Shown: positions 1 to 56,421 of the stretch, in pieces
How positions within the stretch are numbered: position 1 is the first letter of the stretch
Layout of the letters: the number at the start of each line of letters is the position of its first letter
Notes under the pieces: model-generated
Seen by the model: only the letters and a program-made list of their open reading frames with translations
Told to the model about the DNA's origin: nothing
Database searches by the model: none
Position numbers and translations under genes: made by a program
Assembly: GCA_944336335.1 (NCBI GenBank)
Contig: CALVLC010000036.1
Location: 1-56,421, forward strand
Reading direction: 5' to 3'
Length of the DNA stretch: 56,421 nt
DNA from: an uncultured Bacilli bacterium
GTDB lineage: Bacteria; Bacillota_I; Bacilli_A; RFN20; CAG-826

Positions 1-2
1 AG

Positions 3-128
3 AATATTGATAACAATTTCAACCTCAAGTATCAACTTCCGGCCCCAGAGTCGATTACGCTAAAAAACAATAATGTTCCAATTTTGCAATTAACAGATTT
101 TGCCAAAGTTAATTTTTCTTTCATTTAA
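3..128 (+). CDS. Possible 3' end of a gene entering from the left edge (NIDNNFNLKYQLPAPESITLKNNNVPILQLTDFAKVNFSFI*)
   Basis: Open frame from base 3 to TAA at 126-128 with protein-like composition; no recognisable motif. Confidence 0.3.
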   Translation, partial: NIDNNFNLKYQLPAPESITLKNNNVPILQLTDFAKVNFSFI

Positions 129-279
129 GATTTCTGCAATTTAGTTATATCAGATGTAACATTAATTCAAATAAATTGAAAATCTGATTTTGGTTTATAT
201 AATTTCAATCACTCAAATTAATCTTTTAAAAACTCTAAACAATAAAAACTAGAACAATAAAAAAATCTTTTTCAAAGGA

Positions 280-915
280 TTATATAATGTCTTTATGTCT
301 TAAATACATCTCTATAGCTTTGGCTTTAATAAAACCAACTCTACAACTTCTTTGAATTTTAGCAAGATTCACATCTTCTTTCTTAACTCTCTTATTTTTA
401 ATATCTTCAATCAATAATTGAACAAGTTCGTCATCATCAAAAGTAAAAAGATCTTTATTTGCCAAGATATAGTCTTTTGCTGTTTTATAAACAAAATCAT
501 CTAAATCATCATCGTAAGCTTTAAGACATTTCAAAAAATCTTTTTCGATGTCAGTTGGAGCATTAATTTCAACTTCAATAATTTCATCATTTAGTTGAGC
601 TTTGAAGGGTTTTCTCTCACTAAATGGTGTTTTAATAATTTTTTCTTGTTCTAAATAAGTATAAATTTCTCCTGCTTCAGTGAAACTAATATTATATGTT
701 TTACGGATTTTACTTATGTTAAACTTTTCGCCTTTATTAACAATTCGATCGATGAGATCTTTAGTTATTTCCTTATCTTTCCATGAAAGTGCTTTTTCAA
801 CATAACTTATATAATCCTTCATCTTACCAACATATAAAGAATCTATAGTTGAACCATCTAGATTTAATAGGCATATCAAGTCATTATATTTTGATAAAGA
901 TAATGAAATTTTCAT
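280..915 (-). CDS. Hypothetical putative DNA-binding protein; two internal units, each RHH-like plus FtsK-gamma-like winged helix
   Basis: 211-aa ORF with AGGAG RBS. Segments NISKIRKTYNISFTEAGEIYTYLEQEKII and LAKIQRSCRVGFIKAKAIEMYL resemble the FtsK gamma-domain pattern. A paralogue lies at 42454-43042. Confidence 0.75.
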   Translation of the reverse strand: MKISLSLSKYNDLICLLNLDGSTIDSLYVGKMKDYISYVEKALSWKDKEITKDLIDRIVNKGEKFNISKIRKTYNISFTEAGEIYTYLEQEKIIKTPFSERKPFKAQLNDEIIEVEINAPTDIEKDFLKCLKAYDDDLDDFVYKTAKDYILANKDLFTFDDDELVQLLIEDIKNKRVKKEDVNLAKIQRSCRVGFIKAKAIEMYLRHKDII

Positions 916-1251
916 AATTAATAAAGCTCCTATCTTTTAATTAAATTATAAATGTTCTATTTTCTTTTTACATAGAAGTAAATTTTTGATTTAACGTTTT
1001 TTGACAACGAGGTCGGCGTATGAAAAAGAACAAGAAAATAGTCAAAAAAACAGTTATCTAGACTTTTATATATAAGTTAAGGATTTCGAAATATTTTTAC
1101 TACCTCCTCGAATGTAAAAAACACACGTGCATTTGGTGCAAAACTAATAGCTAACTACTCGTTTGATCACTCGCAATTAGTAGATGTTGTCATCAAACTA
1201 CCTTAAATAGTTTACAATAATGCCGAAAGAAATTGTTAAAACTTGTAAAAA

Positions 1252-1455
1252 TTATTTTTTAAAAAGGTAATAAACTAAATAAACAGTTGAAGCAAGATAA
1301 ACAATGATAGAAACAATAAGTACTATTAAATAAAATACAGTAAATAATTTTCCCAAAGTCAAGTTCTGAATATTAACATAAATAATGATTAAACAAAGGA
1401 ATAAACTTAGCACGGATAATACGTGTCCACATAGAATTATTTTAACTTTTTCCAT
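1252..1455 (-). CDS. Small two-helix membrane protein
   Basis: AGGAG RBS 7 nt before ATG; 67 aa with two long hydrophobic stretches. Confidence 0.55.
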   Translation of the reverse strand: MEKVKIILCGHVLSVLSLFLCLIIIYVNIQNLTLGKLFTVFYLIVLIVSIIVYLASTVYLVYYLFKK

Positions 1456-1465
1456 ATATCAGCTC

Positions 1466-1654
1466 CTAAAATCCAGTAATGCCCCTATATCTATATAATT
1501 GTGTTTCTTGAAACCACCGAAGAAGCGGATAATCGCACACTAATCCAATCTCAATCAGTAAAATCAATTGACTCAAAAACACACTATAATACGAATAATT
1601 TTCCCTACATAATTTACCTTTTTTTACAATAGCACTTTTTAGTGGAAACAACAA
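1466..1654 (-). CDS. Small hypothetical protein (TTG start)
   Basis: GGAG 6 nt before TTG; ends just ahead of the RBS of the next ORF; has a hydrophobic stretch and an in-frame CGG at 1517-1519. Confidence 0.35.
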   Translation of the reverse strand: MLFPLKSAIVKKGKLCRENYSYYSVFLSQLILLIEIGLVCDYPLLRWFQETQLYRYRGITGF

Positions 1655-1887
1655 TAGAAGCTCCGTTGATCCTTCAGTTTATTCCATAATCATTGTTAAA
1701 AAAAACACAACTGACCTCCTGATAACTAAAATATTAAATTCCTCATTTTTAAATTACCTAAAATGATTCAATTTCATATATTTTTTTTGATAAATGGTTA
1801 AAAGTAACTTTCAATATTCCTTGACAAACACTGTCTAACAAATTTTCTTTAAATTTAAAAATGCTAAAAAGATTTCTGTTTATTAAA

Positions 1888-3945
1888 TTAATTCAAAAAT
1901 TCCAATCTTTTAATAATATGATTTTGGTAAGCAAGGTCTAACTCATTGAAATAACCACTCCAACCCCAAACTCGAACAATCAAGTTTTTATGATCCTCAG
2001 GATGCTTTTGAGCGTCAAGCAATACATCTCGATTGACTGCGTTTAATTGAAGTTGATGCCCTTTTAAAAGAATAAAAGTTTTAACTAAAGACGCAACTTT
2101 ATCAATACCTTCTTGATTTCTAAAAAGAGTGTCATGAAATTCTAAAGTTAATGGTCCGCCATTACATGTTTTAGTTAAATCGGGTTTAGTGAAAGATTTT
2201 ATAACACTTAAAACACCATCAAAATTTCTATTCAAAGATGGCGAATAGTTGGCACTAAATGATTCTTTTGCTTTTCTTCCATCACTCGTTGCACCTAAAG
2301 TTTCACTATACCAAACATAATACATGGCCGAACCTGTCCCTGCTCTAAAAATTCCGCCTCTTCCATTCTTATATTTAGAACATTCCTCAGAAAACTTATC
2401 TAAAAGTTTGCAACCAATATTATCAACAAAATCATCGTTATTTCCCATTTTCGGTGCAGAAACTAAGTATTTTCTTAATTTCTCATAACCTTCATAATCA
2501 TTGTCAATTGCTTTTACAAGTTCTTCTTTATTAACAGTTTTGTCTTCAAAAACACATCTTTTAATAGCGGCTAAGCTATCAGCTGCAGTTGAAAGGCCGG
2601 CTCCGTGAAGACCAAAATTATTATATTTATTACCTTCTGAAATATCTTTTTTGTTCTCAACACAATTTTTCATTAATATTGATTGGAACGGAGAAGGAAT
2701 GAGGAAAATATTTCTAGTTTTATCTATTAAACGTTTGATCTCTTTTTCTATTTCTTTGTTCACAAGCTTTTCAACTTCCTCATAAGTTGTAGCACTTAAA
2801 AATCCCTTTGAGTGAATTGCTTTATCGACACATTTTGGGAAAGCTAGTGCTTCAACATTAGGAATATCCATACCATATTTTGGAATGATAAATTCCCAGC
2901 ATGCTGCGACAACATAATCTCTAGCATCTTCTTCCTTATACCCCATTTTAATAAGGGCAGGAATTACAACATCATCATTAGAATATTGAGGAAATCCTAA
3001 ACCAACTTTTGTTAATTCTGTTCCTAATTTAAACCATTTAAAATCGGTATTTTTATCAACTCTTAAGTTAATTTTAGGATCAATCAATTTTAATTCTAAA
3101 GATGCTCTTAAGCACAGTTCAGTAAGTTCGTTAAAAGCAGATGTTCCATCTCTTTTTATACCACCTAAAACAAGAGATTGACCGTTATCACCTTGTTGTT
3201 CTCCAGGATAAAGATCTGTATCAAAATTAAGAGAAATAAACAATTCTTCAGTAATATTTAAAGCGTCTTCTTCATCGATTATTTTTAAATCAATGTCATG
3301 CTTATAATATTTATACATATATTGGTCAAATCGACCAATTGTATTGTGCTTATTTCCGTTTAACCATAACGTATAGTTAATAATTCTTAAAAATAAAGCT
3401 GCTTCATAATAATTTGTGGCTCCTTCATAAGGAATTTTTTTAAGAGCTATAGCCAAAACTTTGTTATCAGCTCTTTCAGCTTCTTTTTGATATTTTTCAA
3501 TTAATGAATAAAGAGCTAAAATTGATTCTTCCATCGCTTTAAGCTCAATTTCCTCTTTATCAGTATTCTTTTCTTTAAGTTTTTCCCTTATTTCTGCAAG
3601 CCTTTTGTTAAAACCAACACTTATTGTATATTCATAATCACTAGAAATATTTGCAACTAAAGCATGATCAAAAAGAAGATAAGTTTTACTTAATTCTTCT
3701 TTTTCTTTTTCAGTCAAAATATCTGGAATATTTTTAACTGTTCTCATAAATCCAATGTGATCTTCTGGAAAAATAATAGGTTTTTCAAGCTCAACCATTT
3801 TCTTTAATCGATCACTAACTCTTAAAGGAAGTGGAACGTTATTTTTTTCATACTCTAAAGAATCATCAAATGATATATCACTTCTTAAATTACGATATTC
3901 TCTTTTCTTTAATCTTTCATAAATTTTGCTAATTCTTTCGTTCAT
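1888..3945 (-). CDS. Glycyl radical enzyme (PFL-like family, not canonical pyruvate formate-lyase)
   Basis: Gly-radical loop VRVWGWSGYF; single active-site Cys in ACWE rather than the PFL CC pair; GGPLTLE and HQLQLNAV C-terminal motifs. Likely start is ATG 3945 after AGGTG. Confidence 0.9.
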   Translation of the reverse strand: MNERISKIYERLKKREYRNLRSDISFDDSLEYEKNNVPLPLRVSDRLKKMVELEKPIIFPEDHIGFMRTVKNIPDILTEKEKEELSKTYLLFDHALVANISSDYEYTISVGFNKRLAEIREKLKEKNTDKEEIELKAMEESILALYSLIEKYQKEAERADNKVLAIALKKIPYEGATNYYEAALFLRIINYTLWLNGNKHNTIGRFDQYMYKYYKHDIDLKIIDEEDALNITEELFISLNFDTDLYPGEQQGDNGQSLVLGGIKRDGTSAFNELTELCLRASLELKLIDPKINLRVDKNTDFKWFKLGTELTKVGLGFPQYSNDDVVIPALIKMGYKEEDARDYVVAACWEFIIPKYGMDIPNVEALAFPKCVDKAIHSKGFLSATTYEEVEKLVNKEIEKEIKRLIDKTRNIFLIPSPFQSILMKNCVENKKDISEGNKYNNFGLHGAGLSTAADSLAAIKRCVFEDKTVNKEELVKAIDNDYEGYEKLRKYLVSAPKMGNNDDFVDNIGCKLLDKFSEECSKYKNGRGGIFRAGTGSAMYYVWYSETLGATSDGRKAKESFSANYSPSLNRNFDGVLSVIKSFTKPDLTKTCNGGPLTLEFHDTLFRNQEGIDKVASLVKTFILLKGHQLQLNAVNRDVLLDAQKHPEDHKNLIVRVWGWSGYFNELDLAYQNHIIKRLEFLN

Positions 3946-3954
3946 AACTATCAC

Positions 3955-4806
3955 CTATAACACTCTTACTTCAATATCATTCGCTTTAAATAAATCTAAA
4001 TGTGGGTTTGACTCCATATTTTCATCATACATCGGTTCAAACTTTAAACCGGCTAATTTATATTTACTACCTGCATATTTGTTATATGGAAGTAGTTCTA
4101 CTCTAACTAAATCTTTAGCTCCTTTAATTTTGTTTATGATTTCTTTTAAATTTTCTTTTGTATCAATTACACCTGGGATTAAAGGAACTCTAATTATAAA
4201 CTTCGTTTTTGAATTTTTAAGAATCTCCAGATTTTTAAAAATTAAACTGTTGTCAATCCCTTCAAACTTTTTGGCTTGCTCTTCGTCCATCACTTTCATA
4301 TCAAATAAAACTAAATCAATATTGTCGATAATTTCTTTAAATTTTTGAGAATTTCCATATCCAGAAGTTTGAAGAGCAATATGAGTTTTTCCTTTTAGAC
4401 ATTTAACAAGTTCTAGCGTTTCGTCAACTTGAAAAAGTGGTTCACCTCCACTAATAGTAATTCCACCGTTATTAATCTTTAATATATCAGCATTCTTTAG
4501 AAGCTTGCTTACTAATTCACTTACTTCATAATCTATTGCTGACATTCTTATTAAATCACGAGGACAGACATCAACACATTTTGCGCATCCAATACACTTC
4601 TTTCTATTGTATTCGCAAATTTCAATGCATCTGCCACAATTTAGACATCTATTAGGACTCCTTAATGAAACATTTCCAAATCTTTTCCCTTCAGGAGAAT
4701 GGCACCAATTGCAATTTAAAGGACAACCTTTAAGAAAAACAGTTGTTCTTATTCCAGGCCCATCGTAAACACTAAACTCTTCTATTGAAAAAACTCTAAT
4801 TTTCAT
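3955..4806 (-). CDS. Glycyl-radical enzyme activating enzyme (radical SAM with ferredoxin-like insert)
   Basis: DGPGIRTTVFLKGCPLNCNWCH, CxxCxxC insert, GGITISGGEP, ELLPYN; abuts the GRE gene. Confidence 0.93.
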   Translation of the reverse strand: MKIRVFSIEEFSVYDGPGIRTTVFLKGCPLNCNWCHSPEGKRFGNVSLRSPNRCLNCGRCIEICEYNRKKCIGCAKCVDVCPRDLIRMSAIDYEVSELVSKLLKNADILKINNGGITISGGEPLFQVDETLELVKCLKGKTHIALQTSGYGNSQKFKEIIDNIDLVLFDMKVMDEEQAKKFEGIDNSLIFKNLEILKNSKTKFIIRVPLIPGVIDTKENLKEIINKIKGAKDLVRVELLPYNKYAGSKYKLAGLKFEPMYDENMESNPHLDLFKANDIEVRVL

Positions 4807-4840
4807 TTTTAGCTATATATATCTTTAATATTTGAGTTTG

Positions 4841-4889
4841 AAAAAAGCAGTAAATTTGCAATTTAATATTGCAAATCACTGCTTTTTTT
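4841..4889. terminator. Long inverted repeat with A/T tails; intrinsic terminator or mRNA-stabilising hairpin
   Basis: AAAAAAGCAG..TTTGCAAT / ATTGCAAA..CTGCTTTTTT immediately after the GH127 stop. Confidence 0.7.
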
Positions 4890-4900
4890 CTTAAAAATTT

Positions 4901-7900
4901 CTATTCAGCTTCTTTAATCCAAACAACCATTTTTTGTTCTTGTGGATCTCTATTTCCTCTCAAATAGAATGGGATTAAAGTTAATTCTCTAACTCTTCCA
5001 TCTTTATTTCCATTAACTTTTAAGATGTTTGTTGGAATAGCGTAAGAGGTCTCTTCATCAATTTTTCTAACAAAAGTTGTTTCATCAAGTTCCACTCTTA
5101 CTTCTTCAGTTTTGGTGATAGTAATTGTATCATCATCGATAAAGTTTTTGTTGTCAATTCTTTCAGCACAATAAACTAATGGTCCATATTTGAAAGCAAC
5201 TCTACCTTGATTTTCTTCTTCATAGTCTTGATACATTCTCATTACTTGTCTATCAAAAGTAATTTCAACTTCATGTTTACCAGAAGCAAGTTCAAAGTTA
5301 ATGTATCCGTCTTCACTAACATTAAATGTATAAGTCAATCCATCAACTTTAATGTCAGCTTTTGTGGACCATGATGGCATTCTAACTTTTAAGTTATATT
5401 TGCCTTCACTTCTGCTTTCAAATTTCATAACGTTTCCTGTTGGAACATCAGAATATTGAATTAATTGAACCTTTGTATTTCCAACTTTTGAATCAAATGT
5501 TGAAGAAACATATTGATTTATAAATAATGTGTCTTCGCTCTTAGCATAAATAATTTCTGGTAACTCAGAATAATATTTTAAGAACATTGGAACACAACAT
5601 GGAGTGACATTTGAGAATTGTGGTCTAACATAGTTGTCTGAAATCATTGGGTTTGTATAATAGAAACTATTTCCATCTAAACCTAAGCAACCAAGAATGC
5701 CATTGTACATTTCAAGTTCAACTTGATCAGCATATTTTGCATCGCCAAAAATGTTAAACATATTTTGACTATAGAAAGCCATACCAACAGAAGCACATGT
5801 TTCACAATATCCATCATGCGGTAATTGATTTGTTCCACCATAAGCTTCATCACCATTCTTTGTTGAACCAGTTCCGCCTGTAATATACATTTGTGAATTT
5901 ACAATGTTATTCCAAATTGAATAAGCAGCTTCAGCAAATGAAAAGTTTTCTTCTTTGTTTGCTAAATATGCCATGCCATTGTACCAAAGATTTGCTCTAA
6001 CTGCGTGTCCTTGAGCTTCTGTAATTTCTCTATAATCTTGATTATCTTGAGCATAAGCACCATTTGAAGTATTGTTATATCTACCCTCTGTGTGACCTCT
6101 TTCAGTAATCCAAGAACAAGCGATGTCATTATATTTATCAAATCTGATATCTAAAGAATAATATCTATCTGATGGGCTGACTCCTTCAAGATTAGAATAT
6201 TTTTTCTCCATATATTCTACTAATTCTGGATTTTCTTTATATAAGAGATAAAGATTTTCCATGGCTTCTTCTGGGAGTTCATGAGGTGGAACAACCATAT
6301 AACCTTGGAAACCATCTCTTCCATAAATATAGTCAACAATAAATTCAGCAAAACGAGTTGCAGCAAATAATAATCTTGTATCGCCAGTGGCTCTATACCA
6401 ATAAGTTGCAGCTTCAGCTAAACAACCAAAGTTATATAAGTCATGGTGCCATCTTCCAGCTGCTTCAGTTTCATCACAAACATAATCATACTTTAATATA
6501 TTATATGTTGAGAAGTAGCCATCAACTGGTTTCCCTCTTCCATCTTTTGCTGTAGTTTTCTTACTTGCTTCAAAGATTTGTTCAATATATTTATCAACTC
6601 TTTCTTGTAATTGATAAGCACTACCAGATAATTTGCTATCATCTTTATTTGTATAAATAAATGCAGCAGCTGCTCTAATACCTTCATAGATTAAACCTTC
6701 TCTCCAAGGTTCATCAATCCATGTCCATGTTGTATTATTAACGTTAGTTGCATCATCTGGTCTTCTAACTTGTCCAGCATGATCAGATAAATTTCCTAAA
6801 ATATGTTTTTCACCTTTTGCAACGCGATCAAAGTTATCAAAAGAATTTGATAGTTCGAACATATCAAACATAAAGTTTACTGTATGAGTTGAATATTGTT
6901 CATACATGTTTGACCAGAAGCCATCGTTTAACTTGACTTCATTTGAAGTTGTTCTTTGAATTTCGTTGAAATCGTATTGCATTTTTTCTCCTTTTATTGT
7001 GTATGTTCTACTATTTTTTCCGCTTCCAACAACAACTTCAAAATGATTGGCGCCAACTTCATTTACAGTTGCTGTATCATCAGAATAATATGTCTCAAAA
7101 GCTATGCTCTCTTTTTTGATATCTTCTTCTAATAATAACGGATAAGAATATGTTGTTGGCGAGAACCCTTTTACTGTTTCACCATTAATTGTGAGATCAC
7201 TTAATGCATTTTCATGTAAATATTCTAATCCCCATTTGCTCTCTAAATAAGCTTCAACAGTTTGATATTCTCCATCTGTTAGACCCCTGTTAAATACAAG
7301 AATTTCCCCTAAATCTCCAGTAAAAGAATCGTTTTCTGCGCTTCCTCCAAGAGAAACAGGAGCTTCAATATCAGGTGTTTTTGTTGAGCCTTTAAATGAT
7401 GATTCAATTGTGCCATTGACACCTACATCAGCGTCTTCGCCACTCTTTCTTCCAGAAATAATTACTGGTGATTCATAATCAAATGATACTTTTGCTTGAT
7501 AATAACTACCTTCTTTAACAGCATCGGCCCAGCCATAATTTAGTTGACTACCTTCAATGTTGAAGAACCGTTCATGATTCCATGGTGAACCATTTGTTAA
7601 GTGCGAGAAAATATCGGCATGATCATAAAGTTCATCAAACTTAGCAACAACAAATATGGTCATATCGTCTAAATTGAATCCAGTATCAGCACCTACTTGC
7701 ATATAAGAATTTCTTGAAAATCTTACTGCAGGTTTCCCGTTTAGTTCACTTGATTTAACAAAACTTGGTTGACGTGCCGAATTATCTTGAGCCGCATCAC
7801 CGTTTCCTTCAAGAGTATATGGTGCTAAGTTTTCTAATGTTGAAACTTTACTTCCATCTTCTAAATCTAATGTAGAAGCATCAAATCTAACCTCTAACCC

Positions 7901-8035
7901 ATCAATTGTTGACAAAACGTCTTCATTTACTGTTTCTGCCTTTGTTTCTTTGCTACTAAATGGAGCTAAACTATTAACAGAACTTAGAATTGTTGATGCC
8001 GATATAACCATCAACGTACAAATTTTTTTAATCAT
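4901..8035 (-). CDS. Secreted multidomain GH127-family glycosidase (beta-L-arabinofuranosidase-like) with N-terminal LamG-like and beta-sandwich domains
   Basis: Signal peptide; HDLYNFGCLAEAA, GHAVRA, YCETCASVG and PCC motifs match the HypBA1-type E-x-C / CC zinc site; FKYGPLVYCAE; LIPFY. Confidence 0.85.
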   Translation of the reverse strand: MIKKICTLMVISASTILSSVNSLAPFSSKETKAETVNEDVLSTIDGLEVRFDASTLDLEDGSKVSTLENLAPYTLEGNGDAAQDNSARQPSFVKSSELNGKPAVRFSRNSYMQVGADTGFNLDDMTIFVVAKFDELYDHADIFSHLTNGSPWNHERFFNIEGSQLNYGWADAVKEGSYYQAKVSFDYESPVIISGRKSGEDADVGVNGTIESSFKGSTKTPDIEAPVSLGGSAENDSFTGDLGEILVFNRGLTDGEYQTVEAYLESKWGLEYLHENALSDLTINGETVKGFSPTTYSYPLLLEEDIKKESIAFETYYSDDTATVNEVGANHFEVVVGSGKNSRTYTIKGEKMQYDFNEIQRTTSNEVKLNDGFWSNMYEQYSTHTVNFMFDMFELSNSFDNFDRVAKGEKHILGNLSDHAGQVRRPDDATNVNNTTWTWIDEPWREGLIYEGIRAAAAFIYTNKDDSKLSGSAYQLQERVDKYIEQIFEASKKTTAKDGRGKPVDGYFSTYNILKYDYVCDETEAAGRWHHDLYNFGCLAEAATYWYRATGDTRLLFAATRFAEFIVDYIYGRDGFQGYMVVPPHELPEEAMENLYLLYKENPELVEYMEKKYSNLEGVSPSDRYYSLDIRFDKYNDIACSWITERGHTEGRYNNTSNGAYAQDNQDYREITEAQGHAVRANLWYNGMAYLANKEENFSFAEAAYSIWNNIVNSQMYITGGTGSTKNGDEAYGGTNQLPHDGYCETCASVGMAFYSQNMFNIFGDAKYADQVELEMYNGILGCLGLDGNSFYYTNPMISDNYVRPQFSNVTPCCVPMFLKYYSELPEIIYAKSEDTLFINQYVSSTFDSKVGNTKVQLIQYSDVPTGNVMKFESRSEGKYNLKVRMPSWSTKADIKVDGLTYTFNVSEDGYINFELASGKHEVEITFDRQVMRMYQDYEEENQGRVAFKYGPLVYCAERIDNKNFIDDDTITITKTEEVRVELDETTFVRKIDEETSYAIPTNILKVNGNKDGRVRELTLIPFYLRGNRDPQEQKMVVWIKEAE

Positions 8036-8055
8036 ATTAATTACGTCTCCAAAAA

Positions 8056-8904
8056 TTATTTTGTTTTAAGAAATAGTTCAAGAGAATTTGAATAAATTGA
8101 TCTCATTTTAGTAGGTGTCATTTTATAAAATTCTTTGAACTGCCTCATAAAATATTCAGCCGAACTATAATTCAAACTTATTGCAATTGATTCAATAGTA
8201 TCATCGCTATTTAAAAGCATCTTTTTTGCTTCTTCCATTTTCATTTTTAAAATATATTTTAATGGAGAAATGCCAAGATATTCTTTAAAAAGCATATAAA
8301 TATACTTCTCACTGTATCCAAATTTTTCTGCTAAATCTGCGATTTTAATATCTGCATGTTGAAAGTTGTTATCAATATAACTAACCATCGCATTAAATCT
8401 TTTATTTTTAAATGCTGGAACATTGATATTATTTTCTAGGGAGAATTCTTCAATTATTGTAGTTAATAATAAGTCTCTAATTCTCTTTGTATCTTTATTC
8501 TTATAGTCATATTGTTCAAGTTGATATGACAAAGTCAAAATATATTCAGGGAAGTTTGTTGAAAACTTGATTGGTAATATATAGTGATTGCCTTTCTTTC
8601 TATATTTTTCAACTTCATCTTCTTCAACAATTTTAGAATCAGCAGGTAAATAGAAATGATGCCAATGAAGAACGCAATCTGTTGCCTTAAGTCCATAATG
8701 TTTTATTCCTCCAGGAAGAAGAAATAAATCGTTTTTCTTTAAGCAATAATCTTCAAGATGATGGATTAATATTTCGCCGCTCACAATAAACATAAGCTCA
8801 GTTTCATTCATAGTTCTTGTTTCATGAACGTGATGCTTATTGTGTGCAATTCCGCTTTGCACGTGCTCAATTAATCCATTTTTCTTAAAGACAATATATT
8901 TCAT
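8056..8904 (-). CDS. AraC-family transcriptional regulator
   Basis: N-terminal cupin-like sensor; C-terminal double HTH (IADLAEKFGYSEKYIYMLFK; YFMRQFKEFYKMTP). Confidence 0.92.
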   Translation of the reverse strand: MKYIVFKKNGLIEHVQSGIAHNKHHVHETRTMNETELMFIVSGEILIHHLEDYCLKKNDLFLLPGGIKHYGLKATDCVLHWHHFYLPADSKIVEEDEVEKYRKKGNHYILPIKFSTNFPEYILTLSYQLEQYDYKNKDTKRIRDLLLTTIIEEFSLENNINVPAFKNKRFNAMVSYIDNNFQHADIKIADLAEKFGYSEKYIYMLFKEYLGISPLKYILKMKMEEAKKMLLNSDDTIESIAISLNYSSAEYFMRQFKEFYKMTPTKMRSIYSNSLELFLKTK

Positions 8905-8913
8905 ATTTTATAA

Positions 8914-11508
8914 TTAATGTTTTTTACGAATTACAAAGTAATAAACAAGTCCACCAATAAGGCCAACACCAGCAACGCCACCAACTACGCCACCAACAAT
9001 AGCTCCAACATTAAAAGGATCATCTTCTGGAACTATTGGTTCATTAGGATCTGTAGGATCACTTGGATCAGTGCCTTCTTCTCCCCAAACAGCATATAAA
9101 GTTACATTTCCTTCAGGAATAAATGTATCTTTATCATCATAGACTACTTCACCATCTTTTGATGTAGCCCAACCTTTAAATTCAAGTTCGCCATTTTCAA
9201 ATCCAACTTCTGGAAGAGTGACATAGGCTAAGGCATCTGTTGTAATGCTATCCATTGTACCAGTTCCACCGTTAGCATCAAAACTTACTGTATATGTATT
9301 GATTTGCCAAACTGCATATAAAGTAACATCTTCATAATCATTGATTGAACTTACTGTAGCTTTGTCTTCATAAGCAACTGTTCCTTCTGAAGTTAAACTC
9401 CAACCATCAAATGTGTAGTGTTCTCTTGTAAATGTATTTGCTGGTAAAGTAACGTCTGTTCCATATGTTGCAGTGATTGCGTCAAGCGTTCCTTCTCCAC
9501 CATTTGCATCAAAACTGATTGTGTAGTCTTTTGCTTCCCATTGAGCATAGAAAGTTGTATTACCAGAAATATTTTCAATTGTTGCACCATCTTCATAAGA
9601 TGTCCCTGTTCCATCAGGTTTGGTATTCCAACCAACAAATTCATGACCTAATTTTGTGAATGTATTTTTAGGTAAGGTTAATGTTGGATTGTTCTTTTCA
9701 ACATAAATTTGAATTGTTTCGCCGTTTCCAGTATTTGCATCAAGAGAAATTTCAAATGTATCTAAAGTCCAAATTGCATAGAGTTCAACTGGTTCTGTTG
9801 TAGAAATTTCACTACCAATTGCGTATGAAGTTCCTGTTCCATCAGCTTTTGTATTCCATGATGATAAGACATAACCTTCTCTTGTGAATGTGTCACCTTT
9901 TAATGTTAATGAATCAGCTGTAACAAATGGTTCAACAACATTATCAGTATCATAATTAGAGTGAAGTTTTACTGACTTAATTTCATCTCCAATGAAATCT
10001 TTGATATTGCTTGTATCAGCGGCTTTGGAGTAAACACGAATATTATCAAAATACGCGTTAATGAAATTGTCGCCTTCGTGAGAATTTGTTCCGAGCAAAA
10101 TATTACCTTCATTACTCTTTGCAAGATCATGTAGGAAAGTTTCACAACGTGGTTGATTATCTCCGATTGTTATTTCACTCATCAATTCACCATCAACATA
10201 AATAGCAATTTTATTGTCATCAAATGTTGTTGTAAAATTAATCCACTTGTGGTTTGTAAAATGGAAACCATTGTCACCGAGAAGTTGATTTTCGCCATTA
10301 TTTACATAAGAAACTTCAAAAAGTTTTTGTTCATTTCTTGGACAATAAACCATATAAGTAAGTCTTTTATCAATTGTAGCATATAAATCAATAAATCTAT
10401 CCCAATCTGATGAGTCAGAACTTTGTAAATTTATATCAAATGAAATTGTATATTCACTAAAGCCAGAAATGAAATTTGGATTTACGTCTTCTGTAAAACC
10501 TCTATCTGGATTTGCAGATTTTCCAGTTAAAGCTAATGCTGCACCATCTTGAATTGTTACATAACCATTATCAGAAACACTATCTTTTACGAAATGATGT
10601 TTTGTATTGTCTGGATCTTTATAAATACCTAAATCATAATCTCTTACATTATTGCTAAGATATGTTTCTTCACTATCAAATGTCCATTCATCTGTTAAGA
10701 AGTCACTTGCAGTGAAATTATAAAGAGTTTCAATTGAAGCTTCATCTAAAGCTTCGCTATAAATTCTAAAATCAGCAATTTGACCTTTGTAATCGTTATG
10801 AGGACCTTCATCGTGATATCCACTATAAGAAGATTGACCTAAGTAGAAATGCGCTGTTTCACTTGCATATTGACTTGGAGAAAAACTTGGATCTAATTCT
10901 TGTGTTAAAACTAAATCACCGTTCTCATAGACATTAAATTCATGATTTGCGCCATCAATAACATATGTCATGTGATACCAAGCATCATAAACTGGTGCGA
11001 CGCCTGTGTTAAGGTTAATACCACTTGGATTCCCAGCGCAAAAAATATAATCGTTATTATGAAAAGATGCATAAGGATCACTTCTGAAAGCGACATCATT
11101 TTCAGGTGAATAAATACCAATTTCACCTAAATATGATTCAACACCTGATGGCAAATAATACCAGCCAGAAATACTAACAACATCTTGCCCTTCAAAAATG
11201 TCAGTTGGTAATTCTAAATAATTTACTTTTTGAGTTCCACCAGGTAAATTAATACCTTTTTTACCTTGAGGACCATCAACTGATGTAATTGTATTGCCAT
11301 TTTGTAAAATAGCATCAGCAAATGCTGTTCCACTTGTGTTCTTTCCTAAATTATTAATGTCTGAAAAATCCAAAGCATAAAGCAAATTGCTTGAAGAATT
11401 TTCGCTAAATACATCAGGATTATCGAACGACGTACAAAATAAGCCGCCCGTTAAGAGTGTAGCCGACAAAAGCAGACATTTTCCGTGTCTAAACATTTTT
11501 TGTTTCAT
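8914..11508 (-). CDS. Membrane-anchored surface protein: two LamG/concanavalin-like domains, several InlB B-repeats, C-terminal TM helix
   Basis: Signal peptide; WYHMTYV and FDNIRVY LamG motifs; repeated F..W.....G and LYA.W B-repeat units; DPSDPTDPNEP linker; GAIVGGVVGGVAGVGLIGGLVYYFVIRKKH anchor. Confidence 0.82.
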   Translation of the reverse strand: MKQKMFRHGKCLLLSATLLTGGLFCTSFDNPDVFSENSSSNLLYALDFSDINNLGKNTSGTAFADAILQNGNTITSVDGPQGKKGINLPGGTQKVNYLELPTDIFEGQDVVSISGWYYLPSGVESYLGEIGIYSPENDVAFRSDPYASFHNNDYIFCAGNPSGINLNTGVAPVYDAWYHMTYVIDGANHEFNVYENGDLVLTQELDPSFSPSQYASETAHFYLGQSSYSGYHDEGPHNDYKGQIADFRIYSEALDEASIETLYNFTASDFLTDEWTFDSEETYLSNNVRDYDLGIYKDPDNTKHHFVKDSVSDNGYVTIQDGAALALTGKSANPDRGFTEDVNPNFISGFSEYTISFDINLQSSDSSDWDRFIDLYATIDKRLTYMVYCPRNEQKLFEVSYVNNGENQLLGDNGFHFTNHKWINFTTTFDDNKIAIYVDGELMSEITIGDNQPRCETFLHDLAKSNEGNILLGTNSHEGDNFINAYFDNIRVYSKAADTSNIKDFIGDEIKSVKLHSNYDTDNVVEPFVTADSLTLKGDTFTREGYVLSSWNTKADGTGTSYAIGSEISTTEPVELYAIWTLDTFEISLDANTGNGETIQIYVEKNNPTLTLPKNTFTKLGHEFVGWNTKPDGTGTSYEDGATIENISGNTTFYAQWEAKDYTISFDANGGEGTLDAITATYGTDVTLPANTFTREHYTFDGWSLTSEGTVAYEDKATVSSINDYEDVTLYAVWQINTYTVSFDANGGTGTMDSITTDALAYVTLPEVGFENGELEFKGWATSKDGEVVYDDKDTFIPEGNVTLYAVWGEEGTDPSDPTDPNEPIVPEDDPFNVGAIVGGVVGGVAGVGLIGGLVYYFVIRKKH

Positions 11509-11645
11509 GTTTTTTGTTCCTTCCTTTTTTAATATTCTAAAAATTAATAATTAGGAAATTTATGCACTAAAAGTAATATTTTATGTATAAAAGTACGATT
11601 TGATTAAAGTTTTAAATCTAGGACTTTTCTATTTTCTAGATAGTC

Positions 11646-11685
11646 AAAAAAAGACCTTAGTTCAAATTAAACTAAGATCTTTTTT
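11646..11685 (-). terminator. Intrinsic terminator
   Basis: AAAAAAGACCTTAGTT / AACTAAGATCTTTTTT inverted repeat just after the 11704 stop. Confidence 0.7.
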
Positions 11686-11703
11686 CTATATTATCTTTCT
11701 TTT

Positions 11704-12801
11704 TTATCTACGATATTCAAATTGTCTTCTGAAATACGATAAATTGCCTTCATCATCTTCGTAATACCACATTTCTCCAAATGAAGAATCACTAATATTA
11801 GAAGGATATTCTTCGGTAGGCAAAGAACCAATTCTTGTTAATTCAACTGGTTGATAGTTTGCATCAACTGCTGTAATAGCTGGTGCATCATTTAGTTGAC
11901 TAATTGATGAAAAACTATAAGTCGTTGAACCTTCAAAAACAATTCCAGTCGAATTAGCTTTTTTAGCCATTGGTGTCATTGAAATATCATCAATCCAAAC
12001 AGTGGATGGAGCATCGTCAACTTCTGTAAATCTTCCAAGAGTTAAACCTAATTTGACACTAGAGTAATTTTCATCAGAAGTATAATAGAATTTAAGTTCT
12101 GTGTATTCATTAGTCCCAGTTGGAAGTCCAACAGAGTTAGGCATACTAGATTCAATTACTTTGTAGCCTTGACTTGGGACTTCTACTGTGCAGCCAATGT
12201 TTCGTCCAGTTGTTGATTTAGCTTTGAAACTAATTTCATAAGTAACACCTTTTTTAACATCAAGTCCATTATATTCAACTTGATTAAGCCAATACGTGTT
12301 ACCACTATTTGTAATATTGATTCTCATAGCTTTATTAATGCTATCATAATCAAAATTCATGACACTTCCGTTATTTCCATTTCCTGACCAACCTTGAATT
12401 CCGTTATCAAAACTTCCATCAGGTATGTAGCACCCTTGAACTACACGAACAGTTCTTAATTGGGTTCCTGTATTTTTTTCATCAACAACGGTATCTCCAT
12501 CATAAGCTTTGAAAAAGACAACATAAGATCCTTCTTTTGTTAGATCGATTTCATCGCTCATTTCTTCATCAAGTTTTACAACTAAATCTTTACCTTCATT
12601 ATCTTTAGCAGAAACTCCTTGAGTTAAATCTGGAAGAGTTGTTCCCATATTAACTTCAATGTCTTCTAAACCTTTCCAAATTGCGTAACGTTCTTCCTTT
12701 TCTTCTGTTGGATTTTCAGGTGTTCCACAGGAAAATAAACTTACGCCAAGTCCTAAAGTTAATGTTGAAAGTAAACTCAAAGTTAAAAATCTTTTTTTCA
12801 T
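11704..12801 (-). CDS. Lipoprotein with Ig-like and CBM4/9-like domains
   Basis: LFSC lipobox; DGSFDNGIQGW, TYEISFKAKS and WIDDISM typical of CBM4/9; paralogue of the 30843 gene. Confidence 0.78.
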   Translation of the reverse strand: MKKRFLTLSLLSTLTLGLGVSLFSCGTPENPTEEKEERYAIWKGLEDIEVNMGTTLPDLTQGVSAKDNEGKDLVVKLDEEMSDEIDLTKEGSYVVFFKAYDGDTVVDEKNTGTQLRTVRVVQGCYIPDGSFDNGIQGWSGNGNNGSVMNFDYDSINKAMRINITNSGNTYWLNQVEYNGLDVKKGVTYEISFKAKSTTGRNIGCTVEVPSQGYKVIESSMPNSVGLPTGTNEYTELKFYYTSDENYSSVKLGLTLGRFTEVDDAPSTVWIDDISMTPMAKKANSTGIVFEGSTTYSFSSISQLNDAPAITAVDANYQPVELTRIGSLPTEEYPSNISDSSFGEMWYYEDDEGNLSYFRRQFEYRR

Positions 12802-12821
12802 GATATTTACCTACAATTTCA

Positions 12822-15800
12822 TTATTTAACGTTCCATGTGTTGGTGATGACATTTAAATCTTTATCTAATCTGACGAAGCTTCTAGCATCCTCAACATGT
12901 GGATTTTCAACGTATGATTCTGGATATTCTGTCCATTGACCCCAGTGATGACCGTTTTCGTCATCACATTCAACATTTGCTGCAACGCCAATTATAGAAT
13001 TTTCGTCAACTGAAGTTCCAGAATCTTTACCTAATAACTCATAAGGAATAAATGTGATAGATTTACTTCCTTTAGTATGGAATTTAAGACCAGATTCTGT
13101 CATTAAAGCAGCATAATCTTTATCCTGTGTATTAACATCACTACTATGATTAACGAAATATTTATAGCCCCATCTACCTTGAATGTTTGCCCAACGTGTA
13201 CATCTGTTATCAATTCCGTTTCTATTAAAGTCTTCTTCGTTTTGTGCAACATCAATAAAGACATTTAAAATGCTAGATGGTTTAATTCCTTGTAATTCTT
13301 GATTTTCGCTTTCAGTGATAATAAAGATACCTTCACTATTTTTACCAATTGACAATTTATAGCGGAAATCAGTATATCCTTCACCAACAACACCTAAAAC
13401 TTCACTTTGTTTAGTGATTTGGGCTTCTAATTCATCAAAAGCTGATGGGTTATTTGAAGTATCAAGATAGAAAGTTCCATCTAAACCACATCTTGTATAT
13501 GTGAATTGATTATCATATTCACTGTTTACACCTGATGGGTTAGTATTTGCTTTTGCTCCACTTTCTTCATGAGTAAATGTCATAAATCCAAATACTTCAT
13601 TTCTTTCAATTCTTAAGAACTCATAAGGAAGTTTAACTGATAAATGATATTCGCCATCAACTTCTTTTAATGATGCAATTGCTTCACCTGGTCCAAACTC
13701 TGTGCCTTGATAAGTTTCAAAACGAACTGTGCCATCACCATTTAATGTAAAGTTGCAATCTCTAGGATCTTGTCTACCATTATCAGAATGAAGTAAAGTA
13801 TCGCCAAAATCTAAGAATGTTTCATATCTAAAACCATTAATTTCTTGAGGATTAAAGTTACTAACGAAATCAAAAGTTAAAGCGCTTTCTTCTCTATATA
13901 CATAAAGGCTTGTTGATCTTGAATCAGTCTTATAAATTTCATATCCATTACTTTCATGAACAAGATAAATATCACCTAAACTGACATTATTATCTGCATC
14001 CATGACATCATCCATAATGTCTTGAATTGAAACAACATATTCACAAGATTCATATCCTTCTTTTGCAATTTGAAGAGTAATGTCACCTTTAAAAGTAAGA
14101 TTCTCAAAAATAAATGAGCCATCTTCTAAAGTGTTAACTGTTGTTTCTCCAATTGTAACACTAACTTCATTTAAAGCGCCATTTACGCCAATGATTTTTC
14201 CACTTACATTCTTAGTAAATTCGCTTTCTTCTTCTTTTAATAGAACAATGTCTTTTGTAGGGTTTTCACTTGAAAGTAAGCTAGAAATATTTTCTGTTTG
14301 AGAAATATATCCATCTTTTTCAAAGCTTATTTCACCATTTTCTGTTCCATCAAAATTAATTGAATAAGCACCTTCTTCATTAGTTGTTGTGCTCTTTTCT
14401 CCATATCTAACAGTGACATCACTAATTGGAGCATTATTAGAATCAGTTACTTTACCAGTAATTGTTCCTTCTTTAACTTCAACTTCAAAAGAATCTGACT
14501 TAGATGGATCTTTTGTTGAAGTTGCAGTTATTGTGGCTTTACCAACTTTGAGTGGTTTTAATAAACCATTTTCAACAGTTGCTATTGTTTCATCTGAACT
14601 TGACCAAGTTACACTTTGTTCAGCAGTTTCTGGAGTAACTTTAGCTGATAATTGAACTCCGTTTGATAAGGCTGTTAATTCACTTTGTTTATTCAAAATC
14701 TCAACAGAACCTACTTGAAATTCAGGAGAATTTTGTCCCCAAGTATTTGGAATAACTTTTAAATCTTTATCAAGTCTAACAAAACTTGCTGGCTCTTCAA
14801 CATGAGGTTCATTAACGTAACCTCCAACATATGGAGCTTGCCACTTGTTCCAATTACCAGCACCTTGTTCAATATTTGCAGCAATGCCAAAAGCAGAATC
14901 CTTGTTAAGTCCTTCACCTAAAACTTCATATGGAATATAAACAATTGTCTTTCCTTTAGTTGATTCGTGTTTTACGCCAAGGTTGATTAAATCATTGTTT
15001 TCTACCTTGTTATCAAAAACTGCATTAGGTCCTTTAACGTCGTATTTAACTAACCATTTTCCACTTTCTAACGCAAAATGTTTAACTTTACTATCGGTTT
15101 CTCTATCGAAATTATCTTGATTTTGTTCAGTATCAATAAAGAAATGATAATAAGTAACATCTTGAATAAATGGGTTAGTTTTATCGTCTTTATCAGCAAT
15201 GATGTATAAACCAGTATCACTCTTACCCATTGAGATCGAGTAAGTATAATTTCCATCTGTTCCAACGTGGCCTAAAACTTCACTTTTTGTAGTAATTTCT
15301 TTTTCAAGGACATTATTATTTACATTGCTTTGATAAATTGTTCCATCCATTGCAACGCGTGGATATGTATAGGTGTTATACCATTCTACATTATAGCCAG
15401 CAGGATTTTTCATATTGTAATCTGCTTCGCTTGGATAATGGTCAATTACATGGAAACCAAAAATTTCTTCACTTCCTGCTTTTAAATATGAGTAAGGGAA
15501 AGTAACTTCAACTACTGAAGTATTTGTTTCAAGATTTTCAGTATATAAATGAGTTGGCGTTCCTTCTCCAAAGCTTCCTGAATAATGAGTTGCTGAATCA
15601 AAACCTTTACTAGAAATACAGAATAAACTATCTCTATTATCTAAATGATCGTGATCAGAAGGTGAAGTTTCTCCAAAATCAAGGAAGAGCTCGAAATAAA
15701 AACTTGTTTCAGAAAGTTTAAAGTCACTTGTAAATTTAAATGTAACATCTTCTAAACCTCTATAAATGTTAACTTCACTATGACGTGTCCCATCTTCTGA

Positions 15801-16712
15801 TGCGTAAACATCATATGCTTCTGTTTCATTTTTTAAATCAATAGTTCCTAAATCTAAAGTTCTATTTCCAGCAAGAATTTGCGCTAAAAAGTCTTCAAGT
15901 TTATATGTTTTACTAGCGACAAGGAAATTTTCTTTTGAAGCAGTTAAAACAAATTCAGAACCGATTTCAATATTTTCGATCTTAAATGAACCATCTTCTA
16001 ATGTAGTTACTGTTGTATCATTAACTTTGATTTCAGCACCACCGATTTCAGGATCATTAATGTTACCAACTTTTCCTGTTAAAGTTACACTAACTTTTTC
16101 ATCAAGTGCATATAAAGTGACTGCTTGTTCAATTGAACCATCAGAAGTTTTAATTTCTTCTGTTAAATCAAAAGTACGGGAAGCATAACCATCTTTGCTT
16201 GCTTCTAAAATAAAATTATTTTCAGTGCCATCAAGTGTTAATGAATATTTTCCATCACTTCCAGAAGTTGCACTTCTCCCACCAATTGAAAGAGTAACTC
16301 CGCTAATAGCTTCACCATTTAATCCAGTTACAGTTCCACTTAAAACTGTTCCAGTAACTTCTAAAACAAAACTATCTTTTTTACTTGTATCAACGGTTGA
16401 TGTTGCAGTAATTGTTGTTTTACCAATTCCTTTTACAGACAATGTACCATCTGCACTAACTGTAGCAACTTTTTCATCACTACTAGTCCAAGTAACATCT
16501 TGTTTAGCATTAGTTGGATTAACAAGTGCTTCAAGTTTCACATCTGCACTTCCAATTCTTAAAGAAGTATATTTTTTAGTAATAACGACTGATTCAATGG
16601 TATTAGTTTCACCTTGGTTTTGCGATTCATTGCCACAACCTGCAAGAGAAACTAAAGAAATTCCACTAAGAAGTAAACACGAACTTAAAATTAGAATTTT
16701 TCTTCTTTTCAT
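12822..16712 (-). CDS. Large surface lipoprotein made of two homologous halves (Big_2 Ig, carboxypeptidase-regulatory-like domains, putative carbohydrate-binding domains)
   Basis: LAGC lipobox; VTWTSSDEKVATV / VTWSSSDETIATV; SGTVTGLNGEAISGVT / TGKVTDSNNAPISDVT; both halves end PHVE..SFVRLDKDL.V..NTW. Confidence 0.8.
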   Translation of the reverse strand: MKRRKILILSSCLLLSGISLVSLAGCGNESQNQGETNTIESVVITKKYTSLRIGSADVKLEALVNPTNAKQDVTWTSSDEKVATVSADGTLSVKGIGKTTITATSTVDTSKKDSFVLEVTGTVLSGTVTGLNGEAISGVTLSIGGRSATSGSDGKYSLTLDGTENNFILEASKDGYASRTFDLTEEIKTSDGSIEQAVTLYALDEKVSVTLTGKVGNINDPEIGGAEIKVNDTTVTTLEDGSFKIENIEIGSEFVLTASKENFLVASKTYKLEDFLAQILAGNRTLDLGTIDLKNETEAYDVYASEDGTRHSEVNIYRGLEDVTFKFTSDFKLSETSFYFELFLDFGETSPSDHDHLDNRDSLFCISSKGFDSATHYSGSFGEGTPTHLYTENLETNTSVVEVTFPYSYLKAGSEEIFGFHVIDHYPSEADYNMKNPAGYNVEWYNTYTYPRVAMDGTIYQSNVNNNVLEKEITTKSEVLGHVGTDGNYTYSISMGKSDTGLYIIADKDDKTNPFIQDVTYYHFFIDTEQNQDNFDRETDSKVKHFALESGKWLVKYDVKGPNAVFDNKVENNDLINLGVKHESTKGKTIVYIPYEVLGEGLNKDSAFGIAANIEQGAGNWNKWQAPYVGGYVNEPHVEEPASFVRLDKDLKVIPNTWGQNSPEFQVGSVEILNKQSELTALSNGVQLSAKVTPETAEQSVTWSSSDETIATVENGLLKPLKVGKATITATSTKDPSKSDSFEVEVKEGTITGKVTDSNNAPISDVTVRYGEKSTTTNEEGAYSINFDGTENGEISFEKDGYISQTENISSLLSSENPTKDIVLLKEEESEFTKNVSGKIIGVNGALNEVSVTIGETTVNTLEDGSFIFENLTFKGDITLQIAKEGYESCEYVVSIQDIMDDVMDADNNVSLGDIYLVHESNGYEIYKTDSRSTSLYVYREESALTFDFVSNFNPQEINGFRYETFLDFGDTLLHSDNGRQDPRDCNFTLNGDGTVRFETYQGTEFGPGEAIASLKEVDGEYHLSVKLPYEFLRIERNEVFGFMTFTHEESGAKANTNPSGVNSEYDNQFTYTRCGLDGTFYLDTSNNPSAFDELEAQITKQSEVLGVVGEGYTDFRYKLSIGKNSEGIFIITESENQELQGIKPSSILNVFIDVAQNEEDFNRNGIDNRCTRWANIQGRWGYKYFVNHSSDVNTQDKDYAALMTESGLKFHTKGSKSITFIPYELLGKDSGTSVDENSIIGVAANVECDDENGHHWGQWTEYPESYVENPHVEDARSFVRLDKDLNVITNTWNVK

Positions 16713-16732
16713 AATCCTTCTATCCTTTCAAA

Positions 16733-19378
16733 TTATTTAATATAGATTTTTATTATATTTTCTTGGTCTAACCCACTTGATACATCAACACTTAAAACAT
16801 CACTATCTCTAGATCCGCCTTCTGTTGAGAATGGGAAACCATTATCTTTTTGAATTATATTTGCTGAAACTAAGCTGTCGTTTACAGTAACTTTTTTGAT
16901 GTTTGCAAAATCGCCAACTTGATGAATTCTAAAGTTCATTTCTCTCTTTGAGAATGCATCGCCTCCATCAAATTCACCTTCACTCTTACCAACTTTAACT
17001 ACAAAACAGCCTTCTTCTTCATCAAAATAAGATTCATAAGGAGTTTTACGGTTTTGTCCGTATTTATAAGCTGTTGTTTCTGTGTCATCTTCATAAAGAT
17101 AGCTTGAAGAACTTCCAGTTTTACTTGGATAAACATCATATGTGATCTGGCTCCAATCAAATTTAGAAGTGTTATCTTGATAGTCAAGTAATGGAGTTAC
17201 ACTACCTAATTTCACAAAAATAGGGCTTTCTTCTAAGGTAAACTTCTCAATATATGATTTTTTACCTTCATAAACTTCTCCGCTAAAAACGTTTAACCAT
17301 TCGCCTTCTGGTAAATAGAAACTCTTTGTATCTAAACCACTTGTATTTTTATAATTCAAAGTTAAATAAGCATTACCAGAACCTTCATAATATTCAACTC
17401 TAATGTTATAAGATTTATTAGCTTTTAAGTCTCCAATTTCATAGGTGACGCTATCATTTGCCATCCATTTATCTAAAACTAATTCGTCATCGATATAAAC
17501 TCTAACACCATCATCAACAGTCAAAGCAAAAGATGTATCTTGAGTTGGAGTAATTTTAGCTTCAAATTTTCCAGAGAAATTATCAGCATTTACTCCGGCA
17601 ATTGGAGAAGATGAACCCCATTGGAAATCAAAAGTATTATATTCCATTGTTGCAGCAGGTTCGCCATCTAAACTTGTATTGTTGTAATAAGTTGCTTTAA
17701 CAGTTCCATCAATCCAATCAACAGGAATTGAATTATAAATATCATCTGTAATTGGAGCAAAAAGAATATTATCCCCTAATGTCCATTCATCATATCTAGC
17801 AGCATTTTTATCATCAGCCCAATTAAATTCAAGAGATCTTACTAATGGTAAACCAGTATCCCAGTTTTCATAAGCAAGTTGATAGAAAAGACCAAGAAGT
17901 CTATATCTCATCTTCATGTATTCTCTTGAAATATTTAAAGCTTCTTCTCCATATAACCATGGTTGTCTATATCTTTGATTATATTTCGATGAATGAGGTC
18001 TAAAAATAGGCGTTAAAGCACCATATTGAATCCATCTTGTGTAAAGTTCGTTTGATGGATTTCCTTGGTGTCCTCCAAGATCGCTATTAAGATATGCAAT
18101 ATCATTGATTCCACCTTTAATCATGTTTGCTACTTCTTGAGCAAGAGAATATGCAGGTGAATAAATATCACCAGTCCAGGTCATAGAGTAGCGATGAGAT
18201 GCAGTATTTTTAATATCTCTATATGCACCATGATAAATATCATCAGCATTAGCCATAATAATTGGTCTTCTATAAATCTGTTCACTTCCGGCTAACTCTT
18301 GGAAAGCATGTTCAGTAACATCATGGAAAAGATACATGCCCCAAGTTTCAGGATTAATTGAAGAAATTGGAGTATCCAAAGCAACGGACCGGTTACGATC
18401 ATACCACCAATAATCTAAACCCATCTTTAAATATTTAGTTAAATTATCTTCTCTATATTTAACATCGATTGGATCGAGTAAAGATGAAGATCCTTCAGCA
18501 GGTTCTGGGTGATCATTAAACATAATGTCAATGCCAAGTTCTTCACAATCAGTCAAAAAGCCTTCCATATCTGGGAATAAATCGGTATTAACATCATAGC
18601 CAATACCATCTGCACCATACGATCTTCTCCAGTCAGTATCGATGACCATATTATCTAAAGGAAGGTCATATTTATCATATTGAGCAATTTCTTCTAAAGC
18701 TGTTTTATCTGAATATGCGTAATACTTTGAATCCCAAACACCTAAAGTTTGAAGTCTTACCATTTCGGCTTTTCCAGTAAGATTTGTGTAAAGTTTTCTT
18801 AACTTGCGTCCATCTTTTAAAGGTGTAACAACATAAACATCTCTAACATCATCTTCAATAACATAATCACTTAATTCATCTGCATCACTTCGATATGTAT
18901 AACCACCATCTGGAATTAAAATACGAGGCGAATCAGCAATGGCGAAGGCATTTGGTGTCGCTCTAGGTGATGGTAATTCACCACTATTGGCAATGTCTTT
19001 ATACTCGTAAATTTTTGTTTGTTTATAAGTGATATAAATTCCTTCTAAAGTACCCGCACTTGGTACATAGATTTCAGTATCGCCTAAATCAATTACATGA
19101 TAGCCATCTTTATCTTCCTCTGTGAAAACTGCACCTTTATAATCATCACGGTTTGGAATAAAGAATGTGTTTTCATCTTCAAATCCACCTTTATATTTTT
19201 CTTCAAATCTAAAGGTATTTTCATCAAGAATTTGAACTCTAACGTCTCCAACAATAATGTTTCCAATTGATGGATTTTGTGGCTTGTTATTGTCATCATT
19301 ATTTACAGGTGTTCCTCCACAGGAAGAAAGTAAAAAACAAGAGATAATAAAGCCAACCGATAAGAACTTATGCTTCAT
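16733..19378 (-). CDS. GH31-family glycosidase lipoprotein with inserted PA14 domain
   Basis: LSSC lipobox; WWYDRN nucleophile region, HRYSMTWTGDI acid/base region, RWIQYGALTPIFRPHS; PA14 motifs VDDGVRVYID and RVEYYEGSG. Confidence 0.87.
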   Translation of the reverse strand: MKHKFLSVGFIISCFLLSSCGGTPVNNDDNNKPQNPSIGNIIVGDVRVQILDENTFRFEEKYKGGFEDENTFFIPNRDDYKGAVFTEEDKDGYHVIDLGDTEIYVPSAGTLEGIYITYKQTKIYEYKDIANSGELPSPRATPNAFAIADSPRILIPDGGYTYRSDADELSDYVIEDDVRDVYVVTPLKDGRKLRKLYTNLTGKAEMVRLQTLGVWDSKYYAYSDKTALEEIAQYDKYDLPLDNMVIDTDWRRSYGADGIGYDVNTDLFPDMEGFLTDCEELGIDIMFNDHPEPAEGSSSLLDPIDVKYREDNLTKYLKMGLDYWWYDRNRSVALDTPISSINPETWGMYLFHDVTEHAFQELAGSEQIYRRPIIMANADDIYHGAYRDIKNTASHRYSMTWTGDIYSPAYSLAQEVANMIKGGINDIAYLNSDLGGHQGNPSNELYTRWIQYGALTPIFRPHSSKYNQRYRQPWLYGEEALNISREYMKMRYRLLGLFYQLAYENWDTGLPLVRSLEFNWADDKNAARYDEWTLGDNILFAPITDDIYNSIPVDWIDGTVKATYYNNTSLDGEPAATMEYNTFDFQWGSSSPIAGVNADNFSGKFEAKITPTQDTSFALTVDDGVRVYIDDELVLDKWMANDSVTYEIGDLKANKSYNIRVEYYEGSGNAYLTLNYKNTSGLDTKSFYLPEGEWLNVFSGEVYEGKKSYIEKFTLEESPIFVKLGSVTPLLDYQDNTSKFDWSQITYDVYPSKTGSSSSYLYEDDTETTAYKYGQNRKTPYESYFDEEEGCFVVKVGKSEGEFDGGDAFSKREMNFRIHQVGDFANIKKVTVNDSLVSANIIQKDNGFPFSTEGGSRDSDVLSVDVSSGLDQENIIKIYIK

Positions 19379-19411
19379 AAATTTCTCCTCTATATATAAG
19401 TTAATTATGAA

Positions 19412-19427
19412 ACATTACCGGTAATGT
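19412..19427. promoter_or_regulatory. Perfect 16-bp palindrome ACATTACCGGTAATGT; candidate operator (ACATTA-N4-TAATGT family)
   Basis: Perfect dyad about 35 bp upstream of the GH31 start. Confidence 0.6.
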
Positions 19428-19440
19428 ATAAAGAGGAATT

Positions 19441-19460
19441 TTACTTTAATTTTAATGTAA
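19441..19460. promoter_or_regulatory. Second copy of TTACATTA-N4-TAATGTAA motif (1 mismatch)
   Basis: TTACTTTAATTTTAATGTAA. Confidence 0.55.
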
Positions 19461-19463
19461 ATG

Positions 19464-20411
19464 TTAGCAAATTTTTACATCAAAAATCTTCGTTTTTGTC
19501 GATAAATTACGTGTATTTTTAAGATCTTGAATCACTTCTAAAACATAATTACACATCATGTCAGTTGGAGCCTTTACGCTTTTTATATGTTTACAAAGTG
19601 AAATATAACTTGACACACCATCAAAACCATAAATTGTGTAATTTTTATAACCAGCTTTTTTAAGTTTTGTAATCACTTCATTTGCAATCATATCGCAATA
19701 AGCGAATATAAAATCATATTCTTTATTTAAAATTATACTTAAGTAATCGAAGTCATTGTTGTAACCAATGACAAGTTTATCTACATTTAAATTGTTTTTG
19801 TTTAATATCGAAGTAAAACCTTCTTCTCTTCTTTGGCTTGCTTCGACATCTTCCCAAGTGATATAGCAAACTTTTTTACGTTCGAGTTTTAGACATTCTT
19901 TGGCAATCAATTCTCCGCCCATTTTATCATCACTATAAACTGAGCAAATTCCAGGATAACGGCTTTGCAACCCATATAATATAACTGGAAAATTATTATT
20001 TTGAATGAAGTTATAGGTTTCTAAAGTTAAATCTTGAAAAGATATAACAGCCTGTACTTGATAATTTAAGAGGGTTTTTAAAACCTCAAAATCTAAATAA
20101 CCAGAATCAGTCAAAATTGTAATTGGCATATAACCAGCTGCTTTTAAAACTTTAATTAGTCGATCGATATTAATTGAATAGTAAGGATTTAAAAGATCAC
20201 AAGTTATTATCCCGATAAATTTAGAAATATTTTGTCTTAATAAGATTGAGGTATTGTTAGGAATGTAGTTCATTTCTTTTGCTTTAAGTCGAACCTTTTC
20301 CTTTAATGACTCACTGATATCAGAACAATCCCTTAAAGCACGTGAAACAGTATTTTTGCTTACTCCAAGTTCTTTTCCAATGTCTTCTAGACAAACTCTT
20401 TTGTTTTCCAT
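19464..20411 (-). CDS. LacI-family transcriptional regulator
   Basis: LEDIGKELGVSKNTVSRAL HTH; YIPNN hinge; periplasmic-binding-fold C-terminus (IYGFDG). Confidence 0.92.
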   Translation of the reverse strand: MENKRVCLEDIGKELGVSKNTVSRALRDCSDISESLKEKVRLKAKEMNYIPNNTSILLRQNISKFIGIITCDLLNPYYSINIDRLIKVLKAAGYMPITILTDSGYLDFEVLKTLLNYQVQAVISFQDLTLETYNFIQNNNFPVILYGLQSRYPGICSVYSDDKMGGELIAKECLKLERKKVCYITWEDVEASQRREEGFTSILNKNNLNVDKLVIGYNNDFDYLSIILNKEYDFIFAYCDMIANEVITKLKKAGYKNYTIYGFDGVSSYISLCKHIKSVKAPTDMMCNYVLEVIQDLKNTRNLSTKTKIFDVKIC

Positions 20412-20518
20412 ATATGTTATTCTAACATTAAAATTTAATATAACTAGCCTTATTTAATTAAAGGAAGTTGCTAGTAAACTCTATTTAAATTCATTATAGA
20501 ACCAATAAAAACCTATCT

Positions 20519-21010
20519 TTATAGATACTTTTCAATATAAGAATGGACTGCAGCGGCTCCTGAATAAACTTCATTTATTTTAGCTTCACTTATTTTAAAT
20601 AACATTGGAGTTCCGATTAAGTAAACTTCTTTAATATCGCTCACCCCAATCATTTCTTTGTTCATCTCAGCGATATCGTCTTTAGTAAAATTTTCTTTTA
20701 CTTTCTTAAACTTTGTAAACTCTTCTTCAGATAAATTTTGAGCGCCTAAAGTGTAGACTTTGTATTCTGAATTTTCTATAAAAGTTGAAATATCGCCTTT
20801 CATTTGAGTGCACAGATTGCAAAACAAACTATAATAATAAATATAATAAGTTTCTTCCTTCTGAGTGAAAAACCCTGCAGAATCGATATTATTTTCTCCA
20901 TTAAAAAAGGATTTATCAAACCAATTTACTTTTTCTTTTGCACATGAAGTCATTGTTAAAACAGCCCCTAAAAGTAAAATTCGTTTCGTAAATCCCTTAA
21001 TGCTTAGCAC
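20519..21010 (-). CDS. Thioredoxin-fold lipoprotein
   Basis: Likely GTG start at 21010 after GAGG; MTSC lipobox; YYYSLFCNLC CxxC; IGTPMLFKI cis-Pro region. Confidence 0.68.
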   Translation of the reverse strand: MLSIKGFTKRILLLGAVLTMTSCAKEKVNWFDKSFFNGENNIDSAGFFTQKEETYYIYYYSLFCNLCTQMKGDISTFIENSEYKVYTLGAQNLSEEEFTKFKKVKENFTKDDIAEMNKEMIGVSDIKEVYLIGTPMLFKISEAKINEVYSGAAAVHSYIEKYL

Positions 21011-21986
21011 TACTTTTTTCCTCTTTTTCCATTTCTTCATAGTTTTCATATATTGTAGAAGTCGCTTTATCTACGCATATTTCATTTGAAGAAATATCAA
21101 TTAAACTTCTTCGATCCTTATTAACAAAAATCACAATTATGTTAATAAGAAGAGGAATTAAAAATAAGTAAACAGAAATTGTATTTAAAATCAAAACAAC
21201 AATCGAACGCATGACTTTATTTGATATATGAACCTTATAACCATCCCTTGTTGAATAGCAAAGTTTTAAAAAATGCATAAACATAGTTTCACTATTTTTG
21301 TTAAGCATAATTGGTAAAATCATAACAATCAAAGTAGCGATTGCTGTTGAAATCATAATTTCAATTCTTTCAGCAACCTGAATTTGAGCTTGAATATTAT
21401 TAAAAGCTTCTGAAGTATCAGAAAAATCATTCAAAGCGTTAAGATAAACTCCATCAGTATTACTCATAAAGTAAGTTTCAATTGCTGAAACATATCCTTC
21501 ATCATCTTTTGAAACTTCTTCACCAGTATTTCGATCGATTACTGTATCAAGTAAAACATAATCATCAATTGTCGAGTCAATTGATGGAATAGAAAAAACA
21601 TCGCTTTTTAAGCTTTCTTCATCAAACTCAAAAAATTCAGTATTAAATTCTTTCCAACTCTTATCTTCACTTTCTTTATATTCAAAATAATAATAAGAAA
21701 TAACTTCTTTAAATTCTTCCACAGATTCATTTAAATTTTCTTTATCAAAAGAAATCAAATCAGCTGCATAAATTTCATTATTACTATTTCTAGAGATTAC
21801 AAAAAGATGAGTTTTTTCTTGCTCTTTAAATGTTTGAAGCTTTAAATCAGCATTGTGAAAGCCAATGTCCACTATTCCTCTAGAAAATAAAGTAAAGAAA
21901 GCAAGAGCGACACCAAATACGAAAAGATAGTCCAAAATACCAGCAATTATCCTTTTCCAAATCTTTCCGTAAAAAATATCGCCCAT
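20997..21986 (-). CDS. RDD-family membrane protein with large extracytoplasmic insert
   Basis: N-terminal WKRIIAGILD and C-terminal RRSLID RDD-type motifs with TM helices. Confidence 0.75.
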   Translation of the reverse strand: MGDIFYGKIWKRIIAGILDYLFVFGVALAFFTLFSRGIVDIGFHNADLKLQTFKEQEKTHLFVISRNSNNEIYAADLISFDKENLNESVEEFKEVISYYYFEYKESEDKSWKEFNTEFFEFDEESLKSDVFSIPSIDSTIDDYVLLDTVIDRNTGEEVSKDDEGYVSAIETYFMSNTDGVYLNALNDFSDTSEAFNNIQAQIQVAERIEIMISTAIATLIVMILPIMLNKNSETMFMHFLKLCYSTRDGYKVHISNKVMRSIVVLILNTISVYLFLIPLLINIIVIFVNKDRRSLIDISSNEICVDKATSTIYENYEEMEKEEKSSAKH

Positions 21987-22001
21987 GCTAAATATTACAA
22001 A

Positions 22002-23540
22002 CTAGAATATAGTTTTGTTGGAATAATCATCAAATAAGTGAATTTTTTCGACATTAAATACTAAATCAAGTTTAGCATTTTGAGCAATCTTACGATCATT
22101 GTCGATACGAGCAATAAACTCTTTATCATTTAATTCACCATGGATGTAATATTCGTTTCCAAGTAATTCTGGTATTTGAACATCAAGGCTGAAAACTGGT
22201 GAAGCTTCTTTAAATAAAGCTTTATTTTCCGCAAGTTCAATATGCTCTGGTCTGATACCAAAAGTGCAATCGAAACCATCTCTTAAACAATTTTCATAAT
22301 TTGCAATTAAATCATTCAATTCTTTTAAGAGTTTTTCTTTCACTTCATCAAATGTTGGCAATTCATTCTTTTTGAAAAGATTTTTGATGTTAAATTGATT
22401 TGTACCTTTTAAGACAGCTTTTGAAACAGCTAAGTGGGCTTTAATTTCAGATTGAGCGTCAGTTGTATATTCTGAAGTCTCTTCACTTGATTTTTCAGCA
22501 TCTAAAGATTTTAATTGATCTTTATCAATTTTATGTGGTAAAAGTTCAACTTCATAATTGATGTTAGCGATTCTATCTTTTAAAGTTGCAATTTCTTTTT
22601 CAAAGAAACTCTTAATTGCTTCTTGTTTTTCTGCACTTAATTTAAAGGAATAGCCATCTTTAAAAGTAACAACGCCATTTTCGTAATGTGCATCCAACAT
22701 ATTCATAGATGGTGTTCCAATAAATGTAGCAACAAATTTATTAGATGGATTTGAATAAATTTCTTCTGGTGTTCCAATTTGTTGAACGTGACCTTTACTC
22801 ATAACAACAATTCTACTAGCCATAGTCATAGCTTCAGTTTGGTCATGGGTAACATAAATTGTTGTAGCATTTAATCTTTGATGAAGTTTAACAATTTCAC
22901 TTCTCATAGTGACACGAAGTTTAGCATCAAGGTTAGATAAAGGTTCATCCATTAAGAATAATTTTGCATTTCTAACAATAGTTCTACCTAAAGCAACTCT
23001 TTGCATTTGACCGCCACTAAGTTGTCTTGGTTTACGATCTAATAATTGAGTTAAATCTAGGATTTCTGCAGCGTTTTTGACTCGTTTATCGATTTCTTCT
23101 TTATCAACATGTCTCATCTTTAGACCAAAAGCCATGTTATCATAAACGGTCATGTGTGGGTAAAGAGCATAACTTTGGAAAACCATAGCAATGTCTCTTT
23201 CTTTTGGCGTTAAATTGTTAGAATAAATTTGATCAATATATAAATCACCTGCTGTGATATCTTCAAGACCAGCAATCATTCTTAAAGTTGTTGATTTACC
23301 ACAACCAGATGGACCAACAAAGACGATAAATTCATTCTTGCTAATTTCAATATTAAAATCATAAACAGCATGAAAGCCATTTGGGTAAACCTTATTAATG
23401 TACTTTAAAGAGATAAAGGATTTAATATTAGGGTTACGTAATTTTTCTAATTTTGATTTTAATAAAGACTCTTCATCAACTACAGTTTCTTCTGTAGTTT
23501 CATTCATTTCATTATTAGATTTTTTAAATAAGTTTTTCAT
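22002..23540 (-). CDS. Sugar ABC transporter ATPase (MalK/MsmX type) with a long insertion
   Basis: [53 protein letters not shown]. Confidence 0.93.
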
Positions 23541-23554
23541 ATCTAACTTGTCTC

Positions 23555-25354
23555 CTATTTTACAAGAGTGATTAATGGAGAAACTAAATCATTAATCTTT
23601 TTAATTTCTTCAACATCAACTTTTGGTTTTCGATCATAAGTTAATAAACCATTAATTTCATGTTCAACATCATAAAGTTGAGTATAACAATAACCAACTA
23701 AACTCGTTGAATTATTAATTGCTTTATAAATTCTTGTTAATTCATCGATATAATCTTTTTCATTTTTAACTGTAGTATATCCCCAGTTTTTGTCTCCATC
23801 AGAAACGAAACTTACTCCTCCAAATTCGGTAAGCAAAACTGGTACTTCATCATTATGATAACCTTCAAGGAAAATATCTCTTCCTGCAGGTTTTGAACTA
23901 ACTAAACTTTCTCTATCTTTTAAGCTTTCTTCAAAAGTTGTATTAACTTTAAAATCACCTTTTTCACCATGACGATAATTGTGGATTGAACAAAGGTCAG
24001 TTTTTGACATTTCCCAACCATCATTTCCAACACATAATCTTGATGAATCAAGGGAATGAGTTAAATGATATAAAGAATTTTGGAATTCAACTTCTTTTGG
24101 ATCGGTTGGTAAATGTGGAACGCCCCAAGATTCGTTTAATGGTACATAAACTAAAATTGATGGGTGATTGTAATTTTGTTCAACAATAGTTGACCATTCT
24201 TTTAAGATCGCATCTTGTGTAAATTTATTAAATAATTGAGCAGCTGGTAATTCAAGCCAAGCAATAAAGCCAAGTTTATCACAAAGATAGTAATAATATG
24301 GGTCTTCAATTTTTTGGTGCATTCTTCCGCCATTAAATCCCATCTTTTTAGCAAGAACGATATCATTTTCTAAGTCTTTAACATCTTTATAAGAAAGGAT
24401 ACCTTCTCTAAAATAACCTTGAATTAGCACTAATTTTTGATAAAAAGGACGATTATTGAGGAAGAACATTCCATTTTTATAATGAACTTTTCTCATTGCA
24501 AAGTAAGTTGAAATTTCATCAACTACTACATCACTTTTTATAAGTCTAATTTTTAAATCATAGAGTACAGGATTATTTGGTGTCCAGCATAATGATTCAT
24601 CATGGAAACAACCAGAATAAACATCTTCATTGTTCCAAACCTTTAAAGTTTCTTTAGTAAGATAAGCATTTTCGCCTTTTGCTACTCTTACTTTATTGAT
24701 TGTTTTTCCTTTGAAGATAATTTCATATTCAATCCAGTCATAATCACCAACTGTATTTAACTCAACATCTAGTGTTCCTTTATCAATGTCACTAGTTAAA
24801 TAAAATTCATCGATATAAGAATCATTCAATTCTTCTAAATAGACACTTTTATAAATACCACTTGTTCTAGTATAAAAAATTCCTTCTCCATGGTCTTTCC
24901 AATATTGCTTACCACGTGGGAAATCTTGTCTTATACCATTGTCATAACAATAAACTGTTAATTTATTTTTACCACTTTTAACAAAGTCAGTAATGTCAAC
25001 TTTAAATCGAGTTGAGGCACCAGTGTGACTTGTAACTAAATGACCATTAATAAAAATTTCTGAATAATAATCAACACCATTAAAATTTAATATATAGCGT
25101 TTATTATCAATTGGTTTAACTTCAAATTCTCTTTCGTACCAAATATGATCATGACGTGTTACATCTCCAATTTGACTAAGTTTTGATTCAAATGGAAATG
25201 GAACAATAATTTTTTTAGAGAACTTGTGTTCGTTAAACCATTTTTCTTTATGACCAATGTTTCTGTCATCAAATTCAAAATCCCATTCTCCATTAAGGTT
25301 AACTAAATTTGAGTTTCTTAATAAATATGGTCTTGGATTTTCACTTCTTAACAT
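23555..25354 (-). CDS. GH2-family glycosidase
   Basis: [78 protein letters not shown]. Confidence 0.9.
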
Positions 25355-25374
25355 AATTAACTAACTACCCTTCT

Positions 25375-26244
25375 TTATTTAATTCCAGTTCTTGATACAC
25401 CTTCAATAATGTATTTTTGAGCAAAACAATAAACAACCATTACAGGAATTGCGCTAATAACAGCACCAGCAAGAGGAGTTGCATCACCTCCACTAATACC
25501 ACTAACAAGTTTAGCAAGTCCAACTGGAAGTGTAATGAGTTGGTTTCCTTCTTTTGAATCTTGAATTAATAAGGATGCTTGAGTTGGCATTAAGTAGTCG
25601 TTCCAGCTTCCTAAGAAAGCAAAGATTGCTGAAACAAATATTGCACTTTTGCCCATTGGTAAAACTACTTTAAAGAAAATTTGGAAATTACTACAGCCAT
25701 CAACTTTACATGCTTCGATTAATTCATTAGGAATTCCAAGGAAGAATGATCTAATAATAAATAAGCCAAATACACCACCAAGTCCTGGAAGAATTAAAGC
25801 AAGATAATATCTAAAATCATCAACACCTAATAAACCCATATTAAATAAGAGTTCGTAGTTAGGTAAGAATGTGGCAATACCAGGAATCATCATTGAAGAA
25901 AGAATAATTGTAAAAACAATATTTTTTCCTTTCCATTTGATGAAAACGAGAGCATATGCAGCAAAAGAAGCAATAATTAAATATAAAATTGTTTGAACGC
26001 TAGCAATAATAAGTGAGTTAAGCATCCATCTAAAAATTGGATATTCACTTCCTAAAAGAAAAGCATAGTTATTCCATGTAAAGTTTTCAATACTAGGGAA
26101 AAATTGATTAGCATCTGTATAAATATCTGGTTTAAAACTTGCGCCAACAGCCCAAATTAAAGGAATAATCCATAAAACGCCAAGTATTGTTAAACAAACA
26201 GTTGAAATAATACGAGCTGTTAAAATTGATTTTTTAGTTCTCAT
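25375..26244 (-). CDS. Carbohydrate ABC transporter permease (MalG-like)
   Basis: TM helices; IPNELIEACKVDG EAA loop; SWNDYL. Confidence 0.92.
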   Translation of the reverse strand: MRTKKSILTARIISTVCLTILGVLWIIPLIWAVGASFKPDIYTDANQFFPSIENFTWNNYAFLLGSEYPIFRWMLNSLIIASVQTILYLIIASFAAYALVFIKWKGKNIVFTIILSSMMIPGIATFLPNYELLFNMGLLGVDDFRYYLALILPGLGGVFGLFIIRSFFLGIPNELIEACKVDGCSNFQIFFKVVLPMGKSAIFVSAIFAFLGSWNDYLMPTQASLLIQDSKEGNQLITLPVGLAKLVSGISGGDATPLAGAVISAIPVMVVYCFAQKYIIEGVSRTGIK

Positions 26245-26246
26245 AA

Positions 26247-27251
26247 TTATTTAGCCCCTTCTTTTACATAAGCATGTTGCTTTTTGAAGATACGACGATG
26301 AGAATTAGATTTATCTCTTGTAACATAAAGTTGAATTAATGAAATTGCAACGATAAGTAAAGCAAAGAGAACGCACATTGCGCTAGCAATACCTGCAGTG
26401 CCGCTTCTTAAACTTGAAGTATGGATAAGTTGCAAGACTCTTTGAATGAAGACCATTGTTTGTTCGTTTGGTCCACCATTTGTAATTAAGTCAACTTGAC
26501 CATAAACGTTAAATGAAGCAATAAATGTTGTGATTGTACAAACAAGAATTTGGTTTCCAATTTGTGGTAATGTTACATAGAAAATTTGTTTAAATGGTGA
26601 GCAACCATCAATTGAGGCAGCTTCATATAAACTTTTATCGACTTGCTTTAATCCGGCGTTCATGATGACCATGTTGTTACCAACTGTCCACCAAACAGTA
26701 ACTATAACAAGAACAAACCAAGCACTCGCTAGATCACTTTCAAAGTTAAATCCTTTGATTAAGCCTCTTTCTGGATTAAAAACATATCTAAATAAAATAC
26801 AAACTGTTGAAACACTTAAAACATTTGGTAAGAAAAATAAAGCTCTGAAGAATGATTCTCCCCAAGGTTTTTGGTTCAAAAGTAAAGCCAAAATAAATGG
26901 CACAACAATTAAAAACGGAACTGTTAATAAAACAAAATAAAGGGTATGTAATAAACCCTCATCAAAATAAGTTTTATAAGTAGCAATATCTGCGTTTCCA
27001 ATTATTATGTCATGATAATTTTGCCATCCAACAAAGATACGATCAGGATTGCCAAAGTTGTAAGAATAAAAAGAATTGATAACACCTTGAATTATTGGAT
27101 AAACAAAAAACAAACAAAAGAAAAAAAGATATGGTCCAAAGAAAAGTAAAACTGTTCCATATCTAGAAAGCGTGGATTTTCTTTGATCGATTGTTTTTTG
27201 GGCTTCTATTCTTTGCTCAAATGTAAGTGCATTATTATTTACATTTTTCAT
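26247..27251 (-). CDS. Carbohydrate ABC transporter permease (MalF-like)
   Basis: FVGWQNY; LYEAASIDG EAA loop; likely ATG at 27251 after GGAG. Confidence 0.92.
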   Translation of the reverse strand: MKNVNNNALTFEQRIEAQKTIDQRKSTLSRYGTVLLFFGPYLFFFCLFFVYPIIQGVINSFYSYNFGNPDRIFVGWQNYHDIIIGNADIATYKTYFDEGLLHTLYFVLLTVPFLIVVPFILALLLNQKPWGESFFRALFFLPNVLSVSTVCILFRYVFNPERGLIKGFNFESDLASAWFVLVIVTVWWTVGNNMVIMNAGLKQVDKSLYEAASIDGCSPFKQIFYVTLPQIGNQILVCTITTFIASFNVYGQVDLITNGGPNEQTMVFIQRVLQLIHTSSLRSGTAGIASAMCVLFALLIVAISLIQLYVTRDKSNSHRRIFKKQHAYVKEGAK

Positions 27252-27269
27252 AAAATCTCCCATATAAGA

Positions 27270-27293
27270 GGGGTATTTTTAGAAAAATACCCC
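27270..27293. other. Intercistronic GC-rich hairpin between SBP and permease genes
   Basis: GGGGTATTTTT-AG-AAAAATACCCC, a perfect 11-bp inverted repeat. Confidence 0.7.
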
Positions 27294-27312
27294 AGTTTTG
27301 CACGTTTTTTTA

Positions 27313-28758
27313 TTAAATTCCAGTCATGTCCATCTTGACTTGGTCAAGACCATCATTATATAACTCAGCAAGCTTTTCATCGATTTGTGAATCGGTTGGT
27401 GCTGGTCCGTTTTGAGTGTTTGTAAAGTCTTTGACGTAAGTTGTAATTTGCCAAGATGGTGAGAAAGCAACATAACTATATTTATTTGGTTCAATGCATC
27501 TAAAGTTTTCAATATCACCAAATCCTTCTAAATGAGGAATAGCTTTATATTCATCACTTTCTCTTGCAGGAGCATAAGCTGCAATCTTACCTGATTTTGC
27601 CCAATCAGTTGAATGTTCTAACATCCACTTAATAAATTCCATTGAAGCTTGTTGTCTAGTTTCATTTTCACCATCATGGGTATTTTTTGGCATAACGAAA
27701 ATATGTCCATTTGTAGAAATATCACCAGTATAATCTGGGTTTGCAGTTGAGTTGAATAATGTTGAGGCAGGTAAGACATCAAATTCGTAATCCTTTTCAC
27801 CTGTTGTTTGGTGATTAATGAAGTCATTTAATAGCCAAATACCATCAAGATTAAATAAAGCTTTACCATCATAGAAATCTTGAAGACCGCCATCGGTAAC
27901 AATTCTTGGTTCAGAAACTTTTTCTTCATAGATTAATTCTCTTAATGATTGAGCTGTCTTTTTGGCTGCATCATTAACATAGACACCTGGTTGAGCAACA
28001 ACTACTCTACCATCAGATAATTTTTGATTTTCATCAAAATATTCATCGCCTTCTACAACAATTTCGTGTCCGCCATAATTATAGAAGCCATTTTGATAAT
28101 AATAAGTATCTGGATAACCAGTAGCAATTGGAAGACCAACATAGCCATTATCAACAGCAACTTTTGCGCATTCAATGACTTCTTCTCTATTAGTTGGCAT
28201 TTCAAGATCTAATTCTTCAAGTAAAGTTGTATTTACATAAAGACCTGCCATGTGTAAGTCAAAAGGAATACCATATTGGTGATCGTTGAAACGCATATTT
28301 TCCCAAATTTGAGGTGGAAAATCTTCAGCTTCAAGAGTGACTTTAGAAAGTTCCATAATGTCTTCTAATTCTCTAAAATAAGCACTTTCGCCTTCAACTC
28401 TTCCTTCTTGACCAGCAAATTGTAAAACGTGGTCAGCGTGAATTAACATAACATCAGCGTTTCTTCTAAATGATGTTAAGTTTGGTAATGAAGTGTATAA
28501 ATCATTTGGAGCAACAGAGTTAGCAACAACTTCAATTTTTCCTTCCCACTCTTCATTGAATTCATTAATTAGGTTAGTCAAATATGAGCTATCTGTGCCA
28601 GTAATAACGTGAGTAAATGTGATTTCAACATCTTCATAAACGATATTACCATCATCGTCTGTTGTTAATTTACCATCATCACCGCTACCACCACATGAAG
28701 CAAGTGTTGTGCCAATTAAAGCAAGAGCAGCTAAACTAAATAAAAATTTCTTTTTCAT
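27313..28758 (-). CDS. Carbohydrate ABC transporter solute-binding lipoprotein
   Basis: LASC lipobox; YGIPFD, FYDGKALF, DGIW and A.EFIKW family-1 SBP motifs. Confidence 0.9.
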   Translation of the reverse strand: MKKKFLFSLAALALIGTTLASCGGSGDDGKLTTDDDGNIVYEDVEITFTHVITGTDSSYLTNLINEFNEEWEGKIEVVANSVAPNDLYTSLPNLTSFRRNADVMLIHADHVLQFAGQEGRVEGESAYFRELEDIMELSKVTLEAEDFPPQIWENMRFNDHQYGIPFDLHMAGLYVNTTLLEELDLEMPTNREEVIECAKVAVDNGYVGLPIATGYPDTYYYQNGFYNYGGHEIVVEGDEYFDENQKLSDGRVVVAQPGVYVNDAAKKTAQSLRELIYEEKVSEPRIVTDGGLQDFYDGKALFNLDGIWLLNDFINHQTTGEKDYEFDVLPASTLFNSTANPDYTGDISTNGHIFVMPKNTHDGENETRQQASMEFIKWMLEHSTDWAKSGKIAAYAPARESDEYKAIPHLEGFGDIENFRCIEPNKYSYVAFSPSWQITTYVKDFTNTQNGPAPTDSQIDEKLAELYNDGLDQVKMDMTGI

Positions 28759-28781
28759 AATAAATTATTCTCCTTTAAGAA

Positions 28782-29849
28782 TTAATTTTTAAATACTGGA
28801 CCATCTTTTTCTTCTTCAAATGATGGTTCATAATTTTCAACATAAGGGAAGCCATTATCATCCCATTCAAGTTTATCGATATATAAATTTCTACCCATTG
28901 GGAACATAGCATCATATCCATGATAAACAATCCACCAATCATCGTTATCATCAACAATAATTGAGTTGTGTCCAGGGCCTGCAACGTATCTATTTCCTTT
29001 TACGACAAGTTCCCCTCTATCTTCCCCACGGAAGTCAACACCTTCAGCATCAACATAAGGACCAGTAATTGATCTACTTCTTGCAACTTTAACGTGGTAT
29101 GTAGAATTTGCACCATCACAACAAGTTCCTTGTGAAGCAAATAAATACCAATAACCGTCTTTCTTTCTTATATATGATCCTTCATAAGTTGCTCCATTCC
29201 AAGGGCCAACAACACCACCAATTAATATTTTATGACTATCTTCGATAGTGTATTTCAATCCAGTGCCATCCTCATTTAATGGAACAATATATAAGCCTTG
29301 GAAACTTCCCCAACTCATCCAAAGTTGTCCATCATCATCTGCGACAACGCATGGATCAATAGAGTTTTCAACACCAATTTCACCAGAATCAAACATTTTT
29401 CCATGATCTGTCCAAGGACCTTCAATATTATCAGCGGTCATATAACCAATTCCAGTTTCTTCAGTTGCGCCCCAGTTAGAATTTGAATAATAATAAATCC
29501 AAGTATCATTAACTTTGACAACATCTGGTGCCCAAATTGCACTTTGGCTAGGTCCCCAAGCTACTGTTCTAACAATTTTATTAAGTTCTTTAGGCCTTTT
29601 TGAAAATTCCTCAATTTTATATACATTTCCACCAGTGCAGAAAATATATACATCATTTCCAACTCTTACTGCTGTTGGGTCAGCGATATCAGAATTTGAT
29701 AAAGGATTTTCATATGAATTATCGATTTCTTCTGTTGGTTCATCTTTTCCTGGATCATCATCGTTTGGTGTAGAACCACCACCACAACTTGTAGTTGCAC
29801 ATAAGATGCTTGCAGTAAGTAAACCAACTTTAGCTAATTTATTTTTCAC
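28782..29849 (-). CDS. GH43-family glycosidase lipoprotein (arabinanase/furanosidase-like)
   Basis: GTG start overlapping the LacI stop; TTSC lipobox; ADP, WAPDV, SIDP, YEG and GPGHNS five-bladed propeller motifs. Confidence 0.9.
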   Translation of the reverse strand: MKNKLAKVGLLTASILCATTSCGGGSTPNDDDPGKDEPTEEIDNSYENPLSNSDIADPTAVRVGNDVYIFCTGGNVYKIEEFSKRPKELNKIVRTVAWGPSQSAIWAPDVVKVNDTWIYYYSNSNWGATEETGIGYMTADNIEGPWTDHGKMFDSGEIGVENSIDPCVVADDDGQLWMSWGSFQGLYIVPLNEDGTGLKYTIEDSHKILIGGVVGPWNGATYEGSYIRKKDGYWYLFASQGTCCDGANSTYHVKVARSRSITGPYVDAEGVDFRGEDRGELVVKGNRYVAGPGHNSIIVDDNDDWWIVYHGYDAMFPMGRNLYIDKLEWDDNGFPYVENYEPSFEEEKDGPVFKN

Positions 29850-30829
29850 TAATTATTACCTCTGTCTTTTTTATCTTCTAAACGAACGTTATAGCAAAGT
29901 GACAAGTGTCCTTTGCATTGATCTTTTTCACTGCTAATCATGCTGCTTACAGCCGCTTTAGCTATTGCGTCATAATCAAAGCCAATTGAAGGGATGTAAA
30001 CTGTTCCTTCAAGATTAGCATTTATTGCGTCATAACCAATAAATTTAATCTCATCGATATTTACATTATGTTTTTCTAGTATACTTTTTACTAAATAATA
30101 ATGTTCATCATTGTAGCAAAAGATGCCTATATTCTTATTCTCTTTAATAAAAGGAATATATTTTTCAAAGCATTCAATCATTACTTTTTTATATTTATTG
30201 GTTTTTAGTTTGTCACGAATATAATCTTTAAAACCTGAATATCTTCTTTCAGCACATTCACTGCCATTGATACCGACATAAATATAATTTTTAACACCAT
30301 ATTTAGATAGATATTCAGCTGCTAATTCACCACCATGATAATCATCAGTATAAATTTCATCACAATAATCATCATCAATGTGTCTACCTACTATTAATAA
30401 AGGAATCTTGTTAATTTTGACTACATCAAGAGATTCTTTAGTAGGTTCAACAAAAGAAATTATTCCATCAACTCTTTGATATATACATTCTTTAACAACA
30501 TCTACATTAAACTCATTTCCGAATAAAGGAATAATTACACCTAAATACCCTTCTTTTTTAAGATAGTATGTAAGTTTACTATTCATAATTGAGAAATAGA
30601 AATTTTGAATATTGTTAATAATTATTCCTATTAAATGAGAATCACTAGATTTCATTGAATAGAGAACAGAGTTAGGCAAATAGCCCATTTCAATGGCTTT
30701 TTGCCTAACTATTTTTTTGGTTTTTTCGGATATATCGTCACAATCACGAAGCGCTCTACTAACCGTATTAATGGATAGCTTCAACTCATAAGCAATAGTT
30801 TTTAAACAAGCGCTTTTCTTATATCCCAC
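29849..30829 (-). CDS. LacI-family transcriptional regulator
   Basis: LKTIAYELKLSINTVSRAL HTH; GYLPN; FIGYD. Confidence 0.92.
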   Translation of the reverse strand: MGYKKSACLKTIAYELKLSINTVSRALRDCDDISEKTKKIVRQKAIEMGYLPNSVLYSMKSSDSHLIGIIINNIQNFYFSIMNSKLTYYLKKEGYLGVIIPLFGNEFNVDVVKECIYQRVDGIISFVEPTKESLDVVKINKIPLLIVGRHIDDDYCDEIYTDDYHGGELAAEYLSKYGVKNYIYVGINGSECAERRYSGFKDYIRDKLKTNKYKKVMIECFEKYIPFIKENKNIGIFCYNDEHYYLVKSILEKHNVNIDEIKFIGYDAINANLEGTVYIPSIGFDYDAIAKAAVSSMISSEKDQCKGHLSLCYNVRLEDKKDRGNN

Positions 30830-30842
30830 TTTAACTAATTAC

Positions 30843-32483
30843 CTATTCTGTAACTTCAACGATATGTAATGAATCAATTGTTAATGTGTAATCGTCACTA
30901 TATTGGCCAAGAAGTAAAGTAATTCTTCTATCTCTATTAACGGTTACATCTTTTGTCATTGTGTAAACAGGTGATTCAATTGTCTCGAATTTATTAGCTT
31001 CAGTGAAGATAATATCTGTTTTTGGTTCTGCATTATTTATAGCAGCTCTATCAGCAGCTAAGAATTCCATTCTTAAATTAGTAACGTTGAGTTTATCAAT
31101 CTTTGCATTCATAACTAATTTATAGCTGTGACCTTCTCTTAAAACTTGACCTTCAACATTTTGATAAAGTTGAACTGTCCAGTCAGAAGTATCTGTTTTT
31201 TCTGTATATCTTGCTTTAATTGTTGCTTGAGAATCAGCGTATGAAACTGTTGCTAAAGCTTTACCATCTTTTGCGTAAGCAGCACCATCTTCAAATGTCC
31301 AATATGCACCATTATCATCAAAGTCAGCATTCATATAGTCATATTCATTCTCTCTAACAATTGAAGCTTTGTAGGTAATTTGTCTTCTAAAATAAGATAA
31401 ATTGCCTTCGCTATCTTCATATTTCCAAATTTCACCAAAGCAAGCACCTGTAAATGTAGATGGCCATGCTTCTGTTGGTTGAGCGCCTTCTCTAACTAAT
31501 TCAACAGGATTTCCAGCAGCATCAACTGCTGTAACAGGTGCAAGATTTTTATATTCTTCAAATGAAGTTACTGTAACATTGTGATCACCAGTAAATTCAA
31601 CGCCTGTTGTATTAGCGACTTTGTCCATTTTTTCGACTTTAACATTATCAATATAGATTTTTGCTGGAGCGTCATCTTTTTCTGTCCAACGACCAACCAT
31701 GATACCTAATTTAGTATCTTCGCAATCTACATCGGATGTATAGTAGAAATTAAATGTTTGCCATTCACTTGTTGTTGCATAACCAACTGAGTTAGGATTT
31801 CCAGATTCAATGACTTTATAACCTGCACCTGGATTTTCTAAAGTTACACCAACTGTATGACCAGTATCGCTCTTTGCAGAAATACTAACTTTATAAGTTA
31901 CACCTTTTTCAACTTGTAAGCCTCTTGTTTCTGCTTGGTTTTGCCAATATTCATTTCCAGAAGCACCAGTTGTTAAAACCATACAATGTTCTTCTTCGTC
32001 ATAGGAAGCTGAAACTGATGAACCAGTATTTCCGTTTGCTGACCAGTTAGCAATGCTATTATCAAATGTTCCGTTAACAACATAAGTTCCTTGGTTAACA
32101 ATAACCATTCTATCTGCATGAGCATCATCACTATTTACAAGTTCATCACCATCGAATGCATCATATGAAATATAATAAGCACCTGTTTTTTCCATGTTAA
32201 CGATATCACTTTGTTCTTCGTTAACTTTAACAGTCAATTCTTTACCATCTTCGGTTTTCGCACTTACACCGGCAAGTAAATCTGGTTCTTTTTCAAAAAG
32301 ATATGTTTCGATGTCTTCTAATCCAGACCAGATGACTTCGACTTTTTCATCTGTAGTGTCTCCTGGATTATTACCATCATTAGAATCGTCAGGTGTTCCT
32401 TGTTCTCCACAAGAAGTCATACCAACGATTGCTCCGAGTGAGAGTACACTTAATAGTGCTATTCCTAAAAATTTTCTTTTCAT
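30843..32483 (-). CDS. Lipoprotein with Ig-like domain and two CBM4/9-like domains
   Basis: MTSC lipobox; NGTFDNSIANW..YIDNVKV and NADFDDNGAYW..TIDSLHI. Confidence 0.8.
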   Translation of the reverse strand: MKRKFLGIALLSVLSLGAIVGMTSCGEQGTPDDSNDGNNPGDTTDEKVEVIWSGLEDIETYLFEKEPDLLAGVSAKTEDGKELTVKVNEEQSDIVNMEKTGAYYISYDAFDGDELVNSDDAHADRMVIVNQGTYVVNGTFDNSIANWSANGNTGSSVSASYDEEEHCMVLTTGASGNEYWQNQAETRGLQVEKGVTYKVSISAKSDTGHTVGVTLENPGAGYKVIESGNPNSVGYATTSEWQTFNFYYTSDVDCEDTKLGIMVGRWTEKDDAPAKIYIDNVKVEKMDKVANTTGVEFTGDHNVTVTSFEEYKNLAPVTAVDAAGNPVELVREGAQPTEAWPSTFTGACFGEIWKYEDSEGNLSYFRRQITYKASIVRENEYDYMNADFDDNGAYWTFEDGAAYAKDGKALATVSYADSQATIKARYTEKTDTSDWTVQLYQNVEGQVLREGHSYKLVMNAKIDKLNVTNLRMEFLAADRAAINNAEPKTDIIFTEANKFETIESPVYTMTKDVTVNRDRRITLLLGQYSDDYTLTIDSLHIVEVTE

Positions 32484-32608
32484 AGTATCCTCCTATTTTT
32501 AGTGATTTTAGTTTAAAACAATCTTTTTTAAATACAAAAAAACGACCTTTCACGACAACAATCGATAAATGCCTTATTTATCGTATTTTTTGATAATTTA
32601 ATAGAAAA

Positions 32609-32628
32609 AAACATTAATTTTAATGTAA
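32609..32628. promoter_or_regulatory. ACATTA-N4-TAATGT motif copy
   Basis: AAACATTAATTTTAATGTAA upstream of the 32483 start. Confidence 0.55.
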
Positions 32629-32661
32629 GCGCTTACCTTAAATTTTTTGGAAGCGCTTACA
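32624..32661. promoter_or_regulatory. Two cre-like / LacI-type operators (TGTAAGCGCTTACC at 32624-32637; TGGAAGCGCTTACA at 32648-32661)
   Basis: Each is one mismatch from the ideal palindrome TGTAAGCGCTTACA. Confidence 0.65.
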
Positions 32662-32796
32662 ATTTTACAACTTTTGCAAGTATTTTTTTCATTAAAATTT
32701 TTCAAGCATTCAAAAAAGACGATAATTATCGACTTAATAGTTTTTCAATTGAAATTTTTGCTAAAAATATTGTCGCTGATTTTAATTTAAAAAAAT

Positions 32797-32816
32797 TTAC
32801 AATAATTTTAATGTAA
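32797..32816. promoter_or_regulatory. ACATTA-N4-TAATGT motif copy (1 mismatch)
   Basis: TTACAATAATTTTAATGTAA. Confidence 0.55.
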
Positions 32817-32862
32817 ATAAAATTAGCATTAATTTTGGAAGCATGTTTTAGTACTTTTATGC

Positions 32863-32896
32863 AAAAAGAAAACGCCCCTCAATGAAGAAGGACGTT
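32863..32896 (-). terminator. Intrinsic terminator
   Basis: Minus-strand RNA AACGUCCUUC-UUCAUU-GAGGGGCGUU followed by UUCUUUUU, after the 32920 stop. Confidence 0.65.
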
Positions 32897-32919
32897 ACGA
32901 GAATACTAACCTTTAATAT

Positions 32920-33579
32920 TTAAATAGAAACAAATGTAGAAGGATTAGACCAATTGCAACCATTTCCTGTGTAATAAGCCCAGGTGCTATCAACATTATA
33001 TATATGTGTATTTCTTATAGCTGGGCAATAAACAATATTATCTTGCGCTTCTTCTTTTGTAAGGCCTAATAAATCATAAGACATATAAATCTCGGCATTA
33101 AAACCAGTTTTAACACCACCGGTTTCTATATAAATAAGTTTATAGTCAAGATTCTCACCTAAAACAATGCCCATTGATTTATCAAATCTATCACCTAATG
33201 AGTTAGCCCCAACCGCTCTTTCAAAATATATTTCACCATTAGCTGATAAAAGAAAATGATATGTTTTACCAACTTCCCAACTTGATGAAGCTGTTTTCTT
33301 TGAGATCAAGAATTCAATATTATCGTTATAGCCAATATCATATGTATTATCAACAATCAAAGCTTCTTCATCAACAAAGTTAACTTTAATCCTGATTCCA
33401 TCTTCTTCATAGGCACTTTCAAAAGTAGCATTTACAGTTGAAGATGAATTAGGGCTTCTAAAGGTAATTTGATTTAATGCTTCTTCTGCTTTTACTTCAT
33501 TTGCTTTTTCTACATCTTTGTTTATACTTGGTGCTACACACATCGCACCAAGTAAAACAGGTAATAATAATTTTTTCAT
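32920..33579 (-). CDS. Secreted protein, DOMON/CBM9-like beta-sandwich
   Basis: Signal peptide; DNIEFLI and FNAEIYMSYDLLG resemble CBM9/DOMON-type strands. Confidence 0.55.
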   Translation of the reverse strand: MKKLLLPVLLGAMCVAPSINKDVEKANEVKAEEALNQITFRSPNSSSTVNATFESAYEEDGIRIKVNFVDEEALIVDNTYDIGYNDNIEFLISKKTASSSWEVGKTYHFLLSANGEIYFERAVGANSLGDRFDKSMGIVLGENLDYKLIYIETGGVKTGFNAEIYMSYDLLGLTKEEAQDNIVYCPAIRNTHIYNVDSTWAYYTGNGCNWSNPSTFVSI

Positions 33580-33581
33580 AA

Positions 33582-36428
33582 TTATCTAATAACCAAACAT
33601 CTATAAGATTCTTTTGGAGAACTTAAAGACATGATTCCTCCTCTAATAGTGACTGGTACATTTTCATCATTGAATGCATCATAGAAAACATATTCACCAT
33701 CTTCAAAATTTAATTCTGTATTGATTAAATTAATTTGATAATCAATATCAACTATTGCGTAATTAAATATTGGCATAACTATTGAATTATTGTGCATATC
33801 TTTCTTTAAATATGCATAAATTTTACTTTCATTTATTGAACTTAATCTATAACGATGTCCAGTTGGATTTAAAGCAGCCATTGAGTTTTGTAAACCAAAT
33901 AATGAGTGGATTTGATTTTGTATACCTTCATCCCAAGTGGCCATAATATCTTGACCGATTCGAGCATCACTTCCTGAATGTAAGAAAGCTAAATGACCAG
34001 TTTGAGTAACAAGAGCTGCTTCTAAAACTCTATTATTTCCTGTTTCATTTAAGTAGTTATCTTCAAAATTCATACAACCCATTGAGACTCCACCTAGAGA
34101 AACAGTCATATCACGATTATTTTTAAGAACATTTTCTGTGTCATTAACACTATTAGTTTGAGCGTTATTTAACCCAAGTGAAAATGCACCACCACCCCAG
34201 CTGGAAAGACCATAATTTTGTATACAAGAATAATGGTAGCTAGAAATAAAACTATTATCTCCTGTACCTTCTGGGAGAGCAAATAAGTTTTTCTTAATCA
34301 TTGTTTTTGTAATTGTTTCGTAAGTTACTTTACTAGCATTTGCGTTTCCAAAGTAATAGACATTTGGGGCATCAAGAGCGATGCCATCAAATCCAATTGA
34401 TGACCAATAATCAATGTAGTTATAAACTTCATCTTGCCACTCTTTGTTTTCAAAATTGAAGGTTGGAATTTGGCCATTTTCTCCCCAATATCCATAGTAA
34501 TAAGCTTTTGCAATATCGCTATAGAACCATTTTGTTGGATCTGGACATGTGTCAGAGAAAACAAACCAATTTCTTTCTTTTGAATTTATACCTAATGCAT
34601 AATCTTTGCAGGCTTTTTTAAAATAATCAGCGGTATTTTTACCATAACCGACATTACCAAACATAAAGACATACATATCACGTTTATGAGCCTCATCAAG
34701 AAGTCTTAATAAATCATCAAGTGTACCAATCAGTGGGTCAACCATGTAGTTGTTTGTGCCACCAAGACCTGCCCAAATATCAGCTAAACCTTCATATGGT
34801 TGATGAAGTTCAATAACTTTGTATCCGCTATTTCTAAACTCATCAAGTCTAGAAGTTATTTCATTCAAACTTACTTTTTGTAGTTTAGGATAAAATCTAA
34901 TAACGCCACTATTGTCTTCCCACCAGTTTTCAACTTCCTTGTTTCCAAGTCCATATAAACTTAAGTTAACAATTTCAGCTTGTTTATCACTATGAGGAGT
35001 TACGGTTATTCTAATGTATCTACCTTCATTTATGCTTGCATTTTCAAGTTGTAATTTAGTTGTTTCATCTAAAATGCCCGCAAAAGTATTGTAATTTTGA
35101 TAAGTTTTGCCATCATTACTTACTTCAATTTCGACTTCAGATAAAACGCCAGCAGGTATAGAAAGCTCAAATTTATTAAGCAAACTAACTCTTCCTAAAT
35201 CATATTCAATTGTTTCAGTTTGACCAACTCTAGATGATTTCCAAGTTTTAGATGTGTTGTCTTTATGATTTTCGCTCATTGTAATATTTGATAATAAATG
35301 ATCATGATCTAAATAATCACTAACCATACCATCCATACCTTCTAAAAGTGAATTTTGAAGGACTGTTCCAAAAAGTTTAACGTCACTTCCAGCTCTTACA
35401 AATTTAGTGACAACTCCTTCGCTTTCACTATTTAAAGTTGACCAAGTCGAGCCATCCATTGAATATTCGATAGTTTCACTTCCACTAAATGAATCAACGT
35501 AAACTAATGAATCAAAAGAACGAACATTGTCTTCTAAAGTATAATCGCTAAGTTCTTTAAAACCATTAATTTCAAATTCATTTAAATTTGCCCAGCCAGG
35601 TCCAGCAAAAGTACGGTAAACAAAAGCATCATATTTGCCATTTACTTCAAAGCTAAAAGTTGAACCTGAAAATTTGGCACGTTCTACAACCTTTTCCCAT
35701 TCGCCATTTTCATTACGACCTTCAACTTCAAATTCATAACTACCGTAATCATTTAATCTAAGTACAATGTCTTTGACATAGTTAAAAGAACCAAGTTCTA
35801 CACTTAACCATTGGGAATAACTACCAGTACTTGCGCACCAATAAGTTGCACCATTTCCATCAAAAGCCTTTTCAGGACGATAACTAGTTTGAGAAGATGA
35901 AGCATCACCTTTTAAACCTAAAGCTAAATTTTCACCAGCACTTAATTCAGTTAAGTTTACATAAAATTCTTTACTTGATGGCATATAACCTTTTTCTGAT
36001 TTAATGATGTTTAGTCGAATATAACGAGCAAATGTTGTAACACTTTCTTCAAATGAACGCCCAAACGCACCTTTAGAATGATCAACTAGTTCAAAATAAT
36101 TTTCACCATCAACACTGGCTTCGATTGTGAAAAACCAAACATCTTCATCTTTAAATACTTGAGTTACTGAACTTAGTCTTTTAACTGAAAGTAAATCAAG
36201 TGTAATTGATTCATTTTCTTTCTTTGTTCCTTCCCAATAAGTATCATAGTCAAAATCATTTATAAGTGTCTTTGTGTGTTCGCCAGATTCTGAAGAAACA
36301 CTAATCTCTGAATCATAATTTAAATAAGATTTTTCCATCATTAAATTTGAAGTACCATTATTACTATTTCCTACACTACCTAAGAGCAATGTAAAAGGAA
36401 CTATACTTTTTAAATTAAACTTTCTCAT
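33582..36428 (-). CDS. Secreted protein: three F5/8 type C (CBM32-like) domains plus an atypical GH13-like catalytic domain
   Basis: AFDGNGATYW and ITLDL..RYIRL discoidin motifs; GTLDDLLRLLDEAHKRDMYV, PTFNFENKEWQ and GFDGIALDA GH13-like regions. Confidence 0.75.
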   Translation of the reverse strand: MRKFNLKSIVPFTLLLGSVGNSNNGTSNLMMEKSYLNYDSEISVSSESGEHTKTLINDFDYDTYWEGTKKENESITLDLLSVKRLSSVTQVFKDEDVWFFTIEASVDGENYFELVDHSKGAFGRSFEESVTTFARYIRLNIIKSEKGYMPSSKEFYVNLTELSAGENLALGLKGDASSSQTSYRPEKAFDGNGATYWCASTGSYSQWLSVELGSFNYVKDIVLRLNDYGSYEFEVEGRNENGEWEKVVERAKFSGSTFSFEVNGKYDAFVYRTFAGPGWANLNEFEINGFKELSDYTLEDNVRSFDSLVYVDSFSGSETIEYSMDGSTWSTLNSESEGVVTKFVRAGSDVKLFGTVLQNSLLEGMDGMVSDYLDHDHLLSNITMSENHKDNTSKTWKSSRVGQTETIEYDLGRVSLLNKFELSIPAGVLSEVEIEVSNDGKTYQNYNTFAGILDETTKLQLENASINEGRYIRITVTPHSDKQAEIVNLSLYGLGNKEVENWWEDNSGVIRFYPKLQKVSLNEITSRLDEFRNSGYKVIELHQPYEGLADIWAGLGGTNNYMVDPLIGTLDDLLRLLDEAHKRDMYVFMFGNVGYGKNTADYFKKACKDYALGINSKERNWFVFSDTCPDPTKWFYSDIAKAYYYGYWGENGQIPTFNFENKEWQDEVYNYIDYWSSIGFDGIALDAPNVYYFGNANASKVTYETITKTMIKKNLFALPEGTGDNSFISSYHYSCIQNYGLSSWGGGAFSLGLNNAQTNSVNDTENVLKNNRDMTVSLGGVSMGCMNFEDNYLNETGNNRVLEAALVTQTGHLAFLHSGSDARIGQDIMATWDEGIQNQIHSLFGLQNSMAALNPTGHRYRLSSINESKIYAYLKKDMHNNSIVMPIFNYAIVDIDYQINLINTELNFEDGEYVFYDAFNDENVPVTIRGGIMSLSSPKESYRCLVIR

Positions 36429-38761
36429 ATATTATCCTCAGACTTTAAAACTGGATAACCATTAGAACCATCAGTGAAACTACCATTTAAACTTGATGCT
36501 AATGTTTTCAATTCTTCTTCACTTACTCTATCAATATCAGTAAAGACAAGAGATTCACCTGCACTATATTTAATTTCATCGTTAGCAAAATAATAACAAT
36601 TACTTATTGTTTTTAAATTATCCCCGCTAAATCCCCCTAATAAATTAATTTTTGCTTCGCGATTATTTTCAATATTGGTTTTTGAATAGGAATCTTTAAT
36701 GTTTCCTAAATCAAAGTTAGCACCTGTAAATCCACCGATTGCTTTTTCTTCTGTGATATTAGATGATTTGATTTCACTAATAGCATAAGAAGATTCAATT
36801 GTACGATAGTTCTTTCCAACAAGTCCACCAAGATAAACAGTCGAACCTTTATCAACATTTATTGTTGATTCAGAACTTGTCATATAAAGTTCGCCACTAT
36901 TTCTACCCACGAGTCCACCAAGATAGGATTCAATTTCATTAGCCGATGCTTCAACACTTCCATTAGCACTTGAATTTTTAATTAATGAATCTTCATTAAT
37001 TCCAACAAGCCCACCAAAAACAACTCCGTTTGCATCAATTTCACTATCAAATTTGACGTTTACGTTTTTAATTGATGATTTTAAAGCATAGCCACTTAAA
37101 CCACCAACAATAACATTGTTAGATAAGTTTTCAATCTTTCCAGAAACTTTAACATTTAAATTCTTAACTACACCGTTTAAGAACCCAAATAAACCATCTT
37201 GACTATTTTTACTAGCAGCTGAAACTTCGTAAGTAACAGTATGACCAGCACCATCTAAAATACCTTTAAATGGATTTTGATAGTTACCAATTGGAGAATA
37301 ATTTTCAGCTGAAATTGTAATATCATTAGTTAATTTATATTTTCCATTTAAATTATCTTTAATTGCCAAAAATTCTTCAGCAGTTGAAATTTCTTGATAT
37401 TTTACATCTGAATCAATCTTTTCAAAATTTGAATGAACTGATGGTAAATATCCATCTTTAACATTGAAAACCTCACTAAATCCAAGTTTTTCTAAAAATT
37501 CTTTACTAGAAACTTCATCGTAACTTAACGATTCAAAATAAAGATTTTCTTTTAAAGAAGTTCTAGATCCATTATAGGAAATGATGTTTTGTTTATCATA
37601 GCCAAATAAGTTTTCAACTGTTCCACTGTCTGCTTCTAAACTACTTTTAAAATTTCTTCCTACAGTGTTACCACTAAAAACATAGCCACTATCTGAAACA
37701 ACATTTACATCACTTAATCCAAATGAATTGCTAACTTTTCCACCATTATTATCAGCAACTAAGGACGCACCAAAAGCTTGATAATCATGGCTTCTACTTC
37801 TAATAATTTTGTCGTTTGAATAAACATGAGTAATTTCGCCAAAATTAAAAGCACTTACTCCTCCACTATAAGAAGATGTATTGTGTCCAGTTGTATTTGA
37901 AACAATATAATCAGCACTTGAATAAGAATAAGTTAATTTACTATCAAAAGGATTTCCGCCACCATTATATGCAACAATTCCACCAGTAAACACGTTTACA
38001 TTAGAATAATTGGAAAGATTTGCAAAATTTTCTGAAAGTAAAATTTCTCCTTGATCATTACGCGCGTTGATAGCTCCTAAATATACTCCACCTCTTTCTT
38101 TTTCAGTTGAAATAGAGATATCACCATAAGCACTACATTCTCTAATTAAGCCACCTTTTTTAAGGTAAGCAACAAGAGGTGAAACATAAGTTGCTTCTTT
38201 AAAACTTGCTTTAATATTTGTTTCAACTTTTACATTAAAAATTGTACCTTCAACTACCCCAAATAATGCACTATATTCTTTATCTGGTAAGTTGAAATTA
38301 GATAAGGTGTGACCATTACCATTAAAATAACCTTTAAATGTGTTTGTATAGTCAAAACCTAAATCAATTATTTCTCCTTTAAAATCAATATCATTAACTA
38401 AACGATAATTACCTTCGCTTGTAATGTTTTTAAAATCTTCTGCTGTTGAAATTTCAATAACATCAGCACTAGATTCAGTTAAAGCAAAATAAGTTTCGCC
38501 TTCTTTTAAAGATGTAGAATAATCTGCTTTTACTAAAAAAGTGTCATCAGTATAAAAATCTATAACTGATCTATTTTCAATTTCAACATTAAATAAAGAG
38601 GAAAGAGTTTCTCCTTCCTTAAATGTAATTTCATATAGACTTTCTTGGTCTTTAATAAATGCTTTTAATTCTTTTTCCTCATTAGCGACTTCTCCGCCAC
38701 ATGATGTGGCGGATAAGGTTGCTAATAAAGGAATTGTTAACAACAATAATTTCTTTTTCAT
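36425..38761 (-). CDS. GLUG-repeat surface lipoprotein (two modules)
   Basis: ATSC lipobox; EISTAEDF..YRLVNDI..FKGYFNGNGHT and EISTAEEF..YKLTNDI..FKGILDGAGHT; many xGGLVGxN repeats; ATGA overlap with the next gene. Confidence 0.8.
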   Translation of the reverse strand: MKKKLLLLTIPLLATLSATSCGGEVANEEKELKAFIKDQESLYEITFKEGETLSSLFNVEIENRSVIDFYTDDTFLVKADYSTSLKEGETYFALTESSADVIEISTAEDFKNITSEGNYRLVNDIDFKGEIIDLGFDYTNTFKGYFNGNGHTLSNFNLPDKEYSALFGVVEGTIFNVKVETNIKASFKEATYVSPLVAYLKKGGLIRECSAYGDISISTEKERGGVYLGAINARNDQGEILLSENFANLSNYSNVNVFTGGIVAYNGGGNPFDSKLTYSYSSADYIVSNTTGHNTSSYSGGVSAFNFGEITHVYSNDKIIRSRSHDYQAFGASLVADNNGGKVSNSFGLSDVNVVSDSGYVFSGNTVGRNFKSSLEADSGTVENLFGYDKQNIISYNGSRTSLKENLYFESLSYDEVSSKEFLEKLGFSEVFNVKDGYLPSVHSNFEKIDSDVKYQEISTAEEFLAIKDNLNGKYKLTNDITISAENYSPIGNYQNPFKGILDGAGHTVTYEVSAASKNSQDGLFGFLNGVVKNLNVKVSGKIENLSNNVIVGGLSGYALKSSIKNVNVKFDSEIDANGVVFGGLVGINEDSLIKNSSANGSVEASANEIESYLGGLVGRNSGELYMTSSESTINVDKGSTVYLGGLVGKNYRTIESSYAISEIKSSNITEEKAIGGFTGANFDLGNIKDSYSKTNIENNREAKINLLGGFSGDNLKTISNCYYFANDEIKYSAGESLVFTDIDRVSEEELKTLASSLNGSFTDGSNGYPVLKSEDNI

Positions 38762-38768
38762 AATTTAA

Positions 38769-40793
38769 TTAAATAATTGGTGATCCAATTCCATGGATCT
38801 CTAATGTATTACAGTTAGTAAAACCACCTTTGTTATAAGTTTCAATTTTTAAATATCTAAAGCTTTGTTCTTCGCCTTCTAAAACAGCTGTGTAGGATTG
38901 TTCATTGCTACCACCATTTTCATTTGCAGTTGTATCCAAGACGTTAATAAATTCTTGATTATCTTTAGAGACGTAAATCTTTAATTGGTAGTTATAGTTT
39001 GCGCCTGGATCTTGATATTTATAGAAAATATCATTAGCTAAGACATTAATCCCAAGGTCAAGATTGATTGTTTCTTTTGTATCGCCAGCAAGAGCACACC
39101 AGAACCTTCCTTGAGCTTGCTTACAATCTTTATTCATAACCATCATATTTTCCCAGAAACCAGCATCTTGGCTTCTAGTTGATGCTGTTGGTTTTGTATT
39201 TAAAGCTAAATTATGAATAAATGATGCAGAATATACTTTAAATGTTGATAAATCAGCAGTTCCAGTTACTTTTACATATCTACATTCTTTGTTAAATACA
39301 GCATAACCATTTTCAATAGTAGGTGTAACAGCTTCAAAGGTTTTGTTATCTAAAGATGTTTCAAATGTTAATCCACTTGCTTCGCCAATATAAATTCTAG
39401 AAAGATATGATTGACTTCCTAAATCCATAACATTTTCAGCGACACTAACATCTTTATTTAATTTAAATCCATTAACTTTCATTTCAGACATTGCTGGCCA
39501 TGCATTTGCTGAATTAGCTTGATTATAATGAACAAGTAAAGAAGAAACCAAATCATTAATTTCAAGTTTAATATAATTAAATTCTTCTGTATTGTTTAAT
39601 AAATTCAATTCATCCTTTTGAATCCATTGACCACCATTTGCAACACTTGCATAATCAACATTGAATTTATGATCTGTTTCATTAGGGAAATATAGTTCAA
39701 TATTATCTACATAATAATCTTCATTAGTATCAATACCCATATAATGGTTATCATGCGGTGAATTACAACAGTGATAATTTCCAGTATTACCATCAAACAT
39801 TTTTTCAGGTTCGAATCCTCCAGCATGGCAATCTGCTAAACCTTTTTGGCCATAAGCAAGATTGATTCCTTCATTTAATTCAGTAAATTCAACTTCAAAT
39901 TCCTTACTGGTTGCAACAATATCACTTTCAGCGATATCCATTTTGATGTAACGATAATAACCAGTTAAATTTCTTTCAAACTTTGAACCAACTGTAGCTT
40001 CTGAATTATCTAATAATGGTACATATGTTGTTCCATCGATGGATCCTGAAATTGTGAAATTCCAAGAAGCCATATCGACAAATTCTTGACTAATATAATT
40101 AACTGATTTTGTAGCACCAAGGTCTAAAGTTAAAGTTTGCGCACTTCCATCTTGTGCTTTCCAATATGTTTCAGCATTTCCATCGGCAGCATAATCAATA
40201 CGATATTCAACACCTGCTTCACTAGTAACTTCAATATTGTATTTTACTTCAACTGGGACCAAGTCAAATTTTGCATATAATTTAATATCACTTGTAATAA
40301 TAGTTGTTTCAAAATCAAATTCTATAGTTAATTCTTTATCACTTGCCCAAAAATCAAACGTGTATCCATTTTTTGTAGGATCAGTAGGTTTTGTGACTAA
40401 TTCTCCTTCAGTAATTTCAAAACTTGTTTCGCCATCAAGTGTTCCACCATTAAGTTCTAATGTGACCGTGAAAGTTTTAACTTCTTCTTCTACTTTTTCA
40501 AATCCAGCATATAAAGTTAAATTTGATGTAATTGCTGTATCGAAGCTAAATTTATCTTCTTCTTTACAATCTGCAGAAGTATACCAGCCAGTAAAAGTAT
40601 AACCATCTTTTTTTGGCTCTTCTATTGCAGTAACTTTTTCTCCTGCTTCTACTGTTTTATCTGTTTTGACGCCATCAACGTTGAATGTAACTGTATAAGT
40701 TTGATTCTCTTCGACTGTAGGTTCAGCTTGACAACTACTCATAGATAATACGCCAAAAGTAGTTAAAGCTAATACTAATAATGCTTTTCTCAT
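38769..40793 (-). CDS. Lipoprotein with two InlB B-repeats and three F5/8 type C domains
   Basis: MSSC lipobox; PKKDGYTFTGWY and PTKNGYTFDFW; ADGNAETYW, MFDGNTGNY and RYLKI discoidin motifs. Confidence 0.8.
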   Translation of the reverse strand: MRKALLVLALTTFGVLSMSSCQAEPTVEENQTYTVTFNVDGVKTDKTVEAGEKVTAIEEPKKDGYTFTGWYTSADCKEEDKFSFDTAITSNLTLYAGFEKVEEEVKTFTVTLELNGGTLDGETSFEITEGELVTKPTDPTKNGYTFDFWASDKELTIEFDFETTIITSDIKLYAKFDLVPVEVKYNIEVTSEAGVEYRIDYAADGNAETYWKAQDGSAQTLTLDLGATKSVNYISQEFVDMASWNFTISGSIDGTTYVPLLDNSEATVGSKFERNLTGYYRYIKMDIAESDIVATSKEFEVEFTELNEGINLAYGQKGLADCHAGGFEPEKMFDGNTGNYHCCNSPHDNHYMGIDTNEDYYVDNIELYFPNETDHKFNVDYASVANGGQWIQKDELNLLNNTEEFNYIKLEINDLVSSLLVHYNQANSANAWPAMSEMKVNGFKLNKDVSVAENVMDLGSQSYLSRIYIGEASGLTFETSLDNKTFEAVTPTIENGYAVFNKECRYVKVTGTADLSTFKVYSASFIHNLALNTKPTASTRSQDAGFWENMMVMNKDCKQAQGRFWCALAGDTKETINLDLGINVLANDIFYKYQDPGANYNYQLKIYVSKDNQEFINVLDTTANENGGSNEQSYTAVLEGEEQSFRYLKIETYNKGGFTNCNTLEIHGIGSPII

Positions 40794-40854
40794 TTTGCTT
40801 TTCCTCGCTTTGTTAATTCAATATTATTGCATTAATTTTTGTAAGTCAATAAAA

Positions 40855-40876
40855 TTTAGGTTATCGTTAACCTAAA
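40855..40876. promoter_or_regulatory. LacI-type operator candidate (22-bp imperfect palindrome with central CG)
   Basis: TTTAGGTTATCGTTAACCTAAA in the divergent promoter between 40793 and 40948. Confidence 0.55.
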
Positions 40877-40918
40877 ATTGAATAAAATGCGATAACCACC
40901 GATAAAATCTCTATTGCA

Positions 40919-40938
40919 TTACATTAAAATTAATGTAA
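40919..40938. promoter_or_regulatory. Best-matching copy of TTACATTA-N4-TAATGTAA
   Basis: TTACATTAAAATTAATGTAA ending 9 nt before the LacI start. Confidence 0.6.
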
Positions 40939-40947
40939 AATAGAGAT

Positions 40948-41934
40948 ATGAAAACTCAAGCAAAACCTACTTTAAAAGACATCGCAAAACTAGCTGGAAT
41001 ATCAGTAAATTCTGCTTCTAGAGCCTTAAAAGGAAAGAAAAATATTTCCAAAAAAACTCAAGAAAAAGTAAGGCAAATTGCTGATAAATTAGGCTATATT
41101 CCAGATAAGAGGGCCAGCGCTTTAAGAGCAGGTAAAATGGATGTAATAGCAATCATTTATGATAACTTAAATAACCCTTATTACTCCATGATGCTTGATA
41201 AATTAACAGGTAAACTTTTCGATTATAAATACGAAACGATGATATTTATTGATCGACATTCAATTGGATATTTATCACTTGAAATTGCAAAAAGAGTTAT
41301 CTCTTTTCATGTGTCAGGAATTATCACTTTTATTGAGCCAACTCCAGAAGCAAAAAGCATAATTGATAAAAGTAAAACACCAATTGTCTTACTTGGAAGA
41401 GATGGTTCTAAAACAAATACAACTAGTGTTTTTAGCGATGACTATGAAGGTGGTAGGCTTGCTGCAAAAACACTTATCGAAAAAGGATCATTAAATCTTT
41501 TGTATTACACAGAACATAAAGACTTAGATATTGATAAAACAAGACATAAAGGTTTTGAAGATTTTGTAAAAGATAATTTAAATAAAGTTCCTTTTGAAGT
41601 TGTTGGAGATGAAACTCATAAGGCAAAAGATTTATTGATTGAAAAGCTTACCACTCAAACTATAGATGGAATCTTCTGCTTTAGTGATTTATTAGCTTTT
41701 GATGTTTTAGAAGTTTTAAGTGATTTAAACTTAAAAGATAAAGTTAAAGTAATTGGCTACGACAATATTAAAGAATCTTTCCCTTATCCAATTAGAGTTA
41801 GTAGCATCTCTCCTGATATCACTCAAACAGTTTGCGAAACAATTTCGACCATATTAAATATGATAGAAACTAAAAATCTAGATTTTAAACTTACTAAAAT
41901 ATCCGTCGCTTTTTATGAAGGTACTACTTGCTAA
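40948..41934 (+). CDS. LacI-family transcriptional regulator (divergent)
   Basis: TLKDIAKLAGISVNSASRAL HTH; GYIPD; VIGYDNI. Confidence 0.93.
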   Translation: MKTQAKPTLKDIAKLAGISVNSASRALKGKKNISKKTQEKVRQIADKLGYIPDKRASALRAGKMDVIAIIYDNLNNPYYSMMLDKLTGKLFDYKYETMIFIDRHSIGYLSLEIAKRVISFHVSGIITFIEPTPEAKSIIDKSKTPIVLLGRDGSKTNTTSVFSDDYEGGRLAAKTLIEKGSLNLLYYTEHKDLDIDKTRHKGFEDFVKDNLNKVPFEVVGDETHKAKDLLIEKLTTQTIDGIFCFSDLLAFDVLEVLSDLNLKDKVKVIGYDNIKESFPYPIRVSSISPDITQTVCETISTILNMIETKNLDFKLTKISVAFYEGTTC

Positions 41935-42002
41935 ATTATCAATTAATTCTTAAAAACACATTAGTTTTGCAAGGATTTTGGAGTCAAATCCTAGTTTCAA
42001 TT

Positions 42003-42048
42003 TTAAAAAGTTCCCTTTTCAAACTAAGTTACAAAGGGAACTTTTTAA
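42003..42048. terminator. Bidirectional intrinsic terminator
   Basis: AAAAAGTTCCCTTT / AAAGGGAACTTTTT between convergent frames. Confidence 0.75.
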
Positions 42049-42059
42049 TTCGTTAACAA

Positions 42060-42453
42060 CTATTTTGTAGATCCAATAATGTCTCCAAAATCAGTACCAA
42101 CAGCTGTGATCTTTCCATGGTTTTTATTGCTTGCATCAGCAGTGCCACCAGTTAAAGCTCCGCTTATACCACCAACTTTATTGTTACCTGAAATATCTCC
42201 AAAGTTTTGACAGTTTGTAATAGTTACATTACATGTATTTTTAATGGTTCCTCCTAGTATACCACCAACACCATTATCACTACTTTCAATGTCGCCATTA
42301 TTAAATACAGCCATCAATGTTTCCTTGTGAATTAGTAACTGCGCAACCAGCAATACCACCAGTATAAACAGCTTCATTTGTTACTTTGCCATTGTTCACA
42401 TTGTTCTTTATATTTCCACTCTTGAATGTACCAACAATGCCACCAACAAATCT
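42060..42453 (-). pseudogene. 3' fragment of a GLUG-repeat protein gene, frameshifted near 42306
   Basis: RFVGGIVGTFKSGNIKNNVNNGKV..YTGGIAGC.. then a 1-nt shift into FNNGDIESSDNGVGGILGG..VGGISGAL; no start codon or signal peptide. Confidence 0.72.
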
Positions 42454-43042
42454 AAAACCACAATGAGACAGTATTTAAATTCTTGCTATTGTCAACTCTT
42501 CTTTTTTAATAGAGTCACCTTTAAGTCCAGCAATAAGGTTTTGAACACATTCATATTCTAATAAAGAATCATCAATTTGATTTTCTTTTAGATATTCATA
42601 TATTGCATCATAAAAGTATCCTTCTAAAGTTTCACCATATACTTTAGTATACTTTTTAAATTCTTCCTCAGCTTCTTTAGATAGGTTTATTTCTACTCCA
42701 ACTTCTTCGTTATCTTTTAAATAATTTTTATATTTATTTTCATCTTTTTGTTTTGCTTCAACAAAACCAGCTTGTTCTAAATAAGTATATATTTCTTCTG
42801 CTTCAACAAAAGTAATCTTATAAATCTTAACTATTCTAGAAAAGTTAAATCTTTCATTATTATTAGTGATTCGATTAATAATGTCTTTTGTAATTTCACT
42901 ATCTTTCCATTTAAAAGAACTTTTGATCAAAGAAATATATTTATTCATTCTTCTTTCAATCATTCCTTCTAGAGTTGTATTTTCTTTGTTAAGTAACTCA
43001 TTAAGTCTGTTATAAGCTTCTTTTTGATATTTTAATTTTCAT
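42454..43042 (-). pseudogene. Pseudogene paralogous to 280-915
   Basis: ATG at 43042. Removing one A from the run at 43021-43025 gives MKIKISKEAYNRLNELL.., colinear with 280-915. TAA at 42475-42477 falls where the paralogue has Gln. Confidence 0.8.
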
Positions 43043-43479
43043 AATCTCTCTTCCTTTACTAGTACTTTAAATCATTTGAGGTGAAAATGGAAATATATTC
43101 TAAATATAAATAATATTTAAATAAGATTTCATATACTTAAAACAAAAATTTAAGTCAAATTGCATATAATTACAACTTAGAAAACACAAGAGTTGTCTAT
43201 AATTACAAAATAAGAAGAATTATATAGGTAATTTTACTGGCGAATAGTGGATGATAATAAAAATATCAAAGAACCAAGTTTTAACAAGAAAAGAGATATA
43301 TAGTTACTAAATAAAAATATTTCTAAAGATTGTACTAAAGCATTTAGGGAAAATTGAAAATAAAGATAAAACTTTAATAAGGTTACCAATAATAGCAAAT
43401 GTAATAACAACTAAAGCTCTACTACGTTTTTAAAAATTTAGGTTAGTTTTGTGAGGTTTTTGGAGTTTTTTAAAGGTTT

Positions 43480-45050
43480 TTAATACCTTCCATAATCAAA
43501 CATATCTTTCATTTTCTTAGACCAAGGTAAGACTTCCTCAATGTCGAAGCCTTCTTCGTAACCTAATGTTCCTATAAGATAAGAAAGATATTCAATAGTG
43601 TCTAAATCATTCTTCAAAGAGCTTTCTATAAGGCTAAATAATGATGATGTAATTGGAGCAAAAACTTTACTATTTCCTTTACTTACATAGAACTTAGCCC
43701 CACCTAAAAGCACTTTATAGGATGAGTAATCTATGTCTATACTAATTTTCCCATTATTTAAAAATGCATATATATTCGCTTTTGCTTTTAAAAGTAGTTC
43801 TAACTTTTGCTTTGTTGATTTACTCCCCTTTTCTTTGATGGATTCTACATAATCAAAGAACTTGTTAATTAAAGGAATCAATATTCGATTTCTTTCTTTT
43901 GCAATAGCTTTTTCATCATTCTTATTTTTTCTTCGATTTCTTGCGCATTAAGAATCATATCAAAGTTCATTTCATTAAGATCGATTAACTCTTTTTCAAG
44001 TTAGGTATATTTAGTAGAAGTTAAGAAAGTATCGATTTCTCTAAAAGTAACTACTTCTTTAATCTTTTCTGAATTAGTAATTCCAACTTCATCAACATCA
44101 AGGATAAGATATATTAAGTCTTGATTGTTACTTAACTCATTTAATTTTGAAATCAAATCATCTGATACATCAAAGATTGAAAATTTCTTTTCACTTATTG
44201 CTGAACCAAATATATTCAAGTAGATTTCTCCAGCTTTACGAACTTTTTGGTTCTTAACATCAAGAATATCAATTGGTAATCTACTTAACTTAAAGACATC
44301 TATATCTTCAGCAGCTTCTTTTACTCTATTTATAACTGGTTTAATAATCTCATAGGCTCTAAAAAAGTGATTTGCTAAAGTTTCTTCAGTGATTTCAATT
44401 CTACAATCATCTTTTAAATATTTTGTAGCAAGATATAAAGGATAGTCATTTAAGAAGCATTCAAATAGCAGAAATGAAATTAATGATGGAGATATAAGTT
44501 CATCATCAAATAACTTAGTAGCCTTTGTATCTTCTTCATATATTACCTTACCTTGATTACCATCCTTTTTAAGATACTAATATGTATTGCAACGAGCAAG
44601 ATAAACTTTGTCCTTTAGATTAAATTCTAATTTCTTTGCTATAGTTATTTTATTTAGTTTCTTTAACGAAGGATCATCATCAATTGTTATATTAATATGA
44701 GTTTTCTTTAAATGACTTTCATCAATTTTAACAAATGGTTTAAAGGCCTCGGGACTCTTTTTAATGAACCCACTTGGTAACTTTTTAACTGTCTCATTTA
44801 TAGACGATGAATTCTTATATAACTCATAAGAATCATCTATATCACTAAAATAAATAAGTTTTGAATCACTATTTACATTCTTTTGAAGTATATAAGTTAA
44901 GATTCGTATTAATTTAAGTGATTCTTCTTTGCAATCATTAATTTTTGTTAAAGCTACTATCAAAAACTTTTGTTTTCTATGTTTTCCTGAAGCTTTGTTA
45001 TTTCTTCATCAAAATTTATGTTCTTCTCTTCTTACTTCATGTATTTAATT
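43480..45050 (-). mobile_element. Highly diverged, disrupted IS66-family TnpC-like transposase remnant
   Basis: ISPSLISFLLFECFLNDYPLY..ITEETLANHFFRAYEIIKPV, FLNNGKISID and SLFSLIESSLKNDLDTIEYLSYLI..IEEVLPWS match IS66 TnpC patterns; in-frame TAG at 44577-44579; frameshifts around 43880-44000. Left boundary is approximate. Confidence 0.62.
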
Positions 45051-45339
45051 TAAGCATTAATTAATATGAAAATCTATATTTCTTGTTTAACATAAACCGT
45101 ATGCTAAAATTATCGGAAGAAACAACATAACACAATAAACAATTTTCCATTCAAATTAATAACTTTTTGTGGGTAATTATTTAAATAAAAAAATTGAAAA
45201 ATTTGAATCTGTAATAATGTACTTGAATTTTGCCATATAGAATATCCTCCGTAATATCTTTATTTGGTATGATTTGAGTTAACATATTTAATTAATAAAA
45301 CCTAATATAAATAAAACATTTAAAAAACCTTATATTTCG

Positions 45340-46614
45340 TTAATCAATTTCTTTTATAGGCAAATATGGAATTCCAAATTTTAAAACTTTTTTTCTAAGA
45401 TTGCTTTCTTTATTTGCATAATAGGATGATAAATAATTTCTTTTAAGTTCTGTAAGAGTTGAAATCGAAATATCACTTAGCCCGTTTTCTTTACAGGAAA
45501 AATAATGGTCTTTTTCGCGTTGCATTTCTTTTGGTAGAGAATCAAAAAGTGCGGATCCTATCATATAATCTAAGATTTTAATGTTAATTTGATCTAAATG
45601 CAAAGAAGAAATAAAATCAAAGTTTTCTAAAATCATTTCAACGGTTTCAATAGGAGAACCAATAATAAAATTACCAACTGTAAAAATGCCTTTAGTATTT
45701 GCATAAGTAATAATATCAATTATTTTTTCCTTTGAAATGTTTTTGTTATAAAATCTTAATACTTTTTCAGAAGAATTTTCTAATCCAAAACTAATAATTT
45801 TTACATTAGCATCGTAGGCTAAATCTAATAAATCAAAATCAATGTTTACTGTACTACTTAATGCGATATGCATATCATCAGAAATATTAAATTGTTTTAG
45901 CGCGTTTAAAATATTTTTCGCTCTATTTAAATCAAAAGTAAAATTATCATCTATAATCCAAACATTTTTTACACCCCTTTTTTTTAAATCAAGAAAATCT
46001 GAAATTATATAATCAAGCGAATGTGTTTTATATTGTGAATACCGCCCTTTTCTCTGACAAAAAGAACAGTTATTTAAACAACCTTGAGATGTTTGTATAA
46101 TGTTGGAAAAATTATTTAGTTTATAAAAAGGAATTTGATTTAATAAATCTCTATCAGGAAGGGGTAAGTCATCATATCTTATAATGTCAGAAAAATTGTT
46201 GTTTCCAATGAAATTACCTATAATTTTACAGATATTAAATCTTGGATCTGACTTACAAGTAAAATCGGCATAAGGTATATCTTCTTTTTTTGTTGCACAT
46301 AAATATCCAAACGCAATTACATTAGCATTTGTTGATTTCTTAATCTTACAAATTAAATCATAACCAGAATAAATGTTTTCTGATCTTTTAAGCGAAAAAG
46401 AATCAAAATCAACGAGCACAAAATCTATTGACTTAGAATTAATAAATTCAACTATTGTTCCATCATCAATTTCTTGGCATGATAAATCAAAAAAATAATT
46501 GTCAGATTGGAATGTTTTTTTTAGAATAGCAGATAAATAAGTAATATTAATAGAATACCCGAAACGGAAATGCTTTTTTTCGGTAGGTTTTGGATATATA
46601 AATAAACATTTCAT
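45340..46614 (-). CDS. B12-binding-type radical SAM protein (putative class B methyltransferase)
   Basis: N-terminal Rossmann-like domain (LFIYP..ITYLSAIL); QTSQGCLNNCSFC; IDDNF; SFGLENSSE; GNFIIGSPIET. Confidence 0.82.
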   Translation of the reverse strand: MKCLFIYPKPTEKKHFRFGYSINITYLSAILKKTFQSDNYFFDLSCQEIDDGTIVEFINSKSIDFVLVDFDSFSLKRSENIYSGYDLICKIKKSTNANVIAFGYLCATKKEDIPYADFTCKSDPRFNICKIIGNFIGNNNFSDIIRYDDLPLPDRDLLNQIPFYKLNNFSNIIQTSQGCLNNCSFCQRKGRYSQYKTHSLDYIISDFLDLKKRGVKNVWIIDDNFTFDLNRAKNILNALKQFNISDDMHIALSSTVNIDFDLLDLAYDANVKIISFGLENSSEKVLRFYNKNISKEKIIDIITYANTKGIFTVGNFIIGSPIETVEMILENFDFISSLHLDQINIKILDYMIGSALFDSLPKEMQREKDHYFSCKENGLSDISISTLTELKRNYLSSYYANKESNLRKKVLKFGIPYLPIKEID

Positions 46615-47390
46615 TTTTTCTCAACCTCGATCAACGCTCTTAGACCCCATGCTCCTCCGTCTTCTATCTCATGGTAAGGCCATAATCCATTAGTAATTTG
46701 AGTATTAACTAAAAAGTTATAGGCCTTCCTAATAGGCGAATCATAGTCAATATTTAAATATTCAATCAGAGCAATAATAGCTATTCCTGTGCAGTAAACG
46801 TTCGAACCTACAGGGTGCCCTTTCCAAGGCGCAAATCCTCCATTATCTTCTTGTTGTGTTAAAAGCCACAAAAGTGTATCATGTACAATTTTTTCTTTGC
46901 GCAAGGTCGGTTTTTTTGAAGCAGCCATTAAAAAATAAGCGGCTTTATAAGTAAGAGAATTTTTTTCGGACTCCCACAATTTTTTAAGTTCATTATATTT
47001 TTCTTCACTTCTTAACTCAGGAATCAAATAAAGCAAAATTCCAGTTACAGGAATTCTAGCAATATCCCTTTTTGTTCTTCCCCGAATTAAATTTTCTTTT
47101 TGAGATTTGAGCCGCTCAATTGCCTTTAATCTATTTTGTTCAAATTCTTCGAAATGAGAAAGAAAATATATTGTCCATATAGTATCAGTGTTGCCAACAA
47201 AACCTCCGTCATCTCTTTGCGATGAAACCACTTTTTCAATAAAAGCTTTTGGAATTGATTTAGTAGACATCCCGGCTAACAACAATTGAGAAAATAACTT
47301 GATCTGTCTCCCTAATTCTAAATCTTTCTTTCTCATTTCTTGTGTCATTTTATATAAACACATAAAAGCTTTATCGCTATAAACACTCAT
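46611..47390 (-). CDS. Prenyltransferase/squalene-oxidase-repeat (alpha/alpha barrel) protein
   Basis: QW-type repeats: VSSQRDDGGF, WLLTQQEDNGGF, FLVNTQITNGLW; AIE[CGG]LKSQ. Confidence 0.78.
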   Translation of the reverse strand: MSVYSDKAFMCLYKMTQEMRKKDLELGRQIKLFSQLLLAGMSTKSIPKAFIEKVVSSQRDDGGFVGNTDTIWTIYFLSHFEEFEQNRLKAIERLKSQKENLIRGRTKRDIARIPVTGILLYLIPELRSEEKYNELKKLWESEKNSLTYKAAYFLMAASKKPTLRKEKIVHDTLLWLLTQQEDNGGFAPWKGHPVGSNVYCTGIAIIALIEYLNIDYDSPIRKAYNFLVNTQITNGLWPYHEIEDGGAWGLRALIEVEKK

Positions 47391-48243
47391 AAAAATTAGA
47401 TTCCTTATTTAAAAAAATATCATTAATATCAGTAATATCCAGGAGCCACATAACAAATCTATCAATTCCAAAACCAAAACCTGCTTTTGGTTCTATATTG
47501 TTTTTAGCTGCATCTAAAAACCAACCCATCTTATCGGCAAACTTTAAAAAAGTAAATTTTTTTAAATAAAACTCGTAAGACGTTTCTCTTACTGAATATT
47601 CCACTATCTCACCAATGCGAGGGAAAATTAAATTTCCAGAAAAACCCTTTTTTGCTCTCCACGAAAACGATGTCGGTAGATTAGCCAAAAAAATAGGAAT
47701 TTTTGTTTTTTTACATAAAATATTAGAAACTTCATCAACATTGCCGCGCGAATCTCCAAGCAATTTATCCACCTTTAAAAAATCATAAACGGGGAAAAAA
47801 TTTTTAAAAATTTCCTTTTTATTAATAATAGTTATTTGATTACTTTCTAAATAATTATTAAATTTTTGTATCAAAAAATTTATAAAATGAAATAATAAAT
47901 TTTCAACTTCTATTAAAGTCCCGCAATTCCATTCAACCTCAAGTAAATGGAACTCAGATAAATGTGTTTCATCATTTAAATCATTTCTAAAAGCATGTGT
48001 AACTGTATATATATTCCCAAAAGTCGAAGATAAAGCAGAAAGTTTTAAAGAATTCGATGGTGTCAAAAATAGTGAGTTATTTTTTCCAAAATAAATTGTG
48101 TTTTTAAGGTTATCTACATATTTTTTTTGAACTATGTTTGTATCAACAAAAACAAAATTTTCGTTTTTAAAAAATTCATGAATATATAAAATAACATTTG
48201 AAAGAATCACAAAATAACAATCCTTTTTATTCAACTTTTCCAT
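47377..48243 (-). CDS. Class II aaRS (AsnRS/AspRS-like) catalytic-domain-only paralogue
   Basis: Motif 1 region (HEFFKNENFVFVDT), motif 2 AFRND..HLSEFHLLEVE, motif 3 GFGFGIDRFVMWL; 288 aa with no anticodon-binding OB fold. Confidence 0.85.
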   Translation of the reverse strand: MEKLNKKDCYFVILSNVILYIHEFFKNENFVFVDTNIVQKKYVDNLKNTIYFGKNNSLFLTPSNSLKLSALSSTFGNIYTVTHAFRNDLNDETHLSEFHLLEVEWNCGTLIEVENLLFHFINFLIQKFNNYLESNQITIINKKEIFKNFFPVYDFLKVDKLLGDSRGNVDEVSNILCKKTKIPIFLANLPTSFSWRAKKGFSGNLIFPRIGEIVEYSVRETSYEFYLKKFTFLKFADKMGWFLDAAKNNIEPKAGFGFGIDRFVMWLLDITDINDIFLNKESNFYECL

Positions 48244-49420
48244 AAGTCCAATTCAAAATCCTTGTGCCAAATGACATTTCAAATCCAAAAGAAGTAAAAA
48301 GTCTTATTATTTTTTCATTGTTTGAAAAAGTCTTAGCAATTATATTTGGAAAAATATTACAAAAAAATTCCAAAGCAAATTTAGAAATACCTTTTCCTCT
48401 TTCTTCAGGGAATATGTATATTTCCTCTAATACATGAATATTATGTAATCTTCCACTTTCTCTCATATAACCTACTAGTTTATCTTTTTCTAATATTGCA
48501 AAAGTATGCTTACATGAATTTAAATCTTTTAAAATAGAGCCTCTTTTATCATTAAATGATAAAAACTTTTTATCAATCTCGCTCATTTCTAATAGTTTCT
48601 TCTTTAATATATTTAAATAACAGGGCTTCATTATAACAACGGAGATTTTTGGCAAAGGCTTTTGATCTAAAAAAAGTTTCTTTGAAGTATTATAAAAAAT
48701 ATCTTGTAAAGTACCATTGTCAAAAAAAGAACAAAAAGACTTTATTTCTTCACGATAAGTATATCCTTTCGTAAAATAAATTTTTCCGAAAGGATAATCT
48801 GTACCAAACAAAATCCTGTTAGAGCCAACTATTTTAATTGCATCTAAAATAGTTTGATAATTTCCAACAGTCGACGTCTCAAAATAAACGTTATCGTAGT
48901 TTTTTAGTTTCTTTACATTTTCTAAAACCATATCACTTTCATAAATATGCCCTCTACCCATATGAGCTAAAATGATATCTAATTTAGGTGCAACTCTCAG
49001 TATTTTTTTGATTTGCTTTGGCTTATCAAGAAATGCCGCGTGTATAATAAGTGGTCTTTTATAATACTCTAAAATTTTATAATACAAATAAAGAGAACTT
49101 GAGGGTATCTTTTCGTAGACTACATGGTATTTAGCGCCTTTGAATCCGTTAAAAATATTTTCAACCAAAAAATCATCAAATCTTACAATTGGTAAAATTC
49201 TACCATTAGAATTTATCATAGCCGAAAGCAAGTATTCATTATTTTTATTAGAATCATATCCCATGTCAGGAATCGGTAATCCACAACAAAAATCAACACC
49301 ATTATCATCCATTATTTTTAAAAATGAAGGATAATCATTGTTTAAATTATAATGAAAATTGCTCTCCGAAATTTTGAAATCTTCTAAGCCAAAATGAACA
49401 TGACTATCAATTATTTTCAT
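48227..49420 (-). CDS. Amidohydrolase_2-family metallohydrolase fused to a C-terminal GNAT-like domain
   Basis: IIDSHVH, IIHA, ILAHMG, LFGTDYPF; C-terminal IYIFPEERGKGIS acetyl-CoA motif. Confidence 0.82.
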   Translation of the reverse strand: MKIIDSHVHFGLEDFKISESNFHYNLNNDYPSFLKIMDDNGVDFCCGLPIPDMGYDSNKNNEYLLSAMINSNGRILPIVRFDDFLVENIFNGFKGAKYHVVYEKIPSSSLYLYYKILEYYKRPLIIHAAFLDKPKQIKKILRVAPKLDIILAHMGRGHIYESDMVLENVKKLKNYDNVYFETSTVGNYQTILDAIKIVGSNRILFGTDYPFGKIYFTKGYTYREEIKSFCSFFDNGTLQDIFYNTSKKLFLDQKPLPKISVVIMKPCYLNILKKKLLEMSEIDKKFLSFNDKRGSILKDLNSCKHTFAILEKDKLVGYMRESGRLHNIHVLEEIYIFPEERGKGISKFALEFFCNIFPNIIAKTFSNNEKIIRLFTSFGFEMSFGTRILNWTYGKVE

Positions 49421-49700
49421 CTATTTCTACTAAAAATATAATTTTCTTTTGCAATGCTTCGGAATAAAACAATAATATATCGTCTTTTAAAGTGGTTTTT
49501 TCCACATCAAAAATTTTTGTTAACTCATTTACAATATCATCAATATTTCTTTTTCCATCAGCATTTTCAAGCATTTTAAATGACACTAAGTTTAATCTAT
49601 ACTGATTCCCATCATTCACATTTAAAGCCCGAAAAGAATTGTTTACACTTTTTAGAATAACATCATCATTCAACTTTAAAATTGTTCTTCCATCCAACAT
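49407..49700 (-). CDS. PqqD-family RiPP recognition element
   Basis: 97 aa; GNQYRLNLVSFKMLENADGKRNIDDIVNELTKIFDV..DILLF pattern; GGAGG RBS inside the upstream gene. Confidence 0.87.
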   Translation of the reverse strand: MLDGRTILKLNDDVILKSVNNSFRALNVNDGNQYRLNLVSFKMLENADGKRNIDDIVNELTKIFDVEKTTLKDDILLFYSEALQKKIIFLVEIDENN

Positions 49701-50713
49701 TGAGGATCCTCCGCTAAATAATCATTTGTTAAAGCAAAAGCTACAGCACGGCATCCACCACATTTGCTAATATTTTTGCAATTATGGCACTTACCTTTTA
49801 AATTATTTTTATCTCTAATATCCCATAAGATTTTACTTGAATACCAAGTTTTAAAAATTCCATCAGTAAAAATATTGCCAATAGGTATTTCAAGTCTACG
49901 GCAAGGTAATAAAGTACCATCACACAAAATTGCTAAACAAGTAAAGCCAACAGGGCAAAACCCGCCGACTTTATTATCAAAAGAATTTTTTGACAAATTC
50001 GCCCATAATGGTCTAGTTCTTCTAATTGCTATTTCGTTAGAAAGTTTTTCAGCTTCTAAATTAATTTGTTCATAAATGCGATGTATTTCATCACTAGAAA
50101 TAATATCTTCATTAGCGCTATGCCCACACGGAGTAACTCTTTCTAAAGAAATATAATCAATATTCTCTTTAATGGCTAAACTAATAAAATTAAAAATGTC
50201 ATTTTTATTTTTATTAGTAATTGTAAACATGCTAGATACTTTGAAGTTATATTTTTTTAATAACCTAATACCATCAATAGCCTTATCAAAATTACCTTCG
50301 CCACGCGTAGCATCATGTACATGTTGTGTGCCACCATCAAGAGAGACCTGAATTTCATCGAGTTTATTATATTTCAAAAGTTTTTTGCATATTTCATCAT
50401 CAATTAAAGTTCCGTTAGTAAGGATATGGATAGAACAAATTCTATCTTGCTTATCAAGATAATCAAGCAAAGCAAAAAGAGATTTGCTCATGAAAGGTTC
50501 GCCGCCAGTAAGTGAAATTCTTCCAAACATGTTCCATTTATTCAAAGCTTCAATAATTTTATTAGCAATTTCAATCAACTTTTCAAAAGGTAACTCAAAA
50601 AAATTGTAATCTCCCTGATAACAATGACTACACCTTAAATTACAATAATTTAAAAAATGCCATTGAAAATAAAATTCATTGGCAGAATTTCTTTTATTCT
50701 GTTTATTTTCCAT
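49676..50713 (-). CDS. Radical SAM/SPASM-domain peptide maturase
   Basis: CNLRCSHC, LTGGEP, TNGTL, SLDG; full SPASM CPVGFTCLAILCDGTLLPC..CHNCKNISKCGGC..DPQC. Confidence 0.92.
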   Translation of the reverse strand: MENKQNKRNSANEFYFQWHFLNYCNLRCSHCYQGDYNFFELPFEKLIEIANKIIEALNKWNMFGRISLTGGEPFMSKSLFALLDYLDKQDRICSIHILTNGTLIDDEICKKLLKYNKLDEIQVSLDGGTQHVHDATRGEGNFDKAIDGIRLLKKYNFKVSSMFTITNKNKNDIFNFISLAIKENIDYISLERVTPCGHSANEDIISSDEIHRIYEQINLEAEKLSNEIAIRRTRPLWANLSKNSFDNKVGGFCPVGFTCLAILCDGTLLPCRRLEIPIGNIFTDGIFKTWYSSKILWDIRDKNNLKGKCHNCKNISKCGGCRAVAFALTNDYLAEDPQCWMEEQF

Positions 50714-50741
50714 TTAAAAAATAAAAATTGTTTGATTTAAA

Positions 50742-50885
50742 TTAGTTACAGTTACAGTTTGAGCAGCCAAAACACCAATGACCATTATTAAATTCGTCCC
50801 AAACTTCCTTTGTGAAAACCATGTTTTCTTCTACTAAAAGAATTGGTTTTTCATAAGTAATTTTATTATCCAATTTTTTTTCCAT
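50742..50885 (-). CDS. Putative RiPP precursor, 47 aa: MEKKLDNKITYEKPILLVEENMVFTKEVWDEFNNGHWCFGCSNCNCN (absent from the ORF track)
   Basis: AAGGAGG RBS 8 nt before ATG 50885; YxxP leader motif; Cys/Trp/Asn-rich C-terminus; stop 28 nt before the rSAM/SPASM start. Confidence 0.88.
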   Translation of the reverse strand: MEKKLDNKITYEKPILLVEENMVFTKEVWDEFNNGHWCFGCSNCNCN

Positions 50886-51139
50886 TTTCTTGTCCTCCTT
50901 TTTTATTTTACAACTATAGAAATGATTTTTTCAACAACCAATAAGTAGAATAGTAATGACTGAAAAGAGATTTAATCTCATCAAGTTTTGTCAAATATTA
51001 AGAAATTATAGATTAACTGACGTTTAGTTTTAATAATGGGTTCATAAAATTAATGCAAAAAATCTTAAAAGGGTAAAATCATTATCAAATTTTAGGAAGT
51101 AACTTTAATACAAGTGAAAAATATTATTTAGTTGCTTTC

Positions 51140-52558
51140 CTATTTTAATCGCCAAGATAATTCGCCATCTGCCATTAAAAGCTCTTCTCGTATTGCATCA
51201 TAATATTTTGTAACAACATAATCATCAAAGCGTCTAGCTTCAGAAAGGTATCTTAATGCTGAGTCTTTATTAACATCAACTCCTTCACCATAATAATAAC
51301 GTAAAGCCTTAAATTTATAGACTCTTGAATCTCCTCTAACATCAGCCAAAGAGAAAAAGTGTTCCGCTCTCTCATAATCTTGTTCTACGCCTAAACCATA
51401 ATAATGACAAACACCTAAACAATAGAGAGAATCTACATTATATTTAGCACTACCTTCTATAAAATACTTCACAGCTTCATCATATTTTTTTAATGAGTAA
51501 TAAAATCTACCTATAAGTGAGGCCTGACTCGGATAGGGATATCTTTTATAACCATAAATTAATAAATCACAAGCTTCTTCAACTCCTTCTCTATCTCCTA
51601 TTCCATGATCTAAATACAATTTCAAAATACTTTCGTATAAATTTTCATAATAGTGGTTTCCTACAAGATTATAACGTCTAATTAAAGCAAAACACGTTTT
51701 TGCCAAAGTAGTTGTTTGAAAATAGTCATGTTTCTTTAATAGCCAAAGAAAATCTACTAAATAATCTAAACCACCAATCTCAATTGCTTTTAAATAATAA
51801 GAAATAGCTTGGTTAATATCTACTTTTGGACCATAAAGATATTGGTAAGAATAAATTTCACCAAGTCTTTCGTATGCTTTTGCAGATCCTATAGAACTAT
51901 ATTTTTTCGCCAGTTCCAATTCAGCTGGTATATTCCTTTTATTATAAGTCTTTGAGTATTCACATTCTTGTTGAAAACGCTTATCTAAATCGGTTAGTTC
52001 AGTTCTACGAATGTAATTAGGTAATTCAATCTTAAAATCTAATTTTTTGATATCTTCACTCTTATTAGAAAAATTTGCGTCACATGTTTTTGAGTCTGAT
52101 TTAATTCTTTCAAAATAATAATCAAGTATCTTATCTTCTTCATTAAGATAATGCTTTTCTTCGTTTGGCTTTGGAACAACGATAGTAGAAAAATTAATAA
52201 GATTCTCCTTTGAATGATCTTCAGTAATATTTATACCATTGAAAAAACTCAATAAATTTTCTTCACTGCCATAAAGAGCCTTAACAAACCACTTTAATCC
52301 TTCATGTGCAAACTTTTCATCCATTAAGTAATTTTCTTTTACGTCATAAACAATACTTTGAAGATCTTCTTTAGATTTTATTGAGCAAACAGCTTTTAAA
52401 ATATCATCTTCACAAAATATTTTTAATATTCTTAATTCTTTTCTTCTATCAGGAAGAAAGTCGCTAAATAATGAAAATAGTCTTTTTCCATCATCAAAAA
52501 TATCATCAGAATATTGTTCTTTAATTTTTTTAATAATCTCAATGACATAATCATCCAT
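51140..52558 (-). CDS. Sel1-like repeat protein
   Basis: LYCLGVCHYYGLGVEQDYERA, YYYGEGVDVNKDSA, AYERLGEIYSY..GPKVDINQAISYY. Confidence 0.85.
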   Translation of the reverse strand: MDDYVIEIIKKIKEQYSDDIFDDGKRLFSLFSDFLPDRRKELRILKIFCEDDILKAVCSIKSKEDLQSIVYDVKENYLMDEKFAHEGLKWFVKALYGSEENLLSFFNGINITEDHSKENLINFSTIVVPKPNEEKHYLNEEDKILDYYFERIKSDSKTCDANFSNKSEDIKKLDFKIELPNYIRRTELTDLDKRFQQECEYSKTYNKRNIPAELELAKKYSSIGSAKAYERLGEIYSYQYLYGPKVDINQAISYYLKAIEIGGLDYLVDFLWLLKKHDYFQTTTLAKTCFALIRRYNLVGNHYYENLYESILKLYLDHGIGDREGVEEACDLLIYGYKRYPYPSQASLIGRFYYSLKKYDEAVKYFIEGSAKYNVDSLYCLGVCHYYGLGVEQDYERAEHFFSLADVRGDSRVYKFKALRYYYGEGVDVNKDSALRYLSEARRFDDYVVTKYYDAIREELLMADGELSWRLK

Positions 52559-52656
52559 AATGTATTCCTCTAAAAAATAAAAATAAATGAAGTTTTGCGA
52601 CTTAATTGAAAAAATTTAAGACTAATCAGAAAATTAAAACTGATTCAAAGTCACCA

Positions 52657-53955
52657 TTATTTCTTTTTCGTCAAAACCAAATATTTCTTTTCTAATCTTG
52701 CTTTTGATTTCTCTAAACCATCATAAACTTTTTTATATTCAAAATATTCCTTCTTAGCATTCTTAAATACAATTGAATTCTTTTCTCTTTCAGTGGCTAA
52801 TTCTTTATATTTATGATCGAATTCATCATATGTACTCAAAAGAAAACTTCTAATTAAATCACTGAAAAAAGTATTTCTTTTTTTGTAATCTTTCTTTAAG
52901 TCAGAAAATTGATTCTTCGTTTCATCAAATTTTTCTGAAGTAGCATCAAGTTTATTCTTAGCTTCTAAATACTTGTTTTCCAAAAAAGATAACTTACGAT
53001 TCATTGAATTTAGCTTTTCGCTTATTCGATTAATTTCTTGTTTGCATTTAAGTTCTTCTTTTTTGCTTTGATAAATAGCAAGCAATTTTTTGTCGATAGA
53101 TTTACTAACAATTCCTACAACGCTAATATCATCTTTACTACCATTTACACTTAAATAATCAAGATTAGTAATTAAATTACTTTGCAAATCCTCATTATTT
53201 TTGTAAGAATTTAGCAAAAGTTCTATTAAGTCACTGTAAAAATTACTTGTTGATTCTAACGATGAAAATGAATCTTCAACACCATCTGTCCCCATTAAAC
53301 AAGCAACTATATTTTCTTTGCATTCAATTAAAACATGTCTCATTTCATCTAAAGCGTTTTTGTCAGACATTGATGTTGTAACATTAGCAACACAGTTCTT
53401 ATCAATAGGCATTGGATCAAAACTATTACCTTTTTCATCGAAAATAAATATATGCCCATCGCCTTGTTGAATTAAAATTAAATAGCCATCAATTAATAAT
53501 CCACCAAGAAGAGTTGTACCATAAGCTTTAATAATCTCATCATTTGTTAAGCCTTTAGTTGTTTCTATTTTAAACTTAACAATTTCATCCTCACTTATTT
53601 GGTTATTAAAATAATGGTTAGTTACATTTTCAGTCCACCTATTTAAAATTGAAAGCTTTAATTTATAGAAGAAATCTAACTCTTTTTTCTTGTCATTGAA
53701 CAACGTTTCTAAAAACGTCAAATCAACGTCATTAACAATGGATCTTAAAGTTTCAAGCAATACTTCGCATGCAATTTTTGAGCCAAATGCACTTCGAAAA
53801 CATCTTCTATCACCATGTCCATCAGCAACTGCAAAGATTAAAAACTTACCATCACTATCACGATAAGATAAAGAATAATCTTGGCATGGTAAACCTTTTC
53901 TTTTATGCGAGTTTCCTAAAACTGTTTGATTAAATATCAAATAATTTGAAATCAT
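52657..53955 (-). CDS. PP2C-like phosphatase (TerY-P type) with C-terminal coiled coil
   Basis: GNSHKRKGLPCQD, AVADGHG, MGTDGV, KDDISV. Confidence 0.88.
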   Translation of the reverse strand: MISNYLIFNQTVLGNSHKRKGLPCQDYSLSYRDSDGKFLIFAVADGHGDRRCFRSAFGSKIACEVLLETLRSIVNDVDLTFLETLFNDKKKELDFFYKLKLSILNRWTENVTNHYFNNQISEDEIVKFKIETTKGLTNDEIIKAYGTTLLGGLLIDGYLILIQQGDGHIFIFDEKGNSFDPMPIDKNCVANVTTSMSDKNALDEMRHVLIECKENIVACLMGTDGVEDSFSSLESTSNFYSDLIELLLNSYKNNEDLQSNLITNLDYLSVNGSKDDISVVGIVSKSIDKKLLAIYQSKKEELKCKQEINRISEKLNSMNRKLSFLENKYLEAKNKLDATSEKFDETKNQFSDLKKDYKKRNTFFSDLIRSFLLSTYDEFDHKYKELATEREKNSIVFKNAKKEYFEYKKVYDGLEKSKARLEKKYLVLTKKK

Positions 53956-53959
53956 TTAA

Positions 53960-54748
53960 TTACCAATTACTTTCATCTAAATCAATAATAGTGTAATCAC
54001 TTGAATTATTATCAGTCTTCTTTGTTTCAGAAGATGAACTTTTATTTAAAGTAACACCTTTACAAGGGAGCATTTGCATAGTTTGATTAATAATCTCTAC
54101 TGCATTATTTGTATCAGAACTTGTTCTGCTCTTACTATTAACCATTGAAGATGTGATTGAAGCAACTTTAATTAAAGCTTTCAAGGTATCGTTATCATGC
54201 ACACTTATAACTGCTTCGCTATTTCCAACAACTCTAGCTAATGCTTCTTGATCAGCGTCTTCTCCGACTGCAATTCCAATTTTAGTTGCATGTCTAAACC
54301 AAGTATTATTTTTATTAGCATTTTTTAAAATATTAATATACGAATCAGTAGGATGACCATCAGTTAAAAATAAAATAACAGGAATACAGAAACCAACTTC
54401 ACTTTTAAGAAGTTCACTTCTTGAAAGTTTTTTATCTAATTCACTAATAGCATTACCTAAGTCGGTTGTCCCGCCCGCTACAAGATCGGTCCAAACAAAA
54501 TCTTCTAAATCTTCAAGAGTGTTTTCGCTAGTAATCCATCTTGATCCAGTCGAAAAAGCTAATGCAGCAATTTTTACCTGGGCATCTGGATTCTTTTCAG
54601 AAATATCTTTTAAAACATCTACTGTTTCATGCATTGCTTCATTAACTGCAGCAATCTTTTCTCCAGACATACTTCCAGAAGTATCTAAAACGTAAATTAT
54701 TGGTAAAACTTTCTTTACCATTTCAGTTGTATCGATTATATTTGGCAT
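53960..54748 (-). CDS. TerY-like von Willebrand factor A domain protein
   Basis: VLDTSGSM MIDAS, GGTTDLG, FLTDGHPTD; likely ATG at 54748 after GAGGAGG. Confidence 0.88.
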   Translation of the reverse strand: MPNIIDTTEMVKKVLPIIYVLDTSGSMSGEKIAAVNEAMHETVDVLKDISEKNPDAQVKIAALAFSTGSRWITSENTLEDLEDFVWTDLVAGGTTDLGNAISELDKKLSRSELLKSEVGFCIPVILFLTDGHPTDSYINILKNANKNNTWFRHATKIGIAVGEDADQEALARVVGNSEAVISVHDNDTLKALIKVASITSSMVNSKSRTSSDTNNAVEIINQTMQMLPCKGVTLNKSSSSETKKTDNNSSDYTIIDLDESNW

Positions 54749-54765
54749 AACTTCCTCCTCCTTTG

Positions 54766-56067
54766 TCAAATAATTTTTATTTCTTTATCAAAAACAATAA
54801 ATTTTATACCTGTTAAAACTGGGACAAGTTCATTTGGTTTAACCATTCTAACTTGCCCTGAAGTAGTTATTGCTTTTAATTCTTTTCCCATTTCATTTTT
54901 TAGACATAAAACTTTTTTACCATTACTAATTACATAAACACTATGCAAAATAGGATTAAGGGCTTCAGTATCATTACAAGAACCAAGTTGACAACGATAA
55001 AGCCAAGTTCCTCTAGCAATTGTTAGAGAATATTCTGGTAACTTTAATTTATGTTTGACGTTATAAATTCGGCCGCACTTTTCACATTTAGTATCACTTG
55101 CATCGTGAATAAATATTTCATTTCCGCAATCGCATTTTACAATTTCACTTTCAAATCTAGTTAAAACTTTAAGCCAGTCTGTTTCTCTTAAACGTTTACT
55201 TGGGTTTAAAATAGCTTCTCTTGAAAATGATTTTTTAAAAGCATCTTTAATATAATCAGGCATATATTTCCAGCGTAGAGCAACATTAGGTTGAAGTCGA
55301 TCAACCGGAGCATTACTTCTATCATTTTCATCATAGATGAAAAGGGCATTGTTTCCATAGATTTGTTCAGCAAATGCTGGAGTCATACAAGGTATACTTA
55401 CCCATCTTTTCCCTTCTAAAGGATGATTATTACATAAGATGATAAATAATATTATCGCTAATGAAAAACGATCAGATTGTGTGTTAGGCAAAACTTTATT
55501 GTGACCTGAAACAATTTCAGGAGCCATATAGCGTGGCTTACCAATAATACCCATATTTGTATTATTAGGTGCGACGTTATCGTTATCACAAATTAAAACA
55601 TCGCCAGTATCGGGATTAATAAAGAAATTGCCATCGTTTAAATCTTGATTACTATAACCTTTGTTGTGCAAAATTCTAAAAGCTGAAGTAATTTTTAAAC
55701 AAACTTCTATTGCTGCTTTAAATGAAGGAAATTTTACGCCACGAGCAATAATAAATTCAGATAACTCATGATATTCTTTTGGTCTTAATTTCATGACATA
55801 ACCGAAACTATTATTTATAGTTGTTGTTAAAGCTTCGGGCCATAAAAAATTCTTATCTGGTGAGCCATTAGAGATGTTGTTCTTTAAATTTTCATAAAAT
55901 TTCTTTTTATTTGTTCCAAAAGTCCTATACCATTTAAGAGCTTTTCTTTCACCTTTATATTCAACTTCATAAACATCACCTTGCCCACCACTTGCAAGGA
56001 ATCTTATGATTTTAATATTATTGCCATCGATTGATTTTAATATATCGCCTGGTTTAAATTCAGTCAT
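54766..56067 (-). CDS. Ser/Thr protein kinase (TerY-P triad type) with C-terminal zinc-ribbon-like motif
   Basis: LASGGQGDVY, ALKWY, QDLNDGNFF, CDNDN, YMAPE, DRFSLA; CDCG..CEKCG. Confidence 0.88.
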   Translation of the reverse strand: MTEFKPGDILKSIDGNNIKIIRFLASGGQGDVYEVEYKGERKALKWYRTFGTNKKKFYENLKNNISNGSPDKNFLWPEALTTTINNSFGYVMKLRPKEYHELSEFIIARGVKFPSFKAAIEVCLKITSAFRILHNKGYSNQDLNDGNFFINPDTGDVLICDNDNVAPNNTNMGIIGKPRYMAPEIVSGHNKVLPNTQSDRFSLAIILFIILCNNHPLEGKRWVSIPCMTPAFAEQIYGNNALFIYDENDRSNAPVDRLQPNVALRWKYMPDYIKDAFKKSFSREAILNPSKRLRETDWLKVLTRFESEIVKCDCGNEIFIHDASDTKCEKCGRIYNVKHKLKLPEYSLTIARGTWLYRCQLGSCNDTEALNPILHSVYVISNGKKVLCLKNEMGKELKAITTSGQVRMVKPNELVPVLTGIKFIVFDKEIKII

Positions 56068-56295
56068 ATCTCCCCTTTCAAATTATTTATAAGTTCAAAC
56101 TAATTTTGTTTTTCTAACCTTTATAACGATCTTTAATGGAAATAAATATTCATTGTTTTGAAATAATTATTTAGCAAGATTGGATATAACTCTATTATAA
56201 ATCAATTAGTATTCTTCATGAATTGATTTCAAGAGTAATCCAACCTTTTTGCTAAATAGTCTTTCTTATGTAATTGCTTAGTTTTAACTCAGTTA

Positions 56296-56421
56296 TTAAC
56301 GACCTAAGAAATCAAGTATTTTCTCTTTTTGATATTTTATCTTTGCATTAAAATTGGCTTTTCTTTTTTGCTCATCATTAGCTAAATTATTAAATGTTTT
56401 GGCTAATTTGCCAAATAGACC
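56296..56421 (-). CDS. 3' end of a gene entering from the right edge (..GLFGKLAKTFNNLANDEQKRKANFNAKIKYQKEKILDFLGR*)
   Basis: Open frame from the window end to TAA at 56296-56298. Confidence 0.45.
   Translation of the reverse strand, partial: GLFGKLAKTFNNLANDEQKRKANFNAKIKYQKEKILDFLGR

Follow-up and report, generated by a model that had tools for sequence, protein, structure and literature searches.

The uncultured Bacilli bacterium studied here very probably decodes CGG as tryptophan, as judged from its DNA and that of its relatives. CGG acts as a synonym of TGG in homologue columns, in comparisons with two congeners, in the ValRS gene and in keeping with the tRNA set, and the reassignment proposed in an earlier note is thus supported. 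The codon change itself is already known. It was published in 2021 as an Arg-to-Trp change of CGG in a clade of RFN20 Bacilli, GTDB genus UBA4855 (Shulgina and Eddy 2021, eLife 10:e71402, PMC8629427), which has since been named Candidatus Onthovivens (NAR 2026, PMC13092985). The earlier note rightly pointed to this uncultivated clade, into which the genome falls.

The source genome is that of a low-GC gut bacterium and is represented by a MAG that is only 80% complete. The window, the whole stretch of 56,421 nucleotides that was analysed, has a GC content of 0.30. The organism appears to belong to Onthovivens, the GTDB genus once called UBA4855, in order RFN20 of the Bacilli. This placement, and with it the assignment to the RFN20 clade that Shulgina and Eddy (2021) described, is indirect because it was made through a published tRNA-Trp: that of Onthovivens sp002451465 (PMC13092985, supplementary file 4) matches at 74/74 positions in five genomes of the source organism's genus. 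The content of GC, the usage of codons and the set of tRNAs agree with the rows published for UBA4855 (PMC8629427, Figure 4-source data 1).

Seven CCG triplets on the plus strand, which read as CGG on the minus strand, had been singled out in the window, at 1517, 7568, 18389, 46042, 47082, 47112 and 49629. All seven were verified and the peptide contexts quoted for them match. An ORF scan of both strands (at least 80 aa; 17,071 codons) returned exactly the last six as in-frame CGG codons, so the fear that others had been overlooked was unfounded. The plus strand holds 123 CCG triplets, with the majority of genes on the minus strand; a frame would therefore be expected to contain about 40, and six or seven in frame represents a strong depletion. 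The claim that every one of the seven lies in a real ORF holds for the six, which are in supported genes. It fails for 1517-1519 on the minus strand, which sits in a doubtful 62-aa ORF with a TTG start (1466-1654). This ORF has no Pfam match, and neither tblastn nor blastn finds a counterpart of it in the source genome or in 1.1 Mb of its closest relative, so the codon is not countable as coding and is probably non-coding.

Tryptophan is found under four of the six supported sites when the proteins are aligned to homologues, and arginine was seen at none. All six codons are on the minus strand. Codon 156 of a GH127-type beta-L-arabinofuranosidase gene (4901-8035; Pfam PF07944, PF20736, PF20737) is CGG at 7568-7570, where 8/8 homologues have W in the motif WNHNW. 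In a GH31 gene with a PA14 domain (16733-19378; PF01055) codon 330, at 18389-18391, corresponds to TGG in 12/12 homologues within the motif LDYWWYDRN[W], and a paralogue in the source genome itself, on contig C23, is among them. Codon 191 of a radical SAM gene (45340-46614), at 46042-46044, lies in a homologue column that is W in 119/119 sequences, and the neighbouring R, K and G are likewise conserved. A gene of prenyltransferase/terpene-cyclase fold (46611-47390) carries two CGG codons. Codon 93, at 47112-47114, was singled out in the context KAIE*LKSQ as a position where Trp is expected, and it is indeed W in 111 of 119 homologues and Y in the other eight.

The remaining two sites are less telling. 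Codon 103 of the prenyltransferase-fold gene, at 47082-47084, marks an F/Y position rather than a conserved Trp: its column has F (86), Y (25), L (6) and W (2) with no R among 119 homologues, directly before an invariant G-R; an aromatic residue fits there, and the site is without diagnostic value for Trp. Codon 24 of a gene for a 97-aa PqqD-like (RRE) protein (49407-49700; PF05402), at 49629-49631, has W in 8/10 of the nearest homologues. The full column at this site is a mixture of aromatic and hydrophobic residues (W 18, V 17, Y 12, I 10, L 6), and R is absent from its seven commonest residues.

Codon usage was counted genome-wide in a clean set of contigs, every one below 0.345 GC and most at 0.27-0.32; the contigs removed had a GC of 0.35-0.71. 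CGG makes up 152 of 487,000 codons in this clean part (0.31 per 1000), against 3,117 TGG, and thus 4.6% of Trp codons. The whole-assembly rate of 1.77 per 1000 is misleading, being inflated by the removed contigs: short high-GC contigs carry 829 of the 981 in-frame CGG codons of the assembly. The dominant Arg codon is AGA, and AGG is rare (19 per 10,000). TGA was claimed to be a true stop, and the three cited examples (36425, 46611 and 54766) all sit at gene ends. Genome-wide, TGA terminates 187 of 1,332 ORFs, and coding density is not raised when it is treated as a sense codon.

The closest relative, G067, has a ValRS 91% identical to that of the source genome. All but its last 0.5 Mb was compared, as was part of a second congener, G016; 67 of the 152 CGG sites had no alignable relative in this DNA. 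The comparison of the source genome with G067 used HSPs with 60% identity or more, which span 221,687 aligned codons in 585 genes. In these, CGG and TGG interchange at orthologous sites, and CGG is never paired with AGA, CGN other than itself, AGG or Lys codons. The 57 aligned CGG codons of the source lie opposite TGG (41), CGG (14) or TTT (2), with no Arg or Lys codon among them. Source TGG is opposite TGG 1187 times and CGG 29 times (n=1245). Thus 96.5% of CGG and 97.7% of TGG are paired with TGG or CGG. In the reverse direction CGG of G067 is opposite TGG (29), CGG (14) and GAA (1) in the source genome. Neither TGG nor CGG stands opposite any of 7,126 aligned CGT, CGC, CGA, AGA or AGG codons.

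Pooling of G067 and G016 gave 76 well-aligned CGG sites. TGG (53) or CGG (13) is opposite 66 of these, Tyr or Phe codons are opposite six and other codons opposite four. A few CGG sites are matched by a non-aromatic residue, K, N, H and R once each, all in alignments of 41-57% identity. The R case falls at a variable position in an ABC ATPase paralogue that lies on a short contig. Among paralogues within the genome the majority residue is W at 16 of 47 CGG sites and R at two. In ValRS, the motif NKI[CGG]NSARF has TGG in 28/29 species of the genus, and CGG occurs independently in one other species.

G016 provides a control of polarity from within the genus. Its own CGG codons are opposite AGA, CGT, CGA or AAA of the source genome in 8/8 cases, and CGG of the source is opposite TGG of G016 in 10/12. 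These pairings indicate that G016 uses CGG as Arg. CGA in the source genome is opposite AGA, CGT and CGA, and also Lys and similar codons, and never TGG.

A search was recommended for a tRNA with anticodon CCG and Trp identity elements, and one was found. The only tRNA(CCG) of the genome lies outside the window, on contig C37 (6658-6731), and has A1:U72, G73 and U20 in place of the ArgRS determinant A20. The published criteria for Trp identity are G73 and no A20, with A/G1:U72 as support (PMC8629427, Methods), and all of these features are present. The same type also turned up in 28 further species of the genus. G73 and U20 occur in 29/29 of the recovered tRNAs, source included, and A/G1:U72 in 25/29. 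In the genus-wide comparison of isoacceptors tRNA(CCG) is nearest tRNA-Trp, with a mean identity of 0.60-0.62 versus at most 0.55 for the others. It likely arose by duplication of tRNA-Trp; the origin is graded as only likely because this nearness appears in the genus-wide comparison alone, and against the genome's own tRNAs tRNA-Trp is no closer than Gly or Thr tRNAs. tRNA(CCG) evolves much faster than tRNA-Trp(CCA), with a mean pairwise identity across the genus of 0.71 versus 0.89.

For the Arg codons, ARAGORN found two tRNA(ACG) and one tRNA(CCU) in the whole assembly. tRNA(UCG) was not found, an absence that is provisional because the MAG is 80% complete; tRNA(UCU) was likewise not found in the MAG. 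The set agrees with a presumed ICG form of tRNA(ACG) reading CGU, CGC and CGA, and a gene for a TadA-like deaminase is present at C33:19933-20397. A second TrpRS dedicated to tRNA(CCG) was searched for in the source genome and a single TrpRS, at C30:15544-16545, was found. We infer a division in which tRNA(ICG) would read CGU, CGC and CGA as Arg, and CGG would be left to the dedicated tRNA(CCG), charged with Trp by the single TrpRS. Historically, low GC may have pushed CGG near extinction. Loss of tRNA(UCG) would then have freed the codon, which would have been captured by a tRNA nearest tRNA-Trp, and TGG-to-CGG transitions would now be slowly refilling it.

The organism resembles the published UBA4855/Onthovivens genomes in genus, codon change, GC (0.30), dominance of AGA and a CGG usage below 6 per 10,000. 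It also shares the tRNA(CCG) type (G73, no A20, A/G1:U72) and a set of ACG and CCG without UCG. It differs in that its species is absent from the few assemblies listed in 2021. CGG usage, 3.1 per 10,000 counted over all ORFs of the clean contigs, is slightly higher than the published 0.9-2.5, which was counted in Pfam-aligned columns. Of the 60 representatives of species of the genus in the present collection, about 31 have tRNA(CCG), compared with four species called Trp in 2021 (PMC8629427). CGG-to-Trp has also been reported in Anaerococcus (PMC8629427), which shares the codon, the new amino acid, the kind of tRNA(CCG), low GC and the lack of tRNA(UCG). Anaerococcus makes common use of AGG (70-140 per 10,000), unlike the source genome. 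The Anaerococcus lineage is unrelated (Clostridia), and its change is therefore an independent event.

Two other codes were compared and rejected. Mycoplasma capricolum, according to Oba et al. 1991 as cited in PMC8629427, leaves CGG unassigned. On that account it is a similar low-GC Bacilli relative with a small genome, in which CGG is nearly gone and has no Arg tRNA. The source genome differs from what is described there in having a tRNA(CCG) and CGG at conserved Trp sites, with 152 in-frame CGG codons in clean contigs, so its CGG is reassigned rather than unassigned. The presence of tRNA(ACG) distinguishes the source genome from Absconditabacteria, in which UGA is Gly and both CGA and CGG are Trp. 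What that code has in common with the present one is a Trp-like tRNA(CCG) that decodes CGG as Trp. The source genome departs from it in that TGA is a stop, as the 187 TGA-ended ORFs show, and CGA, without pairing to TGG, stays Arg.

Under the standard code CGG would be Arg, and the sites would be Trp-to-Arg substitutions or decaying genes. This is hardly credible. ARAGORN does call tRNA(CCG) Arg, by anticodon alone, and in one ABC-ATPase paralogue the residue aligned with CGG is R. The tRNA lacks A20, though, the CGG-bearing genes are intact and conserved, G016 displays the contrasting CGG=Arg pattern within the genus, and the two zero counts against Arg codons (0/57 and 0/7,126) point the other way. 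It is just as improbable that T-to-C errors in the assembly gave rise to the CGG codons, or that C-to-U editing of mRNA corrects them. CGG is one transition away from TGG, and no further support was found for such an origin; 14 orthologous CGG codons are common to the independently assembled G067, and a dedicated tRNA(CCG) is present across the genus. C-to-U editing of mRNA is not known to occur in bacteria.

Ambiguous decoding is the least improbable of the rivals, and still very unlikely. Here tRNA(CCG) would be charged mainly by TrpRS and partly by ArgRS, or tRNA-Arg(ICG) would slowly misread CGG, giving a mixture of Trp and Arg. C35 and G36 are the anticodon determinants of ArgRS; tRNA(CCG) retains both and lacks only A20, and some Arg charging is therefore possible. 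The codon is also still rare among Trp codons, and ambiguity of this kind is not detectable by computation (PMC8629427). Against it, CGG occupies invariant, structurally important Trp positions of essential genes such as ValRS, and its conservation is close to that of TGG, which argues against a costly Arg fraction. For some Onthovivens species a mixed reading, suggested by the retained C35 and G36 and the fast evolution of tRNA(CCG), is improbable too, if a shade less so. Were it true, Onthovivens, in which CGG=Arg species also occur next to CGG=Trp species, would offer a natural series of stages in the reassignment of a sense codon.

Decoding of CGG as Trp has practical consequences. The provided translations would be wrong at the CGG sites, as the earlier note warned: table-11 annotations of the source genome and its relatives give Arg in place of Trp, at about 150 sites in the source genome, including invariant Trp residues of ValRS, the radical SAM enzyme, GH31 and GH127. 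The code change could also escape an automatic code caller in this assembly, owing to contamination by short high-GC contigs. Sense-codon reassignments are rare in bacteria, and CGG=Trp of Onthovivens has so far been predicted by computation only. The source genome provides an independent confirmation at the level of DNA, with a control from its own genus, which by these comparisons would contain about 30 species with CGG=Trp alongside species with CGG=Arg.

The window is contig C36 of a metagenome-assembled genome (MAG) of 2.0 Mb and 169 contigs, and almost every gene in the window is encoded on the minus strand. An earlier note had counted seven in-frame CGG codons and read them as probable tryptophan. 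A mechanical ORF scan (at least 80 aa, longest non-overlapping; 17,071 codons) recovers six of these on the minus strand, seen as CCG on the plus strand at 7568, 18389, 46042, 47082, 47112 and 49629, and the peptide contexts described for them were reproduced. The seventh (1517, minus strand) is in frame solely within a 62-aa TTG-start ORF (1466-1654) that lacks a Pfam match and resembles nothing else, as protein or as DNA, in the genome or in 1.1 Mb of G067, the closest relative. This ORF was not counted as coding. The plus strand of the window carries 123 CCG triplets against the six in frame, so CGG is strongly underrepresented as a codon.

Alignment to homologues, which the note had proposed as a check, identifies an arginine position at none of the six sites. 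Judged by these columns, four are conserved tryptophans and two aromatic or hydrophobic positions. Tryptophan is found in 119 of 119 homologues at 46042 (radical SAM gene), in all eight at 7568 (GH127 fusion protein, motif WNHNW), and as TGG in 12 of 12, including a paralogue from the same genome, at 18389 (GH31 plus PA14 gene, motif LDYWWYDRN[W]). The prenyltransferase-fold protein contains two sites. At 47112, where tryptophan had been expected in the context KAIE*LKSQ, 111 of 119 homologues have W and 8 have Y; the 47082 column holds F 86, Y 25, L 6, W 2 and never R. At 49629 (PqqD-like RRE), W occurs in 8 of the 10 nearest homologues, and the full column is mixed (W 18, V 17, Y 12, I 10), with R absent among the commonest residues listed.

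The GH31 subfamily (window 16733-19378, minus strand; contig C23 of the same genome, 5541-8057) has YWWYDRN-W where a distant G067 GH31 paralogue has IWCDMN-E, so that the CGG-encoded tryptophan stands opposite a glutamate of that paralogue. A single operon (45340-50885), which encodes the radical SAM, prenyltransferase-fold and PqqD-like RRE proteins, holds four of the six CGG codons counted as coding.

About 60 short contigs of the assembly (in the range C65-C169) have a GC of 0.35-0.71 and 5-50 CGG per 1000 codons, and are contamination from high-GC organisms. The assembly has 981 in-frame CGG codons in all, and 829 of them come from these contigs, so the Codetta run on the whole assembly that the note had proposed could be misled, and automated prediction of the code from the full MAG could return CGG = Arg. 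The analysis was therefore limited to the 109 contigs with GC below 0.345, which total 1.74 Mb and hold 1,332 ORFs of 100 aa or longer. These contain 152 CGG (0.31 per 1000) and 3,117 TGG codons, together with AGA 10,176, CGT 2,613, CGA 1,020, AGG 917 and CGC 542.

G067 is the closest species representative by ValRS identity (91%), and 1.096 Mb of it was compared. Codon pairs were tabulated from tblastn HSPs with 60% identity or more (585 genes, 221,687 codons). The 57 aligned CGG codons of the window genome stand opposite TGG 41, CGG 14 and TTT 2 times, and its 1,245 aligned TGG codons opposite TGG 1,187 and CGG 29 times. Conversely, 44 G067 CGG codons pair with TGG 29, CGG 14 and GAA 1. The five ordinary arginine codons swap freely among themselves and with AAA and AAG, but in 0 of 7,126 aligned cases with TGG or CGG. 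This exchange pattern makes CGG a synonym of TGG in the window genome, and not of the arginine codons. The ValRS motif NKI[CGG]NSARF agrees: within the genus, 28 of 29 species have TGG at this codon, and one other has CGG independently. Paralogues within the genome at 47 CGG sites place W under 16 and R under 2.

The control species G016 comes from a congeneric subclade that lacks the special tRNA(CCG); 681 kb was compared. Its CGG codons stand opposite window-genome AGA 4, CGT 2, CGA 1 and AAA 1, so the method does detect CGG = Arg where the code has it, whereas window-genome CGG is opposite G016 TGG in 10 of 12 cases. By this control, the reassignment is a derived state in the genus. G067 and G016 together give 76 well-aligned sites: TGG 53, CGG 13, Tyr/Phe codons 6, and AAT, AAA, CAT and AGG one each. 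The lone AGG belongs to an ABC-ATPase paralogue on a contig of 5 kb, where the position is variable. Of the CGG sites, 67 lie in genes that have no alignable relative in the DNA compared.

ARAGORN identifies a single tRNA(CCG) (C37:6658-6731), two tRNA-Arg(ACG), one tRNA-Arg(CCU) and one tRNA-Trp(CCA), and no tRNA(UCG) in this 80% complete MAG. Shulgina and Eddy (PMC8629427) take G73 without A20 as the mark of a provisional Trp acceptor, with A/G1:U72 as support. The 74-nt tRNA(CCG) has A1:U72, G73, and U20 replacing the arginine determinant A20, and thus qualifies as a provisional Trp acceptor; the note had said to look for such a tRNA-CCG. Its D-loop (7 nt) and variable loop (4 nt) are as in tRNA-Trp, and its 5-bp anticodon stem closes with U31-G39. 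Because it keeps C35 and G36, partial charging with arginine may also occur. This tRNA type is widespread in the genus: 29 genes were recovered, including this one, and each carries G73 and U20, with U72 in 25. Genus-wide, tRNA-Trp(CCA) is the isoacceptor closest to the family (mean identity 0.60-0.62, versus at most 0.55 for every other isoacceptor and 0.52 for tRNA-Arg(ACG)), and the family diverges faster than tRNA-Trp (mean pairwise identity within family 0.71 versus 0.89; loci L175-L204 and L145-L174). The genome encodes one TrpRS, which would charge tRNA(CCG) with tryptophan, and a TadA-like deaminase; tRNA(ICG) would read CGU, CGC and CGA. All three standard stop codons (TGA, TAG, TAA) are in use, in agreement with the note on TGA.

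Outside the window, two phage-like contigs of the assembly, C113 (19,591 bp) and C159 (20,640 bp), use TAG as a sense codon. With TAG read through, coding density is 0.93 instead of 0.69 on C113 and 0.99 instead of 0.67 on C159. Their putative portal and terminase ORFs, assigned by eye, contain 9-14 in-frame TAG, and a 4,709-aa ORF contains 58. On C113 an 89-nt tRNA(CTA) (17693-17781) adjoins an odd 71-nt tRNA(CTG). The two contigs probably come from a phage of the crAss-like or Lak kind that has recoded TAG and was binned together with its host.

CGG = Trp was predicted for an uncultivated RFN20 Bacilli clade in 2021 (PMC8629427). The source data for the GTDB genus UBA4855 in that paper list four species called Trp, with GC 0.27-0.30, 0.9-2.5 CGG per 10,000 codons, tRNA(ACG) and tRNA(CCG) present and tRNA(UCG) absent; UBA4855 sp002451465 is the CGG = Arg outgroup with tRNA(UCG). 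In a 2026 NAR paper (PMC13092985) the genus bears the name Onthovivens, and the 74-nt tRNA-Trp sequence of Onthovivens sp002451465 is given. This sequence matches at 74/74 positions in five congeners of the window genome, which form the subclade without Trp-type tRNA(CCG), and at 80-95% in the rest of the genus. Together with the UBA4855 data, the match places the window genome in Onthovivens of the reassigned clade, to which the note had pointed. Trp-type tRNA(CCG) is missing from about half of the 60 species representatives, including a subclade in which CGG stands for arginine.

CGG = Trp here is a rediscovery of a published prediction. The additions are modest: a DNA-level table of TGG/CGG exchange, a within-genus control, and a count of the species carrying the tRNA (approximately 31 of 60). 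For the proteins of the 45340-50885 operon, models or expression constructs require W at the CGG codons.

Follow-up and report, generated by a model that had tools for sequence, protein, structure and literature searches.

Compact glycyl radical enzymes in furanoside-degradation operons: a deep clade with a candidate role in anaerobic sugar catabolism

The window analysed here, a 56,421-nucleotide stretch of DNA from an uncultured Bacilli bacterium, encodes a compact, oxygen-sensitive glycyl radical enzyme (GRE), one of a deep clade of compact GREs that is uncharacterised. Together with the gene beside it, it probably forms a functional GRE with its dedicated activase. Since relatives of the GRE lie inside glycan operons that cut furanoses (arabinose and others), the enzyme probably catalyses a so far undescribed anaerobic conversion of such a sugar. 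On balance, we favour a radical enzyme that cleaves a C–O bond in a free neutral sugar from furanosides, with L-arabinose as the leading candidate.

A compact glycyl radical enzyme and its activase

The gene pair consists of:

1888..3945, minus strand: compact GRE, 685 aa, with Cys loop AACWEF and Gly loop RVWGWSGYF
3955..4806, minus strand: GRE-activating radical-SAM enzyme, 283 aa (TIGR02494, 250.9 bits)

Mechanical calling placed the GRE open reading frame at 1888-3954, with a GTG start and 688 aa. Translation most likely begins from the ATG at 3945, preceded by AGGTGA at a 5-nt spacer; a 95%-identical homologue (P0005) has the same 685-aa length as the GRE counted from this ATG. The first-pass annotation had described a GRE of ~685 aa, shorter than is typical, with ACWE and RVWGWSGYF loops. 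Both loops are present, the open reading frames have the coordinates it gave and are on the minus strand, and the short length is real by comparison with the 787-aa glycerol dehydratase, relative to which ~60 N-terminal residues and ~40 residues in five loops are absent.

The Cys loop (VVAACWEFIIP) holds Cys352 and Glu354 (P0001 numbering), and the glycine loop (LIVRVWGWSGYF) holds Gly664 within RVWGW, with Cys352 lying 312 residues upstream. Cys352 and Gly664/RVWGW show no variation in 58 homologues, and, as read from the sequence, all catalytic hallmarks (Gly664, Cys352 and Glu354) are intact. The Cys loop has a single cysteine (A-A-C352-W-E354) without the Cys-Cys pair of pyruvate formate-lyase (PFL). 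In Pfam, both the PFL-like domain (PF02901, 320.6 bits) and the Gly_radical domain (PF01228, 74.8 bits) scored above gathering. The AF2 model (pLDDT 91.6) is predicted with confidence as a GRE barrel, with a Foldseek TM of 0.88 against glycerol dehydratase 1r8w.

The activase scored above the TIGR02494 cut-off of 174.35, and carries the radical-SAM motif CPLNCNWC (CX3CX2C, Cys28/32/35) as well as two ferredoxin-type CX2CX2CX3C motifs (Cys54/57/60/64 and Cys71/74/77/81). This score, the two extra Fe-S motifs and the position adjoining the GRE confirm the earlier proposal of a dedicated activase with a ferredoxin insert. Its stop codon overlaps the ribosome-binding site of the GRE.

Family placement and active-site residues

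The sequence, predicted-fold and neighbourhood marks of the superfamily are present: a PFL-like barrel with a glycine-radical domain, an RVxG[FWY] loop, a cysteine ~310 residues upstream and an adjacent activase. Scores against all NCBIfam equivalogs were nevertheless far below cut-off, with 331.3 bits for TIGR01774 (PFL2/glycerol dehydratase subfamily, cut-off 678.2), 302.2 for NF007437 (PflD, 1109), 285.8 for NF043068 (HypD, 1100), 262.4 for TIGR04394 (CutC, choline TMA-lyase, 1050) and 80.3 for TIGR01255 (pyruvate formate-lyase, 994.2), the last having C-C where the GRE has A-C-W. For comparison, the true PflD orthologues at loci L035 and L056 score 1167-1173 on NF007437. Against the solved GREs, identity is 20-27% throughout. 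Roughly 1,700 representative sequences match at E <= 1e-30. In our tree the GRE groups with other compact GREs in a clade of 47 members that has 100% support, on the opposite side from glycerol dehydratase, a propanediol-dehydratase-like sequence, PflD, HypD and CutC. By its low scores, low identity and separate clade the enzyme does not cluster with a characterised GRE, in keeping with the unassigned function noted at first, and no characterised member of the compact clade was found in the literature searched. A 2026 GRE review notes that whole GRE clades are still without experimental validation. The compact clade is a well-defined target in this respect, offering two genes, an intact active site and purchasable candidate substrates. 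According to a GRE review, all eliminases and isomerases keep Cys-x-Glu; by its loop sequence the GRE keeps this motif of the eliminase/isomerase classes, as do 41-43 of the 47 clade members.

The best sequence and fold matches are the B12-independent glycerol dehydratase of Clostridium butyricum (1r8w/1r9d) and the GRE 1,2-propanediol dehydratase (5i2a/5i2g), which have the barrel, Cys-x-Glu and an activase with a two-cluster insert in common with the window pair. Glycerol dehydratase matched at 277 bits with the single sequence and 410 bits with a family profile, alongside the TM of 0.88, but is only 27% identical, lies in a different clade and is ~100 residues longer. The Cys loop reads C-W-E in the GRE versus C-V-E in glycerol dehydratase, and the Gly loop RVWGW versus RVAGY. 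The GRE also departs from the substrate-residue set of the glycerol and propanediol dehydratases, which we take to be His164, His281/Ser282, Tyr339, Asp447 and Tyr640 in glycerol dehydratase numbering. In the compact clade, His164, Asp447 and Tyr640 are replaced by near-invariant Asn102, Asn366 and Gly541, and the Tyr339 loop by a near-invariant QQGDNG; His281/Ser282 align with His203/Asn204 of the GRE, all of these pocket positions being assigned by sequence alignment only, with the register of His203 differing between two alignments. As aligned, the swaps predict a larger, more polar pocket than that of glycerol dehydratase, for which the review that describes Cys-x-Glu names His164 and Glu435. 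No microcompartment or aldehyde-handling genes lie near the window pair.

Among PFL-like GREs, activity on sugars is known only for PflD and YbiW (8id0, 8yjo, 8id7), isomerases that open two phosphorylated anhydro-hexitols, 1,5-anhydromannitol-6-P and 1,5-anhydroglucitol-6-P. They have Cys-x-Glu in common with the GRE and match it at 260 bits with a TM of 0.88-0.90, but are 24-25% identical, and PflD orthologues lie in a separate clade. Substrate supply may differ as well, with PflD and YbiW using PTS-delivered sugar phosphates while context suggests unphosphorylated sugars from glycosidases for the GRE. As a working analogy only for GRE chemistry on a furanose sugar, we consider the class III ribonucleotide reductase, in which the thiyl radical takes a hydrogen from a furanose carbinol carbon and the adjacent hydroxyl leaves as water. 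That enzyme lies outside the PFL-like sequence group, requires an external reductant and acts on nucleotides.

Genomic context of the gene pair

At nine loci the pair lies in an operon of the order cytoplasmic GH2 group III, activase, GRE, GH43 and ABC importer; such operons, with a lipoprotein gene between GH43 and the importer, are found at 52-81% GRE identity. In the L064 operon, the GH2 is the sole other cytoplasmic enzyme besides the activase-GRE pair. The best matches of the operon GH2 are 7xyr and 9j6n, both placed by a GH2 subfamily study in group III, which it describes as specific for alpha-L-arabinofuranosides and beta-D-galactofuranosides (PMC12243196). The operon GH43 is closest to 3k1u (labelled beta-xylosidase), followed by the exo-1,5-alpha-L-arabinofuranosidase 3akf. 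A conserved 750-aa operon protein has no PDB sequence match and an all-beta AF2 model with generic multi-Ig Foldseek matches only (TM ~0.1), and gave no clue to the substrate.

A GH127 gene is near the pair in the window and at L063, L067 and L009, and the LamG-GH127 link to the GRE is seen again in a second lineage, where the genes are ordered differently. GH51, mutarotase, sugar transporter and sugar isomerase genes occur near the GRE at other loci, among them L069, with a GH51, an aldose 1-epimerase (mutarotase) and an MFS sugar porter, and L030, where an isomerase-like gene is found together with an ABC system of the monosaccharide type. Many family members have no glycosidase nearby, and for the family's more distant half the only neighbour to recur is an AraC-type regulator. 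No downstream enzyme is conserved beside the GRE among the loci compared. The expectation that homologues would be linked to carbohydrate genes is thus borne out, through the nine GH2/GH43/ABC operons and through GH127 in two further lineages. Conservation of a GH127/AraC neighbourhood holds in part: GH127 recurs, but the main partner is GH2 group III, and AraC is found mainly in the distant half.

Further features of the window that bear on the pair are:

4841..4889, minus strand: hairpin resembling an intrinsic terminator (21-bp stem followed by U6), after the stop of GH127 and before the start of the activase
4901..8035, minus strand: secreted LamG-like + GH127 glycosidase of 1044 aa, whose N-terminus resembles a signal peptide
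8056..8904, minus strand: AraC-family regulator, 282 aa, 20 bp upstream of GH127
8914..11508, minus strand: surface protein of 864 aa with LamG and Listeria-Bacteroides repeat; the LamG/AraC/GH127 block begins with this gene
23555..25354, minus strand: cytoplasmic GH2 group III (furanosidase group), within a LacI-GH43-ABC module at 22002-30829

The setting is, as first described, a glycan island, with GH31, GH2, GH43 and CBM proteins, a sugar ABC system and LacI regulators filling 8-41 kb. The GH2 at 23555..25354 is the same kind of enzyme as the GH2 that precedes activase and GRE in the relatives' operons. The GH127 protein has all three GH127 domains after its LamG-like N-terminal region, and its closest solved relatives are the aceric-acid hydrolase BT1003 and beta-L-arabinofuranosidases; a 55%-identical orthologue is near the GRE at L067, where a 42%-identical orthologue of the 864-aa surface protein adjoins both GH127 and GRE. 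The pair had been placed directly downstream of GH127, and the two are indeed adjacent, but the strong hairpin separates GH127 from the activase (-23.4 kcal/mol, z -4.66, with 0 of 200 shuffles folding as well). A consensus terminator scan missed this hairpin, which was revealed by folding. The GH127 is secreted and the pair cytoplasmic, and this difference in compartment, together with the terminator, sets GH127 apart from the pair and counts against the favoured reading. The activase-GRE pair has probably left an ancestral GH2/GH43/ABC operon in the source genome. It now lies downstream of the LamG-GH127 block, and its transcription is probably either independent of the block or the result of read-through. 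The AraC genes flanking the pair at other loci share just 22-27% identity with the window AraC, too little to establish orthology. Rfam gave no match anywhere in the window.

Candidate reaction and rival readings

By analogy with known eliminase and isomerase classes, we infer the following steps. The activase, with SAM and its [4Fe-4S] cluster, would generate a radical on Gly664, which would move to Cys352. The Cys352 thiyl radical would then take a hydrogen from one of the substrate's carbinol carbons, and Glu354 of Cys-x-Glu would deprotonate the hydroxyl on that carbon, giving a ketyl radical that could expel the oxygen of the neighbouring carbon, either as water (dehydration) or as a ring or ether oxygen (isomerisation), and Cys352 would give the hydrogen back at the end of the cycle. 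The substrate would be a free, neutral, unphosphorylated sugar made in the cytoplasm from imported furanoside-containing oligosaccharides; besides L-arabinose, it could be a galactofuranose-derived sugar or a ketose from either. A sugar, polyol or sugar acid had been suggested at first pass, and of this the carbohydrate link stands through the operons, while the evidence holds no specific pointer to a polyol or a sugar acid.

Several other readings deserve weighing. The GRE could act on a small glycoside or oligosaccharide, dehydrating beside an anomeric or ether carbon to give a keto-deoxy sugar from which the aglycone is then lost. This seems doubtful to us, as does its corollary that the enzyme would cut a linkage beyond the reach of the neighbouring hydrolases. 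The position of the pair between glycosidases and oligosaccharide-type (SBP_bac_1) ABC importers is in its favour, and cleavage of a ring C-O bond next to C2 by a GRE has precedents in PflD and YbiW. However, the mutarotase and MFS monosaccharide porter at L069 and the monosaccharide-type ABC system at L030 argue against it, as do the many members lacking a nearby glycosidase. We regard as unlikely a diol or polyol dehydratase for a fermentation small molecule (glycerol, 1,2-propanediol, ethylene glycol or a pentitol), in which case the carbohydrate context would reflect a saccharolytic lifestyle. Here the closest solved relatives and the retained Cys-x-Glu speak for it, but His164, Asp447, Tyr339 and Tyr640 of glycerol dehydratase are not conserved, neither the window nor the relatives' loci have microcompartment, aldehyde or 1,3-propanediol dehydrogenase genes beside the pair, and the tight GH2/GH43 embedding in nine loci is hard to attribute to lifestyle alone.

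A PflD/YbiW-like isomerase on a phosphorylated anhydro- or deoxy-sugar appears quite improbable. Although PflD ranks with the best matches in both sequence and structure and these are the sole sugar-acting precedents, the PflD model gives 302 bits versus 1109, the two PflD orthologues lie across the tree, and no PTS component or kinase is conserved beside the pair in the loci compared. Hydroxyproline, or hydroxyproline arabinosides from plant extensins, would come into question because HypBA1-type GH127 enzymes trim extensin glycopeptides and a GH127 gene adjoins the pair; the HypD and HypD-activase models are also among the higher NCBIfam scores, though sub-threshold. With 286 bits versus 1100 for HypD, three HypD orthologues in a distant clade, most relatives having GH2, GH43 or GH51 in place of GH127, and proline-pathway genes not seen, we give this substrate very little credence.

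Returning to a free furanoside-released sugar, the reading, if true, would add a new radical reaction to plant-sugar fermentation by gut and digester anaerobes, in a widespread compact clade tied into arabinan- and arabinogalactan-type degradation operons. Tentatively, the compact family may even be the first GRE group on a free, unphosphorylated, furanoside-released monosaccharide (L-arabinose or galactofuranose-derived), providing an entry route independent of AraA/AraB/AraD and XylA/XylB. Such a reaction could account for arabinose use in organisms without classical pentose isomerase pathways. In the source genome, araA, araD and xylA were not found, an absence read from an incomplete MAG (80% complete). 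A true AraA is present in only 8 of 31 GRE-bearing genomes, and therefore AraA is not a requirement for the GRE, nor is the GRE a clear substitute for AraA. A radical C4 epimerase (L-arabinose to D-xylose, D-galactose to D-glucose) is kept as a low-probability idea, given that xylA was not found in the source genome and no other support emerged. As downstream enzymes, the two FGGY kinases of the source genome were uninformative: one is isolated, and the other may be a glycerol kinase, given its position with glycerol-3-phosphate oxidoreductase genes.

The glycyl radical enzyme and its activase

The compact glycyl radical enzyme (GRE) is encoded last in a run of minus-strand genes, given here in transcription order.

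8914-11508 (-), LamG/Listeria-Bacteroides-repeat surface protein
8056-8904 (-), AraC-type regulator
4901-8035 (-), LamG-GH127 glycosidase, 1044 aa
3955-4806 (-), radical-SAM activase, 283 aa
1888-3954 (-), GRE open reading frame

The most likely GRE start is the ATG at 3945, which has AGGTGA 5 nt upstream, overlapping the activase stop codon, and gives a product of 685 aa, the length of a 95%-identical homologue. The first-pass annotation had described active-site and radical loops and a dedicated activase, and these are present: AACWEF (Cys352, Glu354) and RVWGWSGYF (Gly664) in the GRE, and a CX3CX2C radical-SAM motif with two ferredoxin-type CX2CX2CX3C motifs in the activase. The activase scores 250.9 bits against TIGR02494 (cut-off 174.35), and an AlphaFold model of the GRE built from 58 homologues (pLDDT 91.6, pTM 0.92) matches every PFL-like GRE structure at TM 0.8-0.9. 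Motifs, activase score and confident fold therefore bear out the original observation: the GRE is not a chance ORF, and the two genes form an intact pair.

Between the GH127 gene and the pair, the GH127 stop codon is followed by a 21-bp hairpin and its U6 tail (-23.4 kcal/mol, z -4.7). From the U-tract it is 35 nt to the activase ATG, which is not preceded by a Shine-Dalgarno sequence, so the pair is probably expressed by read-through or from its own weak promoter overlapping the putative terminator. At 4804-4842 (-), TTCAAA (4842-4837), a 17-nt spacer, TATATA (4819-4814) and a further 7 nt lead to the activase ATG. We read this as a candidate promoter that overlaps the U-tract and would give a leaderless mRNA; the arrangement is absent from the output of the consensus scan. 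Downstream of the GRE, a gap of ~970 bp holds a 67-aa hydrophobic ORF (1252-1455, -), and different genes occupy this place in L063, the locus of a 95%-identical relative. Because the window begins at a contig end, the downstream boundary of the island is out of view.

Placement among GREs and active-site residues

The window GRE reaches no curated NCBIfam equivalog cut-off. It scores 302 bits against PflD (cut-off 1109), 286 against HypD (1100), 262 against CutC (1050), 261 against the sulfopropanediol dehydratase models (1000) and 80 against PFL (994), while the broad PFL2/glycerol-dehydratase subfamily model gives 331 (678). Among solved structures, B12-independent glycerol dehydratase is the best match, at 27% identity (277 bits from a single-sequence search and 410 from the family profile). 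Clusters of 619-692 aa with >=50% identity numbered >120 in a word-indexed search, and all were unnamed or generically named. Searching 1.84 billion representatives exhaustively gave 1,693 GREs with E <= 1e-30, of which about 40 are full-length compact representatives scoring >370 bits.

In a FastTree phylogeny of 143 rows (family members, representatives and NCBIfam-labelled references), a clade of 47 compact GREs, the window's among them, has 100% local support and a branch length of 0.49, and every characterised reference falls outside it. The references were two PflD, three HypD and two propanediol-dehydratase-like sequences, with glycerol dehydratase and CutC as aligned parts only. As FastTree readily joins long branches, we draw on no other split of the tree than this one, with which the score gaps to the curated models agree. 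Sequence comparison places the enzyme in a distinct, uncharacterised clade of compact GREs. No characterised member was found in the searchable literature, and a 2026 GRE review, which describes whole GRE clades as still unvalidated, names none. The C-W-E and RVWG motifs also occur in other uncharacterised compact GRE clades (675-750 aa) outside this family (23 and 26 of 96 rows, respectively), and are therefore not unique to this clade.

The Cys-x-Glu motif, common to all GRE eliminases and isomerases according to the same review, is kept. Other positions were matched to glycerol dehydratase by HMMER alignment.

Residue correspondences, glycerol dehydratase to this family
His164: Asn102
His281 / Ser282: His203 / Asn204
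Tyr339 loop: near-invariant Q253-Q-G-D-N-G258
Val434: Trp353
Asp447: Asn366
Tyr640: Gly541

Asn occupies the Asn102 position in 44 of 47 clade members. Among 96 other GREs, 69 have His, as do the four references with a residue at this position; CutC is gapped. The His203 assignment is tentative because HMMER and MAFFT differ in register by one residue. Glu605 stands where other GREs conserve Lys. As aligned, the substrate residues of glycerol dehydratase are lost in this family, and the pocket-lining positions appear more polar and less bulky than those of diol dehydratases, which would suit a larger polyhydroxylated substrate.

Within the clade, matches to P0179, P0181 and P0185 (634-668 aa) stop at query residue 637-638, short of the glycine loop. 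Three rows of the clade alignment are gapped over that loop and six lack the Cys-loop cysteine. These may be radical-less relatives.

Furanosidase operons around the pair

The neighbourhood survey covered 31 family loci in species-representative genomes, along with 12 loci whose Pfam annotation was pre-computed. One operon type recurs at nine loci of the window's sub-clade, where GRE identity is 52-81%: a divergent ArsR-type regulator followed by GH2, activase, GRE, GH43, a ~750-aa lipoprotein, a solute-binding protein (SBP), two permeases and an ATPase, with the GH2 end overlapping the activase start in some. By gene order, activase and GRE are thus embedded in conserved operons with furanosidases and sugar importers. 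In one of these loci, L064, lipoprotein signal peptides are found on the GH43, the 750-aa protein and the SBP but not on the GH2, so GH2 and GRE are the cytoplasmic enzymes of this operon. The closest matches of the GH2 are 7xyr (309 bits) and 9j6n (189 bits), which a GH2 subfamily study (PMC12243196) places in GH2_19 and GH2_18, respectively, of group III; that group is described there as acting specifically on alpha-L-arabinofuranosides and beta-D-galactofuranosides. Both the L064 and the window GH2 retain the acid/base NE motif and the nucleophile Glu. The GH43 is closest to 3k1u, labelled a beta-xylosidase, then to 3akf, an exo-1,5-alpha-L-arabinofuranosidase. The ~750-aa lipoprotein directly follows GH43 (L064:9259-11511, L003:13591-15828, L070:10611-12860, L071:10568-12769). 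No match to it was found in Pfam or among PDB sequences, and its all-beta AF2 model (pLDDT 78) gives only generic multi-Ig matches in Foldseek; it is probably a surface glycan-binding protein.

The window holds the same module type at 22002-30829 (-), but without activase and GRE: LacI, GH43 lipoprotein, SBP, two permeases, cytoplasmic GH2 group III (40% identity) and a 512-aa MalK-like ATPase (53%). The window's GH127 has an N-terminus that resembles a signal peptide and so acts outside the cell; this location and the hairpin after its gene limit the local link to the pair. GH127 also adjoins the pair in L063, and in L067 the GRE, LamG-GH127 and LamG-repeat protein (59%, 55% and 42% identical to the window's) occur in a different order; the LamG-GH127 association is thus conserved across two lineages. 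L009 has a more distant GH127, with GH43 and GH2.

Elsewhere, the pair lies near GH51, AraC, an aldose 1-epimerase and an MFS sugar porter (L069), a monosaccharide-type ABC system, an isomerase-like protein and a class II aldolase (L030), or an L-fucose isomerase (L019); L019 and L013 have a GH36-like gene. The proposed carbohydrate link is supported by the GH2/GH43/importer operons and the GH127 loci. In the more distant half of the family, a divergent AraC-type regulator is the sole recurrent neighbour (22 of 147 neighbours, 15 of 32 loci). What the glycosidase partners (GH2 group III, GH43, GH51, GH127) share is furanosidase activity, for the most part on L-arabinofuranosides.

Candidate substrate and pentose-pathway genes

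We infer that the GRE cleaves a C-O bond of a free neutral sugar by radical chemistry, through a ketyl intermediate; L-arabinose is the best candidate. With furanosidases as its partners, the GRE could instead act on a glycoside, which we consider unlikely. A diol or polyol, the substrate type that the glycerol dehydratase relationship would bring to mind, is less probable still beside the altered pocket positions. Action on a phosphorylated anhydro-sugar is more doubtful again, and hydroxyproline derivatives, for which the HypD score is well below cut-off, are the most improbable, with a very slim chance.

The window is rich in arabinofuranosidase-type families, while its own genome, a 2.0-Mb MAG of 169 contigs with a single PFL2-type GRE, yielded no araA, araD or xylA at 80% completeness, and its only FGGY and GHMP kinases fall below the ribulokinase, XylB and GalK cut-offs. 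Absence from so incomplete a MAG is weak evidence; it would fit a non-classical route for the released arabinose. True AraA is found in only 8 of 31 GRE-bearing genomes.

What the first reader, a model, noticed from the sequence alone, without database searches (positions are those of the whole stretch)
45340..50885. Putative undescribed RiPP pathway: rSAM/SPASM, RRE, amidohydrolase-GNAT, aaRS-like ligase, prenyltransferase-fold protein and B12-rSAM
Seen: a precursor ORF followed by six enzyme genes, each overlapping the next (49700/49676, 49420/49407, 48243/48227, 47390/47377, 46614/46611), consistent with one coupled operon. Known: rSAM/SPASM plus PqqD plus a short YxxP-leader peptide is the standard RRE-dependent RiPP signature. 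Inference: adding an anticodon-less AsnRS paralogue, an alpha/alpha-barrel prenyltransferase-like protein and a cobalamin-type methylase to one 47-aa substrate is a tailoring set I cannot match to ranthipeptides, sactipeptides, triceptides, mycofactocin, PQQ or pearlins. The product could be a heavily modified peptide or a peptide-derived cofactor or metallophore.
Basis: partly seen in the sequence, partly recalled or inferred. Interest (0 to 1): 0.93.

Follow-up and report, generated by a model that had tools for sequence, protein, structure and literature searches.

The report
Uncharacterised four-cysteine peptide maturation operon
This is a real, horizontally acquired seven-gene operon that modifies a small, almost invariant four-cysteine peptide with an enzyme set I could not match to any described peptide natural-product class, and it belongs to a large unstudied family found in gut and sediment microbes.

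Summary
On the minus strand, 50885-45340, lie a 47-aa precursor and six enzyme genes with the stated overlaps. The same cassette, in the same order, occurs in at least 36 other loci, from Clostridia, Negativicutes, Bacteroidota, Synergistota and gut metagenomes. The core ...WCFGC[TS]NCNCN* never changes, while its synonymous sites vary freely. Homology to the nearest relative (L006) starts at the precursor and ends at the last gene, and 0 of 400 same-phylum genomes carry the core.

Domain calls are confirmed, with two corrections. The "prenyltransferase" is a single class-II-terpene-cyclase-like toroid without DxDD. The "B12" enzyme has the class-B radical SAM fold but no detectable B12-binding motif.

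No NCBIfam or PADLOC model reaches its cut-off, and no searchable paper prints the core. A larger sister family (C.QC..CH.C[R]) shares the rSAM, PqqD and toroid but has an AsnB-type asparagine synthase where this cassette has the AsnRS-like ligase. The core has no acidic residue, so both ligases probably cap or activate the C-terminal carboxylate.

The cassette's four CGG codons sit at Trp or aromatic columns, which fits the host's CGG=Trp code. Product and role remain unknown. An earlier scan report described a related cluster.

The parts
50894..50900 (-). Shine-Dalgarno sequence AAGGAGG, 8 nt upstream of the precursor ATG
   Evidence: Read directly from the sequence.
50742..50885 (-). Precursor peptide, 47 aa: MEKKLDNKITYEKPILLVEENMVFTKEVWDEFNNGHWCFGCSNCNCN. 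It has a YxxP leader motif, a conserved M.FTKEVW.EF block and a core WCFGCSNCNCN with four Cys and no acidic residue.
   Evidence: The core is invariant in 36 loci despite free synonymous variation. It is present once in the genome.
49676..50713 (-). Radical SAM/SPASM peptide maturase, 345 aa. CNLRCSHC binds the SAM cluster, and eight further invariant Cys fit a full SPASM motif with two auxiliary clusters.
   Evidence: The closest solved relatives are SkfB, CteB and SuiB. More than 1100 homologues score E<1e-30.
49407..49700 (-). PqqD-family RRE (leader-peptide recognition element), 97 aa. Its CGG codon falls in a column that is Trp in 27 of 27 homologues.
   Evidence: PF05402 scores 36.7 bits against a cut-off of 23.4. 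CGG column.
48227..49420 (-). Fusion protein, 397 aa. Residues 1-250 are an Amidohydro_2 metal hydrolase/decarboxylase domain with H7, H9, H127, H153 and D208 kept. Residues 280-390 are a GNAT acyltransferase with R341-G342-x-G344 kept.
47377..48243 (-). Class IIb aminoacyl-tRNA-synthetase catalytic core without an anticodon-binding domain, 288 aa. It is closest to AsnRS and to archaeal asparagine synthetase A. The motif 2 Arg (R86), motif 3 Arg (R262) and the E-x-E after motif 2 are conserved.
   Evidence: The family profile aligns to residues 139-428 of P. horikoshii AsnRS (1x54).
46611..47390 (-). Single-domain (alpha/alpha)6 toroid, 259 aa, resembling class II terpene cyclases. There is no DxDD motif. 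Invariant residues are D61, G62, G63, W72, R108, D109, Y148, K149, Q180, W189 and H240. Two CGG codons fall in Trp/aromatic columns.
   Evidence: AlphaFold2 pLDDT 95.3. Foldseek top hits are drimenyl-diphosphate synthase, squalene-hopene cyclase and MstE, with TMq 0.65-0.77.
45340..46614 (-). Second radical SAM enzyme, 424 aa. It has an N-terminal Rossmann-like domain plus an rSAM core (CLNNCSFC), the class B architecture. Its CGG codon falls at an invariant Trp (CQRKGW).
   Evidence: AlphaFold2 pLDDT 88. Foldseek top hits are TsrM, MgmA, AprD4, OxsB, CysS and TokK.

Best explanation
This is a self-contained, horizontally transferred RiPP operon of an uncharacterised family. I call it 'type A', after its core WCFGC[TS]NCNCN.

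Shown:
- The seven genes are inherited and selected as one unit.
- The peptide is translated and its last 11 residues are under extreme purifying selection.
- The catalytic signatures of all six enzymes are intact.

Inferred mechanism, with my odds for each step:
1. The PqqD protein binds the leader (YxxP plus M.FTKEVW.EF) and delivers the core to the rSAM/SPASM maturase. The maturase performs radical chemistry on the four cysteines, most likely intramolecular thioether cross-links of the sactionine or ranthionine kind (about 0.55). Another Cys-derived cross-link or heterocycle is the alternative.
2. The AsnRS-like ligase, working with the adjacent toroid protein, uses ATP to adenylate a carboxylate of the peptide and converts it to an amide or another acyl product. 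The conserved core has no Asp or Glu, so the target is most likely the alpha-carboxylate of the invariant C-terminal Asn (about 0.45). That means C-terminal amidation, or activation for cyclisation.
3. The class-B-type rSAM enzyme adds a methyl group at an unactivated carbon, or performs a second radical step (about 0.5).
4. The amidohydrolase-GNAT fusion cleaves an amide bond, possibly the leader-core junction, and acylates the freed amine (about 0.3).

The product is predicted to be a compact, cross-linked, end-capped peptide of about 11-13 residues. Its biological role is unknown. I can only say that it may be a metal- or redox-active molecule or a signal.
For: Unit of inheritance:
- The cassette is conserved in gene content and order in L001, L004-L010 and L090-L118.
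- Nucleotide homology between the window and L006 covers exactly window 50882-45347 and nothing in the flanks.
- The core pattern occurs in 0 of 400 same-phylum genomes.
- Transposases and integrases flank the cassette in L004 and L008.

Peptide is translated and selected: synonymous sites vary while residues do not.

Functional in this host: the four CGG codons sit in columns that are W in 27/27, 24/27 and 27/27 homologues, plus one aromatic column. In 30 other loci CGG never falls in a W column.

rSAM chemistry: a full SPASM motif is present. The nearest solved enzymes are the thioether formers SkfB and CteB, followed by SuiB.

Ligase:
- ATP-binding motifs are kept and the best PDB matches are AsnRS and archaeal AsnA.
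- In the sister family (L012, L013, L015) the gene next to the toroid is an AsnB-type asparagine synthase (TIGR01536, 385 bits against a cut-off of 267). It retains the N-terminal Cys of the glutaminase domain.
- Two non-homologous 'asparagine synthetase' folds therefore occupy the same slot.
- Cores of both types contain no Asp or Glu.
- In the 24 cassettes where both an aaRS-like gene and a precursor were detected, the precursor always ends in Asn. The one type-A-like cassette examined that ends in Arg (L125) has no aaRS-like gene.

Class B fold of the second rSAM. Its nearest sequence relative with a structure is MgmA, a peptide Gln C-methylase.

Amidohydrolase metal ligands and the GNAT CoA motif are invariant.
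Against: - No chemistry was observed. Every catalytic step is inferred from homology.
- The rSAM scores are equally weak against enzymes with other chemistry, such as WgkB, SbtM and AhbD.
- L090 and L091 keep the C-terminal Asn but lack the aaRS-like gene. They carry creatininase-family and SAM-methyltransferase genes instead. The ligase is therefore dispensable in some variants, and its link to the terminal Asn is not strict.
- The Gln of the class IIb 'S-x-Q' substrate motif is replaced by Ser or Ala in all five aligned cassettes. I do not know what effect this has on substrate choice.
- Pfam B12-binding is not detected, and AprD4, which carries no cobalamin, is an equally good fold match.
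- No conserved exporter, immunity gene or dedicated protease was found in 29 loci. That fits neither a classical bacteriocin nor a metallophore.
- The closest Amidohydro_2 structures are decarboxylases, not peptidases.
Confidence: 0.6

Rival explanations
1. This is an ordinary member of the known thioether RiPPs (ranthipeptide or sactipeptide). The rSAM/SPASM enzyme makes Cys thioethers, and the other enzymes add routine decorations such as methylation, acetylation and amidation. On this reading it is a new member of a known class, not a new class.
For: The Cys-rich core plus rSAM/SPASM plus PqqD is the standard signature. The closest solved homologues are SkfB and CteB. Class B rSAM methylases, GNATs and Asn-synthetase-like amidases each have precedents in RiPP tailoring; that last point rests on established knowledge and was not tested here.
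Against: PapB, StsB and AlbA models score 93, 84 and under 70 bits against cut-offs of 340, 625 and 850. The precursor matches no NCBIfam precursor model. The toroid and the aaRS-like or AsnB-type partner are conserved core components across both subfamilies, including archaeal loci. That is not what one expects of optional decorations.
Confidence: 0.25
2. This is a peptide-derived cofactor or metal-binding prosthetic molecule, analogous to mycofactocin or PQQ. The invariant C-terminal residues would be cross-linked, excised by the amidohydrolase and used inside the cell.
For: The core is invariant across phyla, as with PqqA and MftA. No exporter or immunity gene is conserved. An amidohydrolase is present, and in L090 a creatininase-family protein, the family of MftE. 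The CxxCxxCxC spacing resembles metal or Fe-S ligand motifs.
Against: The cassette is mobile, sporadic and not linked to any conserved client enzyme. MftC, PqqE and PqqD models are far below their cut-offs. The sister subfamilies show different cores, which is unusual for a universal cofactor.
Confidence: 0.2
3. The AsnRS-like enzyme adds an amino acid to the peptide rather than capping its C-terminus. It would activate free Asn or Asp and ligate it to a peptide nucleophile, as EpmA does on EF-P.
For: EpmA/GenX models are hit at 51 bits over the N-terminal half. The Glu-x-Glu and the Arg aligned to the AsnRS 'SQRE' element are kept, which would suit a free Asn or Asp substrate.
Against: The AsnB-type enzyme in the same slot of the sister family keeps its glutaminase nucleophile, which points to ammonia transfer and not amino-acid transfer. 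The Gln of the class IIb S-x-Q substrate motif is replaced.
Confidence: 0.15
4. The enzymes form a small-molecule pathway, and the small ORF is not their substrate.
For: Amidohydro_2, GNAT, terpene-cyclase-fold and class B rSAM enzymes are common in small-molecule metabolism.
Against: The peptide gene travels with the cassette in every complete locus, although its position varies: before the rSAM, after PqqD, or after the last gene. PqqD-type RREs bind peptides. The core is under strong protein-level selection.
Confidence: 0.03

Closest known systems
Sactipeptide and ranthipeptide systems (SkfB, CteB/thermocellin, PapB/freyrasin)
   Same: An rSAM/SPASM maturase with an RRE acts on a Cys-rich C-terminal core. 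These are the closest solved homologues of the maturase.
   Different: Scores are far below the family cut-offs. The precursor is unrelated. A conserved toroid plus an Asn-synthetase-type ligase, a second class-B-type rSAM and an amidohydrolase-GNAT fusion are part of the unit.
Mycofactocin (MftA-F) and PQQ (PqqA-E) pathways
   Same: A short, highly conserved precursor is modified at its C-terminus by an rSAM/SPASM enzyme with a PqqD chaperone. An amidohydrolase-type enzyme is present, and no exporter is.
   Different: MftC, PqqE and PqqD models are not met. There is no C-terminal Val-Tyr or Glu/Tyr pair. The cassette is mobile and has no linked client enzymes.
Truncated class IIb aaRS paralogues: archaeal asparagine synthetase A (PDB 3p8t, 1nnh) and EpmA/GenX
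   Same: A catalytic core of about 290 aa without the anticodon-binding domain, with motifs 2 and 3 intact.
   Different: Scores are well below the cut-offs for AsnA, AsnRS and EpmA. The gene is embedded in a peptide-modification operon. The substrate motif S-x-Q is changed.
AsnB-type enzymes of RiPP pathways (lasso cyclase; thiostrepton C-terminal amidase TsrC, cited from established knowledge)
   Same: ATP-dependent activation of a peptide carboxylate. The sister family has an AsnB-type gene in exactly this position.
   Different: In this cassette the job falls to a non-homologous class II aaRS fold. No lasso B2 protease is present.
Class II terpene cyclases (squalene-hopene cyclase, drimenyl diphosphate synthase, MstE)
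   Same: The (alpha/alpha)6 toroid fold, with TMq 0.65-0.77 and QW-like Q..DGG[WF] repeats.
   Different: Only one domain of 259 aa. No DxDD proton donor. Sequence identity is 12-15%. The setting is a peptide operon with no isoprenoid genes.
Class B (cobalamin-dependent) radical SAM enzymes: TsrM and MgmA (MCR glutamine C-methylase)
   Same: A two-domain fold of Rossmann-like domain plus rSAM core. MgmA is the best sequence and structure match.
   Different: The B12-binding Pfam model is not detected. Cobalamin use is unproven, and AprD4, which carries no cobalamin, matches equally well.

Membership tests
Ranthipeptide (PapB family, SCIFF-type precursors) | Maturase reaches NF047865 (PapB family) cut-off | tested here: not met
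   92.9 bits against a cut-off of 340.
Ranthipeptide (PapB family, SCIFF-type precursors) | Precursor matches a known ranthipeptide or SCIFF precursor model | tested here: not met
   No NCBIfam or Pfam family hit for the 47-aa peptide.
Ranthipeptide / sactipeptide | Cys sulfur linked to an alpha, beta or gamma carbon of another residue | not testable with these tools
   Needs MS/MS or NMR of the product.
Sactipeptide (StsB, AlbA) | Maturase reaches family cut-off | tested here: not met
   StsB scores 84 bits against 625. SkfB is the best PDB hit, but only at E 1.7e-22 with a nine-sequence profile.
Mycofactocin | MftC model TIGR03962, and an MftA-type precursor ending in Val-Tyr | tested here: not met
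   106 bits against 265. The precursor ends in CNCN.
PQQ | PqqE and PqqD equivalog models | tested here: not met
   PqqE scores 69 against 381, and PqqD scores 32 against 46.
ACGX, WgkB, GeoRSP, SbtM and SynChlorMet systems | rSAM and PqqD-family models reach their cut-offs | tested here: not met
   Scores against cut-offs: 157/400, 164/650, 130/400, 148/350 and 120/400. GeoRSP PqqD scores 30/100 and WgkC scores 20/110.
RRE-dependent rSAM RiPP (generic) | A PqqD-family protein next to an rSAM/SPASM gene and a co-conserved short precursor | tested here: met
   PF05402, PF04055 and PF13186 are above their gathering scores. The precursor is co-conserved in at least 36 loci.
Asparaginyl-tRNA synthetase / asparagine synthetase A / EpmA | Equivalog cut-off; anticodon-binding domain (for AsnRS) | tested here: not met
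   AsnRS 84.6/414, AsnA 49.9/309 and EpmA 51.7/287. The alignment starts at residue 139 of AsnRS 1x54, so there is no OB fold.
Class II aaRS catalytic fold | Motif 2 and motif 3 arginines | tested here: met
   R86 and R262 are invariant in five divergent cassettes. PF00152 scores 78 bits against 25.
Class II terpene cyclase | DxDD catalytic motif | tested here: not met
   Only D61 of Q..DGG and R108-D109 are invariant in 62 sequences. No DxDD is present.
Protein prenyltransferase beta subunit / LanC | Zn ligands (Asp/Cys/His or Cys/Cys/His) and fold match | tested here: not met
   The only conserved Cys is C200, which is nearly invariant. Neither family appears in the top 50 Foldseek hits.
Cobalamin-dependent class B radical SAM | N-terminal Rossmann-type cobalamin domain plus rSAM core | tested here: inconclusive
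   The fold matches TsrM, MgmA, OxsB, CysS and TokK at E of about 1e-15 to 1e-12. PF02310 is not detected, and AprD4, which carries no cobalamin, also matches.
Methylthiotransferase (MiaB/RimO) | Three conserved Cys in the N-terminal domain for the auxiliary cluster | tested here: not met
   Only C106 is invariant in the N-terminal domain.
Known anti-phage defence systems (PADLOC) | Any specific model hit | tested here: not met
   Only generic rSAM matches to pVip and PDC-M51A.

The most novel reading that the evidence does not exclude
This and its sister family would found a new RiPP class, present in bacteria and archaea. Its class-defining step would not be the radical SAM reaction. It would be a reaction by a two-part module never before linked to peptide maturation: a terpene-cyclase-fold toroid paired with an interchangeable asparagine-synthetase-type adenylating enzyme, either AsnRS/AsnA-like or AsnB-like. 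That module would act on the C-terminus of a four-cysteine peptide. The product would be a conserved metal- or redox-active peptide-derived molecule rather than an antibiotic.
Probability: 0.35. Interest if true: 0.88.

Novelty: new variant of a known kind. Interest (0 to 1): 0.75.

Why it matters
RiPP discovery has relied on recognising known class-defining enzymes. This family has hundreds of precursor clusters at 50% identity and more than a thousand maturase homologues, in gut, rumen and sediment microbes and in archaea, yet it carries no family name and no literature that I could find.

It recruits two folds with no established role in peptide maturation: an aminoacyl-tRNA-synthetase core and a terpene-cyclase toroid. 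A non-homologous asparagine synthase replaces the synthetase core in the sister family, which gives a concrete and testable hypothesis for the chemistry.

An invariant 11-residue product spread by horizontal transfer among gut anaerobes probably has a specific molecular target or a metal or redox function worth identifying.

The copy in this window also gives independent gene-level support for the CGG=Trp code of its host lineage.

Tried and rejected
- Rfam and tRNA scans of the window found nothing.
- The promoter and terminator scan gave counts equal to shuffled controls, so it is uninformative in this AT-rich DNA.
- PADLOC gave only generic rSAM hits, so a defence-system reading is not supported.
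- tblastn of the toroid against plasmid and phage collections found no match.
- A word-based homologue search with the aaRS-like protein found only 2 clusters. This under-counts the family, because this protein diverges fast: 23-28% identity between cassettes whose rSAM proteins are 56-61% identical.
- The Pfam B12-binding domain was looked for at E up to 5 and not found.
- I tried to test whether ligase type co-varies with the C-terminal residue using variant precursors. L123, L124 and L126 were too short. Only L125 was informative.
- No flanking gene is conserved except an XRE-type HTH regulator in 6 loci. The Sel1, PP2C, vWA and kinase genes upstream in the window are therefore not part of the system.
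- Eight literature searches found no description.

Full report
**1. Observation**

One search lists seven co-oriented minus-strand ORFs between 50885 and 45340:
- a 47-aa ORF (50885-50742)
- a 345-aa radical SAM/SPASM protein (50713-49676)
- a 97-aa PqqD protein (49700-49407)
- a 397-aa Amidohydro_2-GNAT fusion (49420-48227)
- a 288-aa class II aaRS core (48243-47377)
- a 259-aa alpha/alpha-toroid protein (47390-46611)
- a 424-aa second radical SAM protein (46614-45340)

The precursor stops 28 nt before the rSAM start, and an AAGGAGG sequence lies 8 nt upstream of its ATG. Pfam and NCBIfam confirm every domain call.

**2. Is it more than chance?**

The aaRS-like protein led to a metagenome contig (L001) with the same downstream genes. 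The rSAM protein has more than 1100 homologues at E<1e-30, and the best 120 are 51-77% identical.

I inspected the neighbourhoods of three of these homologues. All hold the full cassette:
- L004/L005, with 42% GC
- L006/L007
- L008/L009, which is Lachnoclostridium sp. An131 (GCA_002160825.1)

A metagenome scan with the amidohydrolase-GNAT fusion returned 29 more loci. Every locus long enough carries rSAM-PqqD-AmGNAT-aaRS-toroid-rSAM2 in that order.

The precursor moves about. It lies before the rSAM gene in the window, L006 and L096. It lies after PqqD in most loci, and after the last gene in L092. It is always present.

Across 29 distinct DNA versions, the last 11 residues W-C-F-G-C-(T/S)-N-C-N-C-N never change, while every two-fold or four-fold degenerate codon in them varies. 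The peptide is therefore translated and under very strong selection.

**3. Mobility and host**

Nucleotide homology between the window and its closest relative, L006 (70% identity), runs from window 50882 to 45347 and stops there. The seven genes are therefore the unit that moves.

Further evidence for horizontal acquisition:
- The core pattern occurs once in the host genome.
- It occurs in 0 of 400 other genomes of the same phylum.
- The aaRS-like protein is absent from 40 relatives.
- Flanking genes on both sides also lack homologues in 25 same-genus genomes, so the cassette lies in a larger strain-specific region.
- Elsewhere it is flanked by transposases and integrases.
- It was not found on plasmids or phages.

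The host uses CGG as Trp. A tRNA with anticodon CCG has the A1-U72/G73 features of tRNA-Trp. The four CGG codons of the cassette fall in columns that are W in 27/27, 24/27 and 27/27 homologues, plus one aromatic column. In 30 other loci CGG never falls in a W column. This matches the CGG-to-Trp reassignment reported for an uncultivated RFN20 Bacilli clade (PMC8629427). It also shows that the cassette has been maintained under the host's own code.

**4. The enzymes**

*rSAM/SPASM.* It has CNLRCSHC plus eight further invariant Cys arranged as a full SPASM motif. The best solved relatives are SkfB (sactipeptide), CteB (ranthipeptide) and SuiB. All NCBIfam system models are far below their cut-offs.

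*aaRS-like protein.* A profile of five divergent members aligns to residues 139-428 of P. horikoshii AsnRS (E 3e-35), and to the 294-aa archaeal asparagine synthetase A.
- There is no anticodon-binding domain.
- The motif 2 and motif 3 arginines and the E-x-E after motif 2 are invariant.
- The Gln of the class IIb S-x-Q substrate motif is replaced.
- This protein evolves much faster than the rest of the cassette. It is 23-28% identical between cassettes whose rSAM proteins are 56-61% identical.

*Toroid.* The AlphaFold2 model has pLDDT 95.3. Foldseek finds class II terpene cyclases first: drimenyl diphosphate synthase, squalene-hopene cyclase and MstE, with TMq 0.65-0.77 and 12-15% identity. 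Complement and alpha-2-macroglobulin thioester domains follow, and neither LanC nor prenyltransferase beta subunits appear. The family has no DxDD motif. Its invariant residues are D61, G62, G63, W72, R108, D109, Y148, K149, Q180, W189 and H240.

*Second rSAM.* The model has pLDDT 88. Its top fold matches are the cobalamin enzymes TsrM, MgmA, OxsB, CysS and TokK, and also AprD4, which carries no cobalamin. MgmA is the best sequence match. Pfam B12-binding is not detected. The three-Cys cluster of methylthiotransferases is absent.

*Amidohydro_2-GNAT.* H7, H9, H127, H153 and D208 in the hydrolase domain, and the R-G-x-G motif in the GNAT domain, are invariant. The nearest structures are gamma-resorcylate decarboxylases, and the matches are weak.

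**5. The sister family and what it implies**

The species-representative genome scan found one more full cassette (L010). It also found a second tier of loci: L012 (Desulfobacterales), L013 (Thermoplasmatota), L015 (Ca. Methanoperedens) and L018 (Thermoanaerobaculales). Their rSAM proteins are 37-47% identical to the window's.

These loci have PqqD, a homologous precursor (..YEKP..M.F....EEFNGGRFC.QCSSCHGC[KSR]) and the toroid. They lack the amidohydrolase-GNAT fusion, the aaRS-like gene and the second rSAM.

Next to the toroid in L015 is an AsnB-type asparagine synthase (TIGR01536, 385 bits against a cut-off of 267). It and its L012 counterpart keep the N-terminal glutaminase Cys. L013 has only the synthetase domain.

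A profile search of 1.84 billion representative proteins found 266 precursor clusters. Of the best 150, 115 are this 'type B', 22 are 'type A' like the window, and 146 have YxxP.

Two unrelated folds that both perform asparagine-synthetase chemistry (carboxylate adenylation followed by amide formation) thus occupy the same slot beside the same toroid. Neither core type contains Asp or Glu, so the only carboxylate in the conserved core is the C-terminus.

In the 24 cassettes where both an aaRS-like gene and a precursor were detected, the precursor always ends in Asn. L125 ends in Arg, lacks the aaRS-like gene and has a third rSAM instead. L090 and L091 keep the terminal Asn but replace the ligase with creatininase-family and SAM-methyltransferase genes. 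The link between ligase and terminal Asn is therefore suggestive, not strict.

**6. Best explanation**

This is an RRE-dependent RiPP operon of an uncharacterised family.

The following is shown: the genes form a unit, the peptide is under selection, the catalytic motifs are intact, and the cassette was horizontally acquired and has adapted to the host's genetic code.

The following is inferred, with my odds:
- Cys-directed radical cross-linking by the rSAM/SPASM enzyme, most likely thioethers (about 0.55).
- ATP-dependent capping or activation of the C-terminal carboxylate by the AsnRS-like enzyme together with the toroid (about 0.45).
- C-methylation or a second radical step by the class-B-type rSAM (about 0.5).
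- Amide cleavage and N-acylation by the fusion protein (about 0.3).

The biological role is open. No exporter, immunity gene or protease is conserved in 29 loci, and the core is invariant. Both points argue against a classical bacteriocin and fit a cofactor-like or metal-binding molecule. The mobile, client-less cassette argues against a classical cofactor.

**7. Comparison with known systems, and novelty**

No defining model of the ranthipeptide, sactipeptide, mycofactocin, PQQ, ACGX, WgkB, GeoRSP, SbtM or SynChlorMet systems is met. The precursor has no family, and no PADLOC system applies.

No searchable paper contains FTKEVW, WCFGC, FGCTNCNC, QCSSCHGC or the enzyme combination. The library omits most subscription-journal papers, so prior description cannot be excluded.

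An earlier report of this scan (e1-2131482) reached a similar reading for a related cluster in another genome. I treated it as a lead.

I rate this as a new variant of a known kind. It is a radical-SAM RiPP, but with a conserved toroid-ligase module and a tailoring set that, in the resources I could search, have no described precedent.

**8. Limits**

Noticed in passing
G000:C37:6658-6731 (-), and window CGG codons at 49630-49632, 47113-47115, 47083-47085 and 46042-46044: The host reads CGG as Trp. The tRNA with anticodon CCG has tRNA-Trp identity features (A1-U72, G73). All four CGG codons of the cassette fall in Trp or aromatic columns of the homologue alignments. This agrees with the CGG-to-Trp clade of RFN20 Bacilli in Shulgina and Eddy 2021 (PMC8629427).
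   Followed up: partly
G000:C113:17693-17781 (-): ARAGORN calls an 89-nt tRNA with anticodon CTA and labels it 'Pyl'. It has a long extra arm. TAG still ends the aaRS-like gene at the same place as in the L006 homologue, so TAG acts as a stop at least there.
   Followed up: no
L012, L013, L015, L018 and proteins P0249-P0392: A larger sister family has precursors ending C.QC..CH.C[R]. It pairs the rSAM/SPASM, PqqD and toroid with an AsnB-type asparagine synthase, and it occurs in Desulfobacterales, Acidobacteriota and archaea (Thermoplasmatota, Ca. Methanoperedens). L013 and L015 also share an unannotated ~600-aa protein with no Pfam hit.
   Followed up: partly
L090:553-1913 and L091: A variant cassette lacks the aaRS-like gene. 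Instead, a creatininase-family gene (the family of MftE) and a TehB/TPMT-like SAM methyltransferase gene overlap the 5' end of the operon.
   Followed up: partly
L125:1783-2245 and 5625-6461; L123:480-843: These variant cassettes have two different precursors in tandem (..WCFGCTNCTCR plus ..YPCFHCSCGSHG, and ..WCFGCTNCQCR plus ..QFQCFHCNCSDH). L125 has a third small radical SAM gene and no aaRS-like gene.
   Followed up: partly
window 38769-40793 and 52657-53955; whole genome G000: Genes on both sides of the cassette have no homologue at E<=1e-20 in 25 same-genus genomes. G000 is 2.0 Mb at 80% completeness, whereas its genus relatives are 0.8-1.7 Mb. The window therefore seems to lie in a large strain-specific accessory region. 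A second copy of the N-terminal 158 aa of the PP2C-like protein (87% identical) is on contig C43.
   Followed up: partly
window 43480-45050: Fragmentary ORFs lie immediately downstream of the cassette. They are not shared with L006, which fits a mobile-element scar beside the cassette.
   Followed up: no
L010:15463-16951: In L010 the cassette is followed by a saccharopine-dehydrogenase-like gene and a 77-aa DnaJ-type CxxCxGxG zinc-finger ORF. I did not see these in the other loci.
   Followed up: no

Follow-up and report, generated by a model that had tools for sequence, protein, structure and literature searches.

The ranthipeptide/SCIFF, ACGX, and mycofactocin systems, in which a radical SAM/SPASM maturase works with a PqqD-type protein, share the operon logic of the locus described here and, like it, have a short precursor with a C-terminal core that is cysteine-rich or highly conserved. 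To our knowledge, none of them contains an α/α toroid, the fold of the protein studied here, which is known from other settings. The β subunits of the protein prenyltransferases (FTase, GGTase-I, RabGGTase, and GGTase-III; PF00432) are (α/α)6 barrels of roughly 330–440 residues with GGF/W loops before the inner helices; they have an obligate helical-repeat α subunit and act on a cysteine near a free C terminus. LanC, which modifies Cys thiols in ribosomal peptides, is likewise an α/α toroid, with a Cys/His zinc site at the N termini of inner helices. The class II terpene cyclases (SHC, the drimenyl diphosphate synthase SsDMS, and MstE) are βγ didomain enzymes with isoprenoid substrates and an active site at the domain interface, and the thioester domains (TED) of C3d, α2-macroglobulin, TEP1, and CD109 are parts of large secreted proteins.

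The window, the whole stretch of 56,421 nucleotides that was analyzed, comes from an uncultured Bacilli bacterium and contains an operon composed of the following genes.

45340..46614, (-) strand: B12-type radical SAM gene, its start overlapping the toroid stop by 4 nt
46611..47390, (-) strand: toroid gene, 259 aa, a single (α/α)6 barrel of the terpenoid-cyclase/prenyltransferase-β/TED superfamily
47377..48243, (-) strand: AsnRS/AsnA-like class II core without anticodon domain, overlapping the toroid start by 14 nt
48227..49420, (-) strand: Amidohydro_2 and GNAT fusion
49407..49700, (-) strand: PqqD-type peptide-recognition protein
49676..50713, (-) strand: radical SAM/SPASM maturase
50742..50885, (-) strand: precursor, 47 aa, leader motif Y-E-K-P, core HWCFGCSNCNCN

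The precursor terminates in WCFGCSNCNCN, so that the C-N-C-N ending recognized in the first-pass annotation is confirmed; that annotation also placed the toroid gene next to the precursor, which holds in that both belong to one overlapping operon, but the precursor is upstream of the toroid gene at a distance of 3.35 kb, with four genes in between. No NCBIfam model matched the precursor. The radical SAM enzyme scores 157 bits with the ACGX model and 164 bits with WgkB, both far below the cut-offs, and scanning the operon for promoters and terminators gave no information, the DNA being AT-rich.

The open reading frame at 46611-47390 is a real and strongly conserved gene. Its AF2 model (pLDDT 94.7, pTM 0.92) has 12 helices arranged as an (α/α)6 toroid, as had been proposed, and the QW-like repeats noted previously are present as three loops and a fourth, degenerate one at residues 97–104. 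The segments of the gene that are discussed below are as follows.

47307..47309, (-) strand: codon of R28, which opens inner helix 2 and does not vary among 205/205 family members
47199..47219, (-) strand: QW-like loop 1, Q58-RDDGGF64 (Q58-x2-DGGF64)
47049..47081, (-) strand: Arg-rich loop G104-R-x-x-R108-D109-x-x-R112-I-P114
46944..46949, (-) strand: codons of Y148-K149 in an LTYKAA motif where inner helix 8 begins, with K149 kept by 205/205 and Y148 by 204/205 members
46788..46856, (-) strand: QW-like loop 2 (Q179/Q180-x3-GGF186), H192, and N197-V-Y-C200-T201, where inner helix 10 begins
46656..46700, (-) strand: QW-like loop 3 (Q231-x3-G-x-W237) and Y239-H240-E-I-E243-D244-G, before inner helix 12

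The best sequence and structure matches of the toroid are with class II terpene cyclases, which share the QW-like motifs. It matches the NCBIfam squalene_cyclas model with an E-value of 2.3e-7, its squalene/hopene-cyclase matches in NCBIfam all being far below threshold, and the family profile matches SHC among the PDB sequences with an E-value of 2e-7; when the single protein was the query, PDB chains gave no significant match. Among 53 scanned family members, SQHop_cyclase_C matches 48 (best 4e-19), Prenyltrans 45 (best 6e-11), TED_complement 41 (best 5.5e-11), and LANC_like 2, weakly (best 0.0033; the window protein, 0.038). As judged from these sequence comparisons, the likeness to the cyclase and prenyltransferase families is greater than chance. 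The top Foldseek matches are class II terpene cyclases and TED domains, at probability 1.0. The structural comparison advised in the first-pass annotation, against GGTase-β, LanC, and SHC, thus places class II terpene cyclases at the top, but prenyltransferase β subunits are absent from the top 50 matches of the window model, and LanC from the top 50 of both this model and that of a sister-group toroid (pLDDT 94.1, identical 12-helix layout). The near group, to which the window protein belongs, and the sister group align over their full length (hhalign probability 100%, E-value 2e-81).

An indexed search returned 306 toroid homologues, of which the 120 listed are all 239–277 aa long, and the family comprises ∼65 full-length cluster representatives at 50% identity, with family lengths of 260–300 aa. 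The surrounding loci sampled (27 genome and 7 contig loci of the near group, 80 sister loci, and far-branch loci on short contigs) were all collected by searching with the toroid itself and therefore show the company that it keeps, not the clusters' need for it. In these ∼120 loci, which fall into three subfamilies, the toroid always occurs with a radical SAM/SPASM enzyme, PqqD, and a precursor that has a YxxP leader and a C-terminal CxxC[S/T]xC..C tail, so that the link between the toroid and cysteine-rich C-terminal tails extends well beyond the window; the remaining tailoring genes are exchanged between subfamilies. The near-group operon is kept in 27 loci from Bacillota, Bacteroidota, Planctomycetota, Omnitrophota, Aminicenantes, Riflebacteria, Fibrobacter, and Desulfamplus, and its tail, WCFGC[S/T]NCNCN, is invariant in 28/28 precursors. 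All candidate precursors recovered for the sister group end in ..CxQCSxCHxCR, with a single K or W in place of the final R, and the toroid gene there lies between genes for a TPR-MBL protein and an AsnB-like enzyme. In the far branch, the PqqD gene overlaps the toroid gene and two or three tandem Cys-rich precursors precede them. Cultured carriers of the system include Bengtsoniella intestinalis BP47G, Lachnoclostridium sp. An131, and Desulfamplus magnetovallimortis. The toroid accompanies a widespread and apparently undescribed radical-SAM pathway, the substrates of which are short peptides with tails rich in cysteine, and is best read as a soluble single-barrel enzyme, the one tailoring protein present in every examined cluster of a new radical-SAM peptide family.

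The B12-type radical SAM gene directly follows the toroid gene, adjacent or overlapping, in 33/33 near-group loci, and the two remain together where an IS110 element splits the operon. This coupling might indicate that the toroid is an accessory of the B12-dependent enzyme, for example a cobalamin-binding or -delivery protein, and the α domain of transcobalamin is also an α6/α6 barrel. However, a phmmer search with the window B12-type enzyme found no homologue in the sister-group loci, where the genes that were scanned against Pfam belong to other families, the far-branch contigs seen show no such gene beside the toroid, and none of 53 scanned toroids matches Cobalamin_bind (PF01122). Cobalamin binding was rejected as a family-wide function on the basis of the missing PF01122 match and the lack of a detected B12-type enzyme in the sister clusters, and an accessory role of this kind is the least probable of the explanations considered.

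In an alignment table of 205 sequences, which is also the basis of the R28, Y148, and K149 counts given above, H240 is found in 203 and an acid at position 243 in all; together with R108, D109, R112, and an acid at 142, these residues make up the family-wide polar set. In the model, each of the conserved polar residues would lie either at the N-terminal end of one of the six inner helices or in the loop leading into it, so that together they would ring one mouth of a barrel of this fold. The Arg-rich loop, one of two lower-confidence stretches (about pLDDT 84–85), may be a lid or an anion-binding loop. All 77 near-group toroids have N/D197, C200, and H240. Position 200 is thus Cys in 77/77 near-group proteins; the sister group mostly has Ser there (68/78), and the far branch has Tyr. 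Position 197 is mostly Asn where 200 is Cys and Asp or Glu where 200 is Ser; H192 is kept in the near and sister groups, and its loss in the far branch coincides with replacement of Y239 by Glu. The near subfamily resembles prenyltransferase β subunits in having a Cys where the 10th barrel helix starts and a His before the 12th, positions that presumably correspond to those of the FTase β zinc ligands D297/C299 (10th helix start) and H362 (12th), and the candidate residues can also be likened to the zinc site of LanC. One weak HMM alignment (6 bits) places C200 at the DxDD position of SHC. A search for zinc ligands, as had been recommended, yields a candidate set, H192, C200, and H240, but Cys200 is Ser in most of the sister group.

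The favored, though tentative, reading is that the toroid is an enzyme, probably assisted by a metal, that grips the C-terminal tail and makes an S–C bond at a cysteine. The free tail of the precursor would enter the mouth of the barrel, probably after cross-linking by the radical SAM/SPASM enzyme, and a basic cluster of R28, K149, Y148, and the Arg-rich loop would anchor an anionic group, which could be the carboxylate at the end of the peptide or a diphosphate carried by a co-substrate. The cysteine thiol would be activated for ionic S–C bond formation by a divalent metal, probably Zn, with H240 and H192 as ligands, joined by C200 in the near subfamily and by D/E197 in the sister group. The reaction could be S-alkylation by an allylic diphosphate available in the host (DMAPP or a cis-polyprenyl diphosphate). 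Alternatively, the thiol could add intramolecularly to an electrophilic residue derived from the invariant Ser/Thr in the core. It should be noted that C200 is not conserved beyond the near subfamily, that H192 is lost in the far branch, and that the toroid has no zinc-site motif of prenyltransferase β or LanC, all of which count against this reading. The same applies to the findings that no gene annotated in the window operon or in related loci encodes a Ser/Thr dehydratase (LanB or a LanM/LanKC/LanL domain) and that no cluster contains a polyprenyl synthase. An Arg-rich, charged pocket would fit carboxylate or adenylate handling equally well.

The constant company of radical SAM/SPASM and PqqD genes, the PqqD/toroid overlap in far-branch loci, and the toroid–B12-type enzyme coupling in the near group also fit a non-catalytic holder, a barrel that binds the tail, or the leader together with PqqD, and either presents the peptide to the radical SAM enzymes or shields its thiols; the toroid has no canonical catalytic motif of any known toroid enzyme. 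Such a role is considered rather unlikely because, even between toroids that share only about 21–25% identity and serve differing core peptides, R28, K149, Y148, H240, and the acidic residue 243 vary little or not at all, and because the compensating swaps (H192/E239 and C200/D-E197) resemble those of an active or metal site and not of a peptide-docking surface.

A different chemistry is suggested by the adjacent genes, since the toroid adjoins a carboxylate-adenylating enzyme of either of two unrelated folds, AsnA-like in the near group and AsnB-like in the sister group. The cores of both groups contain no Asp or Glu (some far-branch cores have a C-terminal Asp), so that the C terminus is their only carboxylate. 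If the adenylating neighbor activates it, the toroid could bind the acyl-adenylate or carboxylate in its basic pocket, with capture by residue 200 (Cys, Ser, or Tyr) or by a peptide thiol or amine, to give a thiolactone, a lactam, or a capped terminus. The alternation of nucleophilic side chains at position 200, the conserved pocket rich in Arg, Lys, and Tyr, and the relationship of the fold to thioester-bearing TED domains are in keeping with acyl transfer or cyclization of this type. However, some near-group operons have a creatininase-family hydrolase and a SAM methyltransferase instead of the AsnRS-like gene and still keep a toroid with Cys200; most AsnB-like partners retain a glutamine-amidotransferase domain, so that plain amidation requires no toroid; and no adenylating enzyme adjoins the toroid in the far-branch loci seen, on short contigs. 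Acyl transfer is judged unlikely.

The first-pass annotation had speculated that the toroid might S-prenylate or otherwise alkylate or cyclize the terminal cysteines. The version of this most closely modeled on protein prenyltransferases, S-farnesylation or S-geranylgeranylation of the CxC tail, draws on the shared fold superfamily, the Cys-rich C-terminal substrate, and the hydrolase and carboxyl-capping-type genes of the operon, which recall CaaX processing. The toroid alone, however, scores 20.4 bits with PF00432, below the gathering score of 26.5, although some relatives pass (best E-value 6e-11), and the family profile matches RabGGTase β in the PDB with an E-value of only 1.6; the D-x-C...H zinc triad appears not to be conserved across the family. 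No α-subunit-like partner is conserved either. Sel1/TPR genes near the operon were rejected for this role since they occur in a few toroid loci only, and the TPR-MBL fusion encoded ahead of the toroid is confined to the sister group. No polyprenyl synthase homologue was found in 1.06 Mb around 121 toroid genes, and a trans-polyprenyl synthase (PF00348; FPP/GGPP synthase) was found in 0/16 genomes, the host MAG (80% complete) and 15 others of its genus, which makes farnesyl or geranylgeranyl donors unlikely here. IspH and UppS are present in the host, so DMAPP, IPP, and cis-polyprenyl diphosphates are still possible donors. Prenylation in its classical form is very improbable. The toroid falls short of what defines prenyltransferase β, LanC, and class II cyclases alike, and no result demonstrates prenylation or any other specific chemistry.

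A bacterial counterpart of eukaryotic CaaX/CxC processing is doubtful also. In it, a stand-alone, α-free barrel resembling prenyltransferase β would S-prenylate a tail Cys, a metal hydrolase (amidohydrolase, MBL, or creatininase-type) would trim the peptide, and the new carboxylate would be capped by amidation (AsnA- or AsnB-like enzyme) or methylation (SAM methyltransferase). If correct, the pathway would yield a cysteine-prenylated radical-SAM peptide and employ a relative of the protein prenyltransferases that has no α subunit, in both cases the first of its kind.

Full-text literature searches found no paper on this system, and recent work on archaeal thioether proteins does not mention such a toroid. 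The system spans roughly ten bacterial phyla with a core nearly frozen in sequence. Whichever role applies, S-alkylation, cyclization, acyl transfer, or holding, it is undescribed for radical-SAM peptides, and its elucidation would establish a new class of peptides and perhaps a new enzymatic chemistry of cysteine. R28, K149, H192, C200, and H240 are targets for mutation, and the natural gene swaps (AsnA-like, AsnB-like, or methyltransferase and creatininase) show which parts of the pathway are exchangeable.

Compared with the known families, the toroid lacks the motifs that define prenyltransferase β subunits, LanC, class II cyclases, and thioester domains, and so is not a canonical member of any of them. 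For LanC (PF05147), the GxAHG, WCxG, and CHG motifs are missing from the family alignments. As a class II terpene cyclase (PF13243/PF13249) the toroid was rejected on the lack of DxDD or DxDT/E, the weakly aligning position reading N-V-Y-C-T; it differs from these enzymes also in being a single barrel, with charged conserved pocket residues and a peptide context. The window protein scores 20.3 bits with PF07678 (cut-off 22), and neither it nor the family alignment has the CxEQ thioester motif; the TED domains are fold neighbors, but the toroid is free-standing and cytosolic. RabGGTase β and GGTase-III β superimpose on the sister-group model with TM scores of 0.66–0.67, and the Cys-rich precursor tail can be likened to the substrates of prenyltransferase β subunits, from which the toroid differs in its smaller size, in the lack of an α-subunit gene in its operon, and in being bacterial and encoded within a radical-SAM peptide operon. 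The barrel fold of terpene cyclases, protein prenyltransferases, and complement thioester domains is found in every examined cluster of this peptide system.

Seven genes in the window, all read in one direction and most of them overlapping, form a radical SAM (rSAM)/SPASM peptide operon in which the gene for the 259-residue toroid comes sixth:

50742-50885, minus strand: precursor of 47 residues, ending HWCFGCSNCNCN (ORF)
49676-50713, minus strand: radical SAM/SPASM enzyme (Pfam and NCBIfam)
49407-49700, minus strand: PqqD (Pfam and NCBIfam)
48227-49420, minus strand: Amidohydro_2 plus GNAT (Pfam and NCBIfam)
47377-48243, minus strand: AsnRS/AsnA-like class II core without the anticodon domain (Pfam and NCBIfam)
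46611-47390, minus strand: toroid, 259 residues (ORF)
45340-46614, minus strand: B12-type radical SAM enzyme (Pfam and NCBIfam)

At its start the toroid gene shares 14 nt with the gene before it, and at its stop 4 nt with the start of the next. The C-N-C-N ending that the first-pass annotation had read in the precursor is borne out by the 47-residue ORF, but the precursor, placed there next to the toroid, shares its operon without adjoining it. The precursor matches no NCBIfam model. In the window and in L020 its gene is located 5' of that for rSAM/SPASM, and in L018 it is downstream of the B12-rSAM; in most of the related loci (L001-L033) it is found between PqqD and the amidohydrolase. Flanking Sel1/TPR-repeat genes occur in the window (51140-52558) and in Phascolarctobacterium and Selenomonadaceae loci (L006:10625-11284, L004:11638-12843) and are absent from most others, and the window gene may instead be part of a neighboring kinase/vWA/PP2C group.

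The QW-like repeats and the fold suggested at first pass both hold, with three clear loops (Q58-x2-DGGF, QQ179/180-x3-GGF and Q231-x3-GxW), one degenerate loop, and an AlphaFold2 model made with the family alignment (pLDDT 94.7, pTM 0.92) in which twelve helices form one (alpha/alpha)6 toroid. Alone, the window sequence falls below the Pfam thresholds for both Prenyltrans (20.4 versus 26.5 bits) and the thioester domain, TED (20.3 versus 22), and its only NCBIfam matches, far below threshold, are to squalene/hopene-cyclase models (squalene_cyclas, E 2.3e-7). The family profile (52 sequences) matches squalene-hopene cyclase (SHC) chains at E 2e-7, and among 53 diverse members SQHop_cyclase_C is matched by 48 (best 4e-19), Prenyltrans by 45 (best 6e-11), TED by 41 (best 5.5e-11) and LANC_like by only 2 (best 0.0033). 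In a Foldseek search of the PDB the leading matches (E 3.5e-6, TM about 0.66-0.71) are to drimenyl diphosphate synthase, small SHC-like cyclases, oxidosqualene cyclase, MstE and TED domains; neither prenyltransferase beta nor LanC is among the best 50 matches of the window toroid. The model of a toroid from the sister group, a second subfamily, has the same neighbors (pLDDT 94.1) and, in addition, RabGGTase beta and GGTase-III beta (TM 0.66-0.67). The lack of a DxDD motif and the single barrel rule out a class II cyclase, and the lack of a CxEQ motif rules out a thioester domain. LanC was rejected, none of its motifs being present and no dehydratase being nearby, and a canonical prenyltransferase beta is rejected because the D-x-C...H triad is not conserved across the family, an alpha-subunit partner is missing and the profile score is sub-threshold.

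Key positions were tabulated for 205 aligned toroids. R28 and K149 are invariant, and Y148 (204/205), H240 (203/205), R108 (196/205), D109, R112, W139, W237 and acids at 142 and 243 are essentially invariant. H192 is retained in the near group (the window's subfamily) and the sister group but lost in the third, far branch, where Y239 is replaced by Glu, an exchange that looks compensatory. At position 200 all 77 near-group toroids have Cys, 68 of 78 sister toroids have Ser (9 have Cys) and the far branch has Tyr; Cys200 goes mostly with Asn at position 197, and Ser200 with Asp or Glu. Judged from the DSSP string of the model, which gives topology rather than measured distances, the conserved residues would fall where inner helices 2, 4, 6, 8, 10 and 12 begin, or in the loops that lead into them, and together would line one mouth of the barrel. 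In one weak HMM alignment (6 bits), N197-V-Y-C200 aligns with the SHC acid motif D374-x-D376-D377. In farnesyltransferase beta, zinc is bound by D297 and C299, where the 10th barrel helix starts, and by H362 in helix 12; C200 and H240 presumably occupy the same topological positions, an analogy to be taken as a lead. Our tentative preference is for a probably metal-assisted enzyme that would hold the free C-terminal tail and make an S-C bond at cysteine; that it is a non-catalytic holder seems rather unlikely.

An indexed protein search gave 306 homologues, the 120 matches listed all being of 239-277 residues and 45-63% identical, and an exhaustive profile search gave about 65 full-length cluster representatives with identity down to 21-25%. 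Scanning one genome per species yielded 27 loci (Bacillota, Bacteroidota, Planctomycetota, Omnitrophota, Aminicenantes, Riflebacteria, Fibrobacter and Desulfamplus), and window-type operons are also found on contigs of Treponema, Selenomonadaceae and Phascolarctobacterium MAGs; three carriers, Bengtsoniella intestinalis BP47G (complete genome), Lachnoclostridium sp. An131 and Desulfamplus magnetovallimortis, have no MAG label. In the near group the B12-rSAM is directly 3' of the toroid in 33/33 cases and the tail WCFGC[S/T]NCNCN is invariant in 28/28, the core varying at the Ser/Thr position only and the leaders being divergent. In Treponema-type contigs an inserted IS110-family transposase (L001:7027-7950, L002:5091-6155, L003:6886-7950) splits the operon and separates the AsnRS-like gene from the toroid, which stays with the B12-rSAM.

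The sister group (80 loci, L042-L121, from sediment and groundwater metagenomes) aligns with the window group at an hhalign probability of 100% (E 2e-81). The genes of this group run in the order rSAM/SPASM, PqqD, precursor, a TPR plus metallo-beta-lactamase (MBL) protein of 1050-1100 residues, toroid, AsnB-like asparagine synthase, a protein of ~600 residues and then a glycosyltransferase. The fusion protein is encoded directly upstream of the toroid and overlaps it (L042:2383-5691, L090:4143-7319), and the conserved protein of about 570-610 residues has no Pfam match (L046:11304-13007, L059:7916-9739). The sister precursors have at their end a frozen core of their own, ..CxQCSxCHxCR; the finer pattern, ..[VI]C[RKM]QCS[SGN]CH[GN]CR (e.g. 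L042:1420-1560, L046:3589-3732), is as frozen as that of the window family, with which a C-x-x-C-S-x-C pattern and a Y-x-K-P leader motif are shared. No B12-rSAM was detected in the sister clusters, which makes it highly improbable that the toroid is an accessory of that enzyme; a cobalamin-chaperone role was rejected as a misfit with the same clusters.

In the far branch, two or three precursor genes in tandem precede PqqD and a toroid gene that overlaps it, with GNAT in one case; the tails include ..SCSTCACGCHD, ..CCASCSTCGCY and ..GCYSCTCMCGD. These precursors (L038:51-401, L035:249-429) measure 27-32 residues from the leader Met, and with tails like SCSTCACGCHD they resemble the "ACGX" repeat peptides of the NCBIfam ACGX system; the rSAM model of that system is the second-best match of the window maturase (157 bits versus a cut-off of 400). 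One intermediate locus comprises rSAM/SPASM, PqqD, a precursor ending ..ACRQCASCHGCR, toroid, AsnB-like enzyme, glycosyltransferase, B12-rSAM and a second rSAM.

In every locus examined the toroid is accompanied by rSAM/SPASM, PqqD and a short peptide with a Y-x-x-P leader motif and a tail C-x-x-C-[S/T]-x-C-x(1-2)-C-x(1-2)-end, to which some far-branch tails conform only approximately; the remaining tailoring genes are exchangeable. The link to a cysteine-rich C-terminal tail drawn in the first-pass annotation is thereby supported, but it should be noted that all loci were retrieved by toroid searches and so describe the company of the toroid, which is no proof that the clusters need it. A search of a literature library found no paper on the system.

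The first-pass annotation had also suggested S-prenylation, alkylation or cyclization of the terminal cysteines. The host, a MAG of about 2 Mb with 80% completeness, belongs to a lineage of small genomes (relatives 0.8-2.0 Mb). The operon looks acquired, because none of 40 relatives has the toroid. A trans-polyprenyl synthase (PF00348), present in 14/14 control genomes, was not found in the host or in 15 same-genus genomes, many of which are at least 94% complete (16 genomes of the genus in all), and the 1.06 Mb surrounding 121 toroid genes contain no homologue of a polyprenyl synthase. The host is therefore unlikely to have farnesyl or geranylgeranyl donors, and classical transfer of these groups is very improbable as the function of the toroid. 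IspH and UppS are present in the host genus; DMAPP and cis-polyprenyl diphosphates are possible donors.

In both large groups the toroid adjoins a carboxylate-adenylating "asparagine synthetase," of unrelated folds. Three near-group lineages (Selenomonadaceae, an uncultured proteobacterium and Fibrobacter) have, in place of the AsnRS-like gene, a creatininase-family hydrolase and a TehB-like SAM methyltransferase, and one Aminicenantes locus has a methyltransferase in that slot:

window, 47377-48243: AsnA/AsnRS-like
L042, 6481-8295: AsnB-like
L011; L029, 5093-6498; L033, 11080-12431; L026, 5678-6550: substituting genes

These enzymes appear to substitute for one another, a hint that a carboxylate, or a thiol, may be capped in different ways. 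The metal hydrolase is likewise exchangeable (Amidohydro_2, MBL or creatininase), and neither Asp nor Glu occurs in the core of either large group; together these features suggest that the C-terminal carboxylate is trimmed and capped as part of the pathway, although the operon methyltransferase could equally act on sulfur. Acyl transfer or cyclization by the toroid at an activated C terminus is an unlikely alternative to S-C bond formation at cysteine. The proposed C-terminal trimming and capping would be similar, by analogy only, to CaaX processing.

What the first reader, a model, noticed from the sequence alone, without database searches (positions are those of the whole stretch)
47377..48243. 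Anticodon-less AsnRS-like enzyme inside a peptide-modification operon
Seen: class II motifs 1-3 are present, but the protein is only 288 aa and has no OB-fold. Known: truncated class IIb paralogues do non-translational chemistry; EpmA/GenX ligates beta-lysine to EF-P, and archaeal AsnRS2 amidates Asp to Asn. Inference: here it may adenylate an amino acid or a peptide carboxylate to form an amide on the precursor, a ligation route distinct from tRNA-dependent PEARL enzymes.
Basis: partly seen in the sequence, partly recalled or inferred. Interest (0 to 1): 0.76.

Follow-up and report, generated by a model that had tools for sequence, protein, structure and literature searches.

The report
AsnRS-derived ligase in a peptide-maturation cassette
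This gene is a shortened, remodelled copy of the enzyme that normally loads asparagine onto tRNA; it belongs to a distinct family that occurs only inside an unstudied operon modifying a tiny, almost invariant cysteine/asparagine-rich peptide, where it most likely performs an ATP-driven ligation rather than translation.

Summary
Window 47377-48243, minus strand, encodes a 288-aa class IIb aaRS catalytic core with no OB domain (Pfam tRNA-synt_2, E 8e-22). The fold is closest to AsnRS.

It is not the housekeeping enzyme. The genome holds full AsnRS, AspRS and LysRS elsewhere, and 60 relatives lack this paralogue.

It overlaps both neighbours in a seven-gene cassette: precursor (…WCFGCSNCNCN), rSAM/SPASM, PqqD, amidohydrolase-GNAT, aaRS-like, alpha/alpha-toroid, B12-rSAM. 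I recovered more than 45 diverged copies of the cassette.

All cassette-linked aaRS-like proteins form one clade (99/93), sister to true AsnRS:
- basal members keep an intact OB fold;
- a "long" clade has a decaying OB fold;
- the "short" clade, which holds the window, has lost it.

ATP/adenylation residues are invariant. The residues that bind the alpha-amine of asparagine are gone, and new invariant pocket residues (W195, N204, E215) appear.

The enzyme is accessory. It is present in about 25 of 35 informative loci, and a methyltransferase fills its slot in three. It always follows the GNAT domain or gene, and precedes the toroid in all but two rearranged loci.

Best reading: a tRNA-independent adenylate-forming tailoring ligase, possibly acting on the invariant C-terminal Asn. 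The chemistry is untested. I found no published description.

The parts
47377..48243 (-). AsnRS-derived class IIb catalytic-core protein, 288 aa, no OB domain (the finding)
   Evidence: Translation. Pfam PF00152, 78 bits. AF2 plus Foldseek give AsnRS as best match. It sits in the cassette clade of the trees.
47932..47994 (-). Motif 2 region (residues 84-104: AFRNDLNDETHLSEFHLLEVE), with R86, D88, H94, E97, F98, E102, E104
   Evidence: R86, H94, E97, F98 and E102 are invariant in 21 family members and in both cassette clades. Human AsnRS R322 and E324 play these roles (PMC10831071).
47446..47484 (-). Motif 3 (residues 254-266: AGFGFGIDRFVMW), with G257, G259, R262
   Evidence: Invariant in the family.
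48084..48125 (-). Remodelled lid and alpha-amine region (about residues 40-53, continuing to S63-N64-S65). The AsnRS 'EGG' Glu is absent, the SxQ Gln is replaced by Ser65, and the model has low confidence over residues 40-61.
   Evidence: The role of the Glu comes from PMC10831071.
50742..50885 (-). Precursor peptide, 47 aa, ending HWCFGCSNCNCN
   Evidence: The core WCFGC[ST]NCNCN is invariant in 25 precursors from metagenome loci and in the further precursor of L067.
49676..50713 (-). Radical SAM/SPASM maturase
   Evidence: Pfam Radical_SAM plus SPASM. The NCBIfam hits (WgkB, ACGX, SbtM type) are all below cut-off.
49407..49700 (-). PqqD-family peptide chaperone (RRE)
   Evidence: PF05402, 36.7 bits.
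48227..49420 (-). Amidohydrolase_2 fused to a C-terminal GNAT acetyltransferase domain. The GNAT part always lies directly upstream of the aaRS-like gene.
   Evidence: PF04909 plus PF00583. The GNAT is a separate gene in L067.
46611..47390 (-). Alpha/alpha-toroid protein (squalene-cyclase or prenyltransferase-like repeats). Where the aaRS-like gene is present, this gene lies directly downstream of it, except in the rearranged loci L050 and L070.
45340..46614 (-). B12-binding radical SAM enzyme, the last gene of the cassette

Best explanation
The protein is a descendant of asparaginyl-tRNA synthetase that was captured once by a peptide-maturation cassette. In the lineage of this window it has lost its anticodon-binding OB domain. 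It most likely still binds ATP and forms an acyl-adenylate, but not with free L-asparagine bound as in AsnRS. The adenylation residues are kept: motif 2 Arg, motif 3 Arg, the Mg-binding Glu and the adenine-stacking Phe. It probably works without tRNA, as an accessory tailoring ligase on the conserved peptide ...WCFGC[S/T]NCNCN, in partnership with the GNAT domain encoded just upstream and the toroid protein encoded just downstream.

The sub-reading I favour is that the old asparagine pocket accepts the peptide's invariant C-terminal Asn. The side-chain ligands E102 and R219 are kept, the alpha-amine ligands are lost, and the lid loop is ill-defined. The enzyme would adenylate the C-terminal carboxylate, which could then be capped (amide), cyclised (attack by a Cys thiol or an amine) or turned into a succinimide.

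Shown: ancestry, architecture, conserved and lost residues, gene linkage, accessory status. Inferred: retention of adenylation activity, tRNA independence, the substrate and the product.
For: Class IIb core only. Fold and profile are closest to AsnRS: Foldseek TM 0.74-0.80; the family profile scores 175 bits on AsnRS 1x54, 112-121 on archaeal-type AspRS, 94 on AS-AR and 49 on EpmA.

The genome holds full AsnRS, AspRS and LysRS elsewhere. The paralogue is absent from 60 relatives.

Cassette-linked proteins form one clade (UFBoot/SH-aLRT 99/93), sister to AsnRS. The basal member P0020 has an intact OB domain and sits in a cassette. The long and short clades each have 100/98 support.

Invariant across clades: R86, H94, E97, F98, E102, E212, G257, G259, R262; R219 in 94%.

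Lost or replaced relative to AsnRS: the 'EGG' Glu that contacts the Asn moiety in human AsnRS (E279; PMC10831071), the SxQ Gln (now Ala or Ser), D376 (now N204), G387 (now E215) and F361 (now W195).

Gene order GNAT, aaRS-like, toroid holds in about 31 loci, with overlapping junctions.

The C-terminal Asn is invariant in all 26 precursors recovered from loci (25, one more).

In three loci a SAM methyltransferase occupies the same slot. I read this as possibly another carboxylate-capping enzyme; that is an inference.

There are no tRNA genes in the window or in 14 long loci, and no LanB/PEARL, Fem or CDPS-type aa-tRNA user in the cassette.
Against: No biochemical data exist, and substrate and product are inferred only.

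Basal and long family members keep an OB domain, and the long clade keeps an AsnRS-like motif-2 loop (FRAExSxT). A tRNA-linked ancestral role is therefore plausible.

Cassettes with an identical core peptide work without the enzyme. It is therefore not needed to make the core product, and its target need not be the peptide at all.

It is the fastest-evolving enzyme of the cassette: 25-37% identity to the window protein in the other loci (59% and 41% in the two closest relatives), against 43-54% for the toroid.

The window protein departs from family consensus at the motif-1 Pro (N36), at E88 (now D) and at G216 (now Y).

The family-wide D-to-N change at a presumed Mg ligand could impair adenylation.

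The roles assigned to E102, R219, the SxQ Gln and the Mg ligands come from my recollection of AspRS and AsnRS structures, not from a tool.
Confidence: 0.5

Rival explanations
1. EpmA/MshC-like ligase. The enzyme adenylates a free acid, either an Asn/Asp-like amino acid or an N-blocked form such as N-acetyl-Asn made by the adjacent GNAT. It then transfers the acid, without tRNA, onto a nucleophile of the modified peptide (Lys, the N-terminus, Ser/Thr or Cys). Alternatively the GNAT acetylates the newly added residue, as MshD does after MshC.
For: An OB-less class IIb core ligating onto a protein has a precedent in EpmA (weak HMM similarity). GNAT and aaRS-like genes are strictly adjacent, whether fused or separate. 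The Asn/Asp side-chain ligands E102 and R219 are kept. The enzyme is accessory, as tailoring additions usually are.
Against: Both alpha-amine ligands of class IIb enzymes are lost throughout the clade. That is unexpected for a free alpha-amino acid, though compatible with an N-acyl acid. No precursor residue co-varies with presence of the enzyme.
Confidence: 0.2
2. A tRNA-dependent role. The enzyme charges tRNA(Asn), or its acceptor end, to feed an aminoacyl-tRNA-using step. The GNAT-fold domain might act as a Fem or L/F-transferase-like enzyme. Alternatively the enzyme loads a non-canonical acyl group on tRNA.
For: The clade begins with a full-length enzyme whose OB fold is intact (P0020, PF01336). 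The long clade keeps an AsnRS-like motif-2 loop and partial OB signatures. GNAT folds are used by aa-tRNA transferases (general knowledge).
Against: The window protein and the whole short clade lack the OB domain, and their motif-2 loop has diverged. The GNAT matches acetyl-CoA-type Pfam families, not Fem or LFT families. The amino-acid pocket lacks alpha-amine ligands. No tRNA gene lies near any cassette. The housekeeping AsnRS is present in the genome.
Confidence: 0.1
3. AsnA / archaeal AsnRS2-type asparagine synthetase. It would make free Asn from Asp, ATP and NH3, for example to supply the Asn-rich peptide.
For: OB-less AsnRS/AspRS-like cores of about 294 aa are known to do this (PDB 3p8t and 1nnh match the family profile). 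NCBIfam AS-A models are hit by all 21 members tested.
Against: All scores are far below cut-off (49.9 against 309 bits) and lower than for AsnRS. The gene is locked between peptide-modifying genes with overlapping junctions in dozens of loci. The clade derives from AsnRS separately from the solved AS-AR proteins. A metabolic supply gene would not be expected to be specific to this cassette.
Confidence: 0.05
4. A non-catalytic role: a scaffold or peptide-binding subunit for the toroid/GNAT complex, or a decoy or immunity protein that binds an aminoacyl-adenylate-like product.
For: It is the fastest-evolving and a dispensable member of the cassette. The window protein deviates at several family positions. 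aaRS copies in biosynthetic clusters often confer resistance (general knowledge).
Against: The motif 2 and 3 arginines, the Mg-binding Glu, the adenine-stacking Phe and the new pocket residues (W195, N204, E215) are invariant over sequences only about 25% identical. This argues for selection on a working active site. A resistance aaRS must be a complete synthetase, and this one is not.
Confidence: 0.08

Closest known systems
Asparaginyl-tRNA synthetase (class IIb; e.g. P. horikoshii 1x54, T. thermophilus 5zg8)
   Same: The catalytic-domain fold is the same (Foldseek TM 0.74-0.80), and AsnRS gives the best profile match (175 bits). Motif 2 and 3 residues are shared, as are the Glu and Arg at the side-chain pocket (E102, R219). 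It is the sister clade in the tree.
   Different: No OB anticodon-binding domain. The alpha-amine ligands ('EGG' Glu, SxQ Gln) are lost. New invariant W195, N204 and E215 appear. NCBIfam scores are far below cut-off (84.6 against 414). It occurs only in a peptide-maturation cassette, and the genome has its own AsnRS.
EpmA / PoxA / GenX (EF-P beta-lysine ligase)
   Same: An OB-less class IIb catalytic core that ligates an activated acid onto a protein instead of tRNA. The length is similar.
   Different: EpmA derives from LysRS and this protein from AsnRS. TIGR00462 scores 51.7 against a cut-off of 286.9, and PDB 3g1z scores only 49 bits with the family profile. There is no EF-P or EpmB context.
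Archaeal AsnRS2 / AS-AR and bacterial AsnA (asparagine synthetase A)
   Same: A truncated AspRS/AsnRS-like core that uses an adenylate and an amine nucleophile (ammonia) to make an amide.
   Different: The profile score is lower than for AsnRS (94 against 175 bits) and the NCBIfam score is far below cut-off. The genomic role differs: these are free-standing metabolic genes, not cassette-locked ones.
MshC + MshD of mycothiol biosynthesis
   Same: An aaRS paralogue acting as a tRNA-independent ligase, paired with a GNAT acetyltransferase. The logic matches the strict GNAT/aaRS-like adjacency seen here.
   Different: MshC is a class I CysRS paralogue with a small-molecule acceptor. The resemblance is recalled from the literature and was not tested here.
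MccB (microcin C synthetase) and MccE GNAT
   Same: If the favoured sub-reading holds, this is adenylation of a ribosomal peptide's C-terminal Asn carboxylate. In microcin C that step proceeds through a succinimide. A GNAT is associated in both systems.
   Different: MccB has an E1/ThiF fold, not a class II aaRS fold. The precursor, the other enzymes and probably the product are unrelated. This is an analogy only.
PEARL enzymes (LanB-like peptide aminoacyl-tRNA ligases)
   Same: They modify the C-terminus of a ribosomal scaffold peptide using amino-acid activation chemistry.
   Different: PEARLs have a LanB-type fold and need aminoacyl-tRNA. No such domain occurs in this cassette.

Membership tests
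Canonical asparagine--tRNA ligase (TIGR00457 / NF003037) | N-terminal OB-fold anticodon-binding domain | tested here: not met
   The protein is 288 aa. PF00152 covers residues 11-277, and there is no PF01336 hit. Housekeeping AsnRS in the same genome is 460-470 aa.
Canonical asparagine--tRNA ligase (TIGR00457 / NF003037) | Score above the curated family cut-off | tested here: not met
   84.6 bits against a cut-off of 414, and 77.2 against 342.6.
Canonical asparagine--tRNA ligase (TIGR00457 / NF003037) | Class II motifs 2 and 3 with catalytic arginines | tested here: met
   R86 and R262 are invariant.
Canonical asparagine--tRNA ligase (TIGR00457 / NF003037) | Ligands for the substrate alpha-amine ('EGG' Glu = human E279; Gln of the SxQ motif) | tested here: not met
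   Both are 100% conserved in 31 full-length AsnRS. They are absent or replaced (Ala/Ser) in the short and long cassette clades and in the window protein. The role of the Glu comes from PMC10831071; the role of the Gln is recalled.
Canonical asparagine--tRNA ligase (TIGR00457 / NF003037) | Groups with housekeeping AsnRS in a phylogeny | tested here: not met
   It lies in a separate clade (99/93), sister to the AsnRS clade (92/86).
Canonical asparagine--tRNA ligase (TIGR00457 / NF003037) | Charges tRNA(Asn) with Asn | not testable with these tools
   This needs an aminoacylation assay.
EpmA/PoxA/GenX | LysRS-derived core scoring above the TIGR00462 / NF006828 cut-offs | tested here: not met
   51.7 against 286.9, and 51.1 against 264. 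The tree places the protein with AsnRS, not LysRS.
EpmA/PoxA/GenX | OB-less class IIb catalytic core | tested here: met
EpmA/PoxA/GenX | Functional link to EF-P / EpmB | tested here: not met
   All neighbours are peptide-maturation genes.
Archaeal AsnRS2 / AS-AR (asparagine synthetase A, PRK06462 models) | Score above the curated cut-offs, and closest solved relative is AS-AR | tested here: not met
   49.9 against 309 bits. The family profile scores 94 bits on 3p8t and 1nnh against 175 bits on AsnRS 1x54. AS-AR sequences could not be placed in the tree because none was obtainable.
Archaeal AsnRS2 / AS-AR (asparagine synthetase A, PRK06462 models) | Converts Asp + ATP + NH3 to Asn | not testable with these tools
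   This needs an enzyme assay or a complementation test.
Cassette-linked AsnRS-derived family (unnamed; this report) | Membership of the clade, and the signature SW[RT]A..., NL[IL]xP, GE[LIV]xE[GC][SC]xR | tested here: met
   The window protein has SWRAK, NLIFP and GEIVEYSVR, and sits in the short clade with 100/98 support.
Cassette-linked AsnRS-derived family (unnamed; this report) | The gene lies between the GNAT (domain or gene) and the toroid gene of the WCFGC[ST]NCNCN cassette | tested here: met
   Seen in the window and in about 31 loci.
PEARL (LanB-like peptide aminoacyl-tRNA ligase) | LanB-type glutamylation/ligase fold | tested here: not met
   Only class II aaRS Pfam families are hit. 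No lantibiotic-dehydratase domain occurs in the cassette.

The most novel reading that the evidence does not exclude
A class II aaRS fold has been converted into a peptide-modifying enzyme. The former asparagine pocket would bind the ribosomal peptide's own invariant C-terminal Asn and adenylate its carboxylate. This would be a fold-independent re-invention of the first step of microcin C synthetase MccB. The outcome would be a capped, cyclised (thiolactone or lactam, with help from the toroid protein) or succinimide/adenylate-type C-terminus. The adjacent GNAT would serve as partner or self-protection. The tree would then record, step by step, how a tRNA synthetase lost tRNA: OB intact, then OB decaying, then OB gone.
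Probability: 0.2. Interest if true: 0.9.

Novelty: new variant of a known kind. Interest (0 to 1): 0.72.

Why it matters
Non-translational aaRS paralogues are few, and each one opened a field: EpmA, AsnA/AS-AR, HisZ, MshC, the aa:carrier-protein ligases. This would be the first AsnRS-derived family dedicated to maturing a ribosomal peptide. Its living intermediates (OB intact, OB decaying, OB lost) make the transition from tRNA synthetase to tailoring ligase directly testable. The host cassette has an almost invariant 11-residue Cys/Asn core, no conserved exporter or protease, and enzymes that evolve faster than the peptide. It matches no described RiPP class I could find, and it may encode a cofactor-like or signalling molecule in gut and sediment bacteria.

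Tried and rejected
1. The search for related loci with the 21- and 7-sequence aaRS-like alignments failed because no stretch was conserved enough.

2. The genome-contig scan with the 3-sequence alignment returned only two unrelated AsnRS-type loci. The toroid protein proved the better bait.

3. Seven full-text literature searches found no description of this family or cassette. One of them yielded the human AsnRS paper used here for residue roles. I also found no open paper giving the AspRS or AsnRS residue roles that I recall from memory.

4. I could not obtain EpmA or AS-AR sequences for the tree. Their relation rests on HMM and PDB profile scores only. Three candidate outliers turned out to be AsnRS-like (P0145, P0020) or archaeal-type AspRS (P0036), not AS-AR.

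6. I looked for a precursor feature that tracks presence of the enzyme. There is none: the core is invariant.

7. The idea of a resistance copy of AsnRS is rejected, because the protein is incomplete and its amino-acid pocket is remodelled.

8. An earlier scan note hinted that the enzyme is interchangeable with an asparagine-synthetase-type gene. I saw no AsnB-type gene in 45 loci. The only occupant of the slot other than the aaRS-like gene was a SAM methyltransferase.

9. The promoter and terminator scan was uninformative in this AT-rich DNA: 42 sites against 41 expected.
Full report
OBSERVATION. The ORF at 47377-48243 is real and lies on the minus strand (ATG at 48243; 288 aa). Pfam tRNA-synt_2 matches residues 11-277 to profile positions 22-302 of 308 (78.1 bits, E 8e-22), so the protein is a class IIb catalytic core and nothing else. 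NCBIfam ranks AsnRS first (84.6 bits against a cut-off of 414). EpmA, archaeal asparagine synthetase A, AspRS and LysRS follow, all far below their cut-offs. An AlphaFold2 model built on 21 family members (pLDDT 83.8, pTM 0.86) is confident except for residues 40-61 and the last six. Foldseek against the PDB returns AsnRS catalytic domains first (3m4p, 6pqh, 1x54, 2xgt; TM 0.74-0.80, E about 1e-18), then AspRS and LysRS. Motifs 2 and 3 are intact. Motif 1 is degenerate: its Pro is Asn36.

NOT THE HOUSEKEEPING ENZYME. The window's genome encodes full-length AspRS (588 aa), LysRS (506 aa) and AsnRS (460 aa) on other contigs. None of 60 relatives in the same genus or order has the paralogue; their best hits are their own 460-aa AsnRS at about 30% identity. 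The neighbouring toroid gene is absent from 398 other sampled genomes of the phylum. The cassette was therefore most likely acquired horizontally.

CONTEXT. On the minus strand the genes run as follows:
- a 47-aa precursor (50742-50885, ...EVWDEFNNGHWCFGCSNCNCN);
- a radical SAM/SPASM enzyme;
- a PqqD chaperone;
- an Amidohydro_2-GNAT fusion;
- the aaRS-like gene;
- a 259-aa alpha/alpha-toroid protein with weak squalene-cyclase and prenyltransferase repeats;
- a B12-binding radical SAM enzyme.

The aaRS-like gene overlaps its upstream neighbour by 17 nt and its downstream neighbour by 14 nt. The kinase, vWA, PP2C and Sel1 genes further upstream look like a separate module.

THE FAMILY AND ITS CASSETTE. 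A word-indexed search of 5.8 billion proteins found only one relative (59% identity). An exhaustive HMMER search of 1.84 billion cluster representatives found about 20 OB-less relatives of 290-320 aa and many proteins of 350-415 aa. I looked up ten family members: P0003-7, P0012, P0020, P0031, P0048 and the window's own protein. Nine lie in the canonical cassette order; the tenth, P0031 (L070), lies in a rearranged cassette directly after the B12-rSAM gene.

Using the toroid protein as bait, I recovered 43 more metagenome loci and annotated them with the window's seven proteins. The aaRS-like gene lies directly upstream of the toroid gene in about 31 loci. Among about 35 loci where the junction can be read, about 25 have it and about 10 lack it. 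L023, L024, L027, L047, L048, L059 and L062 go straight from the amidohydrolase(-GNAT) gene to the toroid gene. In L051-L053 a 280-aa class I SAM methyltransferase fills the slot. In L050 the gene sits elsewhere in the cluster.

Where the GNAT is not fused to the amidohydrolase, it is a separate gene placed immediately before the aaRS-like gene (L067). The aaRS-like gene therefore always directly follows a GNAT domain or gene, although some cassettes carry the GNAT without it. Apart from HTH and transposase genes, the only recurrent extra genes are a TM/TPR-like protein, an LVIVD beta-propeller, a second rSAM and the methyltransferase. No exporter, protease or AsnB-type enzyme recurs.

The precursor core WCFGC[S/T]NCNCN-COOH is invariant in all 25 precursors recovered from metagenome loci and in the further precursor of L067, whether or not the aaRS-like gene is present. 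The peptide is much better conserved than its enzymes, and the aaRS-like protein evolves fastest of all. In the other loci it shares 25-37% identity with the window protein (59% and 41% in the two closest relatives), against 43-54% for the toroid and 47-61% for the rSAM/SPASM enzyme.

PHYLOGENY. I built a 119-row quick tree and a 55-row careful tree on the catalytic domain only. Both put all cassette-linked proteins in one clade (UFBoot/SH-aLRT 99/93), sister to the bona fide AsnRS clade (92/86), with AspRS and LysRS outside.

Within the clade there are three parts.
- A basal group (P0020, P0021, P0041) includes a 414-aa protein with an intact OB fold: a PF01336 hit and a typical GWV..RNLGGIIFL...AQVV sequence.
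- A 'long' clade of 350-404 aa (100/98) follows. Its OB domain matches PF01336 only weakly, at 19-28 bits against a cut-off of 27.
- A 'short' clade of 288-336 aa (100/98) has no OB domain.

The window protein sits in the short clade on a long branch with P0003 and P0004.

The simplest history is one capture of a complete AsnRS by the cassette, followed by decay and then loss of the anticodon-binding domain. P0145 is another OB-less AsnRS-like protein just outside the clade. It keeps the SGQ motif and lies in a different context.

ACTIVE SITE. I compared 31 full-length AsnRS with the short (31) and long (32) clades, column by column.

Kept in all:
- the motif 2 Arg (R86);
- the following acidic residue (E in 90%; D88 here);
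- H94, E97, F98, E102;
- the GE Glu (E212);
- R219 (94%; Lys in the two closest relatives);
- W241;
- motif 3 (G257, G259, R262).

In human AsnRS the motif 2 Arg (R322) contacts the phosphate and E324 contacts the adenylate (PMC10831071).

Lost or replaced throughout the cassette clade, including the basal OB-bearing member:
- the 'EGG' Glu, which is human E279 and binds the asparagine moiety and orders the lid loop (same spacing to the motif 2 Arg in 1x54);
- the Gln of S-x-Q, now Ala or Ser (S65 here);
- AsnRS E208, K359 and R418.

New family-invariant residues:
- W195 (Phe in AsnRS);
- N204 (Asp in AsnRS; from memory of class IIb structures, a Mg ligand);
- E215 (Gly in AsnRS).

From memory of AspRS and AsnRS structures, E102 and R219 are the residues that hold the Asp/Asn side chain, and the lost Glu and Gln hold the alpha-ammonium group.

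The picture is an intact ATP/adenylate site, a retained Asn-type side-chain site, a lost alpha-amine site, and a lid (residues 40-61) that the model cannot place.

MECHANISM. I conclude that the protein is a working adenylate-forming enzyme whose substrate is not free L-Asn bound as in AsnRS. For this OB-less member, tRNA is probably not involved. The OB domain is gone, the motif-2 loop has diverged from AsnRS (the long clade still reads FRAExSxT), no tRNA gene lies in the window or in 14 long loci, and the cassette holds no known aminoacyl-tRNA-using fold.

The sub-reading I favour is that the invariant C-terminal Asn of the peptide enters the old Asn pocket, with its acylated nitrogen pointing through the space left by the lost ligands. 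Its carboxylate is then adenylated for capping, cyclisation or succinimide formation. This would be chemically parallel to the first step of MccB and would fit a methyltransferase occupying the same slot. It is inference only.

The main rival is an EpmA/MshC-type ligation of a free, perhaps N-acetylated, acid onto the peptide. The GNAT adjacency fits that reading equally well. A tRNA-dependent role cannot be excluded for the OB-bearing relatives. Because cassettes with the same core peptide exist without the gene, the step is a tailoring option, not part of making the core product.

KNOWN OR NEW. The protein fails the membership tests for canonical AsnRS, EpmA and AS-AR (see the table). It works 'like' the known non-translational aaRS paralogues. 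Literature searches found no description. An earlier agent of this scan reached a similar view from another genome's copy (the L019 genome). That is not independent evidence. My additions are the OB-bearing basal and long members, the tree, the residue table, the GNAT adjacency and the methyltransferase slot. I rate it a new variant of a known kind (a non-translational aaRS paralogue), with high interest because the domain-loss series and the conserved peptide make the question experimentally tractable.

LIMITS. There is no biochemistry. EpmA and AS-AR are not in the tree. Several residue roles are recalled rather than looked up. Locus counts include near-duplicates (for example L023 and L024) and some contigs with frameshifts (L033, L039).

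Noticed in passing
window 51140-56067 (minus strand): Directly upstream of the peptide cassette lie a Ser/Thr kinase (433 aa), a vWA protein (269 aa), a PP2C phosphatase with a coiled-coil tail (432 aa) and a Sel1/TPR protein (472 aa). They look like a separate signalling or conflict module. They travel with the cassette in the identical Logan contig L002 but are not part of other cassettes.
   Followed up: partly
L051:736-1532, L052:6326-7162, L053:9131-9970: In three cassette variants, a 280-aa class I SAM methyltransferase (Pfam Methyltransf_25/31/11) occupies the slot between the amidohydrolase and the toroid gene, in place of the aaRS-like gene. These variants have a short amidohydrolase without a GNAT domain.
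   Followed up: partly
L067:4749-5177 and L067:5202-6446: In the basal cassette variant the GNAT is a stand-alone 142-aa gene immediately upstream of a 414-aa aaRS-like gene with an intact OB fold. A 516-aa TM/TPR protein separates it from the amidohydrolase.
   Followed up: partly
L033:1960-2885; L039:728-2781: The aaRS-like gene in L033, and the toroid and B12-rSAM genes in L039, are each split into two ORFs. These are either pseudogenes or assembly frameshifts.
   Followed up: no
L044:2619-6229: One long-type cassette carries two precursor copies, each preceded by an extra PqqD-like ORF.
   Followed up: no
L019:12975-14631: In the GCA_963627065.1 copy, a saccharopine-dehydrogenase-like gene and a 77-aa protein with four CxxC pairs (DnaJ-type zinc-finger look) lie between the B12-rSAM gene and a precursor placed at the 3' end of the cluster.
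   Followed up: no
window 46611-47390 (toroid protein); alignment A4: The toroid protein has invariant H191, C199, H239, E240, E242 and D243 (motifs HP..N.YCT and YHE.EDG). This could be a metal site like those of prenyltransferase beta subunits or LanC cyclases, suited to activating the peptide's cysteines.
   Followed up: no
L071:415-1365, L072:85-1035: P0145 is a different OB-less AsnRS-like protein (316 aa) that keeps the SGQ motif. It lies just outside the cassette clade and sits next to an unknown 171-aa gene. It may represent another uncharacterised truncated AsnRS paralogue family.
   Followed up: no
L048, L050, L052, L053 (e.g. L053:4197-6777): Long-type and GNAT-less cassettes add an LVIVD-repeat beta-propeller (about 470 aa) and a TM/TPR-like protein (390-510 aa). 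Some add a second radical SAM enzyme fused to a GNAT-like domain.
   Followed up: partly
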